A stretch of 64,000 nucleotides of DNA, from IMG/VR virus record IMGVR_UViG_3300013772_000003, positions 1 to 64,000 of that record; one strand, written 5' to 3'. The notes under the pieces are model-generated. The model worked only from the letters and a program-made list of their open reading frames with translations, searched no databases and was not told the origin of the DNA. Positions within the stretch are counted from its first letter, which is position 1. Each line of letters starts with the position of its first letter. The position numbers and the translations under genes were made by a program. Below, piece after piece: positions 1 to 64,000 of this stretch. Source of the stretch: a virus.

Positions 1-1087
1 CAGGTGCAAATACTTTTCCTGTCCAATCCAATGCCCCTAATATTGGAGGCGTTTGCATTGTAGCATCATACGCAGGAAATCCTGAGAAGCCCCCTTTGAC
101 GTCCATAATCACCTGATTGTTCTCAGGAGATTTATTCACGTATTCGCGCAAATCGTTTAATAAAGAGTATTGTCTTTCTACAACTGCGTAAGCTTCTGCA
201 TAAGGAATGCTCCTTTGTTTCGCAAATGCCTCCACCTCGCTCTTCCATACCTCAAACTTCCCGTCCTTAATTTTAGGAGCTTTAGGATTATAGTACGCAG
301 GCTTCCCTGTCTCAGCGGTCGCTCGTTCCCCCTTCTCGTCAAAATAAATAACCTCTCCTAATGGAGAAGTAACCACAAGGTAAACCCCTGTACGAGGCTT
401 TCCTGCATTATCCGGTTTTAATAAAAAAGCTAAGTCATCAGGTTTTAAGTGTTTATTCTCTAAGCGAGTTGTACTCATCAAAGTGAGTTTCACTGCTCCG
501 ACACCTTCGATACGAGGAGTTTCTCCCTCTGGTGTATTCGCATACGCAGCAATGATTTTTTCCTTGATGTCGTTGTAGAACTTCTCCTTCTGCAAATACT
601 CCGCAGTCTGATTCTTTGGTTGTACATCACTTAAAAAAGACATAGGAATAATCAGTTCCGGTTCTTCTTCCGCAGGTTCCTCGTCTATGGTTTCTTCCTG
701 TACTACCGGGTCAAGAGATTCTTGTTGTATCTGTTCTTGCTTTTCTTTTAACTCCGCGATTTTATCTACGTCAGGAGAAACGAAATCTGTTACAAAATCT
801 ATGTTCTCAAAATTAGTTTCATGTCCGATAACTTCTGCAATAACAGGTGCAAGCATCTTCCTGATCGGTTGACGTAATCCCAGAGCAAGAGAAATGTGCT
901 GAGGCAATAAAGAAACATAAGATACACCCAGAGCTTTATCTCCGGTTTTACCTACAACCAAATTATACACAGAAGTAGAATATTCTTTAAAATCAAAAGG
1001 TTTATCTGTCGCTGAGTGGTCTAACAGATCTTTAAATACTTTAGCAAATAACTGCTCTTGTTGTTGTATCGTTAGTGTACAATTCAT
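1..1087 (-). CDS. N-terminal part of a large virion cargo/ejection protein (runs off the window; possibly part of the virion RNA polymerase module)
   Basis: Not in ORF track. ATG at 1087 (MNCTLTIQQQEQLFAKVFKDLL...), frame read open toward the window edge, 2 nt after the stop of the 1495-aa gene. Position matches the giant cargo/RNAP genes of crAss-like phages. Confidence 0.65.
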   Translation of the reverse strand, partial: MNCTLTIQQQEQLFAKVFKDLLDHSATDKPFDFKEYSTSVYNLVVGKTGDKALGVSYVSLLPQHISLALGLRQPIRKMLAPVIAEVIGHETNFENIDFVTDFVSPDVDKIAELKEKQEQIQQESLDPVVQEETIDEEPAEEEPELIIPMSFLSDVQPKNQTAEYLQKEKFYNDIKEKIIAAYANTPEGETPRIEGVGAVKLTLMSTTRLENKHLKPDDLAFLLKPDNAGKPRTGVYLVVTSPLGEVIYFDEKGERATAETGKPAYYNPKAPKIKDGKFEVWKSEVEAFAKQRSIPYAEAYAVVERQYSLLNDLREYVNKSPENNQVIMDVKGGFSGFPAYDATMQTPPILGALDWTGKVFAP

Positions 1088-1089
1088 AA

Positions 1090-4000
1090 TTATTTACAAC
1101 CTAAATTATTTAAAAAATCTTCTGTTACCTGTGCTGTTGTTTTCTTTTCCGCAGCATCTGCAACTTGTTTCAAGCGGTTAACATCCTGAGTAAAATCAGT
1201 AGTCTTTTCCTGATTTGTTTTAATCAATGTTTTTTCTGCCGGCGTTACTGTTGTTTTTGCTTGCTTCATGTGTGCTGTGTATTTAATATCATCCATCGTA
1301 ATATACCGATTATCTCCTTGTATTGGTAATCCGTTTACGTAGAAACCTTCTACATGAATTTTTCCGTTCTTGCTGCTCACACTCTTAATTTGTACATCCT
1401 GATACTTAGAATTTTTCAAAGTAACTACATCACCTTTTTTCAAAGTAGAAATATCAATCTTAGAAAACAACTCTATGTTTTTTGCTTCGATAGCTTCCGC
1501 AACATATTCATACCAACCGTCTACCGGAGGAATGGTTCCATCTACAAGCGCTTTTTCTACTTCCGCTTTCAACGCCTCTAATTCATCTTCCGTTTTAATA
1601 GCATCTAACTTACCTTGTAAATCAAACTTCTCGATAGCTGCTTCGTGTGCGGCTTCCTCTTTTTGTTTTACCTCTGCAAAACTTGGATTAACTTCTTGTC
1701 TTTGGAAATCTATAACCTCTCCGTTTTTAGAAGGCTCGTTCTTTACAAACAACATTCCAAGATTACCGTCATTCTTACTTCCGTTCTCTTTGTACGCTTT
1801 CAGGAGCTGTACAACGTTTGAGTGCGTCATAATACCTCCGCCGTCTGAAAGAGCGTTTGTTATCTCAGGAAGCGCTGTCAAGACGCGATCTTTAAATTCA
1901 TTGAATGACTCTACGGATTGTCTATCTGCGTAAATCTCTTTTAAAGGTTTACCTTCTGCATTAACATCTTCTCCTGCATAAACTTTTTCCTCTGGGTGAA
2001 GTGCGAACCAAGAATCAATTTTGTGCCAATCCTCGTCGGGTATTCCTGCAAAACCTGTCTTATCGTCACCGGTGTTCCAAGGATCTAATGCTGCGTTTTG
2101 TTCTACAACTACGTCCTTGCCTTTTTTAGCAACCACTTCTGCGGAGTCTATAGCACGCTGTCTTGTAGAAACAATTATCTTGGTTAAGGTCTCATCTACA
2201 TTTCCTTCTGCACCGTCTTCTACGTGTTTTTCTCCTTCAGGAGTAATATGTTCCTGTGTTGGACCAGAGTTAATTCCTTTTTCATCCTCTGCGGTTTCTC
2301 CGTGACGGAAGATTCTTATTTTACCGGTTGCGGTTTGGATGAAGGTTGGTTTGGTTGTTTCAACTGGTTCTTCTTTCGATTTTAAATCTTTAAGGTTAAA
2401 GTAGTCTGTAACAATATCAGCCGCTTTTTTGTAGTCAACACTATCTACCGGAATTGGAGTATGTGCCTGCGCAGCACTTACAAAATTATCAGGCAGTTTA
2501 TTCTCTTTAAAAATTTTATCCAATCCTTTATCATCTATCCAATAGCCTGCATCATGTAAATCATTTAATAAAGCATTTGCGTCTATATTATCACGGTATT
2601 TCTTATAAGCAGCTTCAAAGTTCTCCACACGTTTATCATGTGTTGCTTTGTTTACCTCAGCTAATATTGAAGCAAAGTCCATAAAATGATGCGGATCATT
2701 AAGCACGTTTACCGCCTTAGACAAATCCTTAGAATCTTGGTCAAGCGCATGAAAATCTTTTAAATTATCAAACGTACTTTTTATCTTTTCGTTAAACACA
2801 TGATCATCATTTTTCTTAGCGACCTTCTTAATATAACTTTGGTAAGAATTATAAAACTCCCTTTCTGCGGTATGTAAAAAATGTTCTTTTTCAAGTCCCT
2901 GTATTTCTCCCTTAGTTTCTAAGCGTTCTACACGATGTCTTTTATACTTCTTACCGTTACTAAGCAAAACGCTTCTACCTTGTACTGCTTTTACAAACCC
3001 ATGTTCACCACTAATAGTTTTAACTCTATCCCCAACTTGAATAGCCATGCTTTTCTTAAACTCCACAGATACTTCCGGCTTACGTCTCTCCTCAGAAACC
3101 AGAGATAATGCGTGCTTGTACATCAAAGTATTTTTCAGAATGTCTTCCGCGTTTTCAGCTTGCTCTTTAGTTTTTCTATACTCCGCTTGACTTCCCGGAA
3201 TACCTTTTAACGCCGCCGCTTGATCCTTTAGCATCTTGACATTCTGAGCAAGGTCTTGTACATTAAACAAAGAAGTATAATCCCCAGAAACCCCCTTTGA
3301 AAGAGGAGTGTTTGTACTCGCCTTGTCTGTTATAGCGCCCATCCTCTTGAGCGTCTGATTAAACGAGTGTGCAGAATATATAGCTACTTTCTGTGCGTCA
3401 TCAACTGCCTTCCAACGATGGGATTCTGTTATATATTTGTTCTGACGTTCTTGATACTGAACCTCTGTTTCTTTTTTTGTTTTTTCTCCTGCGTACTTAT
3501 TTGGATCAAATTCATTTTTAAATTGCTCCTTTATAACATCGTGCCTCTTTTGCAAGTAATCAAGATGCTCAACCGTTTCGTTGATTTTTCTCCTGATTGT
3601 TTTATCATCCGTCTGCTCTCCAAACGCGGCTTGCAAATCCTTTCCTTCCAACTTCGACATATCATTGAAGTAATCCTTCAACATCTCCGTCTTACCTGCT
3701 TTTGTTACATTGTATAGATGATTGAATAACGCTTCATCCTGAATATCCAAGAACTGTTTTTTGTCTCCACTCTCCTGCGCACCCTGCATATCCTTCTTAG
3801 CTTCGTACTGAGTCGCCATGTTCTCAGTAAAAGAATTATGTAATTGCTTCGGATCGTTCGCTAATTCGTTTATCGAATTCTCAACGGTAGCAGTAAATTC
3901 TTTTTTATATGCTTTTGCTTTTTCAAAACCAACTCTATCCTTTAAACGAGCAAGGCTCATTGAACCATATTTGTACAGGAGATGTTGTGGTGCTTGTATA

Positions 4001-5577
4001 AACCCCGCCATAAAGAATCCTGATGCAAAGTTTTCTAATCCCCGCCCAGAACCTTGATTTTTCAACCCTGCTCCCACTGAATTTAATAAACTAATTCCTT
4101 CACCATGTCCTCCATTAATTTCACTGTGATACAACTTCGTGTAATAATCAGAGGCAGCATCCTGAATAACAGCTTGTGTACTTTCCTGAATACCTTCTCC
4201 TAAATTGGTAGCCATGTATTTCAGCGTACCTTTTCCAATAGTTTTTGGATGAGCCAAAGTTTTTATTCCTCCGAGTATACTTTTTGAACGAAACTCAAAA
4301 GCAGACTTTAATCCTTTTGCTTTCCAAGACGCGTCTCCTGCTTCCATCACCCCCTCTATTCCCTTCATTGCTTCTGCGCGAGTGTTTGCAAGAGAACGAA
4401 ATCCTTTGAAGGAATTTTCAAACATCATCTTGTTTGTCAGGAATATTCCCAGTGTGTTTGCAAGGCTTGTGTTGAACCCTGCGGACTTCGCTTTATTATA
4501 AATATTTTCTGCAACATCCCCCGAAGGCATCTCTCCAAACTCCTTATAATGCTCTGCTACAAGTTTATCTTGCAAATCTCTTGAGGACTGAGAACCTTCA
4601 AGGGCAGACTCGGAACGAACTAAATTCATCCCTCGAGCGTCTTGATAGAACGAACCAAACGTTTTAAATGTCTTTCCCCACTCCCCTAATTTCTCAGCAT
4701 CTTTTAATTCTTTTACATAAGCTGCTGTGTGTTCAAGAGGATTTAATAATTTACCTATTGATTTTGCACCTGCACCAAACTTTGTATAAAAATCCTTAGC
4801 TGCTCTTACGTCCTTAATCGCATCCAATGCTTTATTAACACGTCCGATATTTCTTGCAGTATCCCATATTGTTTTAATACGCGCACCGGTACGTGCCATT
4901 ATTCCCAACTCTAACGGAGCAGCAGCACCTTCGGTAGCAACAGTTATCCCAGCCCCTATTATGTTCTCTGCTGCCATCTCTAACCCTATCCCGGCTGTGA
5001 ACATAGCATTAGACCCAAAGTTCAGTATAGTCGCTCCTACGCCTCCTCTGGAGATATTAGCGAGCTTCATATTCTCAGACATACTCTTGTCCACCCAATC
5101 TGAACTTGCAAAGGGAGAAACAAAAGCGCTTCCCAATAATTTCATTACAGGAACGAAGCCCCTGCGAGCATCGTCCATCAAAGTAGTGTTCTGATTATAG
5201 AACGCTTCGTTATCTCTATATGGATTAAATCCTAATTTAGAAAACTTTGGATCAGTATAATATCTTTCAAAGTGTTGATCGTTAGAACCCGCACCGTAAG
5301 CGTAACTCTTTCCCCAAAAAGACTTATCGTTAGCCCACGCACCGGCTTGTCCGATATAATCCCCCAACGCATTTGCGTGCGCCTCTGAATTATTTGTAGT
5401 AGGTTTCGGAGTTCCTGTTGTGTAATCTCCAACAAGCTGTTTGTTTATGCTTATTGATTTAGGTTGCGCTTGAAAAGGTACTGTAGTCTGAGGAGTACGC
5501 AGTTCGTTAGCAGCATCTAAAATACTTTTCTCTCCAAGAGGAACTATGGGATTTTGAATTTCTGTGTTTTCCTCCAT
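1090..5577 (-). CDS. Large virion cargo/ejection protein with internal histidine-phosphatase domain and two KOW/SH3-like segments
   Basis: 1495 aa with Gly/Ala-rich hydrophobic helices typical of ejected proteins. IFRHGET...STRQRAIDSA...ESFNEFKDRV...MTHSNV at about aa 1085-1265. IQVGDRVKT and LKKGDVVTL motifs. Confidence 0.7.
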   Translation of the reverse strand: MEENTEIQNPIVPLGEKSILDAANELRTPQTTVPFQAQPKSISINKQLVGDYTTGTPKPTTNNSEAHANALGDYIGQAGAWANDKSFWGKSYAYGAGSNDQHFERYYTDPKFSKLGFNPYRDNEAFYNQNTTLMDDARRGFVPVMKLLGSAFVSPFASSDWVDKSMSENMKLANISRGGVGATILNFGSNAMFTAGIGLEMAAENIIGAGITVATEGAAAPLELGIMARTGARIKTIWDTARNIGRVNKALDAIKDVRAAKDFYTKFGAGAKSIGKLLNPLEHTAAYVKELKDAEKLGEWGKTFKTFGSFYQDARGMNLVRSESALEGSQSSRDLQDKLVAEHYKEFGEMPSGDVAENIYNKAKSAGFNTSLANTLGIFLTNKMMFENSFKGFRSLANTRAEAMKGIEGVMEAGDASWKAKGLKSAFEFRSKSILGGIKTLAHPKTIGKGTLKYMATNLGEGIQESTQAVIQDAASDYYTKLYHSEINGGHGEGISLLNSVGAGLKNQGSGRGLENFASGFFMAGFIQAPQHLLYKYGSMSLARLKDRVGFEKAKAYKKEFTATVENSINELANDPKQLHNSFTENMATQYEAKKDMQGAQESGDKKQFLDIQDEALFNHLYNVTKAGKTEMLKDYFNDMSKLEGKDLQAAFGEQTDDKTIRRKINETVEHLDYLQKRHDVIKEQFKNEFDPNKYAGEKTKKETEVQYQERQNKYITESHRWKAVDDAQKVAIYSAHSFNQTLKRMGAITDKASTNTPLSKGVSGDYTSLFNVQDLAQNVKMLKDQAAALKGIPGSQAEYRKTKEQAENAEDILKNTLMYKHALSLVSEERRKPEVSVEFKKSMAIQVGDRVKTISGEHGFVKAVQGRSVLLSNGKKYKRHRVERLETKGEIQGLEKEHFLHTAEREFYNSYQSYIKKVAKKNDDHVFNEKIKSTFDNLKDFHALDQDSKDLSKAVNVLNDPHHFMDFASILAEVNKATHDKRVENFEAAYKKYRDNIDANALLNDLHDAGYWIDDKGLDKIFKENKLPDNFVSAAQAHTPIPVDSVDYKKAADIVTDYFNLKDLKSKEEPVETTKPTFIQTATGKIRIFRHGETAEDEKGINSGPTQEHITPEGEKHVEDGAEGNVDETLTKIIVSTRQRAIDSAEVVAKKGKDVVVEQNAALDPWNTGDDKTGFAGIPDEDWHKIDSWFALHPEEKVYAGEDVNAEGKPLKEIYADRQSVESFNEFKDRVLTALPEITNALSDGGGIMTHSNVVQLLKAYKENGSKNDGNLGMLFVKNEPSKNGEVIDFQRQEVNPSFAEVKQKEEAAHEAAIEKFDLQGKLDAIKTEDELEALKAEVEKALVDGTIPPVDGWYEYVAEAIEAKNIELFSKIDISTLKKGDVVTLKNSKYQDVQIKSVSSKNGKIHVEGFYVNGLPIQGDNRYITMDDIKYTAHMKQAKTTVTPAEKTLIKTNQEKTTDFTQDVNRLKQVADAAEKKTTAQVTEDFLNNLGCK

Positions 5578-8540
5578 TACTGTTGTTCTTGTACAATTCC
5601 TTGTGCAGCTAAACTTTGATTAAGCGCTTCCACTGCTTTAGCACCTTTTACAACTTTAGGATTCTTATTGTGAACGTCCGTCAAATACTGATTATTCTGG
5701 GCTTCTAATGCTGTAAATTGATCATCCAAATTCTGAAACAAAGTTTTAGAATTAATGTGTGGTTGAATATCAATATAACTATAAGCCTTTGTCTCCACCT
5801 TTCCGTTATCATTCACAAAAGGAATAGTCGCGTCTATGTGATACCCTTGCCCATCCTTACGAGCCCTTACTGCATACGAACCGTCGTGAGAAAACTTCCT
5901 AACCACTTCGTCCCCACCATTAAGGATTATATCCGTTTTAGATGGAGCAATATCATTTTTATAAACAGGATTTTCAGTTTGGTCTTTAGGAACAAAAAAC
6001 GTTATTGAATTGTTTTCAGGAGGATTTCCTCCGAGGATTCCGGGTTTTTTATCTGTACCGGTAAGCGACCTTTCGTGCATCCATGACTGAGGCAATGTAA
6101 CAGTATACTGAACTAAGTTAGGATTGTTTGCGGCTATTCCCACTACCTTAAAATCTGTAACAGGGTGGTTCTTTCCTTTTCCAAAATCTCCCGATTTAAT
6201 TGCATTGAAAAAAGTCTGCGCCACAAGGCGAGCATTAGCATCGTCCCCTATTCCAGCGTAATCTTTGTCTGTAATATTATCTCCACTTCCCCAAATAACT
6301 TTCTCTACTTTTCCCTCCTTCAAATCCTGTTCTACTCCTAAAATTCCCTGAGTTCCTGATTGGTTGGGATGACTTAAGTCCGCTACCTGTGTGATTGGTT
6401 TAGTAGTCAATCCCCCAGACCCTCTTGACACAGAAACATTTTGAGAGTAATGAGCTAATTTTCCATTATCATTCTTCTCATACTCTGCGTACTTGTCCGC
6501 AAGTTTTGTGTACGTATCCTTTGCATCCTCCGCAGAATTAGCATCAAGAGATTTCTGCTTTGCCCAAGCAATAGCCGCAGGTTTATTCATACCGGAAGAC
6601 AATGCAAATTGGGTGTTAGCTTCAATGCGCTTATTAACATAACTACGCACAAACTCATTTTCACTAACAAACCTGTTGTCCTTAAATGCTAAATCTTTAG
6701 TCGCTTTCAAATCGGTATCTAAAGAAGCATCCGTATCAAACATTCCCTTTACTACTTTATCATTCTTCTCCTGAATGGTTCGTATTGTATTGGAAGCATC
6801 TGCAGTTAATTTTAACTTCGCTTCTAACGCATTTATATTCGATACTAAATTTCTTTGTTCAACCCCAAGGACAACTCCATTCTGTTTAGTAGAAGTATAA
6901 TCATCGTACACCGCCTTTACGGTGTTAAATGTTTTGGTTAAGTCTTTTACCTGCTTTTGTGTAAACTCTTCCGAAGCAAATGTTTTATCTTTCTCCGAGT
7001 TCCAATCGCGCCCTACAATCTGTTTAAAAGCATTCTTTGCGTTTGTAACTTTGTCCGGATCTTTTGAATTTTTTATAGTACCTACAAAATTATCCAACAC
7101 AGAAGTAACGTAAGTCTGAGCGTCATTAATTGTTTCTCCACCAAGTTCGTGCAGTTTTGCTTCATTGTCTCCTTTTACTGAAAACTGATGAGTAGAAGAC
7201 CCTGCTCCCGGTGCTTGCGCCGTTTGATTCGGATCTACTGTAGGATTATCTCTTTTGTGTTTTGCAGTTTCAAAATCTTTTTTAAATTGTTGTTCGTCTT
7301 TGTGCTTCATCCAATCATATTGGTGCGCAGAATTTTGTAACGACAATGCGTAAGAATGTTGTACAGCAGCTAATCCGTAAGGATCATCCTTTTGTGTTGA
7401 CTCAGAATGAAGTTGAGTCCACGACTCAGCGCCCAAATCAACATGGTCATGTAAATAGTCCGCAGCAAGAAGTCCTTGTACTTTAGTTATCAAAGATTTT
7501 CTGTCTCCGTTTAAAGGCGCTTTTACTAAGTTTGTTCCTTGCTCTGTAACCTTGTGGGCTCCCTCAGCGTTTTGTTGATTTCTTTTTACCTCTGCCCATG
7601 AGGTCGCTAATCCGTCATCTGGATTTTCAGGATCTACGCCATGTGTCTTTGCTAAACTTTCTACAACCGCCGCCTTATTACTTACAGCAGCTACTTGTTG
7701 CTTTAGATGAGAATCTCGTTTTAATGCTTTATCGGATAGCTCCTTGTATTTAGTATTCAGATAATGTGATTCGGCAGCATCAGCACTTCCAAACTCAGGA
7801 GTGGTTGCTTCTATTGTAGATTTCATATCTACATACGCTTGTGTTTGAAACATCTTTTGCATTGCAGGATCATTTCCAAACTTTGCCAGCAGGAGATTAT
7901 GCAACGGACGCTCTATTAAGGCGCCGTTCTTATGGGTGTATATCCACTTGCCGTCGCTTTGTGTTGCTACCACATCTATTTTCTGCTCATTCGCAAACTT
8001 TGCTATTTTACTTTGCACATCAATATATGGAGTAAAATCAGGAGCCTGCATCTTAAGTCTGTCCTCTCTACTTGCGTTTTTAAAATCTTTCGCCCAATAC
8101 GTTTGTTCCGCCATCCCTACATCCCAATACTGTCCTCCGCACTTATCCGGATCAGTGCAATCCTTCAAACTCTCTCCTTTACCTATATTGTTCTGCCATT
8201 GCTTAGTTTTCACCATATCGTTGATGATGTCCTTATTGTCGTATAAAGGACGAAACGCACCCATAGCAGCGCTTACATTCTGTTCTTGCGATAAATCTAA
8301 TTTAGAAATCTTTTTTACTTCTCCCTCCATCGCTTTGAAAAACTTATCTCTCGCTGCAATGTTTTCTTCTGCTAACATAGGAGCATTCAACAATGTACTA
8401 TATGCCTGACTTATTTGACTATGCGCAGCATCATACTGTCCCTGACGTGCTTGTAAAATATTCGCGTGGTAGTTTAAATCGGGGCGAAATGGTTGAAGAG
8501 CCGGGATAAAGTCTTGGTTGCCGTTGAGATATGTTGCCAC
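5577..8540 (-). CDS. Virion cargo/ejection protein
   Basis: 987 aa, GTG start, helical. N-terminus (FIPALQPFRPDL...RQGQYD) and position in the cargo cluster resemble crAss-like internal proteins. Confidence 0.55.
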   Translation of the reverse strand: MATYLNGNQDFIPALQPFRPDLNYHANILQARQGQYDAAHSQISQAYSTLLNAPMLAEENIAARDKFFKAMEGEVKKISKLDLSQEQNVSAAMGAFRPLYDNKDIINDMVKTKQWQNNIGKGESLKDCTDPDKCGGQYWDVGMAEQTYWAKDFKNASREDRLKMQAPDFTPYIDVQSKIAKFANEQKIDVVATQSDGKWIYTHKNGALIERPLHNLLLAKFGNDPAMQKMFQTQAYVDMKSTIEATTPEFGSADAAESHYLNTKYKELSDKALKRDSHLKQQVAAVSNKAAVVESLAKTHGVDPENPDDGLATSWAEVKRNQQNAEGAHKVTEQGTNLVKAPLNGDRKSLITKVQGLLAADYLHDHVDLGAESWTQLHSESTQKDDPYGLAAVQHSYALSLQNSAHQYDWMKHKDEQQFKKDFETAKHKRDNPTVDPNQTAQAPGAGSSTHQFSVKGDNEAKLHELGGETINDAQTYVTSVLDNFVGTIKNSKDPDKVTNAKNAFKQIVGRDWNSEKDKTFASEEFTQKQVKDLTKTFNTVKAVYDDYTSTKQNGVVLGVEQRNLVSNINALEAKLKLTADASNTIRTIQEKNDKVVKGMFDTDASLDTDLKATKDLAFKDNRFVSENEFVRSYVNKRIEANTQFALSSGMNKPAAIAWAKQKSLDANSAEDAKDTYTKLADKYAEYEKNDNGKLAHYSQNVSVSRGSGGLTTKPITQVADLSHPNQSGTQGILGVEQDLKEGKVEKVIWGSGDNITDKDYAGIGDDANARLVAQTFFNAIKSGDFGKGKNHPVTDFKVVGIAANNPNLVQYTVTLPQSWMHERSLTGTDKKPGILGGNPPENNSITFFVPKDQTENPVYKNDIAPSKTDIILNGGDEVVRKFSHDGSYAVRARKDGQGYHIDATIPFVNDNGKVETKAYSYIDIQPHINSKTLFQNLDDQFTALEAQNNQYLTDVHNKNPKVVKGAKAVEALNQSLAAQGIVQEQQ

Positions 8541-8653
8541 TTATTTTACGTTTTAATTGTTACAAATATCGTCTACATTTTACATGTGTACAAAAAATAG
8601 TTTTCTCCGTGTTATTATGTGAAAAATAACATTTTAAATGTGCAGAAATAGTT

Positions 8654-10006
8654 TTATCCGCCGTAACTGCCGGAACTTGTTTCGGACTGTTGCTCTCTTA
8701 GCTTGTCTACCTTATCCCATGCCTCTTTCTTAGTGTACCCACGCTTATTAATCAGATGGTTCACCACATCGTCTTCACTGCTGCCGTTTGCTCCTAAAGT
8801 TTGAGATAACTTTCTCAAACCATTTTGGTAATTCTCCTCTGCAAAATCTTTTCCGGGTTTGCTAAAAGAATGAGTACCCCCGGACAAAGGATTGACTTGA
8901 TACTGCCTTTGGATACCGTTTAACGCCTGAGCATTCGCCCTATTGGTTATCGCATCTATAAAACTACCACGTATCTGTGCCCGAGCTTGCGCTTTAGAAT
9001 TATCAAAGTTTTGATTCGCTATTACGTTCTTATCATACAGATTGGTCGCATTTGTTGCGTTATACTGCCCCGCCTCATTCAGAGCCCCAGTACGTTGCTG
9101 CTCGTTCAGATTAGAAGCGCTTACGTTCATGTTGTTGTATTTTCCAAGAATGTTTCCAGCCTGTCCAGCCGCTTGTCCTTGAATCGCGGACAGTCGTGCC
9201 GACAACTCCTGCGGACTGCCAAACATTCCTGCAGCCTGCGCTGCGATATTTGCTTGTTCTGAGTTCTGAGCAAGCTCCCTCGTAGGATCGTAAAAGGTTG
9301 CTTGAGGTAAATGCGGGCTGTACGGTGCCTGCCACGGAAGGTACTTATTGATACGATACCTATCCCCAACCGCGCCGGCAGTTTTGATAATGTCCTGTAA
9401 CCAAAAGTCAGCAGGAACTTGTTTATTGTTTCCTTTCACTACTGCGGTATCTACCACAGGAGGGGCTTTATCTTCGGTTCCTGCAACTTTAGTTTTATCT
9501 TCAACAGCCGGTGCCCCGTCTTTAGTCCATCCCGGAGCGAGCAGCGTATGATCACCAAACTTTCCGTTTTTACTTGTTCCCTCTACGTAATTTCCTTTTT
9601 TATCCGTTTGATTAAAATATCCCGGATGTTCTTTGTCGTACTGATCCTGAAACCACTGAACATCCTCAGCTTTGTGAGGGTTCCAATCAGGCTTCTGGTT
9701 AAACACCCAAGGATGCCTTGCTTTAAAATCAGCTTGTTCTGTAGCATCCCACTTTGCATTGCCGTACAAATTTCCTCCTGCTTCGGGTTGATTAGAAGCT
9801 CTTTTTGTCCTATCTATCCCAGAGGGAATAGGTTTATACCCCCTCTTCTCCTCTGATGCCACATGTGCTGCAACTTCAGGACTGTATGTGTTCACCTCCG
9901 ACCTCTTTCCTTGTGGAGTTGTTTTACTTGTGGCTGTCTTTGTCGCAGAAGTTTTATTCTTTCCAAGTAATTCCGCTAATCTTTCTGCTGGAGTTTTGTC
10001 TGCCAT
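8654..10006 (-). CDS. Virion cargo protein (Q/N/A-rich)
   Basis: 450 aa with Q/N/A-rich coiled C-terminal half typical of internal virion proteins; ends SYGG. Confidence 0.55.
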   Translation of the reverse strand: MADKTPAERLAELLGKNKTSATKTATSKTTPQGKRSEVNTYSPEVAAHVASEEKRGYKPIPSGIDRTKRASNQPEAGGNLYGNAKWDATEQADFKARHPWVFNQKPDWNPHKAEDVQWFQDQYDKEHPGYFNQTDKKGNYVEGTSKNGKFGDHTLLAPGWTKDGAPAVEDKTKVAGTEDKAPPVVDTAVVKGNNKQVPADFWLQDIIKTAGAVGDRYRINKYLPWQAPYSPHLPQATFYDPTRELAQNSEQANIAAQAAGMFGSPQELSARLSAIQGQAAGQAGNILGKYNNMNVSASNLNEQQRTGALNEAGQYNATNATNLYDKNVIANQNFDNSKAQARAQIRGSFIDAITNRANAQALNGIQRQYQVNPLSGGTHSFSKPGKDFAEENYQNGLRKLSQTLGANGSSEDDVVNHLINKRGYTKKEAWDKVDKLREQQSETSSGSYGG

Positions 10007-10008
10007 GA

Positions 10009-11085
10009 TTAATATATTTTACCGTTAGCTTTAAAGTGGTATCCTTCCTTCACCAATGTTGCAACATGTTCCGCATCGACCGTACCAAGGTCGTCTAAAG
10101 CAGAGTTTTTTACTTTAGGTGAAGCCGTCTGCGTGATGAATTGTTTTGCCTTTGCGGATTCGTTCTCCACATAAGGCTCGTTCTTTACAAATTGTAATGG
10201 TGTGTTTTCTGCGGCTAACCTTTTTCTCCACTCCGCTTTATTCATCGCAGATCGTGTTTCTGGAGTTGCCTCCTTAAACCCGTGATAACCTTGCGCCTGC
10301 TGCATCTCCCACGCCGCGTCTGGCTCATACCCCGATGTTGTTGTATATTGTAAGGGATCAACCACATTCAAACCAAGTTGAGCCTTCATCTGTCCCGGCG
10401 CAACAACACGTACCCTACGTAAAGTTTCTTCCCCACCTTTCTTAAAGAAATTAAACTTAGGTTGTCCTCCAAACCTTGCTTGTTCTTCATCCGGTTCTTC
10501 TTGGTCGCCCGCGTCCTGATCCTGTGCTCCAAATATTTCAGCAGGATTCATTCCGCTACTATGCAGATAAGGCTGTGCAATCATAGGAATTCCGTTGGGA
10601 AAACCTTTATGACTTTCCTGAATCAAACTGAGTTTTGCTAACTTCTCATTGTAATTCGCAATCATACTTTCTGCAGTATCCCGTTGTAGTTTATCTGTGT
10701 TTTTATCTGCAAGCACTTTTCTGTAGTTGTTGATGTCGTACTTCTTTGCGATTTCAGCAGGAGTGTATCCCGACTTACTTGCTGCCATATTAAATTGGGA
10801 GAGTATCGTCGGATCTGTAATGCGCATTGATTTATCCCGAGAGAATATAAAAGAATTTGGTGCAAGGTTTAATTTTGTACCGCCGGCGTAATGACGTTTT
10901 CCGGCAACCGTAAATGCCGCAGGTAATCCTGAGTCATCACTTGTTACTACTACCTCGCCGTTTTCTGCCTCCAAATTCGATTCGTCATCTGGAACTGGTT
11001 GTAGTGTCTTCTTCACCTCCGTAGGTTGCTTACCCAACTTTGTAGCCGAGTAAAACTTGAATGGGGTCATATTTCTTGCGTTCAT
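10009..11085 (-). CDS. Virion cargo protein
   Basis: 358 aa; EAENGEVV...GKRHYAGGT...FIFS N-terminal domain resembles crAss-like cargo proteins; RFGG and KKGG motifs. Confidence 0.6.
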   Translation of the reverse strand: MNARNMTPFKFYSATKLGKQPTEVKKTLQPVPDDESNLEAENGEVVVTSDDSGLPAAFTVAGKRHYAGGTKLNLAPNSFIFSRDKSMRITDPTILSQFNMAASKSGYTPAEIAKKYDINNYRKVLADKNTDKLQRDTAESMIANYNEKLAKLSLIQESHKGFPNGIPMIAQPYLHSSGMNPAEIFGAQDQDAGDQEEPDEEQARFGGQPKFNFFKKGGEETLRRVRVVAPGQMKAQLGLNVVDPLQYTTTSGYEPDAAWEMQQAQGYHGFKEATPETRSAMNKAEWRKRLAAENTPLQFVKNEPYVENESAKAKQFITQTASPKVKNSALDDLGTVDAEHVATLVKEGYHFKANGKIY

Positions 11086-11093
11086 CTATTTTA

Positions 11094-12338
11094 GACAAGG
11101 AAACTCCGATGCCTTTAGGCTCGGAGAGGAATTGTCGTACTCCCACTTTAAATTGTTAATAATTATTTTCAAATATGTGAAACTTATTAGTATATTTGTA
11201 TTATGAAATTGACTTTGAAGATAAAACTTTTGCCTAACAAGGAACAATTCGATTCTCTCAAAAACACTGTGAGCGAAGCGAATAAAGCCTGTAATAATAT
11301 TTCTAAAACTGCTTTCACAAAAAAACTTTACAATAACTTTAAATTGCACAAAGAGGTTTACTATTCTACAAAAGAACAATTCAATCTTTCTGCACAAATG
11401 GTTGTACGTTGCATTAGTAAAGTTGCTGATGCCTATAAATTGGATAAAAAAGTCCAAAGAGAGTTTCGTCCACTTGGTGCAATTACTTATGATTCCCGAA
11501 TACTTACTTACAAAACCACCGATACGCTTTCTATTTGGTGTATTGGTGGCAGACAAAATATTCCATTTATTTGCCATAATACAAACTACCTTCCTTACAT
11601 ACAGGGAGAAGCTGATTTGGTATTTAAGAATGGGAATTTTTACATATTCCAAACAGTTGAAGTTCCCGAAGAACCGATAAAAAATATTGAAGAGTTTATT
11701 GGTTGCGATTTCGGCTTGACCGATATAGTCGTAACATCTGATGGCATTAAACATTCTGCCGAAGGGCTTAATAATTATAGAGAAAAGAAACAACGGATTC
11801 GTAGTTCCGTTCAATCCAAAGGCACGAAGTCTTCTAAAAGACTTTTGAAACGGCTTAGTGGGAGAGAAAAAACTACGGCAACAATCCAAAATCATACTAT
11901 TGCAAAATCTATTGTAAAGTCTGCTAAAGAACAAGGTAAAGGAATTTCTATTGAAGATTTGACTGGAATAAGATTTACTTCCAAAAGAAGAAATAAAACT
12001 TTCAGAACAAAACTTGGTAAATGGAATTTTGGTCAATTGCGTTCTCATCTTACTTACAAATCTTTGCTTAGTGGTGTTAAACTTATTGTTGTTGAACCTC
12101 GTTATACTTCTCAAACGTGCAGTTGTTGCTTGCATATTGGTAAAAGGACTAACAAGGTTTTTAAGTGTACAAATCCAAACTGTAAAGTAGATGTAATTGA
12201 TGCAGATTTTAACGCTGCTCAAAATATCTCCTTGCTTGGGGCTTCCGTAAATAAGCCCGAAAGTTCGACTATGTATTGCTCTTTGCATTATGTTGTTAGT
12301 TCTAAAGCACCTATCCCTTTAGGGTAGGTGTAATTTAC
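11094..12338 (+). mobile_element. IS200/IS605-family element carrying tnpB only (non-autonomous, IS1341-like)
   Basis: Left-end hairpin CTCCGATGCCT-TT-AGGCTCGGAG (11104-11126); right-end hairpin GCACCTATCCCT-TT-AGGGTAGGTGT (12307-12331) followed by AATTTAC; tnpB between them, opposite to the surrounding operon; no tnpA. Ends uncertain by a few nt. Confidence 0.88.
11203..12327 (+). CDS. tnpB: RNA-guided endonuclease TnpB
   Basis: 374 aa; RuvC-I IGCDFGL, RuvC-II ISIEDL, YTSQTCSCC...FKCTNPNC zinc finger, RuvC-III DADFNAAQNI; TATATTTG promoter at 11191-11198. Confidence 0.95.
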   Translation: MKLTLKIKLLPNKEQFDSLKNTVSEANKACNNISKTAFTKKLYNNFKLHKEVYYSTKEQFNLSAQMVVRCISKVADAYKLDKKVQREFRPLGAITYDSRILTYKTTDTLSIWCIGGRQNIPFICHNTNYLPYIQGEADLVFKNGNFYIFQTVEVPEEPIKNIEEFIGCDFGLTDIVVTSDGIKHSAEGLNNYREKKQRIRSSVQSKGTKSSKRLLKRLSGREKTTATIQNHTIAKSIVKSAKEQGKGISIEDLTGIRFTSKRRNKTFRTKLGKWNFGQLRSHLTYKSLLSGVKLIVVEPRYTSQTCSCCLHIGKRTNKVFKCTNPNCKVDVIDADFNAAQNISLLGASVNKPESSTMYCSLHYVVSSKAPIPLG

Positions 12339-12358
12339 CTTACTTATCTTTAAAATGT
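12190..12358 (+). ncRNA. Predicted TnpB omega/reRNA (scaffold overlapping tnpB 3' end, guide about 12339-12358)
   Basis: Inferred from established TnpB biology and the right-end hairpin; 5' boundary is approximate. Confidence 0.6.
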
Positions 12359-12783
12359 TCTACTCGTTCAAATACAGGCTTTACAACCAACTTCAATGCT
12401 AATTTATCTATCCCAGACGCAGGTTCAAAGTGGAACTCTCCCTCTGATAGGACATCTTCTACTACAAATATTAAGTCTGCAAGAAAAGGGAGTTTCAATC
12501 GGGTGTAAGCCATGCTCGGAATCAATTCTTCAACCTTCGTTTCTCGAACGGCTCCCCCCGTCTCAGAGACCGTTGTACAAAACCCCGACTCAGAAATCAT
12601 ATCAGATATTGCCTCATTTATCTTACGAAGTCCTTCTATGTCTGAAAAGACTATGATTTCGCCCAAACCTCCCACAGCATCTCCCCCCTCAATTGCTTTA
12701 GCTACAACTTTATCATAATCTTTTTTATAAAAACTGTGTAATTCCTCCTTTATTTGTTCTATTAAATTCTGATCTGTTTTCAT
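12340..12783 (-). CDS. Hypothetical protein
   Basis: 147 aa ORF, co-oriented, two AACCAAC motifs upstream. Confidence 0.7.
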   Translation of the reverse strand: MKTDQNLIEQIKEELHSFYKKDYDKVVAKAIEGGDAVGGLGEIIVFSDIEGLRKINEAISDMISESGFCTTVSETGGAVRETKVEELIPSMAYTRLKLPFLADLIFVVEDVLSEGEFHFEPASGIDKLALKLVVKPVFERVEHFKDK

Positions 12784-12807
12784 TTTATTGTTGGTTTTTG
12801 TTGGTTA

Positions 12808-14601
12808 CTAATCAAGGTACTCAATTTTATATCCTTTTGCCCGCAAAGCGCGGATTTCTTTCTCGCTCATATATTCCCCCTCATCATGTTGTCCACCCAT
12901 TTTCATGTTGCCCCGCGATTGTACCGGAGTATATTGATTGGGACGAAACGCTCCGCTATTACTTTCATAGTCGCCCCTATTCGCATTACCTGCTTGATTA
13001 ACTGAAAACTGGTTATCAGCATTTGTACGTTGCTTTAATAACTGTTGATTAGCAAAAGTATTCTGCGAATTTAATCCCGCTGTCAGGAAACTCATACCTC
13101 CTATAATTCCTTCCGCAGCTAATTGTCCGTTAAATCCTCGCTTCTGTCTTTGCTCGGGTTTCGCATTATTTAATTGCTGCGAAGAAACGCCGGAAGTAAT
13201 CGGATATGGATTATCTGTCTGCCCATTCATCATAGTTTGGTTTCCCGCCACTCCCGCACCTTCCGGAGTAGGTTCATTAGCGAAACTTCTTTGTTGTATC
13301 TGATTAGAAAGAAATCCAAAGGCACCTGATTGATTGTCAATTCTTAGTCCGCTGTCAGGAACGTAATCGTTATTGACTTCATTTCCTTCCCCCGCAGTCC
13401 CATCCAAATGCCCCATTCCCTGCATCCATTCTTTTGACATCACCTGTGTTCCTTGTTGTGCATACTGCTTTGGTTGCCCACCATACTTAGCCATTGCTTC
13501 TTGATGTAAACTTTGAAGGTTGTTTGCTTCCTCCATTGCAAGAGCAAAATGTGCATTGTTTGACAAGTAGCCCTTGAACGCATTGTTTCTGTTATTCAGG
13601 AAATCTTCTTGTGTTACTCCTTGAGGTGAACTTGATTTAGTTTGTCCGCCGGCTTTCATTACGTCTTTATGTGCGCTTTTGATAAGTGCTTTTAGAAACT
13701 CGCCGCCTCCTTGAAAAATATCTCCACCAAACTGATGCGTAGATGTGGGTGTGGGTGCAACTGATGCTGGCGGTGTTCCCCAAGTATCCCAATTACTTGG
13801 AGCATATTTCTTTTGAAGAGTAGCGCCATGCACCTTCTCATCATAGGGTACCATATCTTTTACAGAAGGAGCGCCTTCTGCGGGCATCTTTGTTGAATCT
13901 ATGACATATCTTTTATTTCCATAGGTAACGGGAAGGTACCCCGTAGGCTTCGCAGGCTGTTGTTCCCCGGGTTTAAGGGACTCTGCTTGATAACGAACAG
14001 TTGGTGTAGGATACCTCATTTGAGAGGTCTGACTGCCTACCCACTGATCGACCTGTACATTAGGATCTGATAATTTATGGTACTGTTGAACAGCTTTGAT
14101 AGTCTCCGGTGTTACCTTATTTTGAGGAAACTTACGTGTATAATCACTATCATTAAACTCCTTCAACATTTGGTCAGTATATGCCTGCTTTCCTTCAGGG
14201 GTGTTCATCTTTGGGTCGTTCTTCATCCCTTTGCTTTGCACAAATCCTTGGAAAGCATTCCATCCTCCGACATTAGCACCTTTAGGTATTTGGGTAGGAT
14301 CTTGATTAAAACGAACTTTCTTAGTAAGATCTACATTTGTAGTAGCTCCATATTGATTCCCTGAGTCAGCAGGAGAAGTTCCTTGTACATTCAAACCCTG
14401 TTGTGCAAACTGATAACCTCCACCATACTGAAAAAACGGATTATCGAAGTTGTTTTCATAATCTCCTTCTACAATATCTCCTCCAAACTGCAAGTGTCTT
14501 ACTTGTGGATAAGCATCGAAAAAAGAATTTTCATCAGGAAACTTCTTGTAGAATTCCTTCTCTGATTTTACTCCTGCTATACGTAAAAATTCCGCTTTCA
14601 T
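12808..14601 (-). CDS. Virion cargo protein with repeated x-x-GG motifs
   Basis: 597 aa, low-complexity Q/G/N-rich; QFGG, QYGG, QFGG, QGGG, KAGG, KYGG, KMGG. Confidence 0.6.
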   Translation of the reverse strand: MKAEFLRIAGVKSEKEFYKKFPDENSFFDAYPQVRHLQFGGDIVEGDYENNFDNPFFQYGGGYQFAQQGLNVQGTSPADSGNQYGATTNVDLTKKVRFNQDPTQIPKGANVGGWNAFQGFVQSKGMKNDPKMNTPEGKQAYTDQMLKEFNDSDYTRKFPQNKVTPETIKAVQQYHKLSDPNVQVDQWVGSQTSQMRYPTPTVRYQAESLKPGEQQPAKPTGYLPVTYGNKRYVIDSTKMPAEGAPSVKDMVPYDEKVHGATLQKKYAPSNWDTWGTPPASVAPTPTSTHQFGGDIFQGGGEFLKALIKSAHKDVMKAGGQTKSSSPQGVTQEDFLNNRNNAFKGYLSNNAHFALAMEEANNLQSLHQEAMAKYGGQPKQYAQQGTQVMSKEWMQGMGHLDGTAGEGNEVNNDYVPDSGLRIDNQSGAFGFLSNQIQQRSFANEPTPEGAGVAGNQTMMNGQTDNPYPITSGVSSQQLNNAKPEQRQKRGFNGQLAAEGIIGGMSFLTAGLNSQNTFANQQLLKQRTNADNQFSVNQAGNANRGDYESNSGAFRPNQYTPVQSRGNMKMGGQHDEGEYMSEKEIRALRAKGYKIEYLD

Positions 14602-15315
14602 CTATACTGGTATTTTAAAATTATCAAAACTTACGCAGGTGCCTTCCTCAAGTTCTTCCCGGTACTTTAGATACACTTTCAAATCTGCCTGCGCCTTAAT
14701 GTACTCAGGAAACGAAAGAGCCTCCTTAGACGGATAACCAAGTGCATATAATTCGCAACGCTCCTCTAACGCCTCCAAAGGAAAAAACTCATAATTAGCG
14801 TTTTTTATCATTACACAAGTTACTATATCTTTTTCAACTTTTCTTATAAAAAGTTCAGCGCCTCCCTTCTTACTATACCCAAGAACAAAGCCCCGGGAAG
14901 GACGCACTCTTTCAAATCGTCCCACCTCAAACAAAATTTTTATCTCCGCGCCATCTTTACCGGGAGTCTCTCCTTCTGTTAAACACTTTCTCACCAAATA
15001 TGTTCCGTGCGTTCTCTTTGTGTACTTCGCTACTACATGGTCGTAACAATGCTTTCTCATGTTTTCAAAACCCCCTTCCTGCTCTGTTTTTAAAGATTTC
15101 TCTAAAAGGAGTTGTTGTTCCCTCGTTTCCTTATAAAGTCTTTCAAAAGTTTCTTTAAGAAAATCTGTGTTCTCTATGCTCTCTATAACTCCCGCTTTTG
15201 CTTGCTCCAACGTGTGCCCTCCACCAAACATCTGAGTCCCTACTGTGAAAACAACACCGTAATAAACCCCGCCATCCTCTGCGCCTAACTTTTCTTCTGT
15301 TATTTTTACTTCCAT
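14602..15315 (-). CDS. Hypothetical protein with HicB-like N-terminal segment
   Basis: 237 aa; EDGGVYYG...GGGHTLEQAKAGVIESI resembles the HicB-type RNase H-like fold; weak. Confidence 0.45.
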   Translation of the reverse strand: MEVKITEEKLGAEDGGVYYGVVFTVGTQMFGGGHTLEQAKAGVIESIENTDFLKETFERLYKETREQQLLLEKSLKTEQEGGFENMRKHCYDHVVAKYTKRTHGTYLVRKCLTEGETPGKDGAEIKILFEVGRFERVRPSRGFVLGYSKKGGAELFIRKVEKDIVTCVMIKNANYEFFPLEALEERCELYALGYPSKEALSFPEYIKAQADLKVYLKYREELEEGTCVSFDNFKIPV

Positions 15316-15366
15316 ATTTATTTATTTTACCACTTTCTACGGGACTAATCTAAATAGGTTACAAAG

Positions 15367-17706
15367 TTAGTAATTATCCAACCAATTTTTAGTTTGTCCT
15401 CCACCTTTAAAAGCATCCAATATCTTATACGTTTTTGGGTCAACAATAAAATTGTTCTTAATGTCATAAGGTTTTCCTCCGATTAATCCCAAAGCTTCCA
15501 CTTTACGTAATGGTTTTTTATAATGCTTGTCTAATATTTTTTTATCTAACGCATCTTGTCTGGCATTAATAGGTCCTCGACTTTCCCAAGGATGCAAATC
15601 CCACCTATCATTAGATTGGAAATGTAAATTCCCTTCTGGGGTATGCTTTACGTCCCACCTAAAACTACCCATAATACCTGATGGATCGTTATCATAAATG
15701 CTGTGAGTAAATTCAGGGTTCTTAGATTTTTCCACTATTCTCCTTTGAACTCCTTTAAAATAGTCAGGATGGTTGCTGACGAACTTAGTTGGATCATCCC
15801 CCATATAAGGTTCGATTTGGTCACTTATAAACTTCTTCCTATCCATATCCACTCTTCTAAAATGATCTGGGTTCGGTTGGAATTTTTCAGGATTAATTTT
15901 ATACTTTCCTTCTCCGATCTGTGTAAAAGTGTTATGTTCTTGAGGTAATCCTAAAGCTGTTCTAAAAGCATCACTTCTGTTTTTTCCGGAACGCAATCCT
16001 TTTTCAATCCTTTCAATTTGGGAAGGGGAAGACTGACTCATTTTTTCTAAAACCGTTGCATTGGGATTATAACTCCCGGTCAATTCTTTCACTGCTTGTT
16101 TAAATGATTCAGGATGTCCCTCAAATCCTGCGGCAATATCCACAATCTTCTGTTCAGGATTCATGGTATATTTCACAAGATTAGGAATAAAATCCAATGC
16201 TTTTTGTTTTGCTCCGTATCCCACAGGATTTATCCCTTTATATATCGCTTCTTTACCTGCTTTCTTTAAAGTAGCTGCTGTTTTACCTATTGCAGGTCCT
16301 GCCATCTCATTAATCAAAGCATCTTGCATTACACCTGCGGAGTAATTAGCTGCCTGCATAGGATTACCGTGCGTTTTAATAACGTCTTCTTCGCTCATCG
16401 GCGAAAGTCGTGTAGCGTAACTTGCGAGCGTTCCTGCTGGATTATAAATCCAAGGATGTTCTAATTTTCTACTGATAGATTCCGAGCGGTTAATATCCTC
16501 CTGAGACATAGGTTTACTTGCGGATACTTGTGCTTGAGTTGATTGCGGACGATTTCTGATAGCATCTTGTTTCCACTTAGGAAGACTGTTGAACTCGATT
16601 TGTTCAGGAGAATATGGATGTAAGTTTTTATTGACCTGAGTGTTCCCACCACCCTCTTGGTAACGTTCTAACCACTCTCCCCCACCTTCAAATGTTTTAG
16701 TAAAAGATGCTCCTACATATCCCGGATAAGCACTTACACCTACTGTCCCCATCTTTCCGTTATAATTAACACCAATGTAAGGATTAAATTGCGAAGGCTT
16801 CTCCCAATCTGTCATAGACTTGCCTTGAAAATAATTACCAGCATTAACACTAAACTTCCCTTTTGCTGGTGTAAAGTCTAAACCAACATCATGATTAGTA
16901 GTTCCCATATAATCAGAAGACTCGTGATACCCGCTTAGTCCTTTATTCCCAATTAAACTGTTGTCTTTATAATCAGACACGTTTCCTAAATTTGGTTGAG
17001 GAAGAACTTCTCTCCCAACCTGTGCTTTAGGATTGTAAATATGTTTTCCATACGGTCCAAATACATCGTGATTACGTAACATTAATTCATTGATACTGGA
17101 CTGAATGTTTTTTGATGTATGACTTCTGTTATGTAAATTATGTTTACTTGTCGCATCTCTTAAATTATGTTGACCGCCGTGACGCATCTCTTCTTCTCCA
17201 TCATCCTGAGAACTCTCGTCAATCGGTTCTCCTGTTTCTTCATCAAGAAGGTTTCCGTCCTCGTCTGTACCTGCTACCTGAGCAAACAAAGTCCTCTGTG
17301 CATCAGATATAGGATTTCCCATTATATGTCCTTCTATCAATGCTTGTCGTGCATCCTCCGGAGATAAACCACCGTCAAATGCGTTCTGCTCTGTTTCTCC
17401 TCCATCTTGGTGTTTACGTTTCTTACTTTTTTTTGTGAAGTTGTAAGTCATCTCTTGTTGTCTGCGAACGTACTCCGCCCCAAAACCATCCCCACCATAC
17501 TGCGCCTTAATTGGAAACTCAATGACATGACTGCCTTTGAACACATACTCTCCGCCGGGTAACATGTGCTGAATATTGCCTAAGTTGTCAATGCCTATAA
17601 CTGGATGTGGAACATTCTGCATCGTAATTCTGTTGGAATTAATAACGTTGAAAGGGTTGTTCCGATCCGGTGAATTTTTTTTATATCCGTCCTTACTGGT
17701 TTTCAT
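15367..17706 (-). CDS. Virion cargo protein with repeated x-x-GG motifs
   Basis: 779 aa; N-terminal ITMQNVPHPVIGIDNLG...PGGEYVF domain; QYGG, QDGG, RHGG, EGGG, KGGG. Confidence 0.6.
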   Translation of the reverse strand: MKTSKDGYKKNSPDRNNPFNVINSNRITMQNVPHPVIGIDNLGNIQHMLPGGEYVFKGSHVIEFPIKAQYGGDGFGAEYVRRQQEMTYNFTKKSKKRKHQDGGETEQNAFDGGLSPEDARQALIEGHIMGNPISDAQRTLFAQVAGTDEDGNLLDEETGEPIDESSQDDGEEEMRHGGQHNLRDATSKHNLHNRSHTSKNIQSSINELMLRNHDVFGPYGKHIYNPKAQVGREVLPQPNLGNVSDYKDNSLIGNKGLSGYHESSDYMGTTNHDVGLDFTPAKGKFSVNAGNYFQGKSMTDWEKPSQFNPYIGVNYNGKMGTVGVSAYPGYVGASFTKTFEGGGEWLERYQEGGGNTQVNKNLHPYSPEQIEFNSLPKWKQDAIRNRPQSTQAQVSASKPMSQEDINRSESISRKLEHPWIYNPAGTLASYATRLSPMSEEDVIKTHGNPMQAANYSAGVMQDALINEMAGPAIGKTAATLKKAGKEAIYKGINPVGYGAKQKALDFIPNLVKYTMNPEQKIVDIAAGFEGHPESFKQAVKELTGSYNPNATVLEKMSQSSPSQIERIEKGLRSGKNRSDAFRTALGLPQEHNTFTQIGEGKYKINPEKFQPNPDHFRRVDMDRKKFISDQIEPYMGDDPTKFVSNHPDYFKGVQRRIVEKSKNPEFTHSIYDNDPSGIMGSFRWDVKHTPEGNLHFQSNDRWDLHPWESRGPINARQDALDKKILDKHYKKPLRKVEALGLIGGKPYDIKNNFIVDPKTYKILDAFKGGGQTKNWLDNY

Positions 17707-17947
17707 CGTCAGTTTTTGGATTTGGTTTCTTCAATAATTTTGCGGAAGCCCAGAGGTCGCAACAAAAATTTTCGTCAGGATAAGGTAGTTTATTATTCCC
17801 TCCCTGCCATTTCACAAATTCTTTATTCTTACATGTCTTATGATCCGTACCTAAGAACGAACAATTTTTACACATGCTGCCACCGTAAGGTACTTGAAGT
17901 CCTAATTTGTGTGATGCTGGGTATTTGAAATCGTGACCTCCGTACAT
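17693..17947 (-). CDS. Small Cys-rich protein (CxxC...C...CC; possible Fe-S/Zn binding)
   Basis: 84 aa; MCKNCSFL...TC...FCCDLW. Confidence 0.55.
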   Translation of the reverse strand: MYGGHDFKYPASHKLGLQVPYGGSMCKNCSFLGTDHKTCKNKEFVKWQGGNNKLPYPDENFCCDLWASAKLLKKPNPKTDDENQ

Positions 17948-18177
17948 TACTCTATTTTTTCAAAACTACGTTTACCTTTCATTACTAATTCCTCAGACTC
18001 ATTCGTATCCAAATGGTTTAAATAAATGACATCCAAGTAATACTCCGTAGCAACAGCTACTACCTTAGAAGAAGCATTAACATAAGTTTCTAAAACAAAC
18101 CCTTTCCCTAACTCTCCGTCACTTCTATTATAAAAATAGATTTCCGGATATTTGCCTTGAAATCGTGCAGTATTCAT
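17947..18177 (-). CDS. Hypothetical protein
   Basis: 76 aa; own TACATTTG promoter (18202-18209) and AACCAAC motif. Confidence 0.65.
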   Translation of the reverse strand: MNTARFQGKYPEIYFYNRSDGELGKGFVLETYVNASSKVVAVATEYYLDVIYLNHLDTNESEELVMKGKRSFEKIE

Positions 18178-18214
18178 CTTATTTTTATTTGTTGGTTTCT
18201 ACAAATGTAGTAAA

Positions 18215-21200
18215 TTATCTTGGAGATTGTTGTAGTTTTTGATCAGCCAAAATCAACAGGATTTTAACCTTACCAACAATATCCTTACGTAACCACACAG
18301 AGTTCTGATAATTTCTGAATCTTTTGTGCTCCGTAGGCGATTTTGCATAATCAAGATTAGCGTTGTTCAAAGCACGCACATACCCATTTGGGCTCGTATT
18401 CCAAATCATACGCCTTGCATTAGAAAATTCCCCACGATCAGACGTTAGATCGACCATTTGGTTGAAACGATATTTGTTCTCTACCTTGCTATACAAAATA
18501 TCAACACTACCTGCATTGTATTGAGGAAACGAAAGCTCTTTCCAAGGATCATTGTGAATGATCGGATTGAATTTAAGCATACCACTGCACTGCTCCGGAT
18601 TCCATATCACGGCTTTATCAAAAAAGTATTCCAACATTAAATATCTGTCATGGCAATTCCCTGCATCATACAGATAGTTCTCCATCTGTAATTCAATGCT
18701 ACGCAGCACATTCACTTGCTGTCCCGTATTAACTCGAAACTCAACCTCAAAAGGATAGTCAACTCCAAAATAATTACAATAAGAATCACATAAAATATTA
18801 TGAACATACAATCCCCCGGCGCCCAAACTGTCCGTCTGTGTGGTAAGGAACGTGTTCTTACCCTGCATCGTTAACTCCGGTTTCCAGTCGTGAAATGAAA
18901 TCCATTCCTTAGTCTTCGGATCGTAGCTTGCGGTGAAGCTCGCATCCTCAAAGTACGTAGGATCACCAAGCTTTATAGGAAGAACTCCTCCCACCTTGAA
19001 ATCATTCCTACCCGTATATTGAATTGAATTTGGCACCATAGAAGCACTTGTCACTACTACAAAACCATCTTTTAGTTTGTAATCCTTCTTCATAAAATAC
19101 ACCAAAGTATTTTGCTGATCAAAGGTAGATTGTGTTCCTACACCTATAACCGGATTATCTGTTAACTCAAAATCAGGAAATGATTGTGTCAGCATACAAG
19201 GAAGGTACTGAGCAAACCACCAATTCAAGTCTGTTCCTGATATTTCGGACATTCCCGCGCCCAACTGGTATTGAAATATATTACCGGTGCTTTGAGAAAT
19301 CCAGTACACACCCATAGGCGTATTAATCACAGACAATCTACCTTGACAAGATGCTGTTTCAAAGGACTTCTCTGCGTTTACCAAACTCTGCAACGGACGC
19401 GAGAACAACGCTCCTGTACCGATGGTGATTTCTGTATTTCCCATCTGCAAATTTTCTATGCTAACCATCTGCAACGGAGATTGATTCCCAAAGAAAAACA
19501 AGGCTCCTGTCTTATTGATTGCTTTTATATCTGTTACCGGCGTTATAAAATCATGGTAATTATTCGCTAAAAATATTAACCACGCATCCTTAATTGATTC
19601 CGATGATTGTTGATTTATAGCAGCAAAAGGTAAAGAAAATAAAACACGATTCTTATAGTGTACAAAACAAGATTCGTAAATAATAGGATCGTAGTTTATT
19701 GGTTGAATATTTGCCCAACTGATAAACGATGGAAATAATTTTGAAATGCTTAAACTGTAATCGTATTTGAAATAATTTCCTGCCTTAATAATGTCAGGAT
19801 TCATATCAAACATTGCTTTCTCGTCGGTATAACGATATGGATCGTAGTAACGCTGATTAATATTATCACCCCAATCTCTTAACTCTGTATTTACATCGGA
19901 CTCTACGAAAAAGTCACGAACCCCTGAGTTGGACAAATACATGTACGCATCCTTTACTCCGAAAAAACCAGATAATCCTCCTCTATCAAAAGCGTGCAAA
20001 CTTTGAGGCAAAAGATTAGTCCAAGAGCCTGTGGTAAATGCGGTTCCTAAACCAGAAATAACCTCAGCAATATCCCACTTATGCGTATCCATCCAATACA
20101 TAGGACGCGGCACATACTCCTTTAAACGATAATCAAATTCATATCCGTTAGGCTGTCCGTACATCCAATCGTAAAAGAAAAACATTGTGTTCTTCTCTGT
20201 GTAACGGGATACATACGTATCGCCACCAAATAGGACAGGGCTTACCACAGGAAACTTCCCTGCTGTACTAATAGTGCAAGAGCCTATTGGTATTTGATGT
20301 ACGCCGCCGATTTGTCCATATTGATTTTGAAGACGATTTTTAAGAGCCGTATAAGAACAGATGCTGAATGTGTTGAGAGGAATCAAAGGGTCCTGATGAG
20401 TAGGTCCAAGTCCTGTAGCTGTGTGTAAAGTTTGTTTTGTGTTATCTCCTGCCAAAAGACTTAACCCTACTGCTGTTTGTAAAGCAACAGATTTACCTCT
20501 GAATAAGTTATTAACCCTATACCCCGTACCTAAATCCTGCAATTGATCTTCAAGGTAGATTTCGTCAGAGATTGTTCTGCGAGTTTCTCCCAAGGAAGTG
20601 TTTGCAAACCCATCATAAAAACAATGAGACATATATTGTAGGGCATGTTGCTCCCAATTCAAAAAAGCTCTAATTAGATCAAGCGTTGTGTCCGTTCCTT
20701 GAGACCAGTAATTCACAAAAGCGGGAATTCCATTCAACATTCTTAAGAACGTAGGCACATTATCCCCGTCATCCTCTGTGGTTTGTTTTCCGTACCCGGT
20801 TGTTGACGGGACAATGTTGGTTGCATTAGCTAATCCTGCCAAGGCAAGATTCCACGCCTCTCTTCCCAATCCCGTTAAGGCAGTTATACCCGCTTGTGCT
20901 CCTCCAGTGAATCCTGTATCGACTCCACCCTCAGCCAAATCTGCTGCGGCGACTGCGGCGTCTCCCGTAGCAATAGCTGCAATTGTAGTAGGGACGGGAA
21001 CTAAATTATCCAAACCCCACGCTCCAGCTCCCGCAGGACCAACAAAAATACCAGACTCAACGGTTCCAATCCTTGTCGGATAAATTCTGGTTGTAGTACG
21101 CTGTCCAAGCGAGGAAATCATTGCAATACCTACCCCGGCGATTACCGCAGAAACAAAAGCTAAATCTGTAACAAACTTATGTCTTGGGTGCAGGTGAGGT

Positions 21201-23326
21201 TCAACAAAGGCTCCCGAAGCTGTCCCTACTAAATGCCCATACACCTTCAACTCCTTCATAGATAAATAAGGATTTCTGAATTGCGTGTCAGGAGAATGGA
21301 AAGTAAAAACATTATCCCTCACTGCGCTGTTGGGAGGGTACGTGACTGTGTTTACAACTCCTGTTCCAACCGACTCCGCTGTTTCTGTCAGAGAAGAAGT
21401 AATAAAATAATCAGCGCCTACATCATTGTATGGGTAGTTTGGATAAAGTCCGTTTCGTGTAGTAGAACCTCCCGGAATAACATACTCAAACATATTATTT
21501 ATGATCCCCTTCGCTACAATCGTTTTGTTTCCCTCGCGACTTCCCCTTAAAATACGGTATCCCACAATACCCGGAACCGGTGTTAACCCGTCATTTAAAA
21601 GTGGTTTTTTTATGTTCTCGTATTTTGTACCTAAAATTCTTATTGCAGGCTTACCCCCAAAATTAGGGCTGCTGTTGGTATAGTGCTGAACTGATGTATC
21701 TGACGGTGTTCCCCACAATCTCTGTTCAGGAAACTTGTGGTGTCTGATTGGTTTACCGCATAAATCATAATCTGTCGCGCTCGTTCCCGGGTACGGAGGA
21801 GTAAAGGCACCAAACGTACTTGCATTATATACTAATGGTTTGTCATCAGGATAAAACTCGGTGGATTCATGGTATCCCATCAAACCTTCTGATAATAAAA
21901 ACCCTTCTCCGTCAGGTGACGGTGTGTTTGGAGGATATGTAAAAGTCAACTGCGCCGTGTTATAAACCTCGAAAACTTTTTCAGAACTCAAAGGATCTAA
22001 CCAATCGGTAGTCCCACCAACTGCGTTTTCCACCAACCCAATTAATGTACCAGAAGTAATGGGTATAACAGGTCTACCGGGAATATGATAGGAAGAACTT
22101 AAGTCTCCGTCATCATATATCCACTGAATAAACTCGCAATAATTTTCATCACGCAAACGACTCGTAGCACTTCCTCCTTTACGATAGTAGTCCGCAGGAA
22201 ACTCTGTGCTTACCCACTTGGTCACAATTTGATTAGCAAGAGGTTGATAGTTGAAATCAAATTTGTTTGTTGGACTTGTACGTAATAAATAATTTCCTAC
22301 TTCATAGATTGCATCAGACTTATCTGCTATTGGGTTATGTAATGGTATCCAAGCTAACGGAACAGTTGTAAGTGTTGGGTCAATAATGTCAATTGAAATT
22401 CTTTTCTGACGCGTGCTGTATGTACCAAATGATTTAGCCTCTGTTTGCTGATTTACAACACTCACTACAACGAGTTCAAACTCATCGAAGCGGTCATCCA
22501 TACTGTCAATAATAACATCAATAGAGCCGGCTACATTCGAATGATCGAATAAAGGTTGTACGTTGGACGGAGCAAAATAATCAGTAACACGTTGTCCGTT
22601 TACTTTATAAGCCGCGATTACAAAATAAGAACCGTTAAAAAGACTTCCGCCTCCTGAACCTTTAACTACATGTAGACACGGGGCATTAACTAATTTTGCA
22701 AGGCGAATCGCATCAGTATCAACAACAAATCCTGTGTATTGTACTGGCGCAAGCGCAACGTAGTTTACACAAGTAATACAACCAACAGGGTAAAAAGGAG
22801 AGCTTGGAGGTTGTGTACCTAACTGAGTATTTCCTGAGGAATCAGTGCACAATTGTACGAACTGAGGTTTGTCCACATTCAGTGTACGATCCGGATTATT
22901 CCCATCCGCCCAATAGATATGCCAAGAGCAATCGAAGTTTTCTTTTGATACCCCTATAATTAAATTTGCACGATTAAAGTTTAAGAGAGGAAAGCCTGCG
23001 GGGTAATATGAATCATTCGCGATTGTTGTGTACGTCTCAGTACCTTCAACAAATCTTCCTATTTCTGAATTAACATCGTTAGTAGAAAATACTATCCAAT
23101 TATCTGCAAATAAATAAATGAATCCAACGATTGTGTATGGAGCTTTGATGCACTCTTTGTTGCTGGGTTCTGACGAAATATCAAATATGTCGCCGGTCGG
23201 AGACCAGTTGGTAGCATTGCGTGCAAAAGTCCATTGCGAAGACTTCGAGTGGAAGTCCTTTACGTCGGTATTGAGACCTCTGTCGAAGGAATCTGTCTTG
23301 TTATTATTTGGGTCTTGTTGTGCCAC
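18215..23326 (-). CDS. Tail muzzle / tail stabilization protein
   Basis: 1703 aa; FDRGLNTD N-terminus, IYWADGNNP, RDENY, FGGDTY and WISFHDW motifs characteristic of the crAss-like muzzle; follows ring proteins. Confidence 0.85.
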   Translation of the reverse strand: MAQQDPNNNKTDSFDRGLNTDVKDFHSKSSQWTFARNATNWSPTGDIFDISSEPSNKECIKAPYTIVGFIYLFADNWIVFSTNDVNSEIGRFVEGTETYTTIANDSYYPAGFPLLNFNRANLIIGVSKENFDCSWHIYWADGNNPDRTLNVDKPQFVQLCTDSSGNTQLGTQPPSSPFYPVGCITCVNYVALAPVQYTGFVVDTDAIRLAKLVNAPCLHVVKGSGGGSLFNGSYFVIAAYKVNGQRVTDYFAPSNVQPLFDHSNVAGSIDVIIDSMDDRFDEFELVVVSVVNQQTEAKSFGTYSTRQKRISIDIIDPTLTTVPLAWIPLHNPIADKSDAIYEVGNYLLRTSPTNKFDFNYQPLANQIVTKWVSTEFPADYYRKGGSATSRLRDENYCEFIQWIYDDGDLSSSYHIPGRPVIPITSGTLIGLVENAVGGTTDWLDPLSSEKVFEVYNTAQLTFTYPPNTPSPDGEGFLLSEGLMGYHESTEFYPDDKPLVYNASTFGAFTPPYPGTSATDYDLCGKPIRHHKFPEQRLWGTPSDTSVQHYTNSSPNFGGKPAIRILGTKYENIKKPLLNDGLTPVPGIVGYRILRGSREGNKTIVAKGIINNMFEYVIPGGSTTRNGLYPNYPYNDVGADYFITSSLTETAESVGTGVVNTVTYPPNSAVRDNVFTFHSPDTQFRNPYLSMKELKVYGHLVGTASGAFVEPHLHPRHKFVTDLAFVSAVIAGVGIAMISSLGQRTTTRIYPTRIGTVESGIFVGPAGAGAWGLDNLVPVPTTIAAIATGDAAVAAADLAEGGVDTGFTGGAQAGITALTGLGREAWNLALAGLANATNIVPSTTGYGKQTTEDDGDNVPTFLRMLNGIPAFVNYWSQGTDTTLDLIRAFLNWEQHALQYMSHCFYDGFANTSLGETRRTISDEIYLEDQLQDLGTGYRVNNLFRGKSVALQTAVGLSLLAGDNTKQTLHTATGLGPTHQDPLIPLNTFSICSYTALKNRLQNQYGQIGGVHQIPIGSCTISTAGKFPVVSPVLFGGDTYVSRYTEKNTMFFFYDWMYGQPNGYEFDYRLKEYVPRPMYWMDTHKWDIAEVISGLGTAFTTGSWTNLLPQSLHAFDRGGLSGFFGVKDAYMYLSNSGVRDFFVESDVNTELRDWGDNINQRYYDPYRYTDEKAMFDMNPDIIKAGNYFKYDYSLSISKLFPSFISWANIQPINYDPIIYESCFVHYKNRVLFSLPFAAINQQSSESIKDAWLIFLANNYHDFITPVTDIKAINKTGALFFFGNQSPLQMVSIENLQMGNTEITIGTGALFSRPLQSLVNAEKSFETASCQGRLSVINTPMGVYWISQSTGNIFQYQLGAGMSEISGTDLNWWFAQYLPCMLTQSFPDFELTDNPVIGVGTQSTFDQQNTLVYFMKKDYKLKDGFVVVTSASMVPNSIQYTGRNDFKVGGVLPIKLGDPTYFEDASFTASYDPKTKEWISFHDWKPELTMQGKNTFLTTQTDSLGAGGLYVHNILCDSYCNYFGVDYPFEVEFRVNTGQQVNVLRSIELQMENYLYDAGNCHDRYLMLEYFFDKAVIWNPEQCSGMLKFNPIIHNDPWKELSFPQYNAGSVDILYSKVENKYRFNQMVDLTSDRGEFSNARRMIWNTSPNGYVRALNNANLDYAKSPTEHKRFRNYQNSVWLRKDIVGKVKILLILADQKLQQSPR

Positions 23327-23331
23327 ACGAA

Positions 23332-24429
23332 TTATCTACTAAGTGATGCACCCGAAGCTGCGGAATAATCAAAACCGTTATAACTCGAAAACATGGAGTA
23401 ATATTTGTTCCATTGTGCCTTCCTGTTTACAACGTACATCTCATTCATCTCCGTCCAGTTAGGTGTGCGCACAATTGCTTTTGCAGCCCCCTGAGCAATC
23501 TTTCTCTTCTCAGTGAAGTAATGCAACTTCTGTACCATATCCTCCCCCTGCATCATTAGATTTTCACAAATTCTTTCCTTAAGGGCATATTGGTGAAATT
23601 CCGAAATAACTTCGTGATCAGGAACCAATAAATTTCCCTCTTCGTCCTCAAGCATTCCTTCGTATGAGAGATAGACTTGTCCGCAACCATTGTTATGATG
23701 CCAGTTGGTGTACAACCACCCATCTTTAATCCACGCTTCATCTGCGGATCGCATATACAAACCCGGACAGCCGCACTCTATGCCTTGAGCATTGTTTATA
23801 AAACGTAATGGGTGCAGGTGGTTATAAGTCCTTGTGCCGGTACTTACCTTTTGTATTACTTCTACACAATCCCCTTTACAGTTCAGGAAGACTCTTGGTT
23901 TTTTCCACCAGTCCCCACCCGGTTCTTTTGGATTGAAAACAGCTTCCTCACAAACATTTGTTGGAGCACATGAACACGGAGTTGCTCCGCATCCACAAGA
24001 AGGAGTTGCTGTCTGCAACACGGCTGTACCACATCCACAGGGAACCAAATGACAGTTAGAACACACTACCGGAGCAGCACAAAGATTAACAGAAGCAGGT
24101 ACAGACCGCACTTTAGGAATCAATTTCTCTTCAAGATGGGTTCCCTGCGGCACTACAAAAGTTTCTGTATGACTTCCGCACATCATTGCAAAATTCACAG
24201 TATAAAAGTCTTCTGGAAGTCTAACTCTCCCCTTCTCCAAATCAAGTAGAGTTTCTTTAGTTTTATAGATACGCAGTCCTAATATATAATTACACCTGCG
24301 AGCAACACGTATCAAAGACGCAGGATCAATAAGGTTCTCCAAGGCATACGCAGAAAAGTCAATACGTACGTCACTTAGAAGTTGGTCAAACGTCTGGTAC
24401 TTTAAAGTATAGTTAGAAATTCCTGACAT
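23332..24429 (-). CDS. Tail ring / tubular protein with Cys-rich insertion
   Basis: 365 aa; RVRLPEDFY and DEEGNLLVPD motifs; immediately upstream of muzzle. Confidence 0.75.
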   Translation of the reverse strand: MSGISNYTLKYQTFDQLLSDVRIDFSAYALENLIDPASLIRVARRCNYILGLRIYKTKETLLDLEKGRVRLPEDFYTVNFAMMCGSHTETFVVPQGTHLEEKLIPKVRSVPASVNLCAAPVVCSNCHLVPCGCGTAVLQTATPSCGCGATPCSCAPTNVCEEAVFNPKEPGGDWWKKPRVFLNCKGDCVEVIQKVSTGTRTYNHLHPLRFINNAQGIECGCPGLYMRSADEAWIKDGWLYTNWHHNNGCGQVYLSYEGMLEDEEGNLLVPDHEVISEFHQYALKERICENLMMQGEDMVQKLHYFTEKRKIAQGAAKAIVRTPNWTEMNEMYVVNRKAQWNKYYSMFSSYNGFDYSAASGASLSR

Positions 24430-24433
24430 CTGA

Positions 24434-25105
24434 TTACTGTTTAAGTGCAGAAATATTATCTGCTGCTGGTTCTTTCGGTATCTGAATTGTTCCTAATAAA
24501 TCATTCTTCACATTCTGCTCAATCTCTGCAAATAAATATTCCGGTATATGCGTCTCCTCATCCTGTGCTAACTTGCAAGGATCGCCACAACACAGATATT
24601 GTTCTACGCTGTTTTCAGGAAGTACTTCCATCTTCGCCGCGTCCCACTCAATATCCGGAAAATAAACCTTCTTATCTATAAACCAGTAGTAATGATTTTG
24701 GTTGTATTTGTAAGTAGAGGAGTTAGCAATGTCCACAAACGTTGCAGGATTTGTTTTAATGCAAATAATGGAGCCATCAATTGAAGTAATAGAACGAAAC
24801 AGCGGACCATACGTTCCTTCAAAAATATCAGGCAAGTCCTCCTTAGTTCTTTTGATAGTACATCCTGATTTGATTCCACCGCAACACGCAGCTACTTTGT
24901 CGACCTCTTCAAGCTCTACACAAGGAAGTGTTACAAACAGACTCTGAAATTTCATTATCTTGTTCTGATCATCAAGTCGCTTCAAATATAGTTTAGCATA
25001 CTTTATAGCAAGAGAATATAAGAAACGGTCTGTCAGGAAAGCATCTTGTTTCGCCGCCTTCACGATGTTTCTCATTCTTGATATGGTATCTCTTCTTCGC
25101 TGCAT
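24434..25105 (-). CDS. Tail ring protein
   Basis: 223 aa; TLPCVELEEVD...C...KRT..DLP, YYW..D..VYFP; crAss-like synteny. Confidence 0.75.
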   Translation of the reverse strand: MQRRRDTISRMRNIVKAAKQDAFLTDRFLYSLAIKYAKLYLKRLDDQNKIMKFQSLFVTLPCVELEEVDKVAACCGGIKSGCTIKRTKEDLPDIFEGTYGPLFRSITSIDGSIICIKTNPATFVDIANSSTYKYNQNHYYWFIDKKVYFPDIEWDAAKMEVLPENSVEQYLCCGDPCKLAQDEETHIPEYLFAEIEQNVKNDLLGTIQIPKEPAADNISALKQ

Positions 25106-25743
25106 TAAATTATACCGTCAAATTCATTGTAAGTTAATAACAATTCCGCAGCCTGCTTCATTGCAAATTCTTTTTTATAAAACTTATCTTTACGCCAACG
25201 CATAGCTAAATCTTTTTTAGCAGGGGAGAAGTAGGTACGGTTTGCATCAAACATTTTTCCTATTATTCGCAGGTGCTTTTTGAATACTTTGAACTCCCAC
25301 AAATACTTATTAGGCATGTCATAACTATCAGAACTAATGTCCAAAGATACCAAAGGAAAAATTCCCCCTCCTGTGTTCACTCTATTATGAACAACAACTC
25401 CTAACCTCGCAGAAGCAACATCAGCTATCCGTTTTCTTTTACCTTTTTTTACAGTCACAACCTGCAATTTACCCATACGATTGGGTAATGTTACTCCTGC
25501 ACGACTATCAATAGCTGCTTGCATCATGTTTTCATTAAATGCTTGCAAAATGGAAGTAAGCTCTGCGTCTTTTAATTTACATTCTTTGTGTTCAGCGCGA
25601 AATTGTTTATGTGCAAACGTAGGCGCCTTCCAGTTATTCCTATCATCCAATACTCCAATCTTGTTCTTCCTGACTCCTTTCACAGAGTCCGTAAATTTAG
25701 GCGCTTTCGGATGTGCGGGCGTATATGGAGTAAACTCATTCAT
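25105..25743 (-). CDS. IHF/HU-like DNA-binding protein
   Basis: 212 aa, basic; helix + GVTLPNRMGKLQVV arm; conserved position upstream of ring proteins in crAss-like phages. Confidence 0.65.
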   Translation of the reverse strand: MNEFTPYTPAHPKAPKFTDSVKGVRKNKIGVLDDRNNWKAPTFAHKQFRAEHKECKLKDAELTSILQAFNENMMQAAIDSRAGVTLPNRMGKLQVVTVKKGKRKRIADVASARLGVVVHNRVNTGGGIFPLVSLDISSDSYDMPNKYLWEFKVFKKHLRIIGKMFDANRTYFSPAKKDLAMRWRKDKFYKKEFAMKQAAELLLTYNEFDGII

Positions 25744-25755
25744 ATTTTTCTCTTC

Positions 25756-25835
25756 TTAAACAAAACCCCCGAGCAAAACGCTCAGGGCTCTGCTATTAAC
25801 TCAAAAGCAAAACCAACAGATGCTCGAGCAATATT
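25756..25835 (-). ncRNA. Candidate antisense sRNA 'B': hairpin with CUGUUGGUUU loop followed by intrinsic terminator
   Basis: UAUUG-CUC-GAGCA[UCUGUUGGUUU]UGCUU-UU-GAG-U-UAAUA, then CCCUGAGC[GUUUU]GCUCGGGG-GUUUUGUUU; loop complementary to AAACCAACA upstream of many genes. Confidence 0.65.
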
Positions 25836-27059
25836 TTAATAACAAGCACCATTAAAAGTCACTGTTCCGGTTGCTCCTTCTGACTCAGCCCTCACCACCG
25901 ACCCCGTAACAGCACAAACTGTTGTACTTGACGGCGATCCGTAGGAAAACAACTGTACCGTAGTCACAGCTCCGTTACAAGCAGTGTACCTAAAGGTCAC
26001 CTTTCCTTCAACATCCCCTTCTGTAGAGGTCAAAGTAGTGCTCTGACAATTGCATAAACAATTTCCTGTGTCTTGAGCTATTGTATAATCTGAGGGTGCC
26101 GGGGGAACACCTGCTGTACAAAAATCAACAGTTTTTCCCGGTTGTAACAAACTTACGGGATTCCCCACACTTCCTCCTGCGGGATACCCTTGCCCTGTAC
26201 AACTGGTAACTACGAAGGCAGAACAAGTCCCCAAAACAGCAGTTGCTGTCGCAGTAGTTCCTGACGCTGGAGGAACAACTGTTACTAAAGGGGCTGTGGT
26301 ATATCCTGTACCCGCATTATCAAGTATAATTTCAATCACGGTTCCATAGTCAGCTACAACATTAAAGGTAGCATCCGTAGTGTTTCCCCCCATAAAAGCG
26401 GGATCAGGTTTTAGAGTGTCTCCCGTATTATATCCAACACCCTGAGCAGTTATAGTCCCCAAAACCACGGCACCTGTATTATCAACAGTAAACGTACCTT
26501 GACCTCCGGAACCTGAACCAGAAATAACTAAAAGAGGCACCTCCGTGAATGTTTGCGATACGTTCCCATTATAGCCGGAACCATTGCTTGTAAAGGTAAT
26601 GCCTGTTGTTAAAATAAATCCTGTACCTACCACGCCATGCGCAAGCGCTGTTACCCCCGAAGGAGGTGCTGCTACCATTACGGTGGGATTTGTTCCTACT
26701 GTATACCCACTACCTTCGTTGTCAACTGTAATAGAAGCTAACGCAACACTGTTACAAGTAGCTAAATACCTTTTGCAGGAAGGAGATGGTACAAACGGTG
26801 TGCTAAAATAAACACGCCCGTCAGTAGAACTTACGTCTTCACAACAAGCTTGAGCATACCCGTCAAATTCAACTGTAGGGCAGCTTTCGTTGTCTAAACA
26901 AGGAATGGCTATAGGCACAGAACAAAGTGTGCCGCCGCCGAGACAAGTTGTGTCAACACAGGTATATCCCCCTGAATTATTCAGTCGATAGCAAACTCTG
27001 TGGCAGCCTGTATAGTCTGTCTTAAAAGTTACGGTTATTGTTGCTGGTACACACGCCAT
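25836..27059 (-). CDS. Cys/Gly/Thr-rich structural protein with repeated G(S/T/V)GY beta-modules
   Basis: Likely start ATG 27059 (MACVPAT), not 27134; EGSGYT, NGSGYN, QGVGYN, AGTGYT repeats. Confidence 0.65.
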   Translation of the reverse strand: MACVPATITVTFKTDYTGCHRVCYRLNNSGGYTCVDTTCLGGGTLCSVPIAIPCLDNESCPTVEFDGYAQACCEDVSSTDGRVYFSTPFVPSPSCKRYLATCNSVALASITVDNEGSGYTVGTNPTVMVAAPPSGVTALAHGVVGTGFILTTGITFTSNGSGYNGNVSQTFTEVPLLVISGSGSGGQGTFTVDNTGAVVLGTITAQGVGYNTGDTLKPDPAFMGGNTTDATFNVVADYGTVIEIILDNAGTGYTTAPLVTVVPPASGTTATATAVLGTCSAFVVTSCTGQGYPAGGSVGNPVSLLQPGKTVDFCTAGVPPAPSDYTIAQDTGNCLCNCQSTTLTSTEGDVEGKVTFRYTACNGAVTTVQLFSYGSPSSTTVCAVTGSVVRAESEGATGTVTFNGACY

Positions 27060-27079
27060 TGGTTGTTGTTTTAAATAAT

Positions 27080-27634
27080 TTATACTGCTAAAGTTGTTAC
27101 TAAAATTGTTAATGATGTACAGGAGGTTCCACAAATAGACTTTACCTGAATGTAGTAAGAAGTGCTTGGAAGCAATCCGCCAATTAAATCAGAAGGATTT
27201 GCTGTCTGCGCTATTACTGGATTAAGAAGCCATGTACTTGATGTAGTTGCTCTGTACTCTACTTGGTATCCACCGGTCGCCACAAGAACAGGAAGCCATT
27301 TCAAAGCAACGGTTGTTGAAGTAATGTTTGTACTCTGTACTCCCAGTACACTTTGACAAGGTGATGTTGGATAAGCACATCCCGGGTTTGTAGCAAGAAG
27401 AGCGAACAACTGAATAATACTATCCAAACGTTGTCCTTTCATTATACCTAAATCCGCAATAGTATCTCCGGTATAAACAACACAGCCTGCACTGAATGTT
27501 TCAGGACAAGGGTCCCCGTTTGGACACAAAGGCGCTGTACAAGGCATACAAGTAAGCAGGGGCAAATCTTTGCATCCGCAGTCCACTGCACAACCGCACT
27601 TCTTCTTATTTATTGGCGAACACCCACATCCCAT
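27080..27634 (-). CDS. Cys-rich structural protein with C-terminal FN3 domain
   Basis: 184 aa; TNITSTTVALKW...YQVEYR...GLLPSTSYYIQVKSIC. Confidence 0.7.
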   Translation of the reverse strand: MGCGCSPINKKKCGCAVDCGCKDLPLLTCMPCTAPLCPNGDPCPETFSAGCVVYTGDTIADLGIMKGQRLDSIIQLFALLATNPGCAYPTSPCQSVLGVQSTNITSTTVALKWLPVLVATGGYQVEYRATTSSTWLLNPVIAQTANPSDLIGGLLPSTSYYIQVKSICGTSCTSLTILVTTLAV

Positions 27635-27646
27635 AATTTCTATTAT

Positions 27647-29149
27647 TTAAGGTATACTGATTAATGCTGTTATTGCACTCGGAGGAGGACATGGATTAGG
27701 CAACGTTGTTACCACCGTAAGCGGACACGTTTGTACTCCATTATTTCCTACAACAAAAATTCTTATCTTATATGTAGTTCCTTTTGTTAAGCCACTGAAT
27801 GTACCCGATACCGTGGTTGGATTTAATTCAGGGAAAGTTTGACTTTGTAATAAAGTATTTCCTGTACTATCGTAAAGAGCTACCGTATATGTTTTAGTTC
27901 CCGAAATGTGTGGGAAAGAGAAGAACATTGAGGTTAAGCCTGCTATGAACGTTGTTGCAGGGCAATTCAAAGTACAAACAAAGATGTATTCCAAGCAAGA
28001 CTCACAAACTGTACCCAAAGTATTATCCTTAAGACATATATCTGAGGTAATGGTGAGATTATCCCCTACGTTCAACGGAGTTCCTCCTATACTAACTGTA
28101 AACCCTCCCGGATTATTCATGGTTGCCACAAGAGGAATTGTCACATTTATGTTATGTCCGGACTGATCCGCAATATTAAACACAGTTCCTGCAATACTAC
28201 ACTCCACTAAACCTTGGGGAATGGAACCGGTAAAGAACAAAATAAGATTATTAACCGTAGGCATTGTCGCCTGCACTTGAATAGATACCCCTTGACAAGG
28301 AGTAGCACAACAATTCAATTGAATGTTTGTAACAGCGCTGCGTAAATCAGAAACAGTCAACCAAAGGTTTGTAATAGCATCTCCCACATTATTAACAACT
28401 GTCCTCCATCCCGGAATAGAACCCATTGTTCCTCCTTGTGTCCCTAATGCAGGAAGCGTATTGAGTCCTGTAGGCTGTGTTGCAATTCCGTTAAATAAAT
28501 CAGAAGGTTGTCCCGTAGCGGCGCGTAGTTCACAGAACTGTTTTTCCAATGCCTGTAAAACAATATCAATGGTTGTTGGAGCTGCTCCTAAAACACAAAC
28601 AGGGGTAATGCTTGGAAGTGCGGGAGGAGTAGTTAAAATAGTAGCAACCGTCTTCTCAACAACACCTAAGCGTGCTCCTTGATTTTGCAAACTCTGTACA
28701 GTAAATCCTTGTTGGGATAAAAGCTCACAAAAAGTATTTCCAATAAGCGTTACATAGTCTGTAAGTTGGGAGGTAATAACCATATCCAACGTCTTGGGAT
28801 CTTGGTACTGAAAACAGGACGCTAAATTTACAACACAATCAGGACACCCTTTAGTTCCTCCTGTTGGACTTTCAATTCCTTCTAACGCACAAATCCTATC
28901 AATAAGTAATTGTAATAATTGTGTAAAATCTTCGGGAGCACAACGAGTAAGGTCAAAACACGATAAATCATACGAAGTTACGTCGAGCTCAGAAATTACG
29001 ATACAAAGTTTGCAAGCCAAATCATGCACATTCTTTGTAAGACAATCCCCTTTTTTGATTCCTACACAAGGAATAGACTCTCCCTCATAAATTACGCATT
29101 GCGAACTTTGGGATATGCAATTACTATCGTTGTAATTTGTAGGCTTCAT
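27647..29149 (-). CDS. Cys-rich structural protein with FN3-like C-terminus
   Basis: 500 aa; shares CV(I/V)YxG..I...GI..G..L motif with neighbour; FSGLTKGTTYKIRI. Confidence 0.7.
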   Translation of the reverse strand: MKPTNYNDSNCISQSSQCVIYEGESIPCVGIKKGDCLTKNVHDLACKLCIVISELDVTSYDLSCFDLTRCAPEDFTQLLQLLIDRICALEGIESPTGGTKGCPDCVVNLASCFQYQDPKTLDMVITSQLTDYVTLIGNTFCELLSQQGFTVQSLQNQGARLGVVEKTVATILTTPPALPSITPVCVLGAAPTTIDIVLQALEKQFCELRAATGQPSDLFNGIATQPTGLNTLPALGTQGGTMGSIPGWRTVVNNVGDAITNLWLTVSDLRSAVTNIQLNCCATPCQGVSIQVQATMPTVNNLILFFTGSIPQGLVECSIAGTVFNIADQSGHNINVTIPLVATMNNPGGFTVSIGGTPLNVGDNLTITSDICLKDNTLGTVCESCLEYIFVCTLNCPATTFIAGLTSMFFSFPHISGTKTYTVALYDSTGNTLLQSQTFPELNPTTVSGTFSGLTKGTTYKIRIFVVGNNGVQTCPLTVVTTLPNPCPPPSAITALISIP

Positions 29150-29170
29150 TTGTGGAGTATTGTTGCAAAG

Positions 29171-31294
29171 TTATAATTTTCTTGGAGTAGTTATCCCGGA
29201 TGTTGAAGGATTGTTAAAAGTTATTACCGCTCCTTCCATCACCACCACATCTTCACAAGGAGTTACTAACGTTATTGTTGCTGTTATGTCTGTTGGTGTA
29301 GGACACGCTATTGGTGTTGGAGGTGTAGGAGGAGTTAGTACAGGACACGGTGTACAGCAAGTTATTGGCGGACACGTCCTACAAAGCGCCGGATCGTATA
29401 TCGCACGTAAATCAAGCAACTCTTTTTTAATTATCCACTTCTGTAAATCCTCTCCGCAGCACGTTGTTATTCCGTAACGACGTTTCTTCATCTTGTTGTA
29501 AACCTGTTCTGCAAATTCACAATTCACTTTCTCAGTGTATTCAGGAGAACATCCCGGCGTGTTATACCCCGGTTTTACTTTACGTTGTCTCAGTAATTCG
29601 GGTGCAGGGCAAACTAAAGGAGGATTACAAAGAGCGCAAGTACCAAAAGAAGTCATTACAACCACTGGTTCAGACCCGCGACAAGTGCCGGAAATGTTTA
29701 CTGTCCAGCACTGATTTACACAACCTTTAATTTGAATTACTTGTCCAACATATTGAGATAAGTCTGTATCTGTAATTATTGGATTTTCCTTTTCAGCGCA
29801 ATCACTAAGAACGTAGCATTTCTTAGCGCAAGTAGTACAATCAATAAACGATTTTGGATTAGTAATAGGTGTAGATTGCGTACATCCAGTAGCCGCACTG
29901 ACTTGCCAACATATTCCGGGGTATCCGTCAATCTGAACAGCTTGTCCTATATACGCCGTTAAAACGGTGTTTGTTGTTACTGTTTGCTTTTCGTCCGCAC
30001 AATTCGTAAGCTTGAAGCAGGGTAAGCAGGAAATGCAGGTATCCGAGGTACTTACATACGTTACCGGTACAGAGCCCGTACAATTTGGCGCACTCATCAC
30101 AGACCAACACCCTGCATAAGTTCCGGACAAGTTCACGGTCATACCTATGCTTGTAGATAAATTTGTACTTGTAATAATAATTGTGCCGGTAATACAATTG
30201 GTAAGCTTAAAACAAGGTGCGCACGTTTGGCAATTATCGAACGCTACAACATTAGATACCGTAATTGTAGTAGTACAGTCAGTAGCAGTGGTAACGGACC
30301 AACATCCCGGAAACTCTGCAATAGTTATAGCTTGTCCTGTACCTACGTAGGCAGATAAATCGGTACTAACAACGTGGGTTAAACTTTTATCAGCGCAATT
30401 GGTGATTAAAAAACAACAGTTGTATGGAATGCTTTCTATAATAGAACACATTAATTCCTGTCCGCAAGTATTTAACGCGTATCCAGAAGGGCAAGAATAT
30501 CCACTAAATTGCCCCGTTTGAAAAGTCTGCCCTATTTTATTTGTTGTTGTAAAAATAGTAACCGCACTTAGTTGAGCAGGAGTTGTGATCAAAGCAAGTT
30601 GAGAAGGAGTTGCATGATACACCTCCGCAGCAAATGAAGCAATCCGACCCTGATTAAGCCCCTCTAATGTAAGTATATTAATTCCTGCCTTTAGCGTTAT
30701 AGGAAATACATGCCAATAATTGAAGTTAAACGTAGGTGCGCCTACTCCGGGGACAGAAAAATCAAGCGCAACAATTAACTGCCCGTTAATGCTAAAACGC
30801 GTTTCGTTGTCCGCAGCCATCCCTATACAATAGGTGCCGGCAACAGGAACGTCTACACACGCAGAAAACCCGATCCATTCATTAATCGGACACTGATTTA
30901 AAGCATTAACTGTTCCTGTGGTGGTACAATCATATTCTGTTAAAGGCTGAGTAGTCCATATACCTGCATTATTAAGTCTTCCGTCTACTACAACAGCGTC
31001 TCCCCACAAAGGGTTTACAATATTGTTAGTCACTGCAAGCGTAACGGTTCCAGAAGCGTCTTGCAATGTAGTAGGAGCCGAGGCAACAGGACGAATAGGA
31101 AAGATTAATCCCGATATATCCTGATAAAAATTTGCACCATTCTGACCATAAACACTACTCTTATTACCAGTTCCAACATGGTATGTTATCCCGTTATTTG
31201 TAGCAGCAACACTTGTCGTCTTTATACAATTCAACCCACTCTGGTCAATTACATAACCTTTAGGACACGGACAAGTATTTAGAGAAGTAGCCAA
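29171..31294 (-). CDS. Cys-rich structural protein with PA14-like domain and four ~66-aa Cys repeats
   Basis: 707 aa, TTG start, about 48 Cys by hand count; VPVAGTYCIGMAADNETRFSING is PA14-like. Confidence 0.7.
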   Translation of the reverse strand: MATSLNTCPCPKGYVIDQSGLNCIKTTSVAATNNGITYHVGTGNKSSVYGQNGANFYQDISGLIFPIRPVASAPTTLQDASGTVTLAVTNNIVNPLWGDAVVVDGRLNNAGIWTTQPLTEYDCTTTGTVNALNQCPINEWIGFSACVDVPVAGTYCIGMAADNETRFSINGQLIVALDFSVPGVGAPTFNFNYWHVFPITLKAGINILTLEGLNQGRIASFAAEVYHATPSQLALITTPAQLSAVTIFTTTNKIGQTFQTGQFSGYSCPSGYALNTCGQELMCSIIESIPYNCCFLITNCADKSLTHVVSTDLSAYVGTGQAITIAEFPGCWSVTTATDCTTTITVSNVVAFDNCQTCAPCFKLTNCITGTIIITSTNLSTSIGMTVNLSGTYAGCWSVMSAPNCTGSVPVTYVSTSDTCISCLPCFKLTNCADEKQTVTTNTVLTAYIGQAVQIDGYPGICWQVSAATGCTQSTPITNPKSFIDCTTCAKKCYVLSDCAEKENPIITDTDLSQYVGQVIQIKGCVNQCWTVNISGTCRGSEPVVVMTSFGTCALCNPPLVCPAPELLRQRKVKPGYNTPGCSPEYTEKVNCEFAEQVYNKMKKRRYGITTCCGEDLQKWIIKKELLDLRAIYDPALCRTCPPITCCTPCPVLTPPTPPTPIACPTPTDITATITLVTPCEDVVVMEGAVITFNNPSTSGITTPRKL
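29620..30416 (-). repeat. Four tandem ~66-aa repeats C(F/Y)xL(T/S)xC...LxxxxG...CWxV...C...CxxC
   Basis: Visible in translation: CFLITNC, CFKLTNC, CFKLTNC, CYVLSDC units, each with CW(S/Q/T)V and terminal CxxC. Confidence 0.85.
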
Positions 31295-31301
31295 TTTTTA
31301 T

Positions 31302-31496
31302 TTATCCGTAGTTATGTTGATAGGTTATTGATTGAATTTGTATTCCTACTGGAAAACTATTTACAGGAGATTGTACCGTGTTTTGTTGTATTACGCTTCC
31401 TTGTACGCACGCGGGACAAACCTTCACCCCTGATGAGTTAAGCCCCCATCCGCAGGGGCACCCCTTCTCTAAATTACAGCCACTGCAAATTGCCAT
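31302..31496 (-). CDS. Small Cys-rich protein
   Basis: 64 aa; CSGC...GCPCG...CPAC. Confidence 0.7.
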   Translation of the reverse strand: MAICSGCNLEKGCPCGWGLNSSGVKVCPACVQGSVIQQNTVQSPVNSFPVGIQIQSITYQHNYG

Positions 31497-31528
31497 TGTA
31501 TGTTGATTTTTGTTGGTTTAATTTTATT

Positions 31529-32167
31529 TTAACTTCCTGTTGTTGCTATCCATTGACCTGTAATATTTAATCCACTTGCCACTTGAGTTAAAGTAATATC
31601 ATAGGAAGTATTTCTTATTGCTGAAATTAGCCCCGTCCAGCCGTTATTACCAATACTAAATCCTATTCCTACGTTTATACAATTTGAAATATCTACAAAT
31701 ACACTAAGCGGGTCAGTCCCATCGCAGTCCTGAGTTATACCATTACTAAATCCTCTTGAATAGAGCGTACCTCTATCTAAATTAAAGACCACTCCTTCCC
31801 ATGATTTTAATTTCTTTATTGTAGGAATAGTCAGCGTCCATGTTCCATCTAAATTATTTACAAGAGCGATCCCCGCAGCTACTTTATTAATTGTGGCTGC
31901 ACTTCCATCGGCGGATAAAGTAAATGTTCCTGATTCTACTGTGTCACCTCCCGAAGGTAAATTATTCACCTGAGTCTGCAACGCTGTTACTTGCGCCTGC
32001 ACCGGAGCTGTGATTTGAGATACTAAATCTATTTCATCAATAACCAATGCAGTGTATCCGCCACCTACCTGCGGGTTAGGACGCCCTAATATAAAGACAT
32101 CTCCTACCTCAACTGTTTTTGCAACTGCGCCAGCACTGTACAAAGCATTAAAATCTACTATGTTCAT
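31529..32167 (-). CDS. Putative structural (fibre/decoration) protein
   Basis: 212 aa; short coiled coil then beta-rich domain; within structural block. Confidence 0.5.
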   Translation of the reverse strand: MNIVDFNALYSAGAVAKTVEVGDVFILGRPNPQVGGGYTALVIDEIDLVSQITAPVQAQVTALQTQVNNLPSGGDTVESGTFTLSADGSAATINKVAAGIALVNNLDGTWTLTIPTIKKLKSWEGVVFNLDRGTLYSRGFSNGITQDCDGTDPLSVFVDISNCINVGIGFSIGNNGWTGLISAIRNTSYDITLTQVASGLNITGQWIATTGS

Positions 32168-32179
32168 ATTTTATATTTT

Positions 32180-32737
32180 TTATCGTCTACACGAAGTTGT
32201 GCGACATCTTAATTTATCAAGTAATCTAAGCGCGTAAGCAAATAATTCCATTCCCTTCTTAGGCTCCAAACAAAACTCAACTTTTGCCTTAGCTGCTTTC
32301 AGAATACTTTCGATCTCGCGCAACTCTTCAAACTTCTCGTCTACTTTATCGCTCGGTTCGCAAGCACCTAAATCCAAATCACAATAAATACTTTGAATAA
32401 TGTTCAACGCTTTTGTAATTCTTAGATGGTTATACTCTACGTACACGTACTCATTCGGAGACACACTGTATTTCAGGATATATATTCCGTCAGGTAAATC
32501 AAAGTAGTCTGTTCCGCAGCGTTCCTTCTGTAATCCTAAATCGCAAGCTGTAAAATTATACATGAATCCCGGTTGTGGATTAGGTATCTCAATAGGAGTA
32601 GTAAACCCGGGCGTTGTAATAAGCAGGCGCACACAAGTAACCGGAGAATCCACGTTATAAGAACTTGAATCCGCCAAGCGAAGGATGCAGCCATTGAGCG
32701 TGTCTGGACATTCTAAGGAAAGTCTATGTTTTGCCAT
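32180..32737 (-). CDS. Conserved structural protein (putative tail hub)
   Basis: 185 aa; DLPDGIYILKYSV motif; directly after auxiliary capsid gene. Confidence 0.55.
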   Translation of the reverse strand: MAKHRLSLECPDTLNGCILRLADSSSYNVDSPVTCVRLLITTPGFTTPIEIPNPQPGFMYNFTACDLGLQKERCGTDYFDLPDGIYILKYSVSPNEYVYVEYNHLRITKALNIIQSIYCDLDLGACEPSDKVDEKFEELREIESILKAAKAKVEFCLEPKKGMELFAYALRLLDKLRCRTTSCRR

Positions 32738-32754
32738 CTCGGTGGAGTATAAAT

Positions 32755-32797
32755 AAAAAGAGGAAGGGGCTTGAAAAAAACCTCTTCCCCTCTTTAT
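32755..32797 (-). terminator. Intrinsic terminator after auxiliary capsid gene
   Basis: AAAGAGGGGAAGAGG...GCCCCTTCCTCTTTTT imperfect stem with U tail on minus strand. Confidence 0.65.
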
Positions 32798-32810
32798 ATT
32801 TTAGTTAAGA

Positions 32811-34154
32811 TTAAGGAGCTAATGGAGTACAAGGTGTGCAAGCCTCTACTTCTAAAGTATTACATTCTCCTGCACAACCTGCTAACCAGTTTGCAACAAA
32901 CGTTTCAAACGATCCATTGATGAGACTTGTAATGATCTCTAAACGATACTGCTCTTCTTTTGGAGTTCTTACGTTGTCATGTGTTACAACATGGTGTATA
33001 AGCACATACTGATAGTAACGAGCTGTAGGGGATCTGCTGATTGCAGTTAACTCCTGATTACCTTGTGTAATCTCACGGATACGCAAATCAGAGTTAAACG
33101 GATTCTGACGATACTCTTCAGACATGATTAGATCACGTAACGCCTTCTCACCAGAGCCCATTGATTGTAAGCCCGGACACTCTGTATAAACACAAAGACC
33201 AGTAAATTCGCAAGGATCTCCTTCAAAATCTACTAACTCAGCATAAAATTTAAGTGGTTCGATCTCGTAATGATCTGTGTATTGGAAAGTACAATCAAGG
33301 AAGTTTGTAGAAACAAACGCACCTAAAATACGCATACCTGCATATTTACCTGCTAAGAAGCCCGGAGATACATACTTATCCCACTCACTTACTCCGCCGT
33401 TGGTTCCGGGAGCATACCATGCTGTACCGTTTTGATCGTAAACAATAGGAGACAAGAAATCCTTCATGTAAGGACTTGTTGTAATTTGACTTGCCCAAGA
33501 GATAAACACAAGAGTTGAATCAATAGCGGCAGGAACCGGACCTGTGCAACATGCAGCAGGAAAAGTCACTAATTGATATGCGTTGTGGTTAAGCGCACGC
33601 AATACCGGACCTCCTTTGATGTCGATACGTAAGCTGTAAGACTCTCCACAAAGGAAAGTAAAACAACACTTTGGATCAGTTGGTGATAATGTTTTTGTGT
33701 AATTGGTAGTACCAATGTGCATCACTTGTTGTTGTGGTGCACATGGATCTACGCGATAAAACTTCGTTACCTTATTAGGGTCGATCTTACGAGACTTTGG
33801 AGTCTCAGTAACACCTCCGTATGTAGGAGATAAAATATCATTTGTAAATACCGAAGCCGAAGCTAACAGTAAAGGACAGCAACCAAGACCAGAACCGCCT
33901 CCGGCTACTGATTTAAAAGTTGAAGCATCAAACATACCAAAAGTACCCGTACCAAACGTACCAAACGTAGATAAAGCGTTGTAGGGAGCAACCGAAGAGT
34001 TTCCGACTGCGGGGTTTCCGGGGGTTTGATTTAAAATTTGGGTTGATAAGCCTGCGGTGATTACGAAACCATTTGAGAGATTTGCGTTTGCATTACCTTT
34101 GGTTGTTTGCGTTCCTACGAATACCTTCGTGGGCGCGTGGTTAAAATAAGCCAT
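32811..34154 (-). CDS. Auxiliary capsid / major structural protein (crAss gene-73-like)
   Basis: 447 aa; MAYFNHA..KVF start, CGESYSLRIDIKG; own promoter and terminator; synteny. Confidence 0.65.
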   Translation of the reverse strand: MAYFNHAPTKVFVGTQTTKGNANANLSNGFVITAGLSTQILNQTPGNPAVGNSSVAPYNALSTFGTFGTGTFGMFDASTFKSVAGGGSGLGCCPLLLASASVFTNDILSPTYGGVTETPKSRKIDPNKVTKFYRVDPCAPQQQVMHIGTTNYTKTLSPTDPKCCFTFLCGESYSLRIDIKGGPVLRALNHNAYQLVTFPAACCTGPVPAAIDSTLVFISWASQITTSPYMKDFLSPIVYDQNGTAWYAPGTNGGVSEWDKYVSPGFLAGKYAGMRILGAFVSTNFLDCTFQYTDHYEIEPLKFYAELVDFEGDPCEFTGLCVYTECPGLQSMGSGEKALRDLIMSEEYRQNPFNSDLRIREITQGNQELTAISRSPTARYYQYVLIHHVVTHDNVRTPKEEQYRLEIITSLINGSFETFVANWLAGCAGECNTLEVEACTPCTPLAP

Positions 34155-34248
34155 GTGGAGTGTTTTTAGTTTAGTTTTTCAAGTGACGTTCACTAATGCA
34201 GCAAAGATATATCAACAACTCTGATTCAATCAAAAAAGTTTTCAACAC

Positions 34249-34959
34249 CTAATTATTTTCATCTACTGTTTTTTGGTCACGTTGTATTTGAAGTAATGAT
34301 TCGATGTCCCCAGCGAGTTTCTTAGCGGTATCTACAATCATAAGTTCTATCATATCATCGTTAAACTCACTTGTTACGTCCACCGTTGGGGTAAGTCCCG
34401 TATAAGAATCTTTCACCCCTGCAATCTGAATATGTCGAGGCTGTTTGTAGTATGTGAGCGTAACGTCCTGTACATCGAACTTATTATCGGTATATATTTT
34501 AAACTTGTTGCTACCAAATGTTGCAAATGTTTCCGCCCATTCAAAAGAAGGTTGCTTGTTTACATCTCTCAGGAGAATATCTGGGTTTGCCTCTTCTCCA
34601 ATGTAAATTACTAATCTGCGCGGTTCAGGACAACATTCATTAATTGCGTTTGCGGAAATTCTTTTGAAGCGCAAGTAATCTGCGGGAAGTACTGCTGCTG
34701 TTTCAAAAAACTCCTGACGATTGTTCATAAGTAGTTTCGAAGTCGTAACCAAAAGCATCTGAAAATCATCAATACGTGATGTAGACTCCTCATCGCCCTC
34801 ACGCTTTATATTTAGACCGTGCAAATTTCGTCGGGTAAACAACGGCTGTACTGTATTGTAAGCATCCACTATTGTCCATGCAGGCAAATTAGTAAAATCA
34901 TTTGAATCTAATTTATTCAGCGCTACTTTAATTTTTAAAAGAATGGCGGCGTTTAACAT
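34249..34959 (-). CDS. Head-tail ring/adaptor protein (crAss gene-74-like)
   Basis: 236 aa; LNKLDSND, GDEESTSRIDD, LPADYLRF, LTYYKQP motifs. Confidence 0.8.
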   Translation of the reverse strand: MLNAAILLKIKVALNKLDSNDFTNLPAWTIVDAYNTVQPLFTRRNLHGLNIKREGDEESTSRIDDFQMLLVTTSKLLMNNRQEFFETAAVLPADYLRFKRISANAINECCPEPRRLVIYIGEEANPDILLRDVNKQPSFEWAETFATFGSNKFKIYTDNKFDVQDVTLTYYKQPRHIQIAGVKDSYTGLTPTVDVTSEFNDDMIELMIVDTAKKLAGDIESLLQIQRDQKTVDENN

Positions 34960-35000
34960 GTTATGGAGTTTTAGTATACAAAGATAAACACAAATTTACA

Positions 35001-35035
35001 TAAAAAAGAAATGCTCCGTTAAGAGCATTATCTTT
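35001..35035 (-). terminator. Intrinsic terminator, preceded by a GUGA (GNRA) tetraloop hairpin
   Basis: AAUGCUC[UUAACG]GAGCAUU-UCUUUUUU; upstream AAUCUCU[GUGA]AGAGGUU at 35041-35058. Confidence 0.7.
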
Positions 35036-35056
35036 TGTTGAACCTCTTCACAGAGA

Positions 35057-35179
35057 TTATTTCTTTACTTTAGCAGGAGCGTTAGTGCTTTTTTTGTTTA
35101 CACCTTTAACTACTTTAGCTTTAGGATTACCACTTGACATACCACCAGTTGTTCCTGATTTTGCTTTTTTTGCTTTCAT
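35057..35179 (-). CDS. Small Lys-rich basic protein (40 aa; possible DNA-condensing core peptide)
   Basis: MKAKKAKSGTTGGMSSGNPKAKVVKGVNKKSTNAPAKVKK; below ORF-track cutoff; AACCAAC motif upstream, terminator downstream. Confidence 0.7.
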   Translation of the reverse strand: MKAKKAKSGTTGGMSSGNPKAKVVKGVNKKSTNAPAKVKK

Positions 35180-35209
35180 TTTGTTTTTGTTTTTATTTGT
35201 TGGTTTAAA

Positions 35210-36235
35210 TTATTTCTGCCACTCGAGTTCAACTGATTTTTGTACCGACTCTAACACTCTCTCGTTCATAGGACTGTTCAAGTATGCTACCACCTCTGCA
35301 ACGTTAGCACCGCATCTTGTGTGAGAATCTGCGTGCCAAATACCATCCGGTTTTGCTATCAGGAAATTGTATATACATGCGTCCTTAACGATTGCAATAA
35401 GCTTCAGGTCCTCGATTTTCATGTCGATAGTATCCAAAAACTTCTTAGCTGCATACTTCATGGTTTTCTCTTCGCCGCGACCATTGATATACGCATCCGC
35501 ATCTTCGTATAATGAATCAAGCGGTGTAGAAGGTTTGTATCCTACACAGTCAATTAATATATTCTTCAATACAAAACGCAATTTCTCCGCGTCGTTTTCA
35601 AACAACTTCTGCATCTGCTCAATCGCTTTGTTTTTAAGCTTGCTGAGAGTAACTTTATCAGAAACTGTTTTTTCAAAACGATCTAAGTACCATTTGAATT
35701 TGTTTGTTTTGCGAGCAACCTCATAAGAAGGAGCAACTGAATCATATCCGCCGGCTTCAAGCACACGAAGTTTAATCAGATCGTATGGGTTGTTTGCCGT
35801 GTCCAGCATGACCGCTTCGTTGGTCAGACGTAATTCGTTTTCGCGCTTACCCCAAAAAGTTTTATTCTGAGGATGCACCGTCTTTACCTTCGCCCAAAAC
35901 TCAGCAGGGTCTAACTCCGCATCTTTTGGAGACATTGGGTTTGAACCAATCATCTGTTCAAGATAAATTACGTCCTTGCGAATTTCTTTTATTTTCGCTT
36001 TACGTTCTTTTTCCTCCAAGCGCATTACTGCAGGAGAAAATTCGTCTAAGCCAGTGATGTACTTTAAACCACTTCCTGAATCAGAGCAAGTAATTTGCTC
36101 TCCGTGGGTGGTTCCTTCGTGAATAACAAGTCCATTTTTAGATAACCCAAGATCTCCCGGGTCTTCTACGATAAAAGGACGAATCGCTAATTTAGGTAAT
36201 GTTTTTGGTTTGGGTGCTTCTGCTACTGTACTCAT
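35210..36235 (-). CDS. Conserved head-associated protein (crAss gene-75-like)
   Basis: Likely start ATG 36235 (MSTVAEAP); YITGLDEFSP motif; synteny between MCP and ring protein. Confidence 0.7.
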   Translation of the reverse strand: MSTVAEAPKPKTLPKLAIRPFIVEDPGDLGLSKNGLVIHEGTTHGEQITCSDSGSGLKYITGLDEFSPAVMRLEEKERKAKIKEIRKDVIYLEQMIGSNPMSPKDAELDPAEFWAKVKTVHPQNKTFWGKRENELRLTNEAVMLDTANNPYDLIKLRVLEAGGYDSVAPSYEVARKTNKFKWYLDRFEKTVSDKVTLSKLKNKAIEQMQKLFENDAEKLRFVLKNILIDCVGYKPSTPLDSLYEDADAYINGRGEEKTMKYAAKKFLDTIDMKIEDLKLIAIVKDACIYNFLIAKPDGIWHADSHTRCGANVAEVVAYLNSPMNERVLESVQKSVELEWQK

Positions 36236-36257
36236 ATTGTTGGTTATTTGTTGGTTT

Positions 36258-36293
36258 AAAAAAAATCCCACACCTTTTGTTGATATGGGATTA
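36258..36293 (-). terminator. Intrinsic terminator
   Basis: AAUCCCAUAUC[AACAAAA]GGUGUGGGAUU-UUUUUU. Confidence 0.75.
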
Positions 36294-36301
36294 TAGAATC
36301 A

Positions 36302-37318
36302 TTACGATACTTTCAAGAAAGATATAGTTGTAGATGCTGCATTTGTAGTACTTGAATTAGGACCAAATTGCACTGCTGCTGTGTTACCAGCGGCAGCCAT
36401 TAAAGCGATCTTATCGCCGGCACTAACTGCAACTATTACAGTTCTTGACATCTGAGTAGTATTCAGAGTTCCAGACATTGTGTATGGTATTGGTAACATA
36501 CCGGCGACATTTGCTCCTTGATATATCACAATACCTGCATCTGCTGGTCCTGATAAAGGAGTTGCTGCATAACTCATTTGGTACCTACCGGCTGTTGTAA
36601 AAGTAAATATAGTACCAGTACCTCCACCAACGGGACCTACCCCAACTACAGATGTAATACTTGCATCTAATAGATCACCCGTAGTAAATGTTATTGGTTG
36701 TGCTGCTGCAATTGTTCCGGGTTGAGATCCAATTTGAGAATATTGAGCAGAAACTAAAGATGTTCCGCCGCTCGAAACAACACTAAGAGGACTTGCTGCG
36801 GTACCAGTTCCCGTCAAAGTTGTATCTGTTGTTATCCCAGCACAGCCTAAACTACAAGCAAAAGATACCCAAGTGTTACAACCGGTTTTGGTTATCCACA
36901 CAGAACCTCCTGATGCAATAGTAATGGCAGCATTTACAGCTCCTCCATCTATTGTATCGCCTACGCAAGGGAATATGCTTAATGTACCGGGACCTGAATT
37001 CTTTATGATTACAGGACCTGCCGCGTCAAGCGTAACATTTCCTGTGCAACAATTGCAAGAAGATGTAGGCGAACACGGACCTATATTACAAGGAAGGTTT
37101 ACACTGTCCCCTGTTGTTGCTGTTGTTACAATATTTATACCAACGATTAGTAATGTACCCGAAGCTTGACCACCTCCCGCAAATGCGGTTATAGATTGAT
37201 TCATGTTGAATTGGTTAAGTTGGTCTACAATAGCATTCAGTTCCCCATAGTTAGCAAGAGTTGCATCACTTGGTTCAAGTATGTAAGGATTGGGGCGTTT
37301 TGGAGTGAAATGGTTCAT
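36302..37318 (-). CDS. Head fibre/decoration protein with BclA-C/C1q-like C-terminal domain
   Basis: 338 aa, G/T/A-rich with Cys cluster; IFTFTTAGRYQMSY motif. Confidence 0.55.
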   Translation of the reverse strand: MNHFTPKRPNPYILEPSDATLANYGELNAIVDQLNQFNMNQSITAFAGGGQASGTLLIVGINIVTTATTGDSVNLPCNIGPCSPTSSCNCCTGNVTLDAAGPVIIKNSGPGTLSIFPCVGDTIDGGAVNAAITIASGGSVWITKTGCNTWVSFACSLGCAGITTDTTLTGTGTAASPLSVVSSGGTSLVSAQYSQIGSQPGTIAAAQPITFTTGDLLDASITSVVGVGPVGGGTGTIFTFTTAGRYQMSYAATPLSGPADAGIVIYQGANVAGMLPIPYTMSGTLNTTQMSRTVIVAVSAGDKIALMAAAGNTAAVQFGPNSSTTNAASTTISFLKVS

Positions 37319-37370
37319 CTATTATAGTTTTATAATGACGTTGGTTTTTTAAATTTTTTATACTTCTTTT

Positions 37371-37460
37371 ACCGAGTACGGGAACCTTTTTAGGGGCTCC
37401 CGTTTTTCGATTTTAAAATCCTTCTCGCTTGGAAGTATGGAAGTGGGCGAGGGGATTATT
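37371..37460. other. Double-hairpin intergenic RNA structure
   Basis: ACGGGAACC...GGCTCCCGT (37378-37403) and AATCCTTCTCGC[TTGGAAGTATGGAAGTGG]GCGAGGGGATT; active strand ambiguous. Confidence 0.6.
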
Positions 37461-37469
37461 ATTTTTATT

Positions 37470-38420
37470 TTAATAGATTATGTTGTATCTTTTTAATATC
37501 TCAAGATATGTTGCGTACTTTCTGTCAAGATAAGTTGTAGAGTCTTTGTAGAGAACTTGAATGACTTTAACCATATCTTGTCCGTAATAGTGAACTTGGT
37601 AATGCCCCAACCCTTCCGCCTTGCTGGGATACTTATCTTTTATTCCCGCCTCTTTGCTACAAAAAATTATAAAATCAAAGACGGTTTCCAAAGTACCACA
37701 AAGCATCATTTGAGGAGTATCTTTGCGATTATAAACTCCTCCGTCCCCATCTACCGCCCCTCTCCAAAAGTCTCTCGACCATTTTAAGTCGGGATGTGGT
37801 TTGGCTGTGTAACTTTTCGCACTATCAAAACCGAGTTCTCTCAAACGATCATACATTCTTTTTGAATATACCCTAAGTCGAGCTATATCTTTGTTTTTAG
37901 GAAAGTCTATTGTTTTGTTACATCCCAAAAACTCTCTATACTTCTCAACGTGCTTTACATCATTAGAGTGTATGCCTAACTCTATCCCAACCTCCTTACC
38001 TAACTGGCGAACGTGCCCATCAGCGTAAAGAAATCCTACCCAGTACAATGCGTCAGGAGTCAGTACATCAAAACAATTTTCGTTTAAAACGCTTCCCCAC
38101 CGCAGTCTCCATTGGTCGGATTTAGTTTTATACTTAACTTCTTTTGTTTTAAGAAGGTTTCGAATTGTCTTCCGGGTTAAACCCAAAGTTTGCTCTATAT
38201 AGATTTGAGGCTTACCTTGCTCATACAGCTCTATGACCTGTTTGAGTTTTTCTTGGTACCTCTCCGCTTCTGCAGCAACATAATCAATTTCAAAGAACGA
38301 TAATACTTTTTTTACTGTTTGTTGTGATGAGGAAGTGAGTTCACAAATTTTGGTGAGAATCACTCCCTCATTATACAACTTTAATATTAATTCGGACTTC
38401 TCTCTGCTTTTCTGATACAT
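37470..38420 (-). CDS. Free-standing LAGLIDADG homing endonuclease with N-terminal HTH repeats
   Basis: YWVGFLYADGHV and DFWRGAVDGDGGV motifs, YLDRKY end; own TATCTTTG promoter at 38436-38443. Confidence 0.9.
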   Translation of the reverse strand: MYQKSREKSELILKLYNEGVILTKICELTSSSQQTVKKVLSFFEIDYVAAEAERYQEKLKQVIELYEQGKPQIYIEQTLGLTRKTIRNLLKTKEVKYKTKSDQWRLRWGSVLNENCFDVLTPDALYWVGFLYADGHVRQLGKEVGIELGIHSNDVKHVEKYREFLGCNKTIDFPKNKDIARLRVYSKRMYDRLRELGFDSAKSYTAKPHPDLKWSRDFWRGAVDGDGGVYNRKDTPQMMLCGTLETVFDFIIFCSKEAGIKDKYPSKAEGLGHYQVHYYGQDMVKVIQVLYKDSTTYLDRKYATYLEILKRYNIIY

Positions 38421-38479
38421 ATCCTTATATTTCTACAAAGATATGAAAAGTAATTTAAAATCCAATAACTATTTTATCA

Positions 38480-40114
38480 TCACATACTAAAACCCGTAAT
38501 TGGGTTCTTCAACGTGATTTTTAATATCTTACTCGGATCTTTTACCCAAACCGCTTTGTGAGCCTGCTGCATAAACACTCTGAATCCAGAGAATTCTCCG
38601 CTTGACTGATGTCCATTGCGACCTAAGTAGTCCATAGTACCGTTTTGGTATCTCCAACGTAAAGCACCAGCATCTCCTTCTTTTTGTAACAGGAAGATGT
38701 TGTCGTTCGTGTTGTTAGTTACGTCAAAAATCAAGAAACTATAAGAAGATAATGGATACCCGTCGATCAACGGATTCTCAATATCGTTCGTGTTAAAGTT
38801 GTCTAACGCCGGGTTAATTTTGAAAGTCAAATTAGCCAAGAAAGGAATTTTGTACTTAGTGTACGCATATCCGAATCCTAAGTTCATGCTCTGACCTTGG
38901 ATTGCTCCGATACCGTCTTTCTCCGCTGCTTGGATAAGGAATCCAGCACTTGCTGCTTCCTGCGCGATAAGTTCGTTTACCATACGCATTCCTCCCATAC
39001 CTGTTTGCACTTCGATTTCGCGAAGAGAATCAGGACCGGTTAAACCCACACGACCCGCGTAGAAGTTGTATAACTGAGAACGGAATAAATCAAGAGAGAA
39101 GCTTGCTTTGTTGTAAACATATTTGTATGCGCTGTCTAACTGCTTCCAAAGACCAGTTGACATACGTAAATCATCAGCACCATCGCGCTGAATACGTCCA
39201 CCTTTACCCCACATCAAATAAGTTTCGATGTCAAGAGCCACTTTAGAAACGTGAGCCGCTTCCATTGCAGTTAAGAAAGTATAAGATAAACGTCCATCAG
39301 CATAAGCGTCTTTCATATACGCACCACCTTTCTTCGCTTTTAACTGCTCAAGAGAGGTGATTGTTGCGATTGAAGGATCGTTTTTATCCTTGATGTTCCA
39401 AATTTCTGTTACGTTTAACGCCCCTTGTGCGCTTACTCCGTTTTTTGCCATTAAAGCTGCACGATCAGTCACTGTAAAGTGAGCGTTAGCATCAGTTTGC
39501 CCAACGAAGTTGTACCACTGACGAGCGCCTGAACGAATCGAAACGTCATCATATTTACCCGGATACTCTCCAGTAGCACTTGTTACACGAAACACCTTAG
39601 TTCCATTAGCAAGATACTTATTATCCAAGAAATTTACGTTTGCGTTATTCACCAAACGAACTGTGTAAATAAATCCATCACCTATTGGTAAAATAGGATC
39701 AGCAGTCACATACATCTCAGCACCGTTGAATTTATCGAAGGTGAAGATTGCGCTGTGACCAAACTCCTGACGGTTTAATTTCACACGGAAAGTGCTTCCG
39801 TCAATACCTTTTGTGGTATTTGATGGATCAATGTCCTCAATGATATAAGGAAGATCCTGAGAAATTGGAGTTTCCCAAGTATATTCTCCGCGAATACCGG
39901 CAACTTTGATTGTGTTTTTTCCTCCAAAAGAAGAAAATTGATATAAAGGCATCTCGACTTTTTGAGTCATTGCCCAAATATCCACAGGACCTAAATCCAT
40001 AGGTTTCACATCATGCAACATATTGCGCATGTGGTAAGAGTCAATGTGAGAAGACGCATTCAGTGTTGTGTCTCGTAGGAATATCCCCGAGCCGGAGAAA
40101 TTAGGAGTTGCCAT
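38480..40114 (-). CDS. Major capsid protein
   Basis: 544 aa; crAss-like MCP features (ETYLMWGKGG, STGLWKQL, TGMGG, VWVKDPS); order portal-scaffold-MCP. Confidence 0.9.
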   Translation of the reverse strand: MATPNFSGSGIFLRDTTLNASSHIDSYHMRNMLHDVKPMDLGPVDIWAMTQKVEMPLYQFSSFGGKNTIKVAGIRGEYTWETPISQDLPYIIEDIDPSNTTKGIDGSTFRVKLNRQEFGHSAIFTFDKFNGAEMYVTADPILPIGDGFIYTVRLVNNANVNFLDNKYLANGTKVFRVTSATGEYPGKYDDVSIRSGARQWYNFVGQTDANAHFTVTDRAALMAKNGVSAQGALNVTEIWNIKDKNDPSIATITSLEQLKAKKGGAYMKDAYADGRLSYTFLTAMEAAHVSKVALDIETYLMWGKGGRIQRDGADDLRMSTGLWKQLDSAYKYVYNKASFSLDLFRSQLYNFYAGRVGLTGPDSLREIEVQTGMGGMRMVNELIAQEAASAGFLIQAAEKDGIGAIQGQSMNLGFGYAYTKYKIPFLANLTFKINPALDNFNTNDIENPLIDGYPLSSYSFLIFDVTNNTNDNIFLLQKEGDAGALRWRYQNGTMDYLGRNGHQSSGEFSGFRVFMQQAHKAVWVKDPSKILKITLKNPITGFSM

Positions 40115-40116
40115 TT

Positions 40117-40123
40117 GTGGAGT
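40117..40123 (-). promoter_or_regulatory. ACTCCAC translation-initiation-region motif upstream of MCP (representative)
   Basis: Also at 29152, 32742, 34155, 44892, 58867; ACTCCAT at 34963 and overlapping ATG 51296. Confidence 0.8.
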
Positions 40124-40158
40124 TTTTAGTTGTTAAGTTGTTGTTTTTTTTGTTTAGT

Positions 40159-41469
40159 TTAATCTCGTTTAAAAGGATTAACCGGATCTCGACGTTTCAG
40201 CGTCTTGACCGTTCTTCCTGCGGCTGCGTCATCGTCATCCTCTGTTGTAGATGCATTACGACTTGCCTGTTCAATTTTTAATTTTTTTACTGTCTCTGTT
40301 ACCTTTGCAGTAGCTCCTTGTTCGCGTGCTTTAGCAAGAAATCCTTCTTTATCTTTTAGAATCCATGCCACCAAAGCAACAGTTTCTAAATCCCGATTTT
40401 TACCAAATTGTTTGCTTTCCAGAAGATACGCCATTTCGTTAGCCTGCCTTCCGTTCATATCTGTAAACTTAGGAAGTACTAATGCGTGATATAATCCTTT
40501 TTGTGTCTTATCGTCCAACTTCAACCCCCCAAGTACTTTAGGAGCTAACGTATTGAAAACATTATCCATATATTCAGCCGCTCCTGCTTCTGCATTTCTG
40601 CGAGCCTGTTCCACCCTTTTCACGTTTTGTTCAATTCTTTGTTGTTGAGCAGAATCTAATTTGGGTTTAAACTGTTTTGCTTTTTTCTCAAGTTCTTCTT
40701 TATCTTTAAGGGACGCAATCTCTTCGTCAAGCTCTTCGGGAGAGGAATTGTCTCTCATCTGCAAATAATTGCGTACAATAGCTTCTTGCCCCTCCTCAGT
40801 TTCTACATCAAGGTTTGTTGTATCAGCAACCTGAGTTACCACTCTTAAAATATGATGTACATCCTGAGCAGTGTACCCCCCTTTAGCCCCCTTTAAGTTC
40901 TCTAAATAAACAAATGCGGTTTGAAACTCTTCCGGTAATGAATCAAAAAAAGCAACAGGAATCTCTTCCTTTACTTTATCTTCACGATGCGCAAGATTGA
41001 GTTCAATAAATTCTTTGTAGTCATCCTTAGTCCACTCTTCCATAGGCTTTGGATCATCCAACGCGACAAACTTTTCTTCTTTTATAAGTTCGCTCATCAA
41101 CTGTTGAAGTCCACCTTTTTGAAATTCTGGACGACCTTTTTTCTTTTTTTCTTCCTCAGTGTCTTCGTTCTGAGCTTCTGCTATAATATCTGCAGCACTT
41201 TTATCTTTATCCTTATCTACAGCTAAAAGTTCAGCAGCTTTTTTATCAGCCTCTGCTTTTACAGTGTCTGCAGCTTTCTTCTTGTCGTCAGCTATTTCTT
41301 TTTCAAGTGCTGCTGCGTCAAGAGGCTCGTCAGTGTCTCTTGTAAATGACTTTTTTTCTGTGGTTTGGGTGATAACATTCTCACCAGTGGCAATACCTAA
41401 TAACTCAGCGACAGCTTGGTTATCCAAGGTAACTTGTGAAATCTCGGTATTTTCGGTATTGTCTGCCAT
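40159..41469 (-). CDS. Scaffold-like acidic helical protein (crAss gene-77-like)
   Basis: 436 aa, E/K/D-rich coiled coil between portal and MCP. Confidence 0.7.
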   Translation of the reverse strand: MADNTENTEISQVTLDNQAVAELLGIATGENVITQTTEKKSFTRDTDEPLDAAALEKEIADDKKKAADTVKAEADKKAAELLAVDKDKDKSAADIIAEAQNEDTEEEKKKKGRPEFQKGGLQQLMSELIKEEKFVALDDPKPMEEWTKDDYKEFIELNLAHREDKVKEEIPVAFFDSLPEEFQTAFVYLENLKGAKGGYTAQDVHHILRVVTQVADTTNLDVETEEGQEAIVRNYLQMRDNSSPEELDEEIASLKDKEELEKKAKQFKPKLDSAQQQRIEQNVKRVEQARRNAEAGAAEYMDNVFNTLAPKVLGGLKLDDKTQKGLYHALVLPKFTDMNGRQANEMAYLLESKQFGKNRDLETVALVAWILKDKEGFLAKAREQGATAKVTETVKKLKIEQASRNASTTEDDDDAAAGRTVKTLKRRDPVNPFKRD

Positions 41470-41475
41470 ACTATT

Positions 41476-41491
41476 GTTGGTTTAGTTGGTT
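41476..41491 (-). promoter_or_regulatory. AACCAAC translation-initiation-region motif, tandem pair (representative)
   Basis: Also at 12790, 12800, 18191, 31512, 35199, 36239, 36250, 37340, 51300, 53810, 57120, 61666. Confidence 0.8.
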
Positions 41492-41562
41492 TTTTGTCTT
41501 AGGTTTTACCCCAATACAAAGCAAAAATAAATAATAATTGTGTAGAAGTATGAGGAAAGTTA

Positions 41563-42117
41563 TTAACAGGCGACTTTAAAGTTTAAATTTGCAAATTCTC
41601 CAAAATGTTTTTGTGCAGCAGAATCATAAGCCATTGCTGCCATTAATTCTCCTTCTGGAGTGAAAGGAAAAAGTCCTAATCTTATCTTTGTTCTATCGGG
41701 ACATATTTGCGATAACCAGTAAGTATACTCATACTCTCTAATTCCGGGCTTTCTTTTATTTGTACGAACACACTTCTGTATATACTTACACACTCCTAAA
41801 AACCCAGAGCTACTACCCGCTCTTGAAATTGTATTTACTGCATTTTGCTTTGGAGTAGCTATTCGTAAGTTTTTTCGTTGGTTATCTAATGTATCATGAT
41901 TCTCGTGGTCTACAACCTTCTTATCCCCCTTAATACATCCCATAAGTTGCCGGTGCATTTTTATGTGATTACGTGTCCCGTCCCTACGCTCCGCATACCA
42001 AGCAGGCGCTTTACGACTCTCATCCCGATGCGCAAACCACTTCCATTGCATCAAGAAATCATAATCCTCGTCATCTACTTGTGCAAATTTTCCTTGTGTT
42101 AGCGGAATTAATTTCAT
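41563..42117 (-). CDS. HNH homing endonuclease with AP2-like domain
   Basis: IPLTQGKFAQVDDEDY, VVDHENHDTLDNQRKNLR, AAMAYDSAA..FGEFA. Confidence 0.9.
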   Translation of the reverse strand: MKLIPLTQGKFAQVDDEDYDFLMQWKWFAHRDESRKAPAWYAERRDGTRNHIKMHRQLMGCIKGDKKVVDHENHDTLDNQRKNLRIATPKQNAVNTISRAGSSSGFLGVCKYIQKCVRTNKRKPGIREYEYTYWLSQICPDRTKIRLGLFPFTPEGELMAAMAYDSAAQKHFGEFANLNFKVAC

Positions 42118-44888
42118 TTCTTTTTTGTTTTGTTTTTAGCAGCAAGTTCTGATTTTGATTTATTTTCTTTGGCTATTTGTAAATCTATGTTTTTCATCTG
42201 CATCTGTAACGCCATTTTCTCTCGCTGCACCTGCTGCTTGTCATTATTTAAAAGCTGTTTAGATTGCTCTTTGCTTTTTTCCAAATTCATTTGTTCGGTG
42301 AATGCGTCTTGTTTTTGTATTAAGCCCATTGCATCAAGAAATTCATTCTGCCCATTCGCGTCCACATCAACCGCACTACCATAACCAGCAGCACGTATCT
42401 CAGCAACAAGAACATTATTCTTCTCTCTGTTCGCTGCTAACACAGCCTCTCTATCATAAGCTAATTGGGATTCTTTTGCTATAGCTTCGTTTTGTGCATC
42501 CTGCATTTGTTGTTCATGCGCACGCTCTTCCTCTTTTGCCTTGGACGTTTTTTCTTCTATAGTTTTGAGTACGTGCATAACTTCCGCCTTAGAATCACCG
42601 TTAAACATCAGATCTCCTAAATCGTATATGGTAGCACCCGTAGTATTGTTAGTCATCGCCTGCTTCTTAAATTCTTCAAGAAGAGTTCTTGTCATTGAGT
42701 CCGTTGTACATTCCACGCCGATTTGGGCAAGAAGCAACTCTGTTCCGTTGATTTCAAAATTCACACGCTCATCTTTAGATGTCACGTACTGCAATCGTAT
42801 AGAAGGTTTGGTAGACTGATAAAACTGAGCAAGGTCTGTTCTCATCTGATGGACCCTTGGGAGTAAACGATCTGTATACCTTGTGAAATAAGGCTCTGTT
42901 TGTGCATAAGAAGCGTTCAGATTCTGTTCCGCACCGGTTGCAGTCTGTCTGCCCAACTCTTGTCCCATACGCTGAGGAGTCACTCCTATTGAAGAATATG
43001 CTTCCTGTTTAAAATGGTTTGCAAGATTGATACGACTTAATAGACGCTGCGTCTGTGACAGATCAAGTTGAGCATACGGCTGTCCACTTATCTGTCCTTC
43101 CATATTAGCAACAGAGGTATCAATGGGAATTACTCCAAAATTCTTTGCAGCTACAAAAGCTTTTGCAAAGTTGTTTTTTCCCCAATCCTCTCCAAGAGAA
43201 TGTTGTGGAAGTGCATTTTGATCAAGCATAATAACAGTACCAATCTCGTCGATCAGGATGTCCTGAATCTGATTGTTCACCATATTGTACCCCACCTGAA
43301 ACGGTTTCAATAAGTCTACAAGAGAAATAGAACGAGTATTATAGTCAGAAAATACTGCACCCTCAACCGGCAACTTACACCCGTAAAGCGTTTTGTCCCC
43401 CTTAAATTGAAACTTCAAGGGACCCATTTGGTTTTGATTTATTCCAAGATAGAGTGGATTCACTCCGCCGGGATTCTTCATTCCCCACCAACTTGGACGG
43501 TTAGGACCTATTTTAAGTCCTCCCCATGTTTGGTTAATCCAAATCCATTCTATGTGCTCACCAAAAACCAATGTGTCAGCATCTTTGTTTTTTAGCAGGA
43601 GGTTGTTGTAAACCGGATGATCGGTCACTTTATAGTCCTCATCAACGATGTCTGTAATTGTTTCCCCGTTCTCCTTAATCTTTGTAAGATGCCCTACCTT
43701 ACGCTGAGATTTCCAATAAATAGTAGATGCGCGTAATAAAAACGTAGAGCCCAAATCCGTGTAATCTTCCTGCTGACTCATTATCCAATTGATAATATCG
43801 CCATTATTGGCATCTAAATCGCGGGTAGAAACAAGTTGTCTGTAAGCTAAACCCGGAGGTGCTGTGTTCCACTCATGGCTTTGCGTAGCATCATAATATG
43901 ATCCATCGTTTTGGTACCCGGATAATCCATAACCAACAGCTCTAACAGGGTAAAGTATCTCCAAAGATTCCAATTGCTCTGCGGTCATTAACCATCCATA
44001 CTTATCTACAACGTCTGCCACGGTAAGCATTTCTACGTTTCCTACATAATTACCTTCGGACACGTAACGAACCGAAGGAGACTTATGGTAAAAGGTTGTA
44101 ACCGGGTTCCATGCCTCAATATCATAATCATCTTCCAACATACGGAAGTGAAAAAAAGCTCTGTCGGCAGACAGGCTATTACTAAAGTTAAGTTCCTCTA
44201 ACTCTTTTAATTTAAAATGCGCTGTATCTGCGTGGAATTGGTGCATCGCCCACTGCTCTGACATACTGCGATAAGTCTTACTGTAAAATTGGTGTATCTC
44301 AGGAAGCGACTTCAAACTGTCTGGGGAAAGCTGTTGCTTCATCTGCTCCTGAACCTGTGGATCATTCGGGTCAAGTCCTTGTTGAATCATATTGTTCAAC
44401 ATTTGCTTCTCCGCGTCTGCCATAAGCACGTCACTTATTTGAGAAATTTTTTGAGCGTCTTTTTCGTTTTGTGAAAACTCATCGGTGTTATAAAAAGTAA
44501 TTTTACTGTTTCGTTTTGCAAACTCAGAGCAGAAAGTATTTATGATTGGAGGAATGAGGGGATAAAAACCAAGCTCCAAACCGATAGGCGCTTCTTTCTG
44601 TGTAAGAACTTCTGCAAGGTCGCGCATCTCATTATCCTGAACAACCATGTAATCACTGTTGTCAATAATTCCTTTGGACAGTTTATAATTTTTCATCAGT
44701 CGCGGAGCGTTGCGACGTATTTGTTTTAGTCCGTTCCATTCTAAAAAATCTATGGTGCTCGCTAAATGTTCGGGTGTTTTATCTTTGCGAGGAAGCATCT
44801 GAATCGGCATACTAAGAACGCCCATAGAATTAGTCTCTGGCGAAGCTTTCTTTCCTTTGAACAAATCGTAACTTGACAAAACTTGCAT
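42114..44888 (-). CDS. Portal protein
   Basis: 924 aa following TerL; FYPLIPPII, LVDLLKPFQ..YN, GVTPQRMG motifs. Confidence 0.9.
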   Translation of the reverse strand: MQVLSSYDLFKGKKASPETNSMGVLSMPIQMLPRKDKTPEHLASTIDFLEWNGLKQIRRNAPRLMKNYKLSKGIIDNSDYMVVQDNEMRDLAEVLTQKEAPIGLELGFYPLIPPIINTFCSEFAKRNSKITFYNTDEFSQNEKDAQKISQISDVLMADAEKQMLNNMIQQGLDPNDPQVQEQMKQQLSPDSLKSLPEIHQFYSKTYRSMSEQWAMHQFHADTAHFKLKELEELNFSNSLSADRAFFHFRMLEDDYDIEAWNPVTTFYHKSPSVRYVSEGNYVGNVEMLTVADVVDKYGWLMTAEQLESLEILYPVRAVGYGLSGYQNDGSYYDATQSHEWNTAPPGLAYRQLVSTRDLDANNGDIINWIMSQQEDYTDLGSTFLLRASTIYWKSQRKVGHLTKIKENGETITDIVDEDYKVTDHPVYNNLLLKNKDADTLVFGEHIEWIWINQTWGGLKIGPNRPSWWGMKNPGGVNPLYLGINQNQMGPLKFQFKGDKTLYGCKLPVEGAVFSDYNTRSISLVDLLKPFQVGYNMVNNQIQDILIDEIGTVIMLDQNALPQHSLGEDWGKNNFAKAFVAAKNFGVIPIDTSVANMEGQISGQPYAQLDLSQTQRLLSRINLANHFKQEAYSSIGVTPQRMGQELGRQTATGAEQNLNASYAQTEPYFTRYTDRLLPRVHQMRTDLAQFYQSTKPSIRLQYVTSKDERVNFEINGTELLLAQIGVECTTDSMTRTLLEEFKKQAMTNNTTGATIYDLGDLMFNGDSKAEVMHVLKTIEEKTSKAKEEERAHEQQMQDAQNEAIAKESQLAYDREAVLAANREKNNVLVAEIRAAGYGSAVDVDANGQNEFLDAMGLIQKQDAFTEQMNLEKSKEQSKQLLNNDKQQVQREKMALQMQMKNIDLQIAKENKSKSELAAKNKTKKK

Positions 44889-44912
44889 GGTGTGGAGTAT
44901 TAGATATTGTTA

Positions 44913-44920
44913 CAAATATA
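44913..44920 (-). promoter_or_regulatory. Bacteroidota sigma-70 -7 element TAnnTTTG upstream of portal (representative)
   Basis: TATATTTG. Same consensus on - at 18202, 29166, 34202, 34979, 38436, 41522, 51315, 53822, 61601, 61689 and on + at 11191, 58983, 62854, each upstream of a gene start. Confidence 0.8.
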
Positions 44921-44939
44921 ATTCATTTTATTTTAAACC

Positions 44940-47183
44940 TTACCCGAAGTTCTTAAAAGGATTTCTGTCCGGTTTATACACGCTTCCTTTTTGTTGTTGT
45001 CCTAAGTGTTTAAATGCTGTCTTTTTTATATCGTAAGGATTGACATAATCCTTTTTTTGTTCCTTATCCAAATTCTCTTTTACCTTCTTATTTCCTCTTA
45101 TTGCGTGCTGCACCTTCAAAAAGGCAACTAATGCTGCAAATGCTACAAGTCTATCCACGTTAAGCCCTTTAACGTATGCCTCCATCTCTTTCAGGAGCAT
45201 TATGTCTGGAATACGTTCTATTCCGTAAGTTACTTTTACCGGCGTTCCGTCAGGCAAAAATTCGGTGTGAAGTTCCTCTTTTAAAAAATCTATTGCATAG
45301 TTTAAATAGTCATTAGAAAAAACCGTGCCTGTATTTCTCCACCCAAATTCACAAGGAGTGTTGTTGGTTGTAGCTCCGAACTCTTTCCTAAAAATCATTT
45401 GATCACCGGGAACTAAATATTTTGTTTTCTTCTTATGCTTCATGTGCTGAATAAATCCAGAAATATTCACCTCCACAACAGTCCACGCATTGTACAACTC
45501 AATTAACATTTCGCACAACTCATGGTTTTTGTTTACATCTTCATGCCTTCCGCACCATGATGCCACGATCTTACCCCCTTCTATGAAAATTTTAGTTTCT
45601 CCTTTCTGTGTACGCTCTACCTCAATATCTCGCTTATAAACAATAATGCTCACCAAAGACACTGATGAATTTGTACCTCCAACGTCAACCGGATCTATTG
45701 ACGCATAGTAGGTGTCCCATTCTGGATTATCCCTCGGACGCTCATAAATAGTAATACAGCCCTCTTTGCTATTTGCCCGCTTTGATAAAGGGAACTCCAT
45801 AATGGGAGATTTGTTTGTAGGTTTAAAAATAACTTTCCCGTTTTCATTCCTCTCCAACTCCACAAACTCCATCGGATAGGCTTTTGTTTCAATACGACGC
45901 ATTTGTGCCGCAAGAAGATTTGTAGGAAAAATAGAATCCTTACGAATCGCAAAAGCCTCTTTAATAGATAAAGGACGCTGAGAGCAATAATACCTATAAG
46001 ATTCGGGCTTCTTTAGTTTCGCACGTTTGCGTCTACGTTCTATCTCAGCGAGGGCTCCTTCTTTGTTTGTATTTCCCCATTTATCATAGAACTTCACGAC
46101 CTCACCTCCCGTCTCATCTTCCTCATCGTCAGAACCAGAAACATAATTCCACCACTCTGGAGCAAAGAATCCAACCTTTTCTCCAAACTCCGCATCATCC
46201 TCAATCTCGTTTACACACCCAAGAAAATCATTATCTTCAGGATTCAAAATGTAGTGCTTCAATGCATCCGCTTTTTCCAATTCCCCCACCGCTCCGGAGT
46301 ACATGATCAACCCCGTAGTTAATCCTCCCAAAGACACGTTAGAAGTAATATATTCGTGAGTCTTTGCTCCTGTACCGTTTTTACCAAACTCTTCTCCAAA
46401 AATAACGGTTGCAATACCTCCAACGCCGTTGGTGGGGTCTTGCTTAGTTGTAAATCCTTTTGCAATAGACATATTCCCTACATACCCAGAGCCATCCTTT
46501 TTCTTCCTACGTATCTGCCAGTCTAACTTTTTTGAAGGGTCGAATCCTCGTTTCCATCCGCAGTACGTGTTAACATGATCTCGATACTTCTCCATAAGTC
46601 CCCACGAATCCTTCACGGAAATTTCATCAGACGCGAATACTTTAGCAACAGAGCCCTTCCCAAACCAAATGTCATTCATAATGATTGACATATTCTTCAG
46701 AGAATATCCTGCTTGACGTTTCTTTAAAATAACTCCATATTTTCTGCGTAAAATACAACGAAGGATATACAAATAATAATGGTAGTCTCCGTCGTAAATT
46801 TCAGGAAGGTCTGGACGCTTTTTTACTTTATCAGGTATTGGACAATAATTAAGATACCAATACATCAATCCGGGAACTGCATACTCTAATTTTTCAGATT
46901 TCTTTTTGTAGATAACAAATCCATCGAACTTACATTTTTCTTTTTCTGCATCCCAATGTTTTTTGAAGTCAAGGGATTTGCTCATGTAAACAGGGTATTG
47001 TCCTGTCTTCTGCCAAATCTTTCCTTGTGCGTTCCAATACCCGTCTGTATATTTTAAACGATAATTCCCGGGATACTTTACTTGCGAATTTATGTATTGG
47101 ATTACTTCCCTCTGTGTTTCAAACTCAGTGGTTCCCCATGTTTCGGTATCGAGATTATATGTAGGGGCGGAGTAGTAACTCAT
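44940..47183 (-). CDS. terL: Terminase large subunit
   Basis: 747 aa; ILKKRQAGYS Walker A, IFGEEFG Walker B, ASIDPV and NVDR nuclease motifs. Confidence 0.92.
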   Translation of the reverse strand: MSYYSAPTYNLDTETWGTTEFETQREVIQYINSQVKYPGNYRLKYTDGYWNAQGKIWQKTGQYPVYMSKSLDFKKHWDAEKEKCKFDGFVIYKKKSEKLEYAVPGLMYWYLNYCPIPDKVKKRPDLPEIYDGDYHYYLYILRCILRRKYGVILKKRQAGYSLKNMSIIMNDIWFGKGSVAKVFASDEISVKDSWGLMEKYRDHVNTYCGWKRGFDPSKKLDWQIRRKKKDGSGYVGNMSIAKGFTTKQDPTNGVGGIATVIFGEEFGKNGTGAKTHEYITSNVSLGGLTTGLIMYSGAVGELEKADALKHYILNPEDNDFLGCVNEIEDDAEFGEKVGFFAPEWWNYVSGSDDEEDETGGEVVKFYDKWGNTNKEGALAEIERRRKRAKLKKPESYRYYCSQRPLSIKEAFAIRKDSIFPTNLLAAQMRRIETKAYPMEFVELERNENGKVIFKPTNKSPIMEFPLSKRANSKEGCITIYERPRDNPEWDTYYASIDPVDVGGTNSSVSLVSIIVYKRDIEVERTQKGETKIFIEGGKIVASWCGRHEDVNKNHELCEMLIELYNAWTVVEVNISGFIQHMKHKKKTKYLVPGDQMIFRKEFGATTNNTPCEFGWRNTGTVFSNDYLNYAIDFLKEELHTEFLPDGTPVKVTYGIERIPDIMLLKEMEAYVKGLNVDRLVAFAALVAFLKVQHAIRGNKKVKENLDKEQKKDYVNPYDIKKTAFKHLGQQQKGSVYKPDRNPFKNFG

Positions 47184-47677
47184 TATTCATCATAGCTACT
47201 TTGCTGCGTCCCACGTAACGTAGAAACCTCCTCTTGAAAAACTTTTTCCAATTGTTGAAATTCAGAAACTATTTTTCCAACGGACTTCAGCATCCCTGAA
47301 ATTGTAGCGTCCGAACCGTCTCTTCCTGACGTCAACTTTGTTGTGGATAAGTACTCCCCCATATTCTCCAATCCTTCCTTCGCATGATAATAGAACCGAC
47401 GAGTAGGAGTCAAATATAATTCATTTGCCTTATCCAACGCTGTCTCTATATCAGCGTCATCTAAAGAAAAGTCAATCCCCATATCACGGGCAATAGTTTC
47501 AGACTTATCTGCCTCCGGAACCCCTGCGTAGGGACTACTGGGATTAGTCATAAATTCAACGTAAGAAATAGCAGGTATCGGATCTTTAAATTTGCCTACA
47601 AGCACTTTAAACTCAGGGATGAGTAGGCATGTTGGAGTCAGTACCACCTTGTTATTTTCTACATCAAAAATCTTCAC
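47183..47677 (-). CDS. Conserved protein upstream of TerL (possible terminase small subunit)
   Basis: 164 aa helical, translationally coupled to terL; LLIPEF...SPY motif. Confidence 0.5.
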   Translation of the reverse strand: MKIFDVENNKVVLTPTCLLIPEFKVLVGKFKDPIPAISYVEFMTNPSSPYAGVPEADKSETIARDMGIDFSLDDADIETALDKANELYLTPTRRFYYHAKEGLENMGEYLSTTKLTSGRDGSDATISGMLKSVGKIVSEFQQLEKVFQEEVSTLRGTQQSSYDE

Positions 47678-48510
47678 GTTTTCTTCCTTAAATTATGTCT
47701 GTTATCCTTCAACCAATTGAAAATCGCTTCCACTTCCGACCTTAAATACTTCGCTTCATACGGAACAATCTTGTCCACAACGGGATTCCCCCAATCATCC
47801 AGAAGAATTATTGGGTCGCCGTATTGATCTTCCCCTGCAATCGCAAAAACAGCATGTTCGATAATTAATTTTCCAACTGATAATTGCGGATTGTGCTTGA
47901 GCATCATATAGGCATACATACTTAACTGCAAGGAATACGCTTGAAAATTGCAATCCTCAAGATGAGAAACAGGCGTCAACATCATCTTAGAAGTCCCCGA
48001 ATAAGGATTGAAGTAACTCTCGGTTTCTATCTTCTGATTTGTTTTGTAATCTCGTACGTTCAAAATATTATTAGCCACCTCTACATAGTCTACCTGTCCA
48101 CACACACCAACCGTTTTTAGGTAAACCATGTGCTCAGGATAAATCCAACCGTTCTCCAGTTTTTGTTCGGGCGCCTTTTTTACGCCTTCCTCCTCAATAG
48201 GAGCCTGCACCATAAATTCCTCTCCGGAAATGTCCACCGTTTCGCACGATAATAACTCAGCCTCCTGAACCTTGTGGTAGGCAGTTCCTACATCACAACT
48301 TCTGTCCGCTTTATTTTTCCAAATCCATTGAATCTCTTCCGGGTCCATCCCATACCATTTGGATTTTTTGTTCTTGGAACACCTCAAAGACATTCCTTTT
48401 GGATCAAAATTTTCTTTGAATTGCCCAGCAAGTGTGCTGACCGATACCCAATCTATTCCATCAGGAAGAACAGACTCGTAACGATGTCCATCTGTAACGA
48501 ACGTGATCAA
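47674..48510 (-). CDS. PD-(D/E)XK (Cas4/RecB-like) nuclease
   Basis: SVSTL, GTAYH, PEHMVY, CGQVD, DYKTN, YSLQLSMY motifs. Confidence 0.9.
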   Translation of the reverse strand: MITFVTDGHRYESVLPDGIDWVSVSTLAGQFKENFDPKGMSLRCSKNKKSKWYGMDPEEIQWIWKNKADRSCDVGTAYHKVQEAELLSCETVDISGEEFMVQAPIEEEGVKKAPEQKLENGWIYPEHMVYLKTVGVCGQVDYVEVANNILNVRDYKTNQKIETESYFNPYSGTSKMMLTPVSHLEDCNFQAYSLQLSMYAYMMLKHNPQLSVGKLIIEHAVFAIAGEDQYGDPIILLDDWGNPVVDKIVPYEAKYLRSEVEAIFNWLKDNRHNLRKKT

Positions 48511-48749
48511 AATATTTGAATAAAGTTTGAGTTATAAGCCTCGCGGTTTGTGTTCTTAATCCACTTATCGAACTCCGTTGTAACCATCGACATTATTGTC
48601 TGCCCTTTGACCATAATTACTTTATGATTGTCATCCGCAAATTCTACGTCATAACTATATGGAGGAATACCTGCAAGTTCTTCTACTTTCCAGTTCTGAG
48701 GCTTCCACTCCTCTTCTTTCATTTTCTTAATAAATACTTCGATCGTCAT
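48507..48749 (-). CDS. Hypothetical protein
   Basis: 80 aa, tightly packed. Confidence 0.65.
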   Translation of the reverse strand: MTIEVFIKKMKEEEWKPQNWKVEELAGIPPYSYDVEFADDNHKVIMVKGQTIMSMVTTEFDKWIKNTNREAYNSNFIQIF

Positions 48750-48752
48750 AAC

Positions 48753-48989
48753 TTAAAATATAAAACCTTTCGTTTTCTCTTTGTACCAACTCTCAAAATT
48801 CTCAGCATCCAACGCTCGCACGGTAAGTTCGGAAATCAATAATTGTCGAGTACCTTTGCGGAACGTTATATCCATTATTGTGTAATCCTCTACTAAATAG
48901 CTACTAAGATCGTAATTAGGAACAATGCCGTAAGAAGGCTTTTCCCAATCCTTTGTCTTCATTAATGTTTCAAAACACGCTACATCCAT
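48753..48989 (-). CDS. Hypothetical protein
   Basis: 78 aa, tightly packed; weak similarity to downstream neighbour. Confidence 0.65.
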   Translation of the reverse strand: MDVACFETLMKTKDWEKPSYGIVPNYDLSSYLVEDYTIMDITFRKGTRQLLISELTVRALDAENFESWYKEKTKGFIF

Positions 48990-48991
48990 AA

Positions 48992-49384
48992 CTATTTATC
49001 CGTTATAATTTTTCGACACCTCTTACACCGCATACCCACCTGTCCATTTAAACATGTGAAGTTTTTTGGCATACCAAAATACGTTCTTGAAACTTCGTCT
49101 CTGCCCAACACTTCTCCGCTTTCCTGCACGCAAAACCGCACAGCATCCCACTCATGTTTGCAAAAAACTTTGCGAAAATAATTACGCAAGAAAGGAGGAA
49201 CAAAAGCGGTTAGAATTTCCCTCCTCTTATCTCTGCGTTTCTTACTCCTGATTAACCAGTCCCTAATGTCATCCTCTCTAAACTGCTTATGCAAAATATA
49301 TATTTTGTTTTTTTTTGTTTGTTCGCTCCAATCTGGATCAAGCAAAATCGACGCTTCTAACTCTTTTCTTTGCTTTTTAGTCAT
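48992..49384 (-). CDS. Hypothetical Zn-binding protein (FCKHEW...CKRC)
   Basis: 130 aa; CxH...CxxC motif. Confidence 0.65.
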   Translation of the reverse strand: MTKKQRKELEASILLDPDWSEQTKKNKIYILHKQFREDDIRDWLIRSKKRRDKRREILTAFVPPFLRNYFRKVFCKHEWDAVRFCVQESGEVLGRDEVSRTYFGMPKNFTCLNGQVGMRCKRCRKIITDK

Positions 49385-49385
49385 G

Positions 49386-49514
49386 TTAACGCTTTATCAT
49401 GTTCATGTTGGTGAACTTTGGGTTTTCGCGAAAGGTTTTGAGCCAATCTAAGAAGTGTTTGTTACGTTGATTCGCACTTGTCTTTGCTGTTCTTTTTCGT
49501 CCTTGCTTACTCAT
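49386..49514 (-). CDS. Small basic hypothetical protein
   Basis: Likely start ATG 49514 (MSKQGRKR), fills the gap between neighbours. Confidence 0.55.
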   Translation of the reverse strand: MSKQGRKRTAKTSANQRNKHFLDWLKTFRENPKFTNMNMIKR

Positions 49515-49516
49515 AA

Positions 49517-49726
49517 CTATACCTCTAAAAGTTTCTTTGCTTCCTCGGCGTCCACCGCCTCGATAATTTCCACCACATGCTCTGCCCAAGTTTTATCGCA
49601 CATTTCCTGCTCCAATATTCCAACCAATTCTGTGGTACCCTCGGCTTTACTCCGTTCCATTTTTCCCTTCTTCCATATCCCAAACTTATGGGTTAATACT
49701 TCGATTACTTTTTCTCTATTTTTCAT
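49517..49726 (-). CDS. Hypothetical protein, paralog of 49728-49940
   Basis: 69 aa; MKNREKVIEVLT...EAKKLLEV. Confidence 0.75.
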   Translation of the reverse strand: MKNREKVIEVLTHKFGIWKKGKMERSKAEGTTELVGILEQEMCDKTWAEHVVEIIEAVDAEEAKKLLEV

Positions 49727-49727
49727 A

Positions 49728-49940
49728 TTATACTTCTGTTAGTTTTTTAGCTTCCTGCGCGTCTATCATTCCAATAATGTCCACGACACTCCTCGCCAAA
49801 TCTTCATGGGTCAAGGTGGGTTGGTCTAATATTCCAATGGTTTGCGTAGCACCGTCCTCCATCTGTTGCACTATTTTTCCCTCTCGCCACATCTTAAACT
49901 GGCGAGTTAATGCTTCAACAACTACTTCTTTGTTTTTCAT
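49728..49940 (-). CDS. Hypothetical protein, paralog of 49517-49726
   Basis: 70 aa; MKNKEVVVEALT...EAKKLTEV. Confidence 0.75.
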   Translation of the reverse strand: MKNKEVVVEALTRQFKMWREGKIVQQMEDGATQTIGILDQPTLTHEDLARSVVDIIGMIDAQEAKKLTEV

Positions 49941-49942
49941 AT

Positions 49943-50287
49943 CTATTCGTTTTTAATTCCGGTCTTCTCTCTGAATTTCTTTTCCTGTTCCTCTGTCAAC
50001 TCTGCATCCCATAAAGGAAATCTACCTTGGTCTTTAAGCGTACAATAACTGCTCAAGCTCCGGCTTTTAAATTTTATTCTGCATCCGCATCCTGCACAAG
50101 TGGGCGCTCCCGGTACCACAGCTATAGGAGAAGTACCCTCTTTATCATAAAGCCCGCAAGCATTGCTTTCACAGAGCTTAGTCCTCTTTTCTGCTATCGT
50201 CTCCACATAGCTGTTCGGAAACCAAGTGTACCGAATCCCTTCGGCTATTTTCCATCTGTTCTTCCAAATATTTAATAATTTTTTCAT
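49943..50287 (-). CDS. Zn-finger protein of the crAss-like packaging region
   Basis: R..LC...C...CAGCGCRIKFKSRS...C...W. Confidence 0.7.
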   Translation of the reverse strand: MKKLLNIWKNRWKIAEGIRYTWFPNSYVETIAEKRTKLCESNACGLYDKEGTSPIAVVPGAPTCAGCGCRIKFKSRSLSSYCTLKDQGRFPLWDAELTEEQEKKFREKTGIKNE

Positions 50288-50711
50288 CTACTGTTCCTTT
50301 CTCTTTTAATTGCTTCAAGTATTCAGGATAATGTTCCTCCCGCATCTCGTTCTGTTTTTTTCTTATGTCCGCTTTTTTCTTATGTTCCTGTTGGAATACA
50401 TTATAAATCGCCTCTACTCTGTTAAACTCCTCCCTGTACTTATTACATACTGCCTGTTTTTTTACGCTGCCTCCGTGATTCTGAGTAGCCTTAATCCGCT
50501 TTCGCAAAGACAATAATCTCTTTTCCAACCTCCAATGCTTCAGGTAGAATGTTCCAAGCCCGGGCATCTCAAGCTTCGTCCTCTCCAACTTCGCCATTTC
50601 CTTCCGGTAATATTTCCAATACCAAAGAACCAACACCTTAACCTCGGACTCAGGCAGCGACAGTTGCTCTGCTGTCTGTTTTACTATTTTTGTCCAGTGC
50701 GTCGGCTTCAA
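50178..50711 (-). CDS. IHF/HU-like DNA-binding protein
   Basis: AEQLSLPESEV...LEMPGLGTFYLK HU-type signature; start uncertain. Confidence 0.7.
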   Translation of the reverse strand: MKPTHWTKIVKQTAEQLSLPESEVKVLVLWYWKYYRKEMAKLERTKLEMPGLGTFYLKHWRLEKRLLSLRKRIKATQNHGGSVKKQAVCNKYREEFNRVEAIYNVFQQEHKKKADIRKKQNEMREEHYPEYLKQLKEKGTVDEKIIKYLEEQMENSRRDSVHLVSEQLCGDDSRKED

Positions 50712-51060
50712 GTCTGATTATTTTATACTTCAACAAGATATTCCCAGATGTCTGTATTCCCAACTCAGGATTCAGGGATATTCTCTTTTTTCCCGCACCC
50801 TCTTTTATACATAATTTACTTTTCTCGATCCGTGACAAACAGTTGTTTACTGCGGAAGGGCTTCCCATCACCTTCAATTCAGATGCCAACGCGCAGAACT
50901 CAGTCAAACGCATCTTTCCTCGGCAACCCAAAAGCGCCAAACACTCCAGTTCCGTCGCATTTAAAACAACCTTATGTAAAAAGCAATACACAACGATTTG
51001 TAGCTTTACAATATCATTCAAATCATGACGGATGGTTTTATCTACCTGATTAAATACCAC
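50650..51060 (-). CDS. Winged-helix DNA-binding protein
   Basis: 136 aa; LNATELECLALL...SPSAVNNCLSRIEKSKL...ISLNP. Confidence 0.6.
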   Translation of the reverse strand: MVFNQVDKTIRHDLNDIVKLQIVVYCFLHKVVLNATELECLALLGCRGKMRLTEFCALASELKVMGSPSAVNNCLSRIEKSKLCIKEGAGKKRISLNPELGIQTSGNILLKYKIIRLEADALDKNSKTDSRATVAA

Positions 51061-51296
51061 TACGCTGGTTTCTTAGGATTATCCGCAGGTTCTTCTTTTT
51101 GGGAAGATTCGAACTCCGCCATTTTAGCTTTCACTAATTTGCGGTTCAAAATGTGAGAGTCAATTTTAAATTGTAACGCCACTAACTCCTCCTGCTTACG
51201 AAGCAAAGGAAGTTGCGCATCGCAAAACGCATCAAGGTTCTTAGCGTATTCGTCTAAAGTGTCTTTTGTTGGTTGTTGTTCTATTATTTCTGACAT
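51060..51296 (-). CDS. Small coiled-coil protein
   Basis: Likely start ATG 51296 preceded by AACCAACTCC; promoter TATTTTTG at 51315-51322. Confidence 0.65.
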   Translation of the reverse strand: MSEIIEQQPTKDTLDEYAKNLDAFCDAQLPLLRKQEELVALQFKIDSHILNRKLVKAKMAEFESSQKEEPADNPKKPA

Positions 51297-51384
51297 GGAG
51301 TTGGTTTTATGTCCCAAAAATAATAAACAATGTGTTATTGTTAGAAAAAAGTTTTTAACAACGTGTTTTTATGCAGAAAATAAA

Positions 51385-51417
51385 AACAAAAAACACCAGC
51401 TATGGAGGCGACGTTTC
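51385..51417 (-). terminator. Weak intrinsic terminator after endolysin
   Basis: ACGUC-GC[CUCCAUA]GC-U-GGUGU-UUUUUGUUUUU. Confidence 0.45.
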
Positions 51418-51511
51418 TATATTTTCATTGGGAAACCCTAAAATAACCTAAGAAACATTTTTAATTCCTACACAAATAAATATTTTTAGTGTAATTGTGT
51501 AGAAAATATTT

Positions 51512-52111
51512 TTAGGACAAATGTGCTGGGTTGACTTTCGAAACATCCACATGTCCCGTAATTCCGGGTACAGTTGCTGCATCTGAGTATTGCCACCAAT
51601 ACCAATCCGGAAGTCCTACCGGCACTTTAGGCGCAGCTCCGTTGTTGTACTCGGCGATCCAAATCTTGATGTTGGGAAAATCAGCAGCTACAAAATGTTC
51701 CGATTCAAAAAATGCTAATCCGGAATACAACATCAGATTTGTTTTTCCTGCTTCCCTAAGCACGTTAAAGAACGTCTTAGCCCACAAAATCACCTGTGCC
51801 GGCGGAAGATTCATCTTGTTTGTTTCGATGTCCAAGGCTAATGGGAGTTTTGTTTCAGGAATATTAGACAGGCTTGCTATAAAGTAATTTGCCTCCGCAG
51901 TTGCGTCTGTTACTACGTCAGGAACATTTAGTGTTGCAAAGTGATACGCGCCAAAATCTATACCAAGCAAATGACACTGGGTTGCGTTATACACGAACTT
52001 ACTGTCCATACAGCCCACACCTTCGTTTGCTTTCAGCATTGCTCCTAATATAGCAGGCTTTACCTTACTCCACACTACGTTGGAATTGTTTGAAGAAATA
52101 TCTATGATCAT
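51512..52111 (-). CDS. Endolysin, glycoside hydrolase family 25 lysozyme
   Basis: IDISSNN, KANEG, GAYHFA, LALDIE, WIAEY, WQYS...G.VD motifs. Confidence 0.93.
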   Translation of the reverse strand: MIIDISSNNSNVVWSKVKPAILGAMLKANEGVGCMDSKFVYNATQCHLLGIDFGAYHFATLNVPDVVTDATAEANYFIASLSNIPETKLPLALDIETNKMNLPPAQVILWAKTFFNVLREAGKTNLMLYSGLAFFESEHFVAADFPNIKIWIAEYNNGAAPKVPVGLPDWYWWQYSDAATVPGITGHVDVSKVNPAHLS

Positions 52112-52116
52112 TTTGT

Positions 52117-52386
52117 TTAATTATGGTTTAAAAGCTTTTCAATAATCCACACAATTGCGGTGCCTATGACGCCCCCTATTGTGCCAATTATTCCTATCTT
52201 CGCCTTCTTAATCGCCTGCGTTGTTTCATACGTGGAGATAAAACTATCTAATTTGGACTGAATTTGTGCCACCTGAGCAACCAAACCCTTCTTACCGGTG
52301 CCTTCATCATTATGAAGATACATAAGTATCTTATTAACATTATCTTTCAAGTATTCAATATCTCTTTCTGACATAACCTTAGACAT
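52117..52386 (-). CDS. Putative holin/antiholin (coiled coil + C-terminal TM helix)
   Basis: IGIIGTIGGVIGTAIVWII helix; directly upstream of endolysin. Confidence 0.55.
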   Translation of the reverse strand: MSKVMSERDIEYLKDNVNKILMYLHNDEGTGKKGLVAQVAQIQSKLDSFISTYETTQAIKKAKIGIIGTIGGVIGTAIVWIIEKLLNHN

Positions 52387-53527
52387 TCGAATTGTTTATC
52401 TTTTGTAACTCTTTATCATACCATTTATCTGCTCGAACTTTTTCCAAATATACTTTCTTTTTTTCTAAATAATCGACAGAGGTCTGGTTTGTTTTCAGCT
52501 CAATTGCTGCGCGATATGCCTGCTTCTTCTTTGCTAATTCTAAATCACTCTCTACAACAGAGGAGTTAACCACGGCATCCTGCTGCACAAATTCCGCCAA
52601 AGCTTGTTCATAAATTTTATTGTTACTCATCGCCTTAACCAGCACGGGAGAAACCTCTATAAGGATAAACAACATGGTAATGAAATTATCTGCCAAATTC
52701 ACCGTATCACTGCTCTCTTTTAAAACAGAAAGCGCTCTAAGTCGCATAAGTAAATCTGGTTGTTCAGGAAATATTATCTTTTTTGTGCTGTCCATTTCCC
52801 GCAATTGCTTCTGCAATCCGGAAATCCTTTCTGCGTTGTATTGTTCGTATGTACGAGTTTGGGCAACCAACTCCTGTCTACGTGTAGAAATCTCAGACGC
52901 TATTTTTGACAATAGTACTCGACTTTTTTGTAATTGTGCTGCAAATGTATTTACCGTGTCTCTTTTTGCTTTATATAAAAGCACTGCGTGGGCTACAGTT
53001 ACAGACTTCTCACGGACCACAAGCTCCTTTAATATTGCGTCCTCAGAATGCCCAATTGCTTTTTTATCTTGATCAATAAGCCGTATAAGATCCTGCTTGT
53101 TCCTATTAAACCGGTCTTCTTCTGTGTTCTTCCGCGCTTGTTGCTCCTGTTGTATTGTTTCTTTAACAGAGACCTCAAACAATTTCAGTTCAAGAGGTTT
53201 TGATATTGTGATCGCCAACACTAAGCTGATTAAAATCCGAGGAAGTACTGAGAAAATTTTGTTCAATAATTTGGTTCCTGTGAACGCAGTAGCTACAATA
53301 TACCGGTCCAAATTAAAAATAAGGCTTCCCCACAACACCCCAAAAAGGACAGAATAAAAAGGATTACCAAATACAAAGTAAAGAGCATATCCGCCGGAAA
53401 CACACGCCAACAGAGCTGTCAGGAAGACAGAAAGTCCCACACTAACCGCCTTGGTTGTTTCTGTAGGACATTTTTCTAAAACGCGCTTATCTACTCCACT
53501 ACAAAATATGATAAACCGTTTGAACAT
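52379..53527 (-). CDS. DUF4407-like membrane protein (TM helices + coiled coil)
   Basis: FCSGVD, LWGSLIFNLDRYIV, PRILISLVLAITISKPLELKLF, IEVSPVLVK. Confidence 0.75.
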   Translation of the reverse strand: MFKRFIIFCSGVDKRVLEKCPTETTKAVSVGLSVFLTALLACVSGGYALYFVFGNPFYSVLFGVLWGSLIFNLDRYIVATAFTGTKLLNKIFSVLPRILISLVLAITISKPLELKLFEVSVKETIQQEQQARKNTEEDRFNRNKQDLIRLIDQDKKAIGHSEDAILKELVVREKSVTVAHAVLLYKAKRDTVNTFAAQLQKSRVLLSKIASEISTRRQELVAQTRTYEQYNAERISGLQKQLREMDSTKKIIFPEQPDLLMRLRALSVLKESSDTVNLADNFITMLFILIEVSPVLVKAMSNNKIYEQALAEFVQQDAVVNSSVVESDLELAKKKQAYRAAIELKTNQTSVDYLEKKKVYLEKVRADKWYDKELQKINNSNV

Positions 53528-53529
53528 TT

Positions 53530-53808
53530 TTATTCTTGTTTTTCACAGGCATCCAAAGTCTCCAACATCTGAGCCTTTGCCGCAATAGTTAAAGTGGAAT
53601 GTTCATTTATAAACTCCACCAAATTTTTTAAATCCGATTTGTCCAGCGTTACCTCTTTATTATCGTAAAAAGACTGTGCCCATCCGAAAAATTTAAGAGC
53701 GTCACCCTTTGCAGCGTTAGCTAATTGTTCTGCAAGAACTTTTCCCATAGGAGCTATAGGTGTTTTATCCAAGCCTAAAATGTCTTTGTTTAAATTTATC
53801 TTTATCAT
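53530..53808 (-). CDS. Putative tail-fibre assembly chaperone
   Basis: 92 aa helical; EVTLDKSDLKNL resembles QIDLEENEYDLL of 56765-57115. Confidence 0.45.
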   Translation of the reverse strand: MIKINLNKDILGLDKTPIAPMGKVLAEQLANAAKGDALKFFGWAQSFYDNKEVTLDKSDLKNLVEFINEHSTLTIAAKAQMLETLDACEKQE

Positions 53809-53830
53809 AGTTGGTTTTTTACAAATATAA

Positions 53831-54292
53831 TCATTTTTGATTTAATTCTTTTAGGTAGGCGTTTATGGAGTGATGAACTCCGAGCGTTTTGGAAAGCGCC
53901 CATGTAAGCCACTTACCGTCTTTATTCAACTTTCCCTCCACTTCCTGTTGTCCGGTAGCTGCGGAAATAGTAATATTACCTTTTCCATAAAGCGTGTCCC
54001 TTTGATCTGTAACCAATCGCTCAATTAGTTTTCCCCCGGCAGCATTACCAATAAGATCCTCTCCAATAGCAACATGTAACATTAAATATTTAAGGGCATT
54101 CCACACTTGGTAGATTAATTTTAACCAATACTCTATGAAGTGCCCAATACCAAGATAAAATCTTACTTGAAATACTTTAATAATAGAACAAAACAGGTTG
54201 TAGATAATCCCAACTAAAATAATGATTCCAAAAACAATTGTTCCAGATAACAGCAATAATATCGGGGTGATTTCTTTCAGCAGCAATTTCAT
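53831..54292 (-). CDS. Membrane protein
   Basis: N-terminal TM; DLIGN...G....TIS...G...L...H motif. Confidence 0.6.
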   Translation of the reverse strand: MKLLLKEITPILLLLSGTIVFGIIILVGIIYNLFCSIIKVFQVRFYLGIGHFIEYWLKLIYQVWNALKYLMLHVAIGEDLIGNAAGGKLIERLVTDQRDTLYGKGNITISAATGQQEVEGKLNKDGKWLTWALSKTLGVHHSINAYLKELNQK

Positions 54293-54525
54293 TAATTATT
54301 AGGATAATTAGCGGCAATAAAATCTAAGGCAGCCTGATTTAGTATTGCCTTATCCGCATCAATACTTGTTGAGGTTGTTAGCGGCACATCAAACGTATCT
54401 GTCTTTACAAACCCGTGAGTGTCGCCATCTATACCGGTTACAACGGAAATTTTTTGAGTGCCTGTACCATCGAGATTATCTTTAAATTGCCCTTCTAAGA
54501 TTAGATTAATTAAAATGTATTTCAT
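54292..54525 (-). CDS. Tail-fibre partner protein, paralog of 57125-57364
   Basis: Start ATG 54525; DNLDG...QAALDFIAANYPN. Confidence 0.65.
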   Translation of the reverse strand: MKYILINLILEGQFKDNLDGTGTQKISVVTGIDGDTHGFVKTDTFDVPLTTSTSIDADKAILNQAALDFIAANYPNN

Positions 54526-54538
54526 GTTGTTTGTTTTT

Positions 54539-56749
54539 TTATTGTGATTGAAACCAAGCATTAGGTGTTGAACAGTAAACGAAATTAGCTGCCGAATTTG
54601 TTCCGGTTGTTAAAATAGTCCCGTTAATAGTTGCAGCCCCAGTACCCGATTGTAAAGTTATTGCGGTAATTATTTGTGAAATTGCTATTCCAAACACCTG
54701 CCCGTTTACCGGATTGGGAGGAAAAGTAATTGTAAGTGCCGCTAATGTACCGGCAGGGTTACACACTAATTGTGATACCTGCTGCGTTGCTGTTACCGTA
54801 GCAGATGTTACGGGCGTAGTATATTGAACGCTGTTAGCGGCTATCGGAAATCTACCTACCGTAGTGTTTGGAGTAATATAAAAATTTGTACCATCCGGCT
54901 CTATCGTTAATGCTTCTGCGACCGTAGTCAAAGTCCCTGCCGTAAATTTTAAAGGAGCCGTACCTGCGCTTGCTGTTCCTGCTGCTAAATGAAGTAAGGC
55001 GGTCGGTGCAGTTGTAGCCCCTCCTAAATAAGTACTACCTGTATGCTGAACATTACCTACTATACCCAATCCCCACGCCCTTGTAATTGTAGCATTAGTA
55101 CCTGCTGTGGGTGCGCCATTAATGTATTGGGTAAAAGCATCTGATATTGTACTTGCTGCAACAAAAGCATGAGGACGCGCTTTTATTAAGAAGTCGTTGT
55201 TTTGTGTTATAGCCCCCGTGTTATGTGTTTGAGTACTTGAAAAATCAAAAAACACAGCATTATTATCAGTAGATGCTGTACTACCAGTATTTAAACCTGG
55301 TTTTACTTTAAATGTAGGAACTGCACCAGTTGTTTGAGCAACAGTTGATAAATCTAACCAACCAAGACCCATGGTCATTGTTGAATTATTACTATTTATT
55401 CTCCAAACAAAATTACTTGCTGCCCTCATATAATAAGCACCACCTGAATAGAAAATATAATCAGTTGTTTGAGCGCCCGGATATAAATAAGACCCATAAT
55501 TAATGTTATGACTTGCATCTGTTTTTAACCCTGTGCTTGTTGTTATTTGATCCGCATCATTATAATAAGGTATTTGATATTGTGCTGATGTTCCTGTTTT
55601 ACCTACTAACGTAGTAGCCACAGGTGGTAAAGTTGTTATAACAGATGCTTGTTGTGCAAAGGTTGTATTAAATGCCCCTGTAGTAGCTAAATTACCCGCA
55701 AGTGTAAGTGTATTACTTCCGTTATTAACCCCCGTACCTCCGTAAGTAGGACTAATAAGAGTACCGTTCCAAGTTCCTGTAGTAATTACCCCTGTATTTG
55801 CAGTTACTACTAATCCGTTAAGGCTTGTAACTCCGGTAAGAGCCCCTAAAGTCAAGGTGATTGCCGGTGTTGTAGAGGCATTTGCGACCGATCCGCTTAC
55901 TCCCTGATTAGTTACTACGGACACAGTAGTCACACTACCAGACCCCGCAGCAGCCCAACTTGTATTCGTCCCATCTGTGGTCAAGAACAGTCCACCAAAA
56001 GTAGCCTGTGAAGGAGCTAACGCATTAAAAGCATTGTTTGCTGTGGTTTGCCCGGTTCCTCCGTTTGTAATGCCTAAAGTGCCGGTAATAGTAGAGGTAC
56101 TTAATGCTACCGTAAACCCGGCGCCCGTAGCTCCCGAAGTTAACGTGCCGACCCCTACCAACGACGGCAAAGAAGTTACCGCCGTAGTAACTAATGTTCC
56201 TGTTGTTGGTAATGTAATGTTGGTTGTACCGGTTGTGGTAAGAGTAACTCCGAATTCTCCTGAGACAAGAACGGGATTCACAGCTATAGTCTCTATTATA
56301 TTATTATATGTAAGGTTACTCAGGTAAATCCCTTTTATCTCTACGGAATAAATTAATGCTACAAACGCATCAGTATACACTCCGGAAGTGGTCCACGCAC
56401 CGGTAAGTGTATTAAGAGTTGCTGTAACTATCGTGCCTCCCGCTGTAGTAGGGCTTTGAAACGTCGGCTTATTGCTGCCATCAATCTTCGAAAGAACGCA
56501 ATTACCCGCGAGACCAAACTCATCCGCGTTAATGGTTGCTTGGGCTGGGAGGGTAAGGGTGCCGCTTGCTCCTGACACAACCTCATAATATGTAATCTTG
56601 TACTCATTGTTTTTTAGTGTTGTGACGTCTACGCTTACTGCGTTAACATCTGTCATAGTAGCAAAAACATTAGCAATGCTGGGACTATTAGCGCCATCTA
56701 ATGCCTGTACAATCTCTGTTGAGAATATCTGCCTTAATTCTACTCCCAT
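54539..56749 (-). CDS. Tail fibre protein
   Basis: 736 aa T/G/A-rich; GGTG repeats, PTALLHLAAGTASAGTAPLKF fibre motif. Confidence 0.85.
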   Translation of the reverse strand: MGVELRQIFSTEIVQALDGANSPSIANVFATMTDVNAVSVDVTTLKNNEYKITYYEVVSGASGTLTLPAQATINADEFGLAGNCVLSKIDGSNKPTFQSPTTAGGTIVTATLNTLTGAWTTSGVYTDAFVALIYSVEIKGIYLSNLTYNNIIETIAVNPVLVSGEFGVTLTTTGTTNITLPTTGTLVTTAVTSLPSLVGVGTLTSGATGAGFTVALSTSTITGTLGITNGGTGQTTANNAFNALAPSQATFGGLFLTTDGTNTSWAAAGSGSVTTVSVVTNQGVSGSVANASTTPAITLTLGALTGVTSLNGLVVTANTGVITTGTWNGTLISPTYGGTGVNNGSNTLTLAGNLATTGAFNTTFAQQASVITTLPPVATTLVGKTGTSAQYQIPYYNDADQITTSTGLKTDASHNINYGSYLYPGAQTTDYIFYSGGAYYMRAASNFVWRINSNNSTMTMGLGWLDLSTVAQTTGAVPTFKVKPGLNTGSTASTDNNAVFFDFSSTQTHNTGAITQNNDFLIKARPHAFVAASTISDAFTQYINGAPTAGTNATITRAWGLGIVGNVQHTGSTYLGGATTAPTALLHLAAGTASAGTAPLKFTAGTLTTVAEALTIEPDGTNFYITPNTTVGRFPIAANSVQYTTPVTSATVTATQQVSQLVCNPAGTLAALTITFPPNPVNGQVFGIAISQIITAITLQSGTGAATINGTILTTGTNSAANFVYCSTPNAWFQSQ

Positions 56750-56764
56750 CTCTTTAAACGTATA

Positions 56765-57115
56765 TTATTTCTTCAATACCGAGTCCAAGTAACTCATAAA
56801 CTCAAATGCTTCTTTGGATGTAGAGTTGATGATAACATTTTCCTCAACACATTTTTTCAGGAGATCGTACTCGTTCTCCTCCAAATCAATCTGACCTGAA
56901 GCATTTTTTAGTTTGTCTATAAGTTCTAACCGTTTTCCTAACTCAGAAGTACCTGCCTTATTCCAGCCTCCGGACGGAGCAGACTCTGCCGCAAGAACAA
57001 ATAAACTAAAATAAGAAGTGGTGTCGGAAGCTTGTTCTGCCTGCGTAATAGATCCTTTGTCCCAAATGATTTTTTTGTTTGGAAAAATAATTTCTTTGTC
57101 TACAATGTTTCTCAT
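56765..57115 (-). CDS. Putative tail-fibre assembly chaperone
   Basis: 116 aa helical, in fibre cassette. Confidence 0.45.
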   Translation of the reverse strand: MRNIVDKEIIFPNKKIIWDKGSITQAEQASDTTSYFSLFVLAAESAPSGGWNKAGTSELGKRLELIDKLKNASGQIDLEENEYDLLKKCVEENVIINSTSKEAFEFMSYLDSVLKK

Positions 57116-57124
57116 ACTTGTTGG

Positions 57125-57364
57125 TTATATATTGGGATAATGAGCTGTTATGTATGCCTGTGCAGCAGCTTGCAATTTTGTATCAATCTCAACTTGTGAA
57201 TCAGTTTTTAAAAAGTTGAAGGTGCTTAACTGTTTAGAATAAAAGTCAGAATAAGCATTTCCAACTATATTCGAAATTACCACTATCTGCCAATCGCGAC
57301 TTACTCCATCTTTGTTGTCTACAGGAGCACCAACTACATTTGCATCTTTTAATTCGTAGGTCAT
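57125..57364 (-). CDS. Tail-fibre partner protein
   Basis: 79 aa; DNKDG...QAAAQAYITAHYPN. Confidence 0.65.
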   Translation of the reverse strand: MTYELKDANVVGAPVDNKDGVSRDWQIVVISNIVGNAYSDFYSKQLSTFNFLKTDSQVEIDTKLQAAAQAYITAHYPNI

Positions 57365-57381
57365 ATTATTTGTTTTTTAAA

Positions 57382-58500
57382 TTATACTATTGATAATACC
57401 CCAAGATTATTCCAAACATCCCCCGTTACTAATCCCGCAGAAGAAACCGGTAAATTTCCTATGTTTAATGTTGAGGTGGATGTGGCTGCGTTACCGCCAA
57501 TACCTACGTTTGCATTAAATCTAAGTCTTTGGTTTCCCAAGGATGCGTCAGATGTTCCTACAATTAATGAGTTAGTTAATTCATTTGCTGCAGTTGTCCT
57601 TGCCCTATTATCAATAAACAACATATAGTTTGCCGCAGTTTGATTTAAACCAGAGTAACTTCCAAGAAAAATATTATTACTTCCATTGTTAGAATTACCC
57701 GCTGCGTATCCTGCGGCAAAATTCAAATCACCGTTTGAAGTCGATAACCCTGAGGTTGGAGTAATGACTACATTATAGCTTCCCGTTGTATTAGTATTAA
57801 AAGAATTAGTACCAATAATTATATTTAATGAACCTGATGTATTTGCAGTTGCTGAATTACTACCAAATACCTGATTATTAGAACCTGCTCCGTTTGATGT
57901 TAGCAACCTATTACCAACAGCCGTGTTTTCATTTCCAGTAACACTTCCCACCAACACAGAATACCCAACAGCAGTGTTATCTGCACCAGATGTTAGTGAT
58001 TTAAGTGATAAATATCCCACAGCAGTATTGGCTTGACCAGTTGTTGTAGACTGTAAACAATTTACTCCCAATACAGTGTTATTGCCAAACAATCCAGCAC
58101 CTCTACCAATAGTCATGTCCATCAACAAAGTATACCCATCATTTCTAACAGAAAACAAGTTAGCCGTTACACTGTCTTGTGCTACAAAAGCATAATTAAC
58201 TGACCCAAAATCTAAACCTGCTACACGAAGTCTTGCAAACGCATTCGGAACATAACCAATTCCTACATTACCTACCGCGCTAATTCGCACTCTCTCGACA
58301 TTATTGGTTACAATAGGAAAATCAAAATTGTCGTTTGTACCTATGTATTGTTCTGAGCCATTAGTGTTCCCGTTTAAATCCCACGCGGACCCCACCGGTA
58401 TATCAGCAAGTGTGGCAAAAGGATTTCCTAATGTAGGAGTGTGTGCCTGTTCTAAGGCTTGAACAATATCTGTCGAAAATAATTGTCTTTCTATTACCAT
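57382..58500 (-). CDS. Tail fibre/adhesin with ~17-aa NTAVG beta-roll repeats
   Basis: WDLNGN...IGT.DN, ERVRI...GNVGIG, repeated NT(A/V)(V/L)G, GDVWNNLGVLSIV end. Confidence 0.85.
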   Translation of the reverse strand: MVIERQLFSTDIVQALEQAHTPTLGNPFATLADIPVGSAWDLNGNTNGSEQYIGTNDNFDFPIVTNNVERVRISAVGNVGIGYVPNAFARLRVAGLDFGSVNYAFVAQDSVTANLFSVRNDGYTLLMDMTIGRGAGLFGNNTVLGVNCLQSTTTGQANTAVGYLSLKSLTSGADNTAVGYSVLVGSVTGNENTAVGNRLLTSNGAGSNNQVFGSNSATANTSGSLNIIIGTNSFNTNTTGSYNVVITPTSGLSTSNGDLNFAAGYAAGNSNNGSNNIFLGSYSGLNQTAANYMLFIDNRARTTAANELTNSLIVGTSDASLGNQRLRFNANVGIGGNAATSTSTLNIGNLPVSSAGLVTGDVWNNLGVLSIV

Positions 58501-58506
58501 GACGTA

Positions 58507-58860
58507 TTAAACTACGGTATCAATTCTAACAGATCCTGCTGTAACAGTATAAGGCATTCCCAAAAGGGTTTTACCTGACGCAGAGTCAAACCCATAAAAA
58601 GTAGAAGCATTGGCTGTAACGCCATTTATGGTTCCGGTAAAACCGGTAGAAGTTGTAAATCCTATGGAAGTAGCGCCGGCAGCAACTGAACCGGAAGCGG
58701 CAGTACTTATAGAGGTAACGGTTTGTGTCCCTCCTGCACCAGCTCCTGCCGCAATTATAATAAGTTGATCCTGAATAACCTTCTGCATCTGCAGCATTGA
58801 CAACTGCCACTTAAAGTTGTTGCCTTTACTGCCGTCTGTGTGATCGTGACCTACGCCCAT
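58507..58860 (-). CDS. Small structural protein, first gene of late region
   Basis: 117 aa; DGSKGNNFKWQ N-terminus, G/T/S-rich; ACTCCAC motif and TATCTTTA promoter variant upstream. Confidence 0.65.
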   Translation of the reverse strand: MGVGHDHTDGSKGNNFKWQLSMLQMQKVIQDQLIIIAAGAGAGGTQTVTSISTAASGSVAAGATSIGFTTSTGFTGTINGVTANASTFYGFDSASGKTLLGMPYTVTAGSVRIDTVV

Positions 58861-58994
58861 GATGTTGTGGAGTTAATGAGTTTGGTGTAAAGATAGTGTG
58901 GATTCAGGAAAATTTCGATACTCGCGGGCTTAGTGTAGCCAAAAACTTATTAACAATGTGTTTTTTGTAACAAAGTACTCCGTAAATTTGCCTC

Positions 58995-59125
58995 AGTTGA
59001 GGATAGCTTTTTAGAAGGGGCTGTACTCCACAACCAAAATATTAAAAATAGTCGCAGTCACACTGCACAAAATATCCCTTAACCAAAGCCCCTTCTGTTT
59101 ACTCGGTTGGGGATTTTTGTTTTTA
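58995..59125 (+). promoter_or_regulatory. Structured 5' leader / attenuator downstream of TAAATTTG promoter (58983-58990)
   Basis: AGAAGGGGCT (59013-59022) complementary to AGCCCCTTCT (59087-59096), which lies in the loop of a terminator-like stem 59067-59084/59105-59120. Confidence 0.65.
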
Positions 59126-59129
59126 GGAT

Positions 59130-59843
59130 ATGTACATAGCAATAGACACCATACAATACAGTGCAGATAGCGCAGAAGCAAAAGACCTTGCTGCCTTCCT
59201 TTGGTTTAAAAGCAAGTACTCAAATTCCTGTTACTTTAAATGGTCTTTAAAATCTATTGCAGATAAAACAAAAGTTTCTCGCACTGTAGTTCGCAAATAC
59301 ATCCAAAAATTCATCGAACTCGGCTGGTGCCGAGTGCATGGGAAAAATCTTATCTTCAAAAAAACCTCTGAATTATACCTCATTAATACAAGAAAATTAT
59401 ATGTAAAAATAAACCTTGAAGGGTCGATGCGAGACATCCTTGAGGAACTATTCCTCGCACTATTAAAAAGAAAAGCAAATCAATTTGACTTCGTTAAGCA
59501 ACTCTGGGGAGACAAAAGAAATGGTAACACTGAATCTGTTGGACACTACAAAAAAATTCAAAAATTTTGTAAAGGTCGAGAGGTAAAGCAAAGTGCAATC
59601 CAAGGATTTTCTTATTCGCTATCAAAATGCGCCAATCTTTTTAACACATCTATACCAACAACCTCAAGAATACTTCGGAGTTTATACAAAAAAGGAAAGT
59701 TTGTAACCGTAAAAAACTCCGTAGTTCTTGGAAGTATTAAAAAATCTCGCGGAATGCGAGAAGCATTAAACCACGTTCCGGGAGCCTTTGTTTCTTCCTC
59801 CGGACTTATAATAAAGAAACTATGCAATTCATATATTTTTTAA
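59130..59843 (+). CDS. HTH DNA-binding protein, possible replication initiator/regulator
   Basis: 237 aa basic; two wHTH-like segments (SLKSIADKTKVSRTVVRKYIQKFIELGW; SLSKCANLFNTSIPTTSRILRSL). Confidence 0.65.
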   Translation: MYIAIDTIQYSADSAEAKDLAAFLWFKSKYSNSCYFKWSLKSIADKTKVSRTVVRKYIQKFIELGWCRVHGKNLIFKKTSELYLINTRKLYVKINLEGSMRDILEELFLALLKRKANQFDFVKQLWGDKRNGNTESVGHYKKIQKFCKGREVKQSAIQGFSYSLSKCANLFNTSIPTTSRILRSLYKKGKFVTVKNSVVLGSIKKSRGMREALNHVPGAFVSSSGLIIKKLCNSYIF

Positions 59844-59951
59844 GCATGTTCTTTTTTGATAACATATTATGGTAACTCATAAGGTTATGTGCTTAGTTAT
59901 AATTTTTTATATATTAATAGCAGTAGTATACGCACCATACAGCACAGAGAG

Positions 59952-60587
59952 ATGAGAAGAAAGAGGACGTCCAAAGCACATAAGTCGTTTATCAAGAAGT
60001 TGTTTAGACGACAAGACCCTAAAGCCTTTGTGGGCATATACAAGATAACTTGTAGCATTACGGAAGAATTCTATATAGGAAGTTCAACGGACATCTCTAA
60101 AAGATGGAAGTGGCATCTATACGAACTTAAAAACAAAGTGCATGGTAATTATCGCTTACAAGGACTATACAACACGCACGGAGAAAAGGGATTGACTTTT
60201 GAAATCATTTGGAAGTCAAACATAAAGCCTATGGACAGGGTAAAGCTATACGAAATAGAGCAGGGGCACATTGACAGGCTCAAACCCACTATTAATATCG
60301 AACTGATTGTATCTATCGACGGCAAAAGGGCGGCTGCTAAAGCAAGACCTGCAAAAATAAAAGCTCTAAAAGGAAACGACCAGCCCCTCCCACAACATAA
60401 ACCAAAGAAAAAACAGCCCAAGAACAAAAAGTACAACCACCTCAAAAGAAAAGATAATAGTCCGACGGGTCTTGCAAAACGTATTGCAAAGGCGATTGCG
60501 ATTCTAAACGCGCCCCCACGACCGGGAGGGGTAAATCCCCACAAAAGAAAACATACCTATAACGCAGGTAATAGAAAAATGTGGTGA
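59952..60587 (+). CDS. GIY-YIG homing endonuclease
   Basis: VGIYKITC..EFYIGSS..ISKRW..H, E...I...P.IN; basic tail; start ATG 59952 likely. Confidence 0.88.
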   Translation: MRRKRTSKAHKSFIKKLFRRQDPKAFVGIYKITCSITEEFYIGSSTDISKRWKWHLYELKNKVHGNYRLQGLYNTHGEKGLTFEIIWKSNIKPMDRVKLYEIEQGHIDRLKPTINIELIVSIDGKRAAAKARPAKIKALKGNDQPLPQHKPKKKQPKNKKYNHLKRKDNSPTGLAKRIAKAIAILNAPPRPGGVNPHKRKHTYNAGNRKMW

Positions 60588-60618
60588 ACCTAATACCAGA
60601 ATAACTACCACTTGCCGG

Positions 60619-60795
60619 TTACTCCACAACATGTCCTGAAGATTCCATAACGGGAAACTCTTGCTCCTTTTCAGGATCATTAAATCTGTGGTATACCCAT
60701 ACCTTACTGGTGTAAGTTTGCTTGTTCTTCTTTGCGTGCACAACACGAAGAAATGCTGCTACTTTTTGTAGCGTTGTTTTTTGTTCGGCTTCCAT
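60619..60795 (-). CDS. Small hypothetical protein (58 aa)
   Basis: MEAEQKTTLQKVAAFLRVVHAKKNKQTYTSKVWVYHRFNDPEKEQEFPVMESSGHVVE; below ORF-track cutoff. Confidence 0.5.
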   Translation of the reverse strand: MEAEQKTTLQKVAAFLRVVHAKKNKQTYTSKVWVYHRFNDPEKEQEFPVMESSGHVVE

Positions 60796-60952
60796 ACCTT
60801 TTGTTTTTAGTGAACATTAAAGGTATCTTAAGCACAAAGAGGTTGGTGGTAAAATTCGATGAAATGGGAGTTTTTATAGCCAAATAAAGCAAATAAAAAG
60901 TAGAAATATCTACTTCCTGAAAAAAACACAGGATCAGCTTGGAAAGAGCCGG

Positions 60953-61339
60953 TTACTTGCGCAAAATTCTGTCATAAAACAACGAGAACACTACATTCCA
61001 CAAGCAACCTGATACACAGAACATAAGTACAAAACAGTACCAAGGAAGTTCTATTGTCGCAGTGTGGGCGATGTATCCTACTAAGGCAATCGTTGCACAA
61101 AGACAAACAATCATAATACTTTTGAAGCAATGCCATGCATCTGTGAAGGCTACAGGAATACTCCGTTGCGGTTTAGTAGGATCGCTGTCTACATATTTAT
61201 TCTTCCAACTAATACTTGGGTCCCAAAAAGTAGCGTTCTTATTCCAGAAAACAGAAGTAGTGTAATGATGTACCAAAGTGTCCATAACAGCATTGGATGC
61301 GGCAGCAATCATAAATAGGAGTATTGAAAGTATGATCAT
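60953..61339 (-). CDS. Membrane protein
   Basis: Three TM helices; AVMD...FWDP..SWKNKY...FTDAWH.FK motif. Confidence 0.75.
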   Translation of the reverse strand: MIILSILLFMIAAASNAVMDTLVHHYTTSVFWNKNATFWDPSISWKNKYVDSDPTKPQRSIPVAFTDAWHCFKSIMIVCLCATIALVGYIAHTATIELPWYCFVLMFCVSGCLWNVVFSLFYDRILRK

Positions 61340-61596
61340 CTTGTCCGCCCGGCTTTATCATCCTGATAATTCTGATACGTCTTGAATAGGTTTACCCAAA
61401 ACATCAGGTTAAGTATTCCGGTGAGTACCCAAAACGAAGTTAACTCCATCGCGCCGGAGTGCACCTGCACTATTCCTGTTATCTGAGAGATTATATAAAA
61501 CAGGTAAATAAATATTTCTACTACTGTGTAAGGGGCGCCTTTTCCAAGTATCCATTGGATAAACGTTTTTTTATTTGCGTTGTCGATTGGTTCCAT
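61336..61596 (-). CDS. Two-TM membrane protein
   Basis: ATG 61596 (MEPIDN) after TACCTTTG at 61601-61608; alternative start 61665. Confidence 0.65.
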   Translation of the reverse strand: MEPIDNANKKTFIQWILGKGAPYTVVEIFIYLFYIISQITGIVQVHSGAMELTSFWVLTGILNLMFWVNLFKTYQNYQDDKAGRTR

Positions 61597-62000
61597 ATTG
61601 CAAAGGTAGGAAAATATTGTACAGCAAAAAGCCGGTACTATTATTCCCGAATCAAAAAATCCCATGTTGGTTATGTGTTGGTATAAGGCAAAGATAGAAA
61701 AATTTTTTTATATAATTTTTTTTGGTACTTTAAAACCTATGTACAGGGTCGTGTTTAGCTTGTACCCCCCTACTCACCGGCACCCCAAACCAAATGGGCA
61801 CCCTACCCCCACCTCTTAAATAAACTCAATCCTATAGTATAGGGAATTATCCAAAGAGACTCCTTTTCTTGTCCAGAGAATATTCTTTATTTGAATAGCT
61901 TGTTCTCTTCTTATGATATGTTATCTACTTCAGGATATTCTTTGTTGTTCTTATCCTTGCCTCGCTCCTTGATTGTATATTAGTGATTACCCCGCGTTTA

Positions 62001-62058
62001 GGGGACATTAAGCCCCTCGATTACGCAGATTTGGTATACCAAAGGGTTTATTGTCTCC
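62001..62058 (+). other. Long hairpin with internal 14-bp palindrome at start of early region
   Basis: GGGGACATTAAGCCC (62001-62015) pairs with GGGTTTATTGTCTCC (62044-62058); TTTGGTATACCAAA at 62030-62043. Confidence 0.65.
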
Positions 62059-62106
62059 GCTCGGCACAGCAATCGCATATTGCCGTTCATTATCAATCAC
62101 TTACAA

Positions 62107-62118
62107 TCTCACCCCAAA
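62107..62118 (+). promoter_or_regulatory. TCTCACCCC(A/T)AA early-gene motif (representative)
   Basis: Also at 62508, 63335, 63867; 25-36 nt upstream of ATG. Confidence 0.8.
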
Positions 62119-62146
62119 TCATTATAAACCCTTAATCTATCTTCAC

Positions 62147-62278
62147 ATGGAAACAATCGTATCACCTGCCGCATATAATGCTGCTGTAAAAGCCTTAAAA
62201 AAGGCACAAAACAAATTGATGAAAGCTCGTGTAGAACATGAGATAGCTTTGATTAACTACACTAAACAAGTAAGCTAA
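62147..62278 (+). CDS. Small early protein (43 aa)
   Basis: ATG 62147 (METIVSP) downstream of TCTCACCCC motif. Confidence 0.6.
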   Translation: METIVSPAAYNAAVKALKKAQNKLMKARVEHEIALINYTKQVS

Positions 62279-62279
62279 C

Positions 62280-62519
62280 ATGGAAAACCTATTCGAAACA
62301 TTAGGGGAGTGCTTACGCCCCGAACTTAGCGCTGAACTACATAAACGTCAGACTAAGTGTACTATCATTCAGGATATTGACCGCGCTTGGTTGCTTGCTA
62401 AAGCTAAACACCTCAGCCCCAAACAATTCGATTACCTTTATGAACTTGACATAGATCAACTCTATGAAGTACAGAATAACATTCGCAATCTTTGTCCTCT
62501 CATTCAATCTCACCCCTAA
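62280..62519 (+). CDS. Early hypothetical protein
   Basis: 79 aa, coupled to previous gene. Confidence 0.7.
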   Translation: MENLFETLGECLRPELSAELHKRQTKCTIIQDIDRAWLLAKAKHLSPKQFDYLYELDIDQLYEVQNNIRNLCPLIQSHP

Positions 62520-62540
62520 CCCCTTAAAACCTCATCACAA

Positions 62541-62747
62541 ATGATCATATCTATTATCATGGAGGGCGCACTTAAATTAGTGCAGCTAATCCGGTACAGC
62601 AACAACCAAAGAGTTGCGAGAATCTTTAACCCAAAGGACAGCCGTGTTCCTGAAAGAGTGTTAGACCTTGATAATCAGGGGAGAGCAATCGACGATGAAA
62701 CCGGTAAAACCTATAGGTTTAATATCAGGAATTGCGCAGAAGCGTAA
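62541..62747 (+). CDS. Early hypothetical protein
   Basis: 68 aa downstream of TCTCACCCC motif. Confidence 0.7.
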   Translation: MIISIIMEGALKLVQLIRYSNNQRVARIFNPKDSRVPERVLDLDNQGRAIDDETGKTYRFNIRNCAEA

Positions 62748-62752
62748 ATCAC

Positions 62753-62831
62753 AATGATCGAGCCAGTGGAGTGGCTTAGTTGTTAGAGTACAGCGTTCCA
62801 AGCTTCGGTTTGGGCGCTGTTTCTTTTTATT
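62753..62831 (+). ncRNA. Candidate antisense sRNA 'A': hairpin with GUGGAG loop followed by cUUCGg intrinsic terminator
   Basis: AAUGAU-C-GAGCCA[GUGGAG]UGGCUU-A-GUUGUU, then ACAGCGUUCCAAGC[UUCG]GUUUGGGCGCUGU-UUCUUUUU; loop complementary to ACUCCAC upstream of structural genes. Confidence 0.65.
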
Positions 62832-62866
62832 AGGATTTGTCAGTCGTGTGTTATATCTTTGTAGGT

Positions 62867-63346
62867 ATGAAAGAAATAAAACTTACCAAAGGACTTGTCG
62901 CCCTTGTGGACGATGAGGATTACGAATGGTTAAATAAAACCAAATGGCACGCAAAGACAGACAAATTAGGATACACCTACGCCTATGGAAACTTCAATAA
63001 AAAGAGGAGAACAATGCACAGGGTAATTATGGAGCAAACAAACCCCATAAATATTGTAGATCATAGAGACACGGACGGACTAAATAACCAACGACATAAT
63101 TTAAGAGTTTGCACAAAAACCCAAAACAATTGGAACAGTGTTAAAAGAAAAGACAGTAAGAATAACCACAAAGGGATAAGAAAACACTATAATAAGTTTG
63201 TAGTAGAAGTCCGAGTTAACAGGAAACTAATCACTGTCGGGCGCTACAATACTGAATTAGAAGCTATCATCGCATACAACGAATTCATCTTAAAAGAAAG
63301 GGGTGAATTTGCAGTCCTTATCCCACTACCTCATTCTCACCCCTAA
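62867..63346 (+). CDS. HNH homing endonuclease with AP2-like domain
   Basis: Start ATG 62867 after TATCTTTG (62854-62861); IKLTKGLVALVDDEDY, IVDHRDTDGLNNQRHNLR, AIIAYN...GEFA. Confidence 0.9.
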   Translation: MKEIKLTKGLVALVDDEDYEWLNKTKWHAKTDKLGYTYAYGNFNKKRRTMHRVIMEQTNPINIVDHRDTDGLNNQRHNLRVCTKTQNNWNSVKRKDSKNNHKGIRKHYNKFVVEVRVNRKLITVGRYNTELEAIIAYNEFILKERGEFAVLIPLPHSHP

Positions 63347-63367
63347 CCACACTAAAATTCATCACAC

Positions 63368-63526
63368 ATGAAAACAAAAACATTATCACGTATTGGGTTA
63401 GCAGGAGTATTCCTGTCTATACTTATCATAGGAGTCGGGGCACTTATCCTGAACTCAGAGCTTTGCGCAGATGCAGGAGTATGTTTACTTCTTATGTCCG
63501 CAGCAATCAAAGCGTACACAGACTAA
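63368..63526 (+). CDS. Small two-TM early membrane protein (52 aa)
   Basis: MKTKTLSRIGLAGVFLSILIIGVGALILNSELCADAGVCLLLMSAAIKAYTD; below ORF-track cutoff; follows TCTCACCCC motif. Confidence 0.7.
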   Translation: MKTKTLSRIGLAGVFLSILIIGVGALILNSELCADAGVCLLLMSAAIKAYTD

Positions 63527-63542
63527 TCACATTCCATTTGTG

Positions 63543-63790
63543 ATGGAAGTAATGCCCCCACACCTACCAGCACAGGATGTATCCTCGACGACTAAGCTGA
63601 ATGCTATCGAGGGATTGGGGGTAATTACATTAGAACTTCCGACCTCGCCCCTTAACCTTATTGAGAGTAATCTCCATCAGGATAACAGTATTACCCTTGA
63701 TGTCGAACTCCCTCTTCCCTCGGTACGCTTTCCAATACGGTATATCATAGCGCATACAAGAGTTGAAGAGGGTTGTGTCGGCATTGAGTT
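63543..63790 (+). ncRNA. Structured ncRNA candidate (two multi-stem domains)
   Basis: Stems GCCCCCA/TGGGGGT, ATCCTCGA/TCGAGGGAT, CTTGATGTCGA/TCGGCATTGAG, CCCTCTTC/GAAGAGGG; G-U wobbles favour + strand. Confidence 0.55.
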
Positions 63791-63910
63791 GCACAACACC
63801 ATTAATAGTTACCAAATACATCATGTTGCAAATATACACATAATAGATTTGCAATCCAACACCTTTTCTCACCCCAAATTATCATTTAAACCCCTTAAAA
63901 ACCCAAAACC

Positions 63911-64000
63911 ATGAACATCACAATCCATCCAACAGCCCCAAAATACACAAGTAAAGCGGGTAATGAAGTATTCCGTTACATAGTAAAGGGATCTCTTGAG
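63911..64000 (+). CDS. Early gene, 5' part (runs off window)
   Basis: MNITIHPTAPKYTSKAGNEVFRYIVKGSLE..., downstream of TCTCACCCC motif. Confidence 0.65.
   Translation, partial: MNITIHPTAPKYTSKAGNEVFRYIVKGSLE

Follow-up and report, generated by a model that had tools for sequence, protein, structure and literature searches.

Judged from comparative sequence evidence, a hairpin that directly precedes an intrinsic terminator in a crAss-like phage (assigned from CrAss_Ring_2, PF25702, and from portal and major capsid protein (MCP) PHROGs) is a genuine conserved RNA motif, and its displayed loop has a core, GUUGGUU, that is the exact reverse complement of AACCAAC, the commonest 7-mer in the start regions of the same genome. 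The motif appears to be undescribed and widely conserved in a clade of environmental crAss-like phages, and we see about an even chance that its loop pairs with these leader words to tune translation initiation. This pair was one half of a circuit of two seed RNAs proposed in a sequence-only reading of the DNA; it stood up to comparison (conserved loop, covarying stems and kept leaders), whereas the other half, ACTCCAC/GUGGAG, is confined to this phage. The result bears on the control of translation by phages of Bacteroidota, whose hosts have ribosomes blind to Shine-Dalgarno sequences, and it offers a concrete loop/word pair, with the loop kept across dozens of diverged phages and the word kept at the same structural genes. 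The stretch analysed (hereafter the window) comprises the first 64 kb of a 74,772-bp sequence (a genome of ~74.8 kb); the phage came from soil, and TAnnTTTG promoter boxes together with G-poor leaders suggest a Bacteroidota host.

The hairpin–terminator module and its conservation

The module (element 2; 25760–25833, minus strand) lies at the end of a late gene block. Its hairpin (25794–25833, minus strand; ~13 pairs with two bulges, from folding and from covariance model R1 at 35.3 bits) starts 3 nt past the stop codon of a 407-aa virion gene (25836–27059) and displays the loop UCUGUUGGUUU (25810–25820, minus strand), which is unpaired in minimum-energy folds. A conserved linker, U-R-A-C-A-R, precedes the intrinsic terminator (25760–25793, minus strand), a GC-rich stem followed by GGGGGUUUUGUUU, and the segment 25755–25836 (minus strand) folds as hairpin plus terminator at −27.8 kcal/mol (z −3.3). 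On the opposite, plus strand, AAACCAACAG-ATG at 25810 opens only an 11-codon ORF and was therefore read as chance. Two further candidates were set aside: the 'loop matches' at 12522–12684 and 96838–97026 of the relative G001 are artefacts of alternative local hairpins, and GTTGGTT at 50628–50634 (minus strand of the window) probably lies in coding sequence.

Megablast found no match among GenBank phages, and the 407-aa and 212-aa neighbour proteins, used as queries against viral, genome and metagenome contigs and GenBank phages, returned no usable relatives; the closest relative of the 212-aa protein is at most 62% identical. Of 63 distinct p223-linked IMG/VR loci, 58 have the module at the syntenic position, with the hairpin between the '407-aa' gene and a gene pair ending in CrAss_Ring_2, and relatives whose neighbour proteins are only 27–48% identical have the same loop on different stems, again followed by a terminator. 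Hairpins with divergent stems are missed by covariance model R1 and were recovered by a pattern search or one gene further upstream (13 loci). Across 44 distinct sequences, in an alignment that was itself fitted to the model, 7 of the 8 stem pairs have changes in both partners and 88.9% of stem cells are paired, against ~32% in slid controls; the covariation score was 0.485 versus 0.254, with 0 of 500 shuffles as high. Conservation of the loop in relatives had been set beforehand as a test of the proposed circuit, and the AACCAAC/GUUGGUU pair passed it, with the core GUUGGU invariant in 43–44 of the 44 distinct hairpins and the flanking Us present in 40–43. No known family accounts for the element: the whole window gave no match to Rfam 15 at gathering thresholds, the region around element 2 gave none up to E = 1, and a literature search found no paper on the hairpin motif.

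Two other readings of the hairpin bear on these features. The hairpin's place, with a stop codon immediately before it and a terminator following, is typical of structures in 3′ UTRs, and the conserved linker next to it suggests a site for a protein or an RNase; both points speak for a purely cis-acting 3′-end element (an mRNA stabiliser, a termination aid, a processing signal or a site for a phage or host protein), an explanation that we hold to be doubtful, if far from negligible, for reasons that lie in the leaders described below. As for the loop itself, AGUUGGUUA is a common tRNA D-loop sequence, and GUUGGUU is found in the D-arm of tRNAs encoded by related phages (G001 near 28025; G009 near 30555), so that the loop might mimic a D-loop and be read by a tRNA-binding factor or processing enzyme. 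We rejected such mimicry on the flanking bases and regard it as highly improbable: the positions equivalent to A14/A21 are U in at least 40 of the 44 hairpins, the stems have 6–8 bp rather than 4, and ARAGORN finds no tRNA in the window.

Leader words and their co-occurrence with the loop

Leaders in this genome follow a general type, with a TAAAA box at about −14 to −10 and then a G-poor, C/A-rich stretch; G frequency from −18 to −1 is 0.00–0.13 at almost all positions, reaching 0.25 at one late-gene position. They are neither purine-rich nor complementary to the 16S 3′ end (CCUCC) and so are of a non-Shine-Dalgarno kind, which fits the presumed Bacteroidota host. Against this background, the heptamers named in the sequence-only reading are indeed enriched just 5′ of starts: AACCAAC and ACTCCAC rank first and third among all start-region 7-mers, and the word in second place overlaps AACCAAC. 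Over the window, AACCAAC occurs 31 times (11.5 expected), ACTCCAC 17 times (5.4 expected; 0 of 100 shuffles as high) and AAACCAACA 8 times (1.3 expected). By our own gene calls on the 74.8-kb genome, AACCAAC falls within −20 to −1 of 11 starts and ACTCCAC does so at 6 starts, plus one ACTCCAT variant. The two gene sets hardly overlap, as had been stated. Their division into two discrete regulons is nevertheless too neat. Nearly all of the early genes past the window carry TAAAAC and a C/A-rich, G-free leader with a third word, ATCACA, and none of the three words contains a G; because the two heptamers are thus the commonest words of a general leader, and early genes use another, the two-regulon picture is overstated. 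The leaders grade into one another, as G-poor, C/A-rich words among which at least three classes recur.

The AACCAAC sites of the window all lie on the minus strand. Two of the tandem copies precede structural-region genes: one pair (41476–41491) is in the leader of gene A (436 aa, directly after the portal gene; start 41469), and the other, AACCAAC(A) twice (36239–36256), is in that of gene B (341 aa, downstream of the MCP gene; start 36235). A third tandem (12790–12806) leads a 147-aa gene (start 12783). Single copies stand 22 nt before the start (37318) of a 338-aa gene (37340–37346) and ~20 nt before an unannotated small Lys/Ala-rich ORF (35199–35205; ATG near 35178), as well as in the leaders of genes of 76 aa (18191–18197; start 18177), 78 aa (51300–51306; start 51296), 92 aa (53810–53816; start 53808, with a TAtaTTTG promoter box just upstream) and 116 aa (57120–57126; start 57115); another abuts the ATG of a 109-aa gene (61666–61672; start 61665). 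The leader of a 64-aa gene (start 31496) also has the word (31512–31518), as do those of 54–71-aa genes at the matching position in G001, G002, G004 and G005, whose orthology is assumed from position only, a protein search having found no homologue.

In relatives, the word travels with the loop. All nine genomes with the GUUGGUU (G-loop) hairpin have AACCAAC, often in tandem, before their orthologues of genes A and B, and AAACCAACA leaders stand before the same orthologous genes in every complete G-loop relative; the leader consensus, AAACCAACAA, and the loop consensus are reverse complements of each other. In G000, G001, G002, G005, G066, G079 and G082, AACCAAC ranks among the top 7-mers of start regions; it stands in fewer of them in G004 (4) and G008 (2). 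Two lineages with an AUUGGUU loop (G009 and G106) have AACCAAU or AACCAAA at genes A and B and no AACCAAC, and four genomes (G011, G014, G020 and G021) have neither the hairpin module nor AACCAAC within 20 nt of any start. Three of the four leaders in the A-loop lineages, however, have A where U would compensate, and a search for covariation between loop and leaders on either side of the 7-nt core found none. All of the hairpin-less genomes fall in a single clade next to the A-loop lineages, so the co-occurrence rests on one or two events; G014, without the hairpin, still has AACCAACA 19 nt upstream of the gene B start; and the loop G-to-A and leader C-to-U/A changes both run in the direction of AT drift. 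Pairing energies were likewise indifferent to the word: predicted duplexes of the element 2 loop with its leaders (−11 to −12.5 kcal/mol) do not surpass the top 1% of coding windows, and ranking all start regions by duplex energy did not single out the AACCAAC leaders. Counting the pattern AACCAACN{0,10}ATG over 40 records was too noisy to discriminate.

If the hairpin acted purely in cis, the AACCAAC leaders would be self-sufficient, unstructured C/A-rich translation enhancers, and their complementarity to the loop would have no function. The leaders are generically G-poor, C/A-rich and often tandem, as enhancers should be, and both the missing peripheral covariation and the unremarkable duplex energies agree with this account. 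It leaves to coincidence, however, that in most G-loop genomes the top leader 7-mer is matched exactly, as its reverse complement, by the loop core (a chance of ~1 × 10−3, given about five 7-mers per loop and 16,384 possible, before allowing for composition) and that, in the genomes examined, the word shares the fate of the loop, whether kept, changed or lost. A third account, which we consider improbable, makes AACCAAC/GTTGGTT a double-stranded DNA site for a phage regulator, usable in either orientation, of which the intergenic copy is one more instance. The word does occur in both orientations, some leaders adjoin TAnnTTTG promoter boxes, and the change in G009 is alike in both orientations; yet a DNA site needs no flanking inverted repeat, and the stems are kept by compensatory changes across many lineages, with the inverted copy always in a hairpin loop, on the transcribed strand and before a terminator. 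The words, moreover, lie 0–22 nt from starts, even where this places them inside upstream coding sequence (leader of the start at 73768), which fits use at the RNA level.

Element 1 and the ACTCCAC word

The second hairpin of the proposed circuit (element 1) lies on the plus strand in the 3′ region of the first early operon (62753–62784), with the loop GUGGAG at 62766–62771 and an intrinsic terminator at 62785–62824 identified by folding; the segment 62747–62831 folds as hairpin plus terminator at −31.7 kcal/mol (z −4.4). The architecture claimed for both elements was confirmed, each starting right after a stop codon and folding as a hairpin followed by an intrinsic terminator, and the loops, GUGGAG here and UCUGUUGGUUU in element 2, are exact reverse complements of their respective words. 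ACTCCAC sites are found, all on the minus strand, in the leaders of the portal gene (44892–44898; start 44888), the major head protein gene (40117–40123; start 40114) and genes of 500 aa (29152–29158; start 29149), 185 aa (32742–32748; start 32737) and 117 aa (58867–58873; start 58860), and abutting the ATG of a 447-aa gene (34155–34161; start 34154); the ACTCCAT variant (34963–34969) leads a 236-aa virion gene (start 34959) with a TAtcTTTG promoter box upstream. As RNA, ACUCCAC is similar to an anti-Shine-Dalgarno rather than a Shine-Dalgarno sequence.

That both hairpins are trans-acting seed RNAs, addressing at least two regulons (ACTCCAC and AACCAAC) each through its own loop, draws on the match of both loops to two top leader words and on pairing ranks for element 1: 9 of 89 start regions outdo the best 1% of coding windows in pairing with its loop, a count equalled by only 3.5% of shuffled loops. 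A real AACCAAC/GUUGGUU pair would also raise the prior for the other, and the architecture of element 1 is like that of a counter-transcript RNA: it aligns over the whole model of ctRNA_pT181 (RF00242), both being a hairpin plus terminator of ~90 nt. The score (35 bits) falls short of the gathering score (56), most of the matching letters are in the terminator tail and there is no plasmid replication context, so element 1 is not a member of that family. Comparison with relatives, in contrast, speaks against two regulons: ACTCCAC is in the start regions of none of 14 relatives; portal leaders of relatives lack it; orthologues of the MCP and 447-aa genes there use the phage-specific words AATCACAC and AAAACAAAA, for which no matching loop was found in G001; and no homologue of element 1 was found, the nearest homologue of its neighbouring early gene, in G066, being followed by an unrelated structure. 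The loop, moreover, is only 6 nt, the hairpin is inside a possibly translated 10-codon mini-ORF (ATG 62755) with the early leader word ATCACA in front of it, and GTGGAGT occurs 10 further times on transcribed strands. We therefore consider two such regulons unlikely. Most probably, element 1 simply closes the first early operon as an ordinary 3′ end with its terminator, and the 6–7-nt match of its loop to the phage-specific ACTCCAC may be chance.

Proposed action and relation to known systems

The preferred reading, pairing of the element 2 loop with AACCAAC leaders, would work as follows. A late virion gene has its stop codon a few bases ahead of the hairpin, and the intrinsic terminator of the transcription unit follows directly, so every transcript ending there would have the hairpin at its 3′ end, displaying the invariant loop UU-GUUGGUU-U. 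There is no room for a dedicated promoter, and a separate small RNA would thus need processing; among sequencing runs, only those of DNA contain this phage. Carried either by the 3′ end of the full-length mRNA or by a 3′ fragment processed from it, should one accumulate, the loop would pair with AAACCAACA(A) words 0–22 nt upstream of starts, above all those of the genes following the portal and major capsid genes, and so tune translation initiation of the genes that bear them. Pairing would occlude the ribosome landing site, which makes repression, or dosing late in infection, the most likely direction. Such an element would be a phage-encoded, multi-target, 3′-end-borne antisense regulator of the phage's own gene dosage, and the leader words would be useful parts for expression control in Bacteroidota. 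A wider speculation, to which we attach little weight, is that crAss-like phages of Shine-Dalgarno-blind Bacteroidota mark gene classes with leader words that are read by hairpin loops at operon 3′ ends, through several word/loop pairs, in this phage AACCAAC/GUUGGUU and ACTCCAC/GUGGAG, the latter newly evolved; as adaptors, the hairpins might even have a positive effect.

A literature search found no description of a regulatory RNA of crAss-like phages, and the nearest comparisons come from elsewhere. The c4 RNA of P1 and P7 and the CI RNA of P4 are short phage antisense RNAs that act through exposed loops on complementary sites in phage transcripts; they control lysogeny or immunity through one or two sites that belong to one immunity operon. 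The words complementary to element 2 are not confined in this way, standing instead at more than 10 start regions of structural and other genes, over ~60 kb of a presumably lytic crAss-like phage. In T4, many phage genes are addressed via a short start-region motif by RegA, a protein translational repressor; the candidate effector here is, unlike RegA, an RNA complementary to the motif.

Bacterial 3′-UTR-derived trans-acting small RNAs, such as CpxQ, SroC and DapZ, offer the closest likeness: element 2, too, lies at an mRNA 3′ end with a shared intrinsic terminator and has a conserved, accessible single-stranded seed and conserved complementary sites in the initiation regions of predicted target mRNAs. 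Unlike these RNAs, it is phage-encoded, has its seed in a hairpin loop rather than in a linear 5′ stretch, and has its candidate targets among genes of the phage itself, which share a repeated leader word. The class is also reported in Bacteroides, in which small RNAs repress by pairing at translation initiation regions through a conserved single-stranded seed (PMC7366714). GibS and other small RNAs of Bacteroides thetaiotaomicron, which pair around the start codon and repress, share with element 2 the setting of a presumed host phylum without Shine-Dalgarno pairing; GibS has an extended unstructured 5′ seed of 30–50 nt and its own promoter (PMC7366714) and is unrelated to element 2 in sequence. 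Ribosomes of Bacteroidia ignore Shine-Dalgarno sequences, leader sequence and structure matter, and leaders are non-Shine-Dalgarno, A-rich and 'Kozak-like', that is, G-poor and unstructured with a TAAAA-like box upstream of starts (PMC6847099, PMC7797042). The leaders described here go beyond such position-specific preferences for A, in that C-containing words (AACCAAC, ACTCCAC and ATCACA) are repeated between genes and conserved between phages.

Leader words of a crAss-like soil phage

The phage contig is linear and 74,772 bp long (the window is its first 64 kb; CheckV-estimated completeness, 62%) and was found in DNA sequencing runs of a single soil study. Its portal (phrog_6547) shares <32% identity with the nearest cultured phages and ~60% with the best IMG/VR relatives; a major head protein (phrog_11589) and crAss tail ring protein 2 (PF25702) are also encoded, and the window holds no tRNAs. 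By our own gene calls, genes from 1 to 61.7 kb lie on the minus strand; from about 62.1 kb onwards, small early genes on the plus strand occupy the rest of the contig. Both the G-poor leaders and the TAnnTTTG boxes that precede several genes fit a Bacteroidota host. These Bacteroidota-type −7 boxes lie 12–25 nt 5′ of some start codons at 10–64 kb (for example, upstream of the starts at 34959, 38420, 29149, 53808 and 62867), so leaders are probably very short or nearly absent, beginning at the leader word.

A sequence-only reading had proposed that two heptamers are enriched just 5′ of start codons, and both counts and a ranking of 7-mers at −20 to −1 agreed. ACTCCAC occurred 17 times in the window (5.4 expected), AACCAAC 31 times (11.5 expected) and AAACCAACA 8 times (1.3 expected). 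AACCAAC was the top 7-mer at −20 to −1 (11 of 89 starts in our gene calls), often as two tandem copies, upstream of gene A (after the portal; start 41469), gene B (downstream of the capsid gene; start 36235) and several small genes; ACTCCAC was the next independent 7-mer (six starts and one ACTCCAT), upstream of seven late genes that include those for the portal and the major head protein. Across leaders, G frequency dropped to 0.00–0.13 at −18 to −1 (versus about 0.2 genome-wide), A peaked at −13 to −10 (a TAAAA box) and C increased over the last ten bases.

A third recurrent word, ATCACA, lies in the C/A-rich stretch that follows TAAAAC in front of nearly all early genes beyond the window. 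As (C)ATCACA(A), it directly precedes the ATG of early small genes at 62.1–74.7 kb of the genome (for example, starts 62541, 65722, 68783, 71021 and 73592, near or beyond the window end), and early genes of two relatives have the related forms CCATCACC and ATCACATG (G001, 23.8–25.5 kb; G066, near 5029), so leader words seem to be class-specific and conserved. The complete relative G001 (122 kb) uses several (AACCAACA, CAACTCAA, AAATCTAAGC, CCATCACC and AATCACAC). Given the G-poor, C/A-rich leaders, ATCACA and this variety in G001, the two heptamers do not stand alone: they are the two commonest of a family of G-free words, which speaks against the proposed sorting of late genes into two regulons. 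Such words agree with initiation in Bacteroidia, whose ribosomes do not use Shine–Dalgarno pairing and depend instead on the sequence of the leader and on its being little structured (PMC6847099, PMC7797042).

A small ORF rich in Lys and Ala and absent from the annotation (35172–35209, −; ATG near 35178) sits in the 250-nt spacer between genes 35210–36235 and 34249–34959, with a AAACCAACA word about 20 nt upstream. Both word types also lie side by side, distant from start codons, at 59013–59097, the spacer of divergent genes starting at 58860 (−) and 59130 (+), where a long-range stem (AGAAGGGGCU/AGCCCCUUCU) encloses ACTCCAC and, directly after it, AACCAAAA (+ strand).

The hairpin 3′ of the 407-aa virion gene

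Element 1 (hairpin 62753–62784, +; loop GUGGAG) and element 2 (25760–25833, −; loop core GUUGGUU) are each predicted to form a hairpin followed by an intrinsic terminator, with the loops originally claimed, and their folding surpassed that of shuffled sequences. At the site syntenic to element 2 in G001 (3′ of the 407-aa gene orthologue and 5′ of two genes, the second of which encodes ring protein 2), the hairpin GUCAUAGU-UUAGUUGGUUU-ACUGUGAC and a terminator have an identical loop and a different stem; G002, G004, G005, G007 and G008 showed the same pattern. Searching IMG/VR with a ring protein 2 alignment yielded 80 loci, among which 63 intergenic regions were distinct. The hairpin was present at the very site in 44 and in 14 further regions (mostly one gene upstream, with stems missed by R1, the covariance model of the element 2 hairpin, or with a variant AUUGGUU loop), so that 58 of the 63 carry it, as the predicted conservation of this loop required. 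In a subgroup (L207, L213, L215, L224, L235, L240 and other loci), one more gene separates the module from the ring-protein gene, apparently through an insertion 3′ of the module.

Stems differ widely between this phage (GCUCGAGCA/UGCUUUUGAG) and its relatives (GUCACG/CGUGAC, GUCAGG/CCUGGUC, GCUGUGA/UCGCAGC, GUCCGUUU/AAACGGA and AGCGG/CCGCU). Among the 44 distinct sequences aligned to R1, 7 of 8 stem pairs changed on both sides, paired cells made up 88.9% (about 32% with the partner slid) and the covariation score was 0.485 versus 0.254 in shuffles (0 of 500 as high), in an alignment whose fitting to R1 favours the model somewhat. The loop core GUUGGU was invariant in 43–44 of the 44, and flanking Us were retained in 40–43. 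Between hairpin and terminator, nearly all homologues have a conserved, single-stranded linker, U-R-A-C-A-R (columns 44–49 of the homologue alignment A5); this U-(G/A)-A-C-A-(A/G) may mark where the RNA is cleaved or have a function of its own. These alignments mark element 2 as a conserved RNA motif. It matches no Rfam family (the whole window gave zero matches at gathering thresholds), and full-text literature searching found no description of it.

Loops and leader words across genomes

Start regions of orthologues were compared across 15 genomes. In all nine genomes with the GUUGGUU loop (G000, G001, G002, G004, G005, G008, G066, G079 and G082), AACCAAC preceded genes A and B, usually as two copies, although the proteins are just 32–41% identical and the remaining spacers unalignable. 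In most of these genomes it ranked near the top of the 7-mers at start regions; G004 and G008 have it at only four and two starts, respectively. The leader logo, AAACCAACAA, is the reverse complement of the loop consensus, with A at 91% at −1, 72% at −2, 68% at +1 and 59% at +2 (background, 44%). Two lineages with an AUUGGUU loop (G009 and G106) have AACCAAU or AACCAAA at genes A and B and no AACCAAC start regions. Four genomes lack the module (G011, G014, G020 and G021), and none of their start codons has AACCAAC in the adjoining 20 nt; in G014, AACCAACA persists 19 nt before the start of gene B. The comparison indicates that orthologues keep the leader word and that the word follows the loop. 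A weak hairpin (loop UCUGUUGGUACUAUU, no clear terminator) occupies a conserved place in G020 (near 55625) and G021 (near 72807); it may be what is left of the module or a divergent form of it.

On a tree of portal and capsid proteins, the genomes without the hairpin fall into a single clade beside the AUUGGUU lineages, so loss of loop and word may represent one or two events. The loop G-to-A and leader C-to-U/A changes both run in the direction of AT drift, and the predicted duplex energies of AACCAAC leaders (−11 to −12.5 kcal/mol) are equalled by the best 1% of coding windows. Loop and leaders differ together in the AUUGGUU lineages (AACCAAU or AACCAAA), and no covariation was seen just outside the 7-nt core. 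Given these limits, we regard loop–leader pairing as the best-supported inference rather than as a demonstrated interaction.

The ACTCCAC/GUGGAG pair gained no support from comparison. ACTCCAC leaders occurred in 0 of 14 relatives. The capsid and 447-aa gene orthologues of relatives share other, phage-specific words, and no intergenic loop matching the word AATCACAC was found in G001. The 68-aa early gene beside element 1 had its sole detected homologue in G066, followed there by an unrelated 180-nt structured spacer. The element 1 loop has only 6 nt, and GTGGAGT has ten more copies on transcribed strands. In a post hoc control, 3.5% of shuffled loops gave as many well-paired start regions, which is suggestive; the whole element scored 35 bits against Rfam ctRNA_pT181 (threshold 56), chiefly through its terminator tail. 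Element 1 is unlikely to be a real regulator. Its hairpin overlaps a 10-codon mini-ORF (62752–62787, +; ATG 62755; preceded by AATCACA, which contains the early leader word) that ends just before the terminator, a layout reminiscent of leader-peptide attenuation.

The original observation is thus confirmed, and the antisense circuit envisaged from it is partly supported: AACCAAC/GUUGGUU is a well-conserved, undescribed candidate RNA regulator, and comparison lends no support to the second pair or to the two regulons.

Possible action of element 2 and known systems

The hairpin starts 2–10 nt after a stop codon, leaving no room for its own promoter. It would instead end a transcription unit beginning near the portal gene, and transcripts reaching its terminator would bear the loop at their 3′ end; cleavage within the A/U-rich stretch 5′ of the stem could also release a 3′ fragment. 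Through a kissing interaction with single-stranded AAACCAACA words, which lie 0–22 nt 5′ of start codons, the loop would impede binding of the 30S subunit, and the output of genes A and B and of several small proteins would be dosed while late transcripts accumulate. Blocking 30S at the start region is the classical sRNA mode. Repression is the most likely effect; activation is possible. Such sRNA action is documented in Bacteroides for GibS (PMC7366714).

In the crAss-like phage phi14:2, two long intergenic regions are reported to be very highly transcribed early, exceeding most genes from the first time point on, in a study that does not mention start-codon motifs (10.1101/2020.03.07.982082); this hints at abundant non-coding RNAs in the group. 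Closest in kind to element 2 are 3′-UTR-borne antisense sRNAs and the phage loop-seed RNAs P1 c4 and P4 CI. Unlike these, element 2 would address the phage's own structural genes at many start regions, its putative targets being marked by a conserved leader word.

Follow-up and report, generated by a model that had tools for sequence, protein, structure and literature searches.

The window analyzed here is a stretch of 64,000 nucleotides, positions 1 to 64,000 of the virus record IMGVR_UViG_3300013772_000003. On its minus strand, which bears the genes, the heptamer AACCAAC stands shortly before a number of start codons. Fourteen such sites lie 0–21 nt 5′ of an ATG and belong to 11 genes, whose ORFs encode between 40 and 436 aa. 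Three of the 11 genes carry the word as a tandem pair, with copies 9–11 nt apart. The first-pass annotation had given these 14 positions, about 11 genes and three tandem pairs, and all 14 positions as well as both counts are correct. The sites are the following.

12790..12806, minus strand: tandem AACCAAC, 6 and 16 nt before the ATG of 12340–12783 (147 aa)
18191..18197, minus strand: AACCAAC, 13 nt before the ATG of 17947–18177 (76 aa)
31512..31518, minus strand: AACCAAC, 15 nt before the ATG of 31302–31496 (64 aa, Cys-rich)
35199..35205, minus strand: AACCAAC, 19 nt before the ATG of a 40-aa ORF starting at 35179
36239..36256, minus strand: tandem AACCAAC, 3 and 14 nt before the ATG of 35210–36235 (341 aa)
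37340..37346, minus strand: AACCAAC, 21 nt before the ATG of 36302–37318 (338 aa)
41476..41491, minus strand: tandem AACCAAC, 6 and 15 nt before the ATG of 40159–41469 (436 aa)
51300..51306, minus strand: AACCAAC, 3 nt before the ATG of 51060–51296 (78 aa), with a −7-type box upstream
53810..53816, minus strand: AACCAAC, 1 nt before the ATG of 53530–53808 (92 aa)
57120..57126, minus strand: AACCAAC, 4 nt before the ATG of 56765–57115 (116 aa)
61666..61672, minus strand: AACCAAC, abutting the ATG of 61336–61665 (109 aa)

Four of the tagged genes (51060–51296, 53530–53808, 56765–57115 and 61336–61665) lie outside the structural module. Searches of the tagged genes against PHROGs, Pfam and PDB sequences returned nothing above the cut-offs, and AlphaFold models of two conserved target proteins (pLDDT 82.8 and 68.1) had no Foldseek match in the PDB at E ≤ 0.001. 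Gene 40159–41469 lies between the portal and the major capsid genes and its predicted model is all-helical. Position and model are only consistent with the label “scaffold” that this gene had received earlier, and the labels “gene-75-like” and “chaperone-like” for other members of the set were not confirmed. In one of the related phages (G001), a small Cys-rich ORF is tagged as well, there with a tandem AACCAAC pair.

The heptamer is found on 5′-proximal and internal cistrons alike. The tandem pair at 12790..12806 fills a 24-nt intercistronic gap into which a promoter cannot fit, and the site at 57120 directly joins the stop codon of the gene before it, in an intergenic gap of 9 nt. Because neither gap has room for a promoter, the signal acts on RNA there. 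Other copies follow promoter-like boxes: the 18191 site lies 5 nt 3′ of a −7-type box (TAnnTTTG), the 53810 site lies 6 nt 3′ of a TATATTTG box, and 11 nt upstream of the 61666 site there is a TACCAAC variant, which is 3′ of a TATCTTTG box. The tandem pair at 36239..36256 lies directly 3′ of a terminator-like T-run. TAnnTTTG is an enriched leader word in its own right. Since it lies upstream of only 4 of the 11 tagged genes, and AACCAAC also occurs in promoter-less gaps, we rejected a sigma-A type promoter (−33/−7 TAnnTTTG) as the identity of the heptamer.

How much of this could be due to base composition? GTTGGTT occurs 31 times on the two strands of the window, compared to 11.9 ± 3.2 times in shuffled sequences, none of which reached 31. 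Of these copies, 21 read AACCAAC on the minus strand. We also analyzed the 35-nt leaders of 91 crude gene calls in the whole virus record (74,772 bases). These leaders contain 16 copies of AACCAAC in front of 13 genes, all 13 in the sense and none in the antisense orientation, whereas 2000 dinucleotide shuffles of each leader yield 1.25 ± 1.1 copies (maximum 6). Among the 35 heptamers that consist of four As and three Cs, AACCAAC ranks first (13 genes). The heptamers at ranks two and three overlap with it as shifted readings of one longer motif, and no unrelated permutation occurs in more than four genes. The leader signal is real, sense-only and goes beyond composition. Hence, the earlier suggestion that an exact heptamer exceeds the usual A/C-rich leader of Bacteroidota holds against shuffled leaders, and so does, on comparison, the claim that the AACCAAC genes are largely distinct from the ACTCCAC genes.

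Leaders in Bacteroidia are Kozak-like and A-rich, and initiation proceeds without Shine-Dalgarno (SD) pairing (PMC6847099, PMC7797042). The AACCAAC leaders share this character: they lack an SD sequence, are A-rich and unstructured, and typically have an A at about −3, −6 and −12. Unlike the positional and degenerate signal of Bacteroidia, the phage signal is an exact word, and this word is no more frequent than chance predicts in the leaders examined from the candidate host lineage. In a 400-kb contig from a Chitinophagaceae metagenome-assembled genome (MAG) it precedes 1 of 363 genes, with 1.26 expected; the equal frequency in host leaders that would have spoken for a host signal was not observed. 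In four Bacteroidota MAGs the motif occurs at background genome-wide density only. GUUGGUU does not occur in the 16S rRNA of the Chitinophagaceae MAG, a candidate lineage that may not be the host, and the tail of this rRNA has the usual ending CCUCCUUU. We therefore rejected both a generic A/C-rich Bacteroidota leader (given the host leaders, the first rank among 35 heptamers and 16 copies vs. 1.25) and an SD-like pairing with 16S rRNA, which has no complement in the candidate lineage. Phage contigs have been binned into many unrelated MAGs, hence the MAG evidence is a weak pointer to Bacteroidota.

The motif is conserved in related phages. Our comparison set consists of 80 related loci with 1200 leaders, and the capsid proteins are 62–65% identical. 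A single-sequence query with a conserved 223-aa protein retrieved 5 loci and an alignment query retrieved 80; queries with the gene upstream of the hairpin described below and with a protein of the Leptolyngbya phage Lbo-JY46 retrieved none. A megablast search with 20 kb of the window found no match among cultured phages, and the capsid protein of the nearest cultured phage is 29% identical. AACCAAC occurs in 144 of the 1200 leaders, with a sense to antisense ratio of 144 to 2. The most enriched leader word in these loci is AAACCAACA (123 copies vs. 1.1 expected), and the consensus of the extended motif is AAACCAACAA.

Conservation is specific to certain genes. Orthologs of the scaffold-like gene 40159–41469 are tagged in 66 of 80 relatives (median distance to the ATG 4 nt) and orthologs of 35210–36235 in 54 of 64, in the latter case usually 3′ of a strong intrinsic terminator. 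The capsid (0 of 80), portal (0 of 80) and terminase (0 of 73) genes are never preceded by AACCAAC in the related loci. The distance between motif and ATG peaks at 3–6 nt and extends up to 26 nt (0–21 nt in the window), and tandem copies are spaced 13 to 16 nt apart. The exact heptamer is missing before 14 of the 80 scaffold-like orthologs and before 10 of the 64 orthologs of the other gene. Some of the variants, for example AACCAAA, would mismatch the loop of the hairpin, whereas the GACCAAC of several relatives keeps the pairing through a G-U wobble. The relatives also share a multi-block promoter-like motif 5′ of the scaffold-like gene, with AACCAAC downstream of it, beside the ATG. A conserved motif in this place resembles the middle and late promoters of crAss-like phages, which are read by the host RNA polymerase and for which a location upstream of a scaffold-like gene has been reported (10.1101/2020.03.07.982082). 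AACCAAC differs from such promoters in that it lies downstream, next to the ATG, and is also found where no promoter exists.

A complement of the heptamer lies in a structured element at the 3′ end of gene 25836–27059:

25794..25833, minus strand: hairpin directly 3′ of the stop codon of gene 25836–27059, the candidate small-RNA seed
25756..25793, minus strand: intrinsic terminator, a G+C-rich hairpin followed by a U-run, which would end the candidate small RNA

The 11-nt loop of the first hairpin, UCUGUUGGUUU (25810–25820, minus strand), contains GUUGGUU, and the complement of this loop, AACCAAC, is the top enriched leader word in both the window genome and the relatives. At all 14 sites in the window, loop and leader can form 8–10 contiguous pairs. 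Composition accounts for part of this complementarity, since the loop is U/G-rich and the leaders are A/C-rich. In three near-whole relatives (29–33% G+C), the same hairpin occurs in a syntenic place, 5′ of the gene for the conserved 223-aa protein. A covariance model, which matches the window at 25748–25832 (minus strand), recovers the element from 80 of another 81 loci, each time on the gene-bearing strand and with one clear match per locus (at least 30.9 bits; the locus L173 scores 27.8). The element is conserved across the related contigs that we examined, which range from 29 to 40% G+C. Nearly all loops that could be read contain UUGUUGGUU, the complement of the leader consensus, so that loop and consensus are exactly complementary over 9–11 nt. 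Rfam 15 has no family that matches any part of the window at its gathering score; the element itself scores 17 bits at best (E 7). A look-up of public RNA runs listed none for positions 21001–31000 of the window.

The structure of the element covaries. In an alignment of 48 sequences, 90.7% of the stem cells are paired, compared to 19–36% when the partner strand is slid. There are 37 cells with double changes compared to 9.7 in shuffled alignments, and none of 500 shuffles reaches the observed covariation. All 6 pairs show double changes, and the terminator helix has compensatory changes as well. The loop is more conserved than the remainder of the element: GUUGGU is invariant in the alignment and also present in 24 further loops, conservation of the Us on either side is 90% or higher, and it is the stems and the terminator that vary. 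Since the seed core is invariant, covariation between seed and target is not available as evidence. Four relatives have GUUGGUA loops and leaders that stay AACCAAC. When we traced relatives with AACCAAA leaders, the loop was standard in one (G010) and the record of the other ended before the syntenic place; none of the traced relatives combined a changed leader with a loop changed to match. The nearest cultured phage, Lbo-JY46, has a similar hairpin with the loop UUUGUUGGUUG and a terminator in a 410-nt intergenic region (about 91579–91643 of PP438436.1). This phage and some distant members have such a hairpin, yet few or no tagged leaders.

We think that the heptamer is probably the target of a conserved phage small RNA that masks the site where ribosomes load. 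The small RNA would consist of the hairpin and the intrinsic terminator (25756–25833, minus strand), located at the 3′ end of the transcript of a structural gene. In its apical loop it would display (U)UUGUUGGUUU and bind AACCAAC, in the extended form AAACCAACAA, on phage mRNAs. With 8–10 Watson-Crick pairs, the duplex would cover about −2 to −28 of the tagged mRNAs. Because this stretch is the unstructured, A-rich zone in which the 30S subunit loads in a host without SD pairing, translational repression is the most likely outcome. Repression may set in once late transcripts accumulate and would concern a defined set of phage genes, among them the scaffold-like gene, several small genes and the one that lies downstream of capsid. 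Control would be stronger where sites are in tandem. We infer that the hairpin accumulates as an RNA, pairs in the cell and acts in this direction.

Judging target sites by duplex energy did not work. When the 92 initiation regions were ranked by their predicted duplex with the loop, 44 were at or below −9 kcal/mol compared to a mean of 28 for shuffled loops. The ranking does not discriminate because G-U pairing is promiscuous, hence we used contiguous complementarity instead. Another pair of this kind occurs in the window: the counterpart of the ACUCCAC leaders is a hairpin at 62752–62832 (plus strand), which is linked to a terminator and complementary to the leader of the capsid gene over 7 + 10 nt.

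One could also argue that AACCAAC is a stand-alone initiation element, bound with high affinity by the SD-independent ribosome of the host (through bS1 or another contact on the platform) or by an RNA-binding protein of phage or host, and that the hairpin is unrelated or a secondary modulator at most. We consider this unlikely. A tight spacing of 3–6 nt to the ATG in the relatives would suit such an element, as would the As retained at about −3, −6 and −12, which are preferred in Flavobacterium johnsoniae (PMC6847099), but leaders of the candidate host do not use the word (1 of 363) and the 16S rRNA that we checked has no complement to it. Similarly, a location on 5′-proximal and internal cistrons alike speaks for this reading, yet the most expressed genes, capsid and portal, are untagged (0 of 80 each). 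Some hairpin-bearing phages are almost devoid of tagged leaders, another point in its favor. It gives, however, no account of the exact 9–11 nt complement in the near-invariant loop of a covarying, syntenic hairpin.

We give little credence to the idea that a phage repressor or activator binds the word as double-stranded DNA, with the hairpin as one more, inverted copy. Leader and hairpin copies are indeed the same word on DNA, but the leader copies are strictly sense (144 to 2) and the inverted copy always lies within a covarying stem followed by a terminator, which argues for selection on RNA structure. Tandem copies in the window are 9–11 bp apart, about one helical turn; this helical phase is lost in the relatives (13–16 nt). 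Several copies lie just 3′ of −7-type boxes, where a roadblock would act, but those in the 9- and 24-nt gaps are far from promoters. A role of the heptamer in a promoter, or as the initial transcribed sequence of genes of one temporal class, is hardly credible. Four sites in the window, and several more among the relatives, do begin 5–9 nt after TAnnTTTG, near the expected transcript start, but with the motif 0–6 nt from the ATG transcription would start inside the gene, the intercistronic copies lack any box, and in the relatives the distance to the box (IQR 14–20 nt, SD 4.2) is more variable than that to the ATG (IQR 3–5 nt, SD 3.0), if only modestly.

A phage small RNA that pairs with AACCAAC leaders would resemble several known regulators. 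CpxQ and SroC are bacterial base-pairing small RNAs that derive from 3′ UTRs or are linked to terminators. Bacteroides small RNAs such as GibS pair with translation initiation regions without Hfq (PMC7366714). Like these, the candidate combines a seed hairpin with an intrinsic terminator, in its case right after a stop codon, and the seed is complementary to the start-codon regions of several mRNAs and is kept while the stems drift. Unlike these, it comes from the genome of a lytic-type phage, is predicted to target genes of that same phage and has no Rfam family. The c4 RNA of P1 and P7 and the CI RNA of P4 are phage-encoded, and their loops pair with short repeated sites in mRNA leaders, thereby blocking ribosome access or elongation. 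The candidate has the exposed loop and the short repeated leader targets in common with them, but c4 and CI RNA serve immunity in one operon of temperate phages, whereas here 11 or more genes are scattered over 50 kb. The logic is also that of RegA from T4, a protein that reads a short sequence where many phage mRNAs have their start codons and lowers the translation of these mRNAs during infection: one phage factor, one short start-codon word and many mRNAs. In contrast to RegA, we propose that the recognizer is an RNA loop.

Most of what is known about post-transcriptional control in lytic phages concerns a small number of proteins, alongside operon-specific antisense RNAs of temperate coliphages, and our literature search on crAss-like and Bacteroidota phages found nothing comparable. 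Our data suggest that the synthesis of certain phage proteins is controlled by the phage itself through pairing between RNAs. If so, this explains the exact leader word common to unrelated phage genes. The pairing would also offer a sequence-defined and mutable handle on how translation of SD-less mRNAs is initiated and regulated. In addition, Bacteroidota and their phages could be engineered with a compact orthogonal regulator that consists of a loop and a tag of 11 nt each. Trans-acting partners of phage leader words could then be found by simple complement searches.

It may well be that a large uncultured clade of phages, distant kin of crAss-like phages and probably infecting Bacteroidota, possesses a dedicated small RNA with a near-invariant loop, which reads a phage-specific address tag where ribosomes load on selected phage mRNAs. 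In the phage of the window this regulon would have been enlarged to 11 or more genes, and an apparent second, independent loop–heptamer pair (GUGGAGU with ACUCCAC) would serve capsid and portal. If true, translation in these phages would be switched by an RNA, which would play the part that RegA has in T4, but in hosts with neither SD pairing nor Hfq.

The heptamer AACCAAC, read as GTTGGTT on the plus strand, occurs 31 times in the window with both strands counted, where shuffles give 11.9 ± 3.2, and 21 of the 31 occurrences have the gene-strand AACCAAC orientation. The 14 copies that the first-pass annotation had placed just upstream of genes all have the right coordinates, and each lies 0-21 nt upstream of the ATG of one of 11 ORFs, which are 40-436 aa long. 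Its suggestion that an exact heptamer is more than A/C-rich leaders would normally show also holds. Across the whole record, 13 genes have the word in their 35-nt leaders, with 16 copies in all; dinucleotide shuffles of each leader give 1.25 ± 1.1 (n=2000, none with more than six copies), which rules out an equal frequency in shuffled leaders. AACCAAC ranks first among the 35 heptamers made of four A and three C, with only its own overlapping shifts near it, and its reverse complement is absent from leaders throughout the record. An unbiased scan yields three leader words for this phage: AACCAAC, ACTCCAC and, in the plus-strand block past 62 kb, CATCACA. Apart from these three, the promoter box is enriched as a word of its own.

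The window covers the first 64 kb of an IMG/VR virus record of 74,772 bases that is about 62% complete, and the minus strand holds nearly all genes between 1 and 59 kb. Three of them were identified with PHROGs:

44940-47183, terminase large subunit
42114-44888, portal
38480-40114, major head protein

By capsid protein, the nearest cultured phage is Leptolyngbya phage Lbo-JY46, at only 29% identity, and identity to gut crAss-like phages is about 25%. Because these identities are low, the phage is, judged by sequence, a distant relative of the crAss-like phages, from a lineage with no cultured member. The unbiased word scan shows an enrichment of TAnnTTTG boxes upstream of its genes and no Shine-Dalgarno (SD) sequences, which together point to a Bacteroidota host. 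The MAG binning of related contigs is weakly consistent with such a host. Contigs of the clade (L180-L198) were binned into MAGs labelled Micavibrio, Clostridium, Rickettsiales, Campylobacteraceae, Patescibacteria and others as well as Bacteroidota; a 120-kb contig in one "Rickettsiales" MAG appears to be a whole phage genome.

AACCAAC does not look like a host-type leader. In four Bacteroidota MAGs, AAACCAACAA occurs 27-47 times per 2.3-3.7 Mb versus 20-34 times for a reversed control word, and several of the matches in one MAG fall on a mis-binned phage contig. In 400 kb of a Chitinophagaceae MAG, which is only a candidate and may not be the phage's host, AACCAAC stands in 1 of 363 leaders with 1.26 expected; an equal frequency in host leaders did not occur. 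The enriched leader words of this MAG are -7 boxes, its 16S rRNA has the usual 3' tail, and GUUGGUU is absent from that rRNA.

In 80 related loci (non-independent samples with capsid proteins 62-65% identical and mostly 29-33% G+C), AACCAAC is found in 144 of 1200 leaders, ACTCCAC and CATCACA in none. The strongest leader word in these relatives is AAACCAACA (123 times vs 1.1 expected). Tagged orthologs are those of the scaffold-like gene 40159-41469 (66/80) and of gene 35210-36235 (54/64); the capsid (0/80), portal (0/80) and terminase (0/73) genes are never tagged. Before the scaffold-like gene, a conserved promoter-like motif comes first and AACCAAC stands downstream of it, with a median distance of 4 nt to the ATG. 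Before orthologs of 35210-36235 it comes after a strong intrinsic terminator, and often there are two copies in tandem, 13-16 nt apart. Between phages this divergent, an exact word would not be expected to survive in intergenic DNA free of constraint. Some orthologous leaders read AACCAAA, a mismatch to the standard loop described below, and the number of tagged sites differs between phages, from 1-2 in certain distant members through about 7 in G001, a complete relative, to 14 in the window.

In most of the relatives (L002-L081), a multi-block promoter-like motif, TTTAAATTT .. CAAGTTTA .. TTTGTATATTA, is conserved some 30-70 nt ahead of the scaffold-like gene. It may correspond in this clade to the middle/late promoter of crAss-like phages; the copy in the window is degenerate. 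In relatives the capsid gene is followed directly by the ortholog of 35210-36235. In the window, an endonuclease gene (37470-38420, minus strand; phrog_4645, E 2e-42) separates the capsid gene from the structural genes that come next; homologs at this place occur in just 2 of 80 relatives, so it looks like a mobile insertion. For two relatives, G002 (97 kb) and G003 (90 kb), a crude ORF caller gave 75 and 68 genes under table 11, a per-kb density far below that in the window or in G001. Stop-codon reassignment in part of these genomes is one possible cause, the ORF caller itself another.

Folding of the minus strand revealed a possible partner for the heptamer:

25744-25838 (minus strand), containing a hairpin with the 11-nt loop UCUGUUGGUUU and then a terminator, the hairpin immediately following the stop codon of gene 25836-27059

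In three near-whole relatives an equivalent hairpin and terminator occupy the syntenic position, which is upstream of a conserved gene of 223 aa. An alignment query with this gene gave 80 more loci, and of the 81 loci in the combined set, 55 have an exact GTTGGTT where it would be expected. With a covariance model derived from 48 distinct copies, 80 of 81 loci show a single clear match (at least 30.9 bits; 27.8 in L173), always on the gene strand, and about 1.2 kb further upstream where an extra gene is inserted. The window and each of the three near-whole relatives are matched once. Stems vary by lineage and compensate: 90.7% of cells are paired vs 19-36% with the partner column slid, and double-change cells number 37 vs 9.7 in shuffles. 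GUUGGU is invariant across the 48-sequence alignment and in 24 further loops read, the flanking Us nearly so. Complementarity between the conserved loop, UUUGUUGGUUU, and the leader consensus, AAACCAACAAA, is exact. In four relatives the loop reads GUUGGUA, and their leaders still have AACCAAC. Rfam holds no family corresponding to the element, and a literature search on crAss-like and Bacteroidota phages found nothing like it.

In most relatives a short conserved single-stranded linker, CUGACAGG or CUAACAAC (about 25794-25800 in the window), joins hairpin and terminator, and may serve for protein binding or processing. In Lbo-JY46, which has essentially no tagged leaders, a similar hairpin lies near a gene homologous to the 223-aa one (27% identity, E 1e-18). 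That hairpin (loop UUUGUUGGUUG) and a terminator occupy a 410-nt gap (locus L222, PP438436.1 76000-125312; 15579-15644, minus strand). The recorded host of Lbo-JY46 is a cyanobacterium, and many of its genes have Bacteroidota-type TAnnTTTG boxes and SD-less, A-rich leaders.

A second pair is suggested by the ACTCCAC word:

29152, 32742, 34155, 40117, 44892, 58867, ACTCCAC leaders of six genes, capsid and portal among them, with the word 0-6 nt upstream of the ATG
34249-34959, seventh gene, with the variant leader ACTCCAT
62752-62832 (plus strand), hairpin and terminator in the plus-strand block, carrying GUGGAGU and then a 10-nt stretch

Complementarity between this hairpin and the capsid-gene leader extends over 7+10 nt, which makes the hairpin a candidate partner of the ACTCCAC set. 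CATCACA(A), often after TTAAAACC, precedes 5-7 small plus-strand genes (62541-64000 in the window and to 74772 in the record).

AACCAAC might instead be a stand-alone landing site for the ribosome or a protein, a promoter-proximal element or a DNA-binding site. Because AACCAAC in the window also fills intercistronic gaps of 24 and 9 nt, its context argues that it must act on RNA. All three alternatives leave unexplained why a covarying hairpin should have a complementary loop that is nearly invariant. Most simply, AACCAAC would be the target site of the GUUGGUU-loop hairpin RNA. Loop and leader would pair over 8-10 bases at about -2 to -28, masking the stretch where an SD-independent 30S subunit must land (for background see PMC6847099, PMC7797042). 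Because of this masking we infer that pairing would repress. The hairpin RNA would rise late, since it lies at the 3' end of a structural-gene transcript. Among the tagged genes are members of the structural module as well as small genes from the 51-62 kb region, a set that would fit late shut-down or stoichiometry control.

Follow-up and report, generated by a model that had tools for sequence, protein, structure and literature searches.

The bacterial small RNAs CpxQ, SroC and DapZ derive from 3' untranslated regions (UTRs), where each lies between a stop codon and the intrinsic terminator of its own mRNA, and they use a short conserved seed against several mRNAs near their start codons. A different arrangement is exemplified by RNAIII and RsaE of Staphylococcus aureus, in which a short motif exposed in a loop is complementary to a motif shared by the ribosome-binding regions of many mRNAs; the C-rich loops of these and other RNAs pair with Shine-Dalgarno sequences. 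Phages also encode RNAs of this general kind, since the c4 antisense RNA of P1/P7 and sar of P22 are structured small RNAs produced from the phage's own operon, with loops complementary to sites in ribosome-binding regions. Two further phage systems bear on the present case: the nut/boxB site of lambda, a small hairpin with a specific loop that is read in nascent RNA just upstream of a terminator, and the T4 RegA protein, a single factor acting at the initiation regions of many phage mRNAs. The Crassvirales are among the most abundant phages known. To our knowledge their hosts, the Bacteroidota, do not use Shine-Dalgarno pairing, and we know of no Hfq-type system in this phylum. The literature that we searched on crAss-like phages contains no regulatory RNA with a defined target set and nothing similar to the element described below, while unexplained abundant non-coding RNAs have been reported for phi14:2 (bioRxiv 10.1101/2020.03.07.982082).

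The hairpin, its terminator and their conservation

The window considered here, meaning the whole 64,000-nt stretch of DNA that was analysed, corresponds to the first 64 kb of an IMG/VR record of 74.8 kb, which comes from a soil metagenome. The public runs listed as holding this DNA are four DNA runs belonging to one soil study, with no RNA run among them. Family matches to Crass_capsid (capsid gene, 38480-40114, minus strand) and to crAss ring proteins 2 (24434-25105) and 1 (23332-24429) mark its source, as judged from these genes, as a distant crAss-like phage. Almost all genes of the window lie on the minus strand, and many are preceded by TAnnTTTG boxes, which we take to be promoters of the Bacteroidota type. 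No Rfam family matched the 64-kb window at its gathering score, no tRNA or tmRNA was found in it, and a search for a phage bS21 gene was likewise negative.

The element under study fills most of a spacer (25744-25835) between two minus-strand genes. Upstream is a Cys-rich gene (25836-27059/27134, minus strand; stop codon 25838-25836) with weak PHROG matches to virion structural proteins and with homologues in the relatives L090, L092 and L093; the element forms its 3' UTR, in agreement with the sequence-only reading, an earlier annotation of this DNA that had placed it behind a Cys-rich structural gene. Downstream is a gene for a protein of 212 aa belonging to no known family (25105-25743, minus strand; ATG at 25743), which is followed by ring proteins 2 and 1. 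In both the minimum-free-energy and centroid structures computed with RNAfold, the minus-strand transcript of 25833-25794 forms a 13-bp stem with two small bulges, closed by the 11-nt loop UCUGUUGGUUU (25810-25820). The 5' arm spans 25821-25833; the 3' arm, 25794-25809, contains the bulges, one of 2 nt and one of 1 nt. Within the loop are the octamer GUUGGUUU (25817-25810) and, inside it, GUUGGUU (25817-25811). The hairpin is abutted with zero gap by an intrinsic (Rho-independent) terminator (25757-25793, minus strand), recognizable by its 14-bp G+C-rich stem, the loop GUUUU and the following UUUUGUUU, and ranking as the top terminator-like site in an 18-kb scan. These folds and coordinates reproduce what had been described earlier, namely an inverted AACCAAC carried in an 11-nt loop on a stem of about 13 bp directly before a terminator. 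The element has a fold energy of -27.8 kcal/mol (z = -2.44), the plus strand folds less well, and the loop octamer has a mean unpaired probability of 0.89 in the window's ensemble, an exposure that the sequence-only reading had proposed to examine with RNAfold. On the plus strand the box is followed, from 25808 onward, by an antisense ORF of 11 codons, which was discarded on account of its lack of conservation.

A lone inverted copy of a motif in one intergenic region would be insignificant by itself, and it is the comparative data that raise it above chance. A search with the capsid protein supplied the relatives (more than 599 IMG/VR contigs, roughly 63% identical). Of 20 long records, 15 have the downstream gene in a distantly homologous form (about 26% identity), and in all 15 a hairpin stands between the upstream stop codon and that gene, consisting of a 6-9 bp stem and a 10-14 nt loop, (U)UUGUUGGUUU, followed by a terminator. 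A covariance model built on these 15 found one strong match per record in 19 of 50 records, the others being fragments, and exactly one match in a complete 126-kb genome. In the model alignment GUUGGUUU is invariant among the 19 IMG/VR homologues and the window, 94.9% of the stem cells are paired, and five of the seven pairs have changed on both sides; when the partners were slid by 1-3 columns as a control, only 23-57% of cells were paired. Both the constancy of the loop and the covariation of the stem, which the earlier annotation had named as tests of its proposal, are therefore borne out. The first covariance model missed the window copy because its stem differs, a longer and distinct stem surrounding the same loop; this copy is thus itself an example of a structure maintained although its sequence has changed. 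More than 117 IMG/VR contigs carry one 17-mer version of the element.

The association with a terminator is equally persistent. One follows the hairpin in 15 of 15 syntenic homologues and in the cultured phage Lbo-JY46, and a strong terminator does so in 67 of 79 usable further loci. The intervening distance is 5-12 nt in every homologue examined in detail, with a spacer that is semi-conserved only as (U)AACAA or UGACA. The order of Cys-rich gene, hairpin, downstream gene and ring protein 2 is also retained: every relative has ring protein 2 on the downstream side, and in at least three subclades the Cys-rich gene lies upstream. In the window some 14 nt separate the terminator tail from the downstream ATG, and this interval (25744-25760, minus strand) contains no TAnnTTTG promoter box, so that expression of the downstream ring, tail and cargo genes seems to depend on read-through. 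The relatives differ in having a promoter-like TAnnTTTG box behind the terminator, which would make read-through unnecessary there. Almost all of them (L082-L096) also show a conserved leader element, ATTTTTNGTATATTA, which comes after a TAnnTTTG box and some 20-60 nt ahead of the ATG of the downstream-gene homologue; the window lacks this element.

A divergent carrier is Lbo-JY46 (PP438436, L123), whose capsid protein is only 29% identical. Its element, an A/U stem around UUUGUUGGUUG with a terminator, is located in a long spacer 1.7 kb upstream of ring protein 2, and the loop core reads GUUGGUUG as against GUUGGUUU in the IMG/VR relatives and the window. A homologous hairpin was not found in four more distant phages (phi14:2, phi17:2, Fpv1 and csAssE-Sib). 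Searches of GenBank phages with the locus or the downstream protein (blastn, tblastn) gave no match, the downstream protein or its alignment retrieved no related loci from viral, metagenome and genome collections, and no relatives of the Lbo-JY46 ring protein were found in IMG/VR. Two incidental observations concern these genomes. The recorded host of Lbo-JY46 is the cyanobacterium Leptolyngbya boryana, yet the phage carries Bacteroidota-type TAnnTTTG boxes before virion genes (3960-3990 and elsewhere) along with its crAss-like ring and capsid genes, and the recorded host may therefore deserve a check. In addition, under the standard code 46 ORFs in 70 kb of G001 and 73 ORFs in 97 kb of G007 pass a simple gene filter (L289-L297), a low yield that may reflect the stop-codon reassignment known in some crAss-like phages.

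Whether the loop might be sequestered had been raised in the sequence-only reading as a point against its own proposal, and here the outcome is mostly in its favour. In 9 of 12 folds the octamer is exposed, with unpaired probabilities of 0.77-0.97; the values are lower in L084, L087 (0.17) and Lbo-JY46 (0.38). In these three the spacer (U)AACAA(A), situated after the hairpin in L087 and L084 and after the terminator in Lbo-JY46, is able to pair with the loop's 5' half, and the predicted interaction may represent a self-masking alternative fold. A universal pseudoknot between the loop and an AACAA spacer was rejected, as it is not found in all homologues.

The leader box and its complementarity to the loop

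AACCAAC occurs 31 times in the window, as compared with an expected 11.5 +/- 3.2, and 15 of its 21 coding-strand copies lie 0-21 nt before an ATG, where they front 12 genes and are in tandem in three cases. It is the top leader 7-mer of this genome (13 leaders, 34-fold). Tandem boxes, all boxes listed here being on the minus strand, are found at 41476-41491 in the leader of the gene immediately upstream of the capsid gene (ATG 41469), at 36239-36256 (ATG 36235, 341 aa; predicted duplex with the loop, -11.0 kcal/mol) and at 12790-12806 (ATG 12783, 147 aa), where the proximal copy offers 10 loop-complementary bases; the leaders of 41469 and 36235 had already been named as bearers of the motif in the earlier annotation, and the tandem arrangement adds to that statement. 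Single boxes are located at 37340-37346 (21 nt before ATG 37318, 338 aa), 18191-18197 (ATG 18177, 76 aa), 31512-31518 (ATG 31496, 64 aa), 35199-35205 (19 nt before ATG 35179, a 40-aa ORF and putative gene), 51300-51306 (ATG 51296, 78 aa), 53810-53816 (1 nt before ATG 53808, 92 aa), 57120-57126 (4 nt before ATG 57115, 116 aa) and 61666-61672 (abutting ATG 61665, 109 aa). The capsid gene and most phage genes have no such box. Two of the boxes, in the intervals 53810-53830 and 18191-18212 (minus strand), begin 4-5 nt after a TAnnTTTG box and may thus sit at the very 5' end of the primary transcript.

The same motif dominates leaders across the clade. Among G+C-containing 7-mers, AACCAAC shows the strongest leader enrichment in the 1.2 Mb that surround the capsid genes of 80 relatives (136 of 1043 ORFs, 28.7-fold). 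For AAACCAAC, the complement of the loop octamer, 116 of 263 sense copies have an ORF start no more than 20 nt away (39-fold). Positions 3-7 of AAACCAAC barely tolerate change, and the flanking A residues give a consensus of roughly AAAACCAACAA, which mirrors the usual loop UUUGUUGGUUU and extends the complementarity to about 11 nt. The distance from box to ATG shows a sharp peak at 3-6 nt (maximum 4-5 nt), and in relatives the box is also found in the orthologous leaders that flank the capsid gene on either side. On the other hand, genomes that keep the loop differ greatly in how many boxes they have, with about three in G007 and no AACCAAC leader at all in Lbo-JY46. G-U-compatible changes are not favoured among box substitutions (0.066 vs 0.053), and with this neutral result G-U tolerance was dropped as a proof of RNA pairing. 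GUUGGUU is depleted on the sense strand of relatives (39 observed, 60-132 expected), which is a weak signal.

The box is phage-specific in the sequences that we compared. In three Bacteroidota genomes, serving as stand-ins for the host, the box followed by ATG is at control level only, which led us to reject it as a host signal. GUUGGUU is absent from the 16S rRNA of 14 Bacteroidota, also stand-ins for the real host, and the 16S complementarity expected of a Shine-Dalgarno-type element is accordingly missing; AACCAAC in turn is absent from 16S, and from most 23S sampled, in these Bacteroidota rRNA operons. Pairing of the box with rRNA was rejected for want of a site in the sampled rRNA, and a phage bS21 was set aside as a cause of phage-specific initiation because the gene is absent. 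In passing, we noted that the only GUUGGUU match in the rRNA operons of most Bacteroidota sampled belongs to a tRNA encoded in the spacer, in whose D-loop it lies (CAGUUGGUUAGAGC; L234, some 213 nt beyond the end of 16S), and that some phage loops, AGUUGGUUUA, resemble this D-loop.

Predicted pairing between loop and leaders was assessed by counting the leaders that reach -10 kcal/mol or lower with each genome's own loop and with shuffled versions of it. This genome has 22 such leaders (shuffled, 4.1 +/- 2.2; maximum 11 of 100), G003 has 14 (4.4), G001 has five (0.6) and G007 has three (0.7); in Lbo-JY46, five leaders against 3.2 for shuffled loops represent no excess. In G001, G003 and G007 the genes flanking the capsid gene count among the best predicted targets. 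In Lbo-JY46 the two capsid-flanking orthologues rank 1 and 3 of 156 leaders, a rank sum equalled by only 1 of 300 loop shuffles. A recurrent best predicted target is the gene immediately upstream of the capsid gene, which the sequence-only reading had called a scaffold. The duplexes have a core of 7-8 bp, are A/U-rich and amount to about -10 to -12.5 kcal/mol with the opening cost not included; at a cut-off of -8 kcal/mol, shuffled loops already match 24.5 of 94 leaders. Taken at the level of sequence, the locus offers what is looked for in a small RNA: a conserved structured element with its own terminator, an accessible seed, and complementary initiation sites above chance.

A second pair of this type is present in the same genome. 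A companion hairpin and terminator (62753-62831, plus strand) has the 6-nt loop GUGGAG, complementary to a leader box, ACUCCAC, that is found in six leaders (33-fold) and, in this genome only, is placed 0-6 nt ahead of the start codon in the capsid, portal and further core genes; neither the GUGGAG hairpin nor the ACUCCAC leaders were found in G001, G003, G007 or Lbo-JY46. A putative third pair, in G003 (CCTTAA), was rejected, as the motif is contained in a long promoter-like repeat before early genes and its "hairpin" is a piece of a terminator. In that genome (L287-L288), at about 119.6-125.5 kb on the plus strand, some dozen small genes each carry, 4-14 nt ahead of the ATG, a repeat some 22 nt long, TTAAATTAATATTAAYCCYTAA, which looks like an early-promoter family.

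Interpretations of the loop and its boxes

The reading that we favour, with moderate confidence and from sequence comparison and modelled folds, is that the element is an anti-leader regulatory RNA whose loop pairs with the leader boxes. On this proposal the terminator-ended hairpin would close the 3' end of the Cys-rich virion gene's transcript and would present GUUGGUUU single-stranded, for pairing with AAACCAAC just upstream of the start codons of 12 genes in the window, the most consistent putative targets being the genes that flank the major capsid gene. The paired boxes would lie at about -4 to -15, inside the ribosome landing zone, and such pairing could therefore tune translation, and possibly stability, relative to neighbouring cistrons on the same late mRNAs. 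The RNA might act in trans, as a stable 3' fragment shielded by the terminator hairpin, or equally possibly in cis, inside a long polycistronic late mRNA; an RNA merely co-transcribed with its targets would be outnumbered by their boxes. Repression appears the more likely sign, and is the default expectation for known loop-seed RNAs. The 3-6 nt spacing to the ATG suggests, nevertheless, that the box may also have a role of its own in initiation, so that the sign of regulation is not fixed; this tight spacing, the weak A/U-rich duplex, the neutral G-U test, the variable number of boxes and the partial sequestration of the loop all count against a simple repressor. We infer, in short, that such an RNA would accumulate, pair with its leaders and, more likely than not, lower their translation. 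The sequence-only reading, which envisaged feedback limiting the AACCAAC-tagged genes, is supported in part.

Several other readings compete for the same observations. An antitermination or attenuation site of the nut/boxB kind, at which a phage or host factor would read the invariant loop on nascent RNA and set passage into the ring, tail and cargo genes, the leader match being secondary, is unlikely. A specific-loop hairpin upstream of a terminator, as such sites have, is what is seen here, 5-12 nt from the terminator in all closely examined homologues and with a strong terminator in 67 of 79 further loci; an invariant loop on a stem free to vary in sequence is typical of hairpins recognized by proteins, the loop is retained in genomes with few or no boxes, and the virion genes downstream in the window need read-through, with no promoter box in their approximately 14 nt. 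However, this reading leaves unexplained that the sharpest leader motif is matched by an exactly complementary loop, that a second hairpin/leader pair exists and that the capsid-flanking leaders are top-ranked even in Lbo-JY46, and it has to contend with the promoter-like TAnnTTTG box after the terminator in relatives and with the want of a named protein candidate or boxA-like element. Quite unlikely, in our estimate, is that the box is a phage-private ribosome-binding signal read by the hairpin RNA as a positive adaptor, which would aid the hand-over of tagged phage mRNAs to ribosomes that disregard Shine-Dalgarno sequences, or would protect these mRNAs. The Shine-Dalgarno-like tight spacing (peak at 4-5 nt) and the tandem copies would suit this idea, as would the lack of a complementary site in Bacteroidota 16S rRNA, the disuse of the box in three Bacteroidota genomes and the absence of a phage bS21 that might otherwise account for phage-specific initiation; yet it has no precedent, nothing in the RNA suggests a part for docking on the ribosome, the tests on 16S and host genomes relied on stand-in hosts, and the capsid gene, like most phage genes, has no box. 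A bolder variant, which we hold just as doubtful, makes box and hairpin together a phage-private translation code, in which the hairpin RNA would read AAACCAAC in trans where ribosomes ignore Shine-Dalgarno sequences; it would, as a surrogate anti-leader, admit tagged phage cistrons to initiation or rank them, and GUGGAG/ACUCCAC could be a second, orthogonal channel evolved in this genome.

The conserved partner of the loop could instead be a host RNA or mRNA, with phage leaders merely resembling the host site. We consider this very unlikely: the loop is indeed kept across phages with 29%-identical capsid proteins, and in Lbo-JY46 it persists without AACCAAC leaders, but AACCAAC is absent from the 16S and most 23S sampled in Bacteroidota rRNA operons, three Bacteroidota genomes show no excess of boxed starts, and the best partners in Lbo-JY46 itself are phage leaders. 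Slightly more improbable still is that AAACCAAC acts as DNA, serving some phage factor as promoter or operator and yielding mRNAs almost devoid of a leader; the loop would then be one inverted copy of this site. At the DNA level both motifs are the same site in opposite orientations, a fixed distance to the ATG would suit a start-site signal, and two boxes come just after TAnnTTTG; against this, conservation around the box is confined to about 11 nt, tandem copies 9-11 nt apart and boxes in tight operon junctions would be odd for promoters, the stem covariation favours a folded single strand, and no conserved antisense ORF or unit departs from the loop. A hairpin promoter of the N4 type, used by virion RNA polymerase and recognized by a 5-7 bp stem, a 3-nt loop and several copies upstream of early genes, was ruled out by the 11-14 nt loop, the single copy per genome and the location at the 3' end of a virion gene. 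Finally, an ordinary 3' stabilizer hairpin beside a terminator, complementary to the leaders by chance, is extremely unlikely. U/G-rich loops do pair readily with A-rich leaders, as the 24.5 of 94 matched by shuffled loops at -8 kcal/mol attest, but an invariant 8-mer loop would be unexpected in the face of 26-29% protein identity, and its exact complement is the top G+C-containing leader motif; the existence of two independent loop/leader pairs, one of them co-distributed, together with that invariance makes chance very unlikely. The anti-leader reading accounts better than any rival for the combination of complementarity, second pair and recurrent targets.

Comparison with known systems

The circuit proposed is a compact one, in which a single invariant 8-nt loop would face one sharp box at about a dozen gene starts. 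If the capsid-flanking targets are true, a phage could by this means set the ratios of head-assembly proteins encoded on one long mRNA, and the circuit would bear on how mRNAs are selected for translation in Bacteroidota. As a cultured carrier of the hairpin, Lbo-JY46 makes bench work possible.

In lying between a stop codon and the intrinsic terminator that belongs to the same mRNA, and in its short conserved seed with several mRNA targets near start codons (here predicted), the element is like CpxQ, SroC and DapZ. Unlike in those RNAs, where the seed is a linear 5' stretch, the phage seed is in a hairpin loop, and the producer and predicted targets are all phage genes, known here from sequence alone. 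Exposure of the seed in a loop, and its complementarity to a motif shared by ribosome-binding regions, are properties held in common with RNAIII and RsaE; the target differs in being a private box, AAACCAAC, with no 16S partner in the Bacteroidota sampled, and the duplex is A/U-rich. The resemblance to lambda nut/boxB lies in the small specific-loop hairpin just upstream of a terminator, but the loop has 11 nt rather than 5, many leader sites are complementary to it, and neither a boxA nor a named N-like protein accompanies it. With the T4 RegA regulon it would share the principle of one phage factor acting at the initiation regions of many phage mRNAs, with the difference that RegA is a protein reading loosely defined A/U-rich sites, whereas the factor here would be a candidate RNA and its box is sharp. 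Like P1/P7 c4 and P22 sar, it would be a phage-encoded structured RNA from the phage's own operon with a loop complementary to ribosome-binding-region sites. The c4 RNA, however, controls a single operon (icd-ant) and with it immunity in temperate phages, whereas the present case concerns a lytic-type crAss-like phage and about a dozen dispersed predicted targets among virion-module genes. We therefore present the element as a candidate phage anti-leader RNA with a phage-private box, resembling 3'-UTR-derived and loop-seed small RNAs as well as P1 c4.

Follow-up and report, generated by a model that had tools for sequence, protein, structure and literature searches.

Five nucleotides behind the stop codon of a small gene in an uncultured soil phage lies a predicted hairpin, here called hairpin 1, whose loop reads as the exact complement of a heptamer found in front of virion genes on the opposite arm of the genome. 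The locus raises the question of whether this hairpin is an RNA element at all and, if so, whether the capsid leader, to which its 3′ arm is also complementary, could be its partner, or whether it serves its own mRNA, marks the edge of a gene module, or is without function.

Genome setting and position of hairpin 1

The window, by which we mean the whole stretch of DNA analyzed, covers positions 1-64,000 of an IMG/VR virus record that is linear, 74.8 kb long and an estimated 62% complete. DNA of this phage was detected in four soil DNA runs, all belonging to one study, and in no other runs. Judged by sequence comparison, the source is an uncultured soil phage that is a distant relative of the crAss-like phages, its capsid protein sharing 24-29% identity with their distant counterparts; a megablast search of the phage collection with the region 60000-64000 returned no close relatives. 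The virion genes are carried by the minus-strand arm (1-58860), and many small ORFs fill the plus-strand arm from 59130 onward, which would represent the early arm. The genes needed for the argument are these:

38480-40114, minus strand: major capsid protein gene (phrog_11589, 5.9e-24; tblastn matches to crAss-like capsid genes)
42114-44888, minus strand: portal gene (PHROG)
44940-47183, minus strand: large terminase gene (PHROG)
32811-34154, minus strand: 447-aa gene (ORF list)
62541-62747, plus strand: 68-aa early-arm ORF, the 3′ UTR of which holds hairpin 1 (ORF list)

Upstream of many minus-strand genes a TAnnTTTG box could be seen, which we take to be the -7 element of the Bacteroidota primary sigma factor, and the host is probably a member of the Bacteroidota. 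The capsid leaders of 80 relatives (L002-L081, positions 1430-1503) are A-rich, of the TAACAAATAAAAACAAATAAA type, and without a Shine-Dalgarno sequence, as would be expected if the whole group had hosts of the Bacteroidota type.

The preliminary description had placed a hairpin in an early 3′ UTR, and this was borne out: hairpin 1 folds as described and starts 5 nt past the stop of the 68-aa ORF (stop at 62747). Its parts, all on the plus strand, are:

62753-62784, plus strand: hairpin 1, 12 bp with the 6-nt loop GUGGAG (predicted fold)
62753-58 with 62779-84, plus strand: lower stem, with four G-U pairs
62760-65 with 62772-77, plus strand: upper stem (predicted fold)
62766-71, plus strand: loop GUGGAG (predicted fold)
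62766-62772, plus strand: seed GUGGAGU (loop and closing U), exact complement of the ACUCCAC leader tag
62776-62785, plus strand: tail UUAGUUGUUA, the 3′ arm of hairpin 1, complement of UAACAACUAA in the capsid leader

Given its four G-U pairs, the lower stem would form in plus-strand RNA only. When hairpin 1 and the terminator behind it were folded together, a z-score of -4.0 was obtained. Hairpin 1 lies outside every Rfam family: ctRNA_pT181 (RF00242) reached 35 bits (E = 0.038) and stays below its gathering score of 56, and apart from it no family, C4 included, was matched at E ≤ 1 within 58800-64000.

The 68-aa protein encoded upstream has seven homologues with 76-94% identity, all from metagenomes, and is predicted to form a six-stranded all-beta domain (AlphaFold, pLDDT 90). 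It belongs to no Pfam or PHROG family, has no convincing match in the PDB (none below E = 0.8 in Foldseek), and a wide fold search returned unrelated beta folds only, with Z ≤ 4.3; searches of IMG/VR for the ORF, with the single sequence and then with the alignment as query, found none. An RNA chaperone identity was considered for this protein and found no support from Pfam, PHROG, Foldseek or the wide fold search.

Conservation of hairpin 1 and the cassette behind it

Conservation of hairpin 1 is judged from one relative, L082, plus contig ends, the metagenome scan having yielded two loci of which one ends before hairpin 1. L082 is a 2.5-kb metagenome contig that encodes a homologue of the 68-aa ORF and contains no late genes. 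It shares 80% DNA identity with the window across 62507-62785, the BLAST alignment stopping exactly at 62785, and the non-coding DNA flanking hairpin 1 is unalignable. Within hairpin 1, five substitutions separate the two sequences, all of them in the 12 positions of the upper stem and none in the 21 positions of loop, lower stem, bulge and tail, so placed with p ~ 0.003 by a hypergeometric estimate (five changes all falling within 12 of 33 positions); the seed is identical. A G-C pair is replaced by C-G and a C-G pair by G-C, both through changes on the two sides, and a G-U pair becomes A-U through a change on one side. All 12 pairs are thereby kept, compared with 12-46% in slid controls, in a comparison of two sequences.

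The two compensatory pairs and the change from G-U to A-U indicate a real RNA structure, and the restriction of all five changes to the upper stem indicates a constraint on sequence in loop and tail and on structure only in the upper stem. Hairpin 1 is thus, as judged from this alignment, a real and sequence-constrained RNA element. The combination of a fixed loop and tail with an upper stem held in structure alone fits the pattern expected of partner recognition, a pattern that cannot name the partner. Each of the five substitutions also alters the peptide of a 10-codon mini-ORF that starts at 62755, none being silent; such changes, which still pair in the stem, favor selection on the RNA structure over selection on the peptide. 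Exact and degenerate patterns of hairpin 1 found no match in IMG/VR, and the 17 matches to a loose pattern all lie within one unrelated conserved coding sequence.

A different picture is seen for the DNA that follows:

62786-63331, plus strand: mobile HNH cassette, made up of terminator, -7 box and HNH ORF
62790-62820, plus strand: stem-loop of an intrinsic terminator, with the U tract at 62821-62831 (predicted fold)
62854-61, plus strand: host-type -7 box TATCTTTG, five bases before the HNH ATG
62867-63346, plus strand: HNH ORF (Pfam HNH_3, 28.2 bits against a cut-off of 24.8; phrog_99, 4.6e-31)

The junctions of this cassette are sharp (62785/86 and 63331/32), and the stop codon of the HNH ORF is borrowed from the leader motif of the next early gene. 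Contigs from the soil runs X1-X4 cover hairpin 1 as well. Three of these contigs, two from X2 and one from X4, match the window as far as 62785 and differ beyond it, with one of the X2 contigs rejoining at 63332. The window and some X3 and X4 contigs have the cassette; L082 and other X2 and X4 contigs lack it and carry a short G+C-rich sequence instead. In L082, the tail is followed by an unrelated G+C-rich hairpin sequence and then by the next early gene. Given the divergence at 62785 and the rejoining at 63332, with L082 likewise different, 62786-63331 is a mobile cassette, and the HNH domain above its cut-off together with the presence/absence polymorphism identifies it as an HNH homing-endonuclease cassette. 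The preliminary description had treated 62753-62831 as one unit. Hairpin 1 is the conserved part of it, and the terminator belongs to the HNH cassette and is missing from other strains, although a second G+C-rich hairpin of differing sequence stands behind hairpin 1 in every variant (window, L082, X2, X4).

The early arm holds a GIY-YIG endonuclease gene at 59952-60587 (plus strand; Pfam 30.5 bits), probably its second mobile endonuclease. Among small genes of the minus-strand arm, at 49514-49970, there is a presence/absence variant, in which 19 different letters replace 455 bases in one contig from run X1.

The start-site tag and predicted pairing with the capsid leader

The heptamer GTGGAGT/ACTCCAC occurs in 17 copies, against 5.3 expected. 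Six of these lie 0-6 nt before minus-strand ATGs, namely those of the capsid, the portal and the 500-, 447-, 185- and 117-aa genes. The leaders concerned, together with one variant, are:

40115-40139, minus strand: capsid mRNA leader UAACAACUAA-AA-ACUCCAC-AA-AUG, proposed main target (opening energy 1.1 kcal/mol)
34155-34171, minus strand: leader of the 447-aa gene, AACUAA-AAA-CACUCCAC-AUG, second-ranked target (8+6 match; accessibility ranking)
29152-29158, minus strand: tag ACUCCAC, 2 nt before the ATG of the 500-aa gene
32742-48, minus strand: tag ACUCCAC before the ATG of the 185-aa gene
44892-98, minus strand: tag ACUCCAC before the portal ATG
58867-73, minus strand: tag ACUCCAC before the ATG of the 117-aa gene
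34963-69, minus strand: variant tag ACUCCAU before the ATG of the 236-aa gene

The distance between tag and ATG is constant and that between tag and promoter box variable, which places the tag in the mRNA start region and not in the promoter. We consider ACTCCAC a true start-site tag on the basis of its enrichment and positions. It is also private to this phage lineage: the capsid leaders of 80 relatives (62-65% capsid identity) all lack it, and in five long distant relatives the pattern ACTCCAC-N0-6-ATG occurs 0-3 times per 70-126 kb, which is near background. Hairpin 1 and the tag are both present in L082 and both absent from distant relatives, and this joint absence is compatible, weakly, with an antisense relationship between the two. 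Further copies were observed in other settings. In L082, ACTCCAC stands in front of an early gene, 3 nt from its ATG; on the plus strand of the window, one copy (59025-59031) precedes the first early gene (HTH protein, 59130) by ~100 nt, counted to the ATG, and another (60621-60633) lies just behind the GIY-YIG gene and has AAC-ATG and a two-codon ORF after it.

Complementarity beyond the tag was claimed for two leaders, and for the capsid both letters and coordinates of the 7+10 match proved correct. Read on the plus strand, 62766-62785 consists of GTGGAGT (62766-72), GGC (62773-75) and TTAGTTGTTA (62776-85), and 40117-40135, which adjoins the minus-strand capsid ATG (40112-14), consists of GTGGAGT (40117-23), TT and TTAGTTGTTA (40126-35). 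At the start of the 447-aa gene, the plus strand reads GTGGAGTG (34155-62), TTT and TTAGTT (34166-71) at 34155-34171. The 8+6 match reported there is likewise present, whereas the name "auxiliary capsid" given to this gene finds no backing, the product of 32811-34154 having no PHROG, Pfam or PDB match.

Among 58 minus-strand leaders, the capsid leader gives the lowest duplex energy (-24.7 vs. -20.9 kcal/mol). The capsid leader site is almost unstructured, and the tail of hairpin 1 is paired in its own 3′ arm, at an opening cost of ~15 kcal/mol. When accessibility is taken into account across 94 leaders, the capsid leader again ranks first (-13.6 kcal/mol), followed by the 447-aa gene (-6.3 kcal/mol) and the 500-aa gene (-3.7 kcal/mol). 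The outcome is that predicted in the preliminary description, and the ranking should be read as partly circular because the match was originally found by eye.

Several controls bear on how often such a match would arise by chance. When the whole 20-mer was shuffled, none of 400 sequences paired as well; when the seed was held fixed and only the 13-nt tail shuffled, 26 of 400 did so with some late leader. The letters of the extended complementarity stand; given the G/U-rich composition and these 26 tail shuffles, it does not clearly exceed chance. Sliding duplex windows along the plus-strand arm placed the hairpin 1 locus third overall and, outside the minus-strand gene block 60600-61700, first by only ~1 kcal/mol; a 45-nt scan without that block again placed it first with a similar margin (~1 kcal/mol). 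Between genes, 115 hairpin loops are predicted; 15 of them match a hexamer that recurs in at least five leaders, and all of these except hairpin 1 and a second hairpin described below (hairpin B) are plain A/T-rich. A BLAST-style comparison of all leaders with the genome did not return the 7+10 match among the top antisense matches, because the 3/2-nt loop interrupts it, and chance antisense matches of 13-19 nt exist elsewhere in the genome. We estimate the chance probability at ~0.05-0.2 for the seed and ~0.065-0.07 for the extension, values that are jointly suggestive, not compelling. Extended pairing with the capsid leader is thus a plausible interaction, top-ranked among the leaders compared and statistically weak.

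Possible roles of hairpin 1

We suggest that hairpin 1 (62753-62785) acts as a base-pairing anti-leader antisense RNA, a reading to which we assign a probability of about 0.4. A kissing interaction between the loop GUGGAG, with its closing U, and the ACUCCAC tag would come first, and this contact could reach the capsid, the portal and four other virion-arm genes, with the tag 0-6 nt before their start codons. On the capsid mRNA, pairing would spread into the tail to give 7+10 bp, to which a few pairs might be added on each side, and would cover roughly -27 to +5, keeping ribosomes off this mRNA while the early RNA is abundant; the net pairing energy is predicted to be favorable despite the cost of opening hairpin 1. 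We infer the accumulation of a hairpin 1 RNA, its pairing in vivo, repression and timing. The host-type promoters of the virion genes could fire from the start of infection, in which case an early RNA that delays translation would make sense. The reverse action, in which abundant late capsid mRNA titrates or destabilizes the early mRNA, is equally compatible with the data, and a link to carrier-state persistence is pure speculation.

Besides the conserved fold, the pattern of constraint, the start-site tag and the ranking of the capsid leader, three further observations can be counted for the antisense reading. The seed lies in the loop, is unchanged in L082 and has its exact complement before six late ATGs; the similarity between strains ends exactly where the complementary tail ends (62785); and there is a precedent for the type of RNA. 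In the crAss-like phage phi14:2, the virion polymerase transcribes the early genes and the host polymerase the middle and late genes, and abundant early non-coding RNAs of unknown function are found (bioRxiv 10.1101/2020.03.07.982082). Against the antisense reading weigh the marginal extension beyond the seed, the other predicted loops that match leader hexamers, the pairing of the tail within hairpin 1, conservation seen in one relative and contig ends, and the location in a mobile cassette of the terminator that would delimit a discrete sRNA. We know of no characterized RNA regulator in crAss-like phages, and none was found in the literature searched. If the proposal is correct, hairpin 1 would represent a multi-target RNA regulator in a relative of the crAss-like phages that addresses a virion gene set via a private start-site tag, and would inform on translation control in Bacteroidota-type systems without Shine-Dalgarno pairing. 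With a 33-nt hairpin and a 25-nt leader, the pair is compact and testable.

The hairpin could instead act in cis, or be bound by protein, as a 3′-UTR element of the mRNA of the 68-aa ORF, be it to stabilize the 3′ end, to provide a processing site, to make the early polymerase pause or terminate, or to serve an RNA-binding protein as its operator, with the complementarity to late leaders a coincidence. We regard this as a serious, if somewhat doubtful, explanation. It is suggested by the position of hairpin 1 close behind the stop codon, always ahead of a second G+C-rich hairpin of varying sequence, by the modest statistics of seed and extension alike, and by the unchanged loop and lower stem, which would suit recognition by a protein as well. 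A purely structural hairpin should however co-vary throughout, and here only the upper stem changes; nor would a cis-acting role account for a loop that is the exact complement of the only start-site tag that is not A/T-rich, or for the margin of 7 kcal/mol by which the capsid leader ranks first with accessibility. Even if hairpin 1 is not antisense, it would still be a clean, sequence-constrained 3′-UTR hairpin at the edge of an insertion site for mobile cassettes.

That edge could itself be the explanation, and the breakpoint 62785/62786 is common to L082, X2 and X4: hairpin 1 may mark the border of the ORF68 module at which cassettes recombine, the neighborhood of the HNH target, or the remnant of a small ORF starting with the ATG at 62755 and cut to 10 codons by the cassette. 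ATCACA precedes this ATG as it does other early-arm starts, and without the cassette the frame stays open, reaching 41 codons in L082 and running on for 10 codons or more in the contig ends from X2 and X4. Selection at the level of DNA or peptide is nevertheless improbable, as the downstream peptides are unrelated to one another, the L082 substitutions all change the peptide and yet pair in the stem, the G-U pairs point to a structure in the RNA of one strand, and a recombination edge leaves the compensatory changes unexplained. Those compensatory changes also oppose the view that the locus is functionless, its likeness to the capsid translation start being left over from an inverted duplication or due to chance, and so does the identity of 22 positions in L082 against a background of 80% and unalignable flanking non-coding DNA. 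About 21 of 26 positions (GCCA, seed and tail) do agree with the antisense strand of the capsid start region, which is what an inverted duplication would produce, and antisense matches of 13-19 nt arise by chance elsewhere in this genome; even so, we consider a lack of function very improbable.

Taken as an anti-leader RNA, hairpin 1 would by analogy work most like c4 of phages P1 and P7 and the kissing-loop countertranscripts, and would resemble 3′-UTR-derived sRNAs in its position. The c4 antisense RNA has one target and arises by processing from the 5′ part of that same operon, immI; its exposed loops pair with short boxes at the translation start of a phage mRNA and block translation. Hairpin 1 shares with it the features of a phage-encoded structured RNA with proposed pairing in trans to a translation start located elsewhere, but lies in a 3′ UTR on the opposite arm and would have six or seven tagged targets. 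In the plasmid systems CopA/CopT, pT181 ctRNA and RNAI/RNAII, pairing begins at a loop of 6-7 nt and extends into the stem, as proposed here, and two hairpins with a U tail are found as in the window; those countertranscripts are cis-encoded and fully complementary, whereas hairpin 1 is trans-encoded and partly complementary. As in CpxQ, SroC and DapZ, hairpin 1 would derive from the mRNA itself and stands directly past the stop codon, with a conserved seed and then a terminator. Here, however, the terminator is not conserved and belongs to the HNH cassette, and those sRNAs come from cellular genes of enterobacteria, in contrast to a phage whose host is probably a member of the Bacteroidota. 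To our knowledge, use of Hfq-type chaperones has not been described in the Bacteroidota. The likeness to GcvB is that one G/U-rich RNA would address several C/A-rich translation starts, with the differences that the seed is linear in GcvB and in a hairpin loop here, and that GcvB recognizes loose C/A-rich enhancers and hairpin 1 would recognize an exact private heptamer.

A second hairpin, hairpin B, lies together with its terminator at 25756-25835 on the minus strand and has an 11-nt loop, CUGUUGGUUUU, that is the complement of another tag, (A)AACCAAC, located upstream of about ten genes; a search for relatives of the gene upstream of hairpin B found none. One could imagine a two-channel RNA code for translation, in which the tags ACUCCAC and AACCAAC mark two gene sets, each with its own hairpin RNA, hairpin 1 (or A) being encoded in the early arm and hairpin B in the virion arm. 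The capsid, portal and other tagged virion mRNAs would be driven by host-type promoters, and early hairpin A would delay them until diluted or titrated. We think such a code somewhat doubtful; if true, it would set the timing in place of Shine-Dalgarno-based control, in a host phylum that makes no use of Shine-Dalgarno sequences.

The small ORFs of the early arm have a repeat of their own, CTCACCCC(T)AA...CATCACA-ATG, which precedes at least five of them on the plus strand by 30-45 nt and is found in L082 too. It may represent an early promoter or a leader cassette. The copies are:

62106-62146, plus strand: early-arm repeat in the window
62509-62540, plus strand: early-arm repeat in the window
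63335-63367, plus strand: early-arm repeat in the window
63868-63910, plus strand: early-arm repeat in the window
68749-68782, plus strand: early-arm repeat in the genome (coordinates of the full record)
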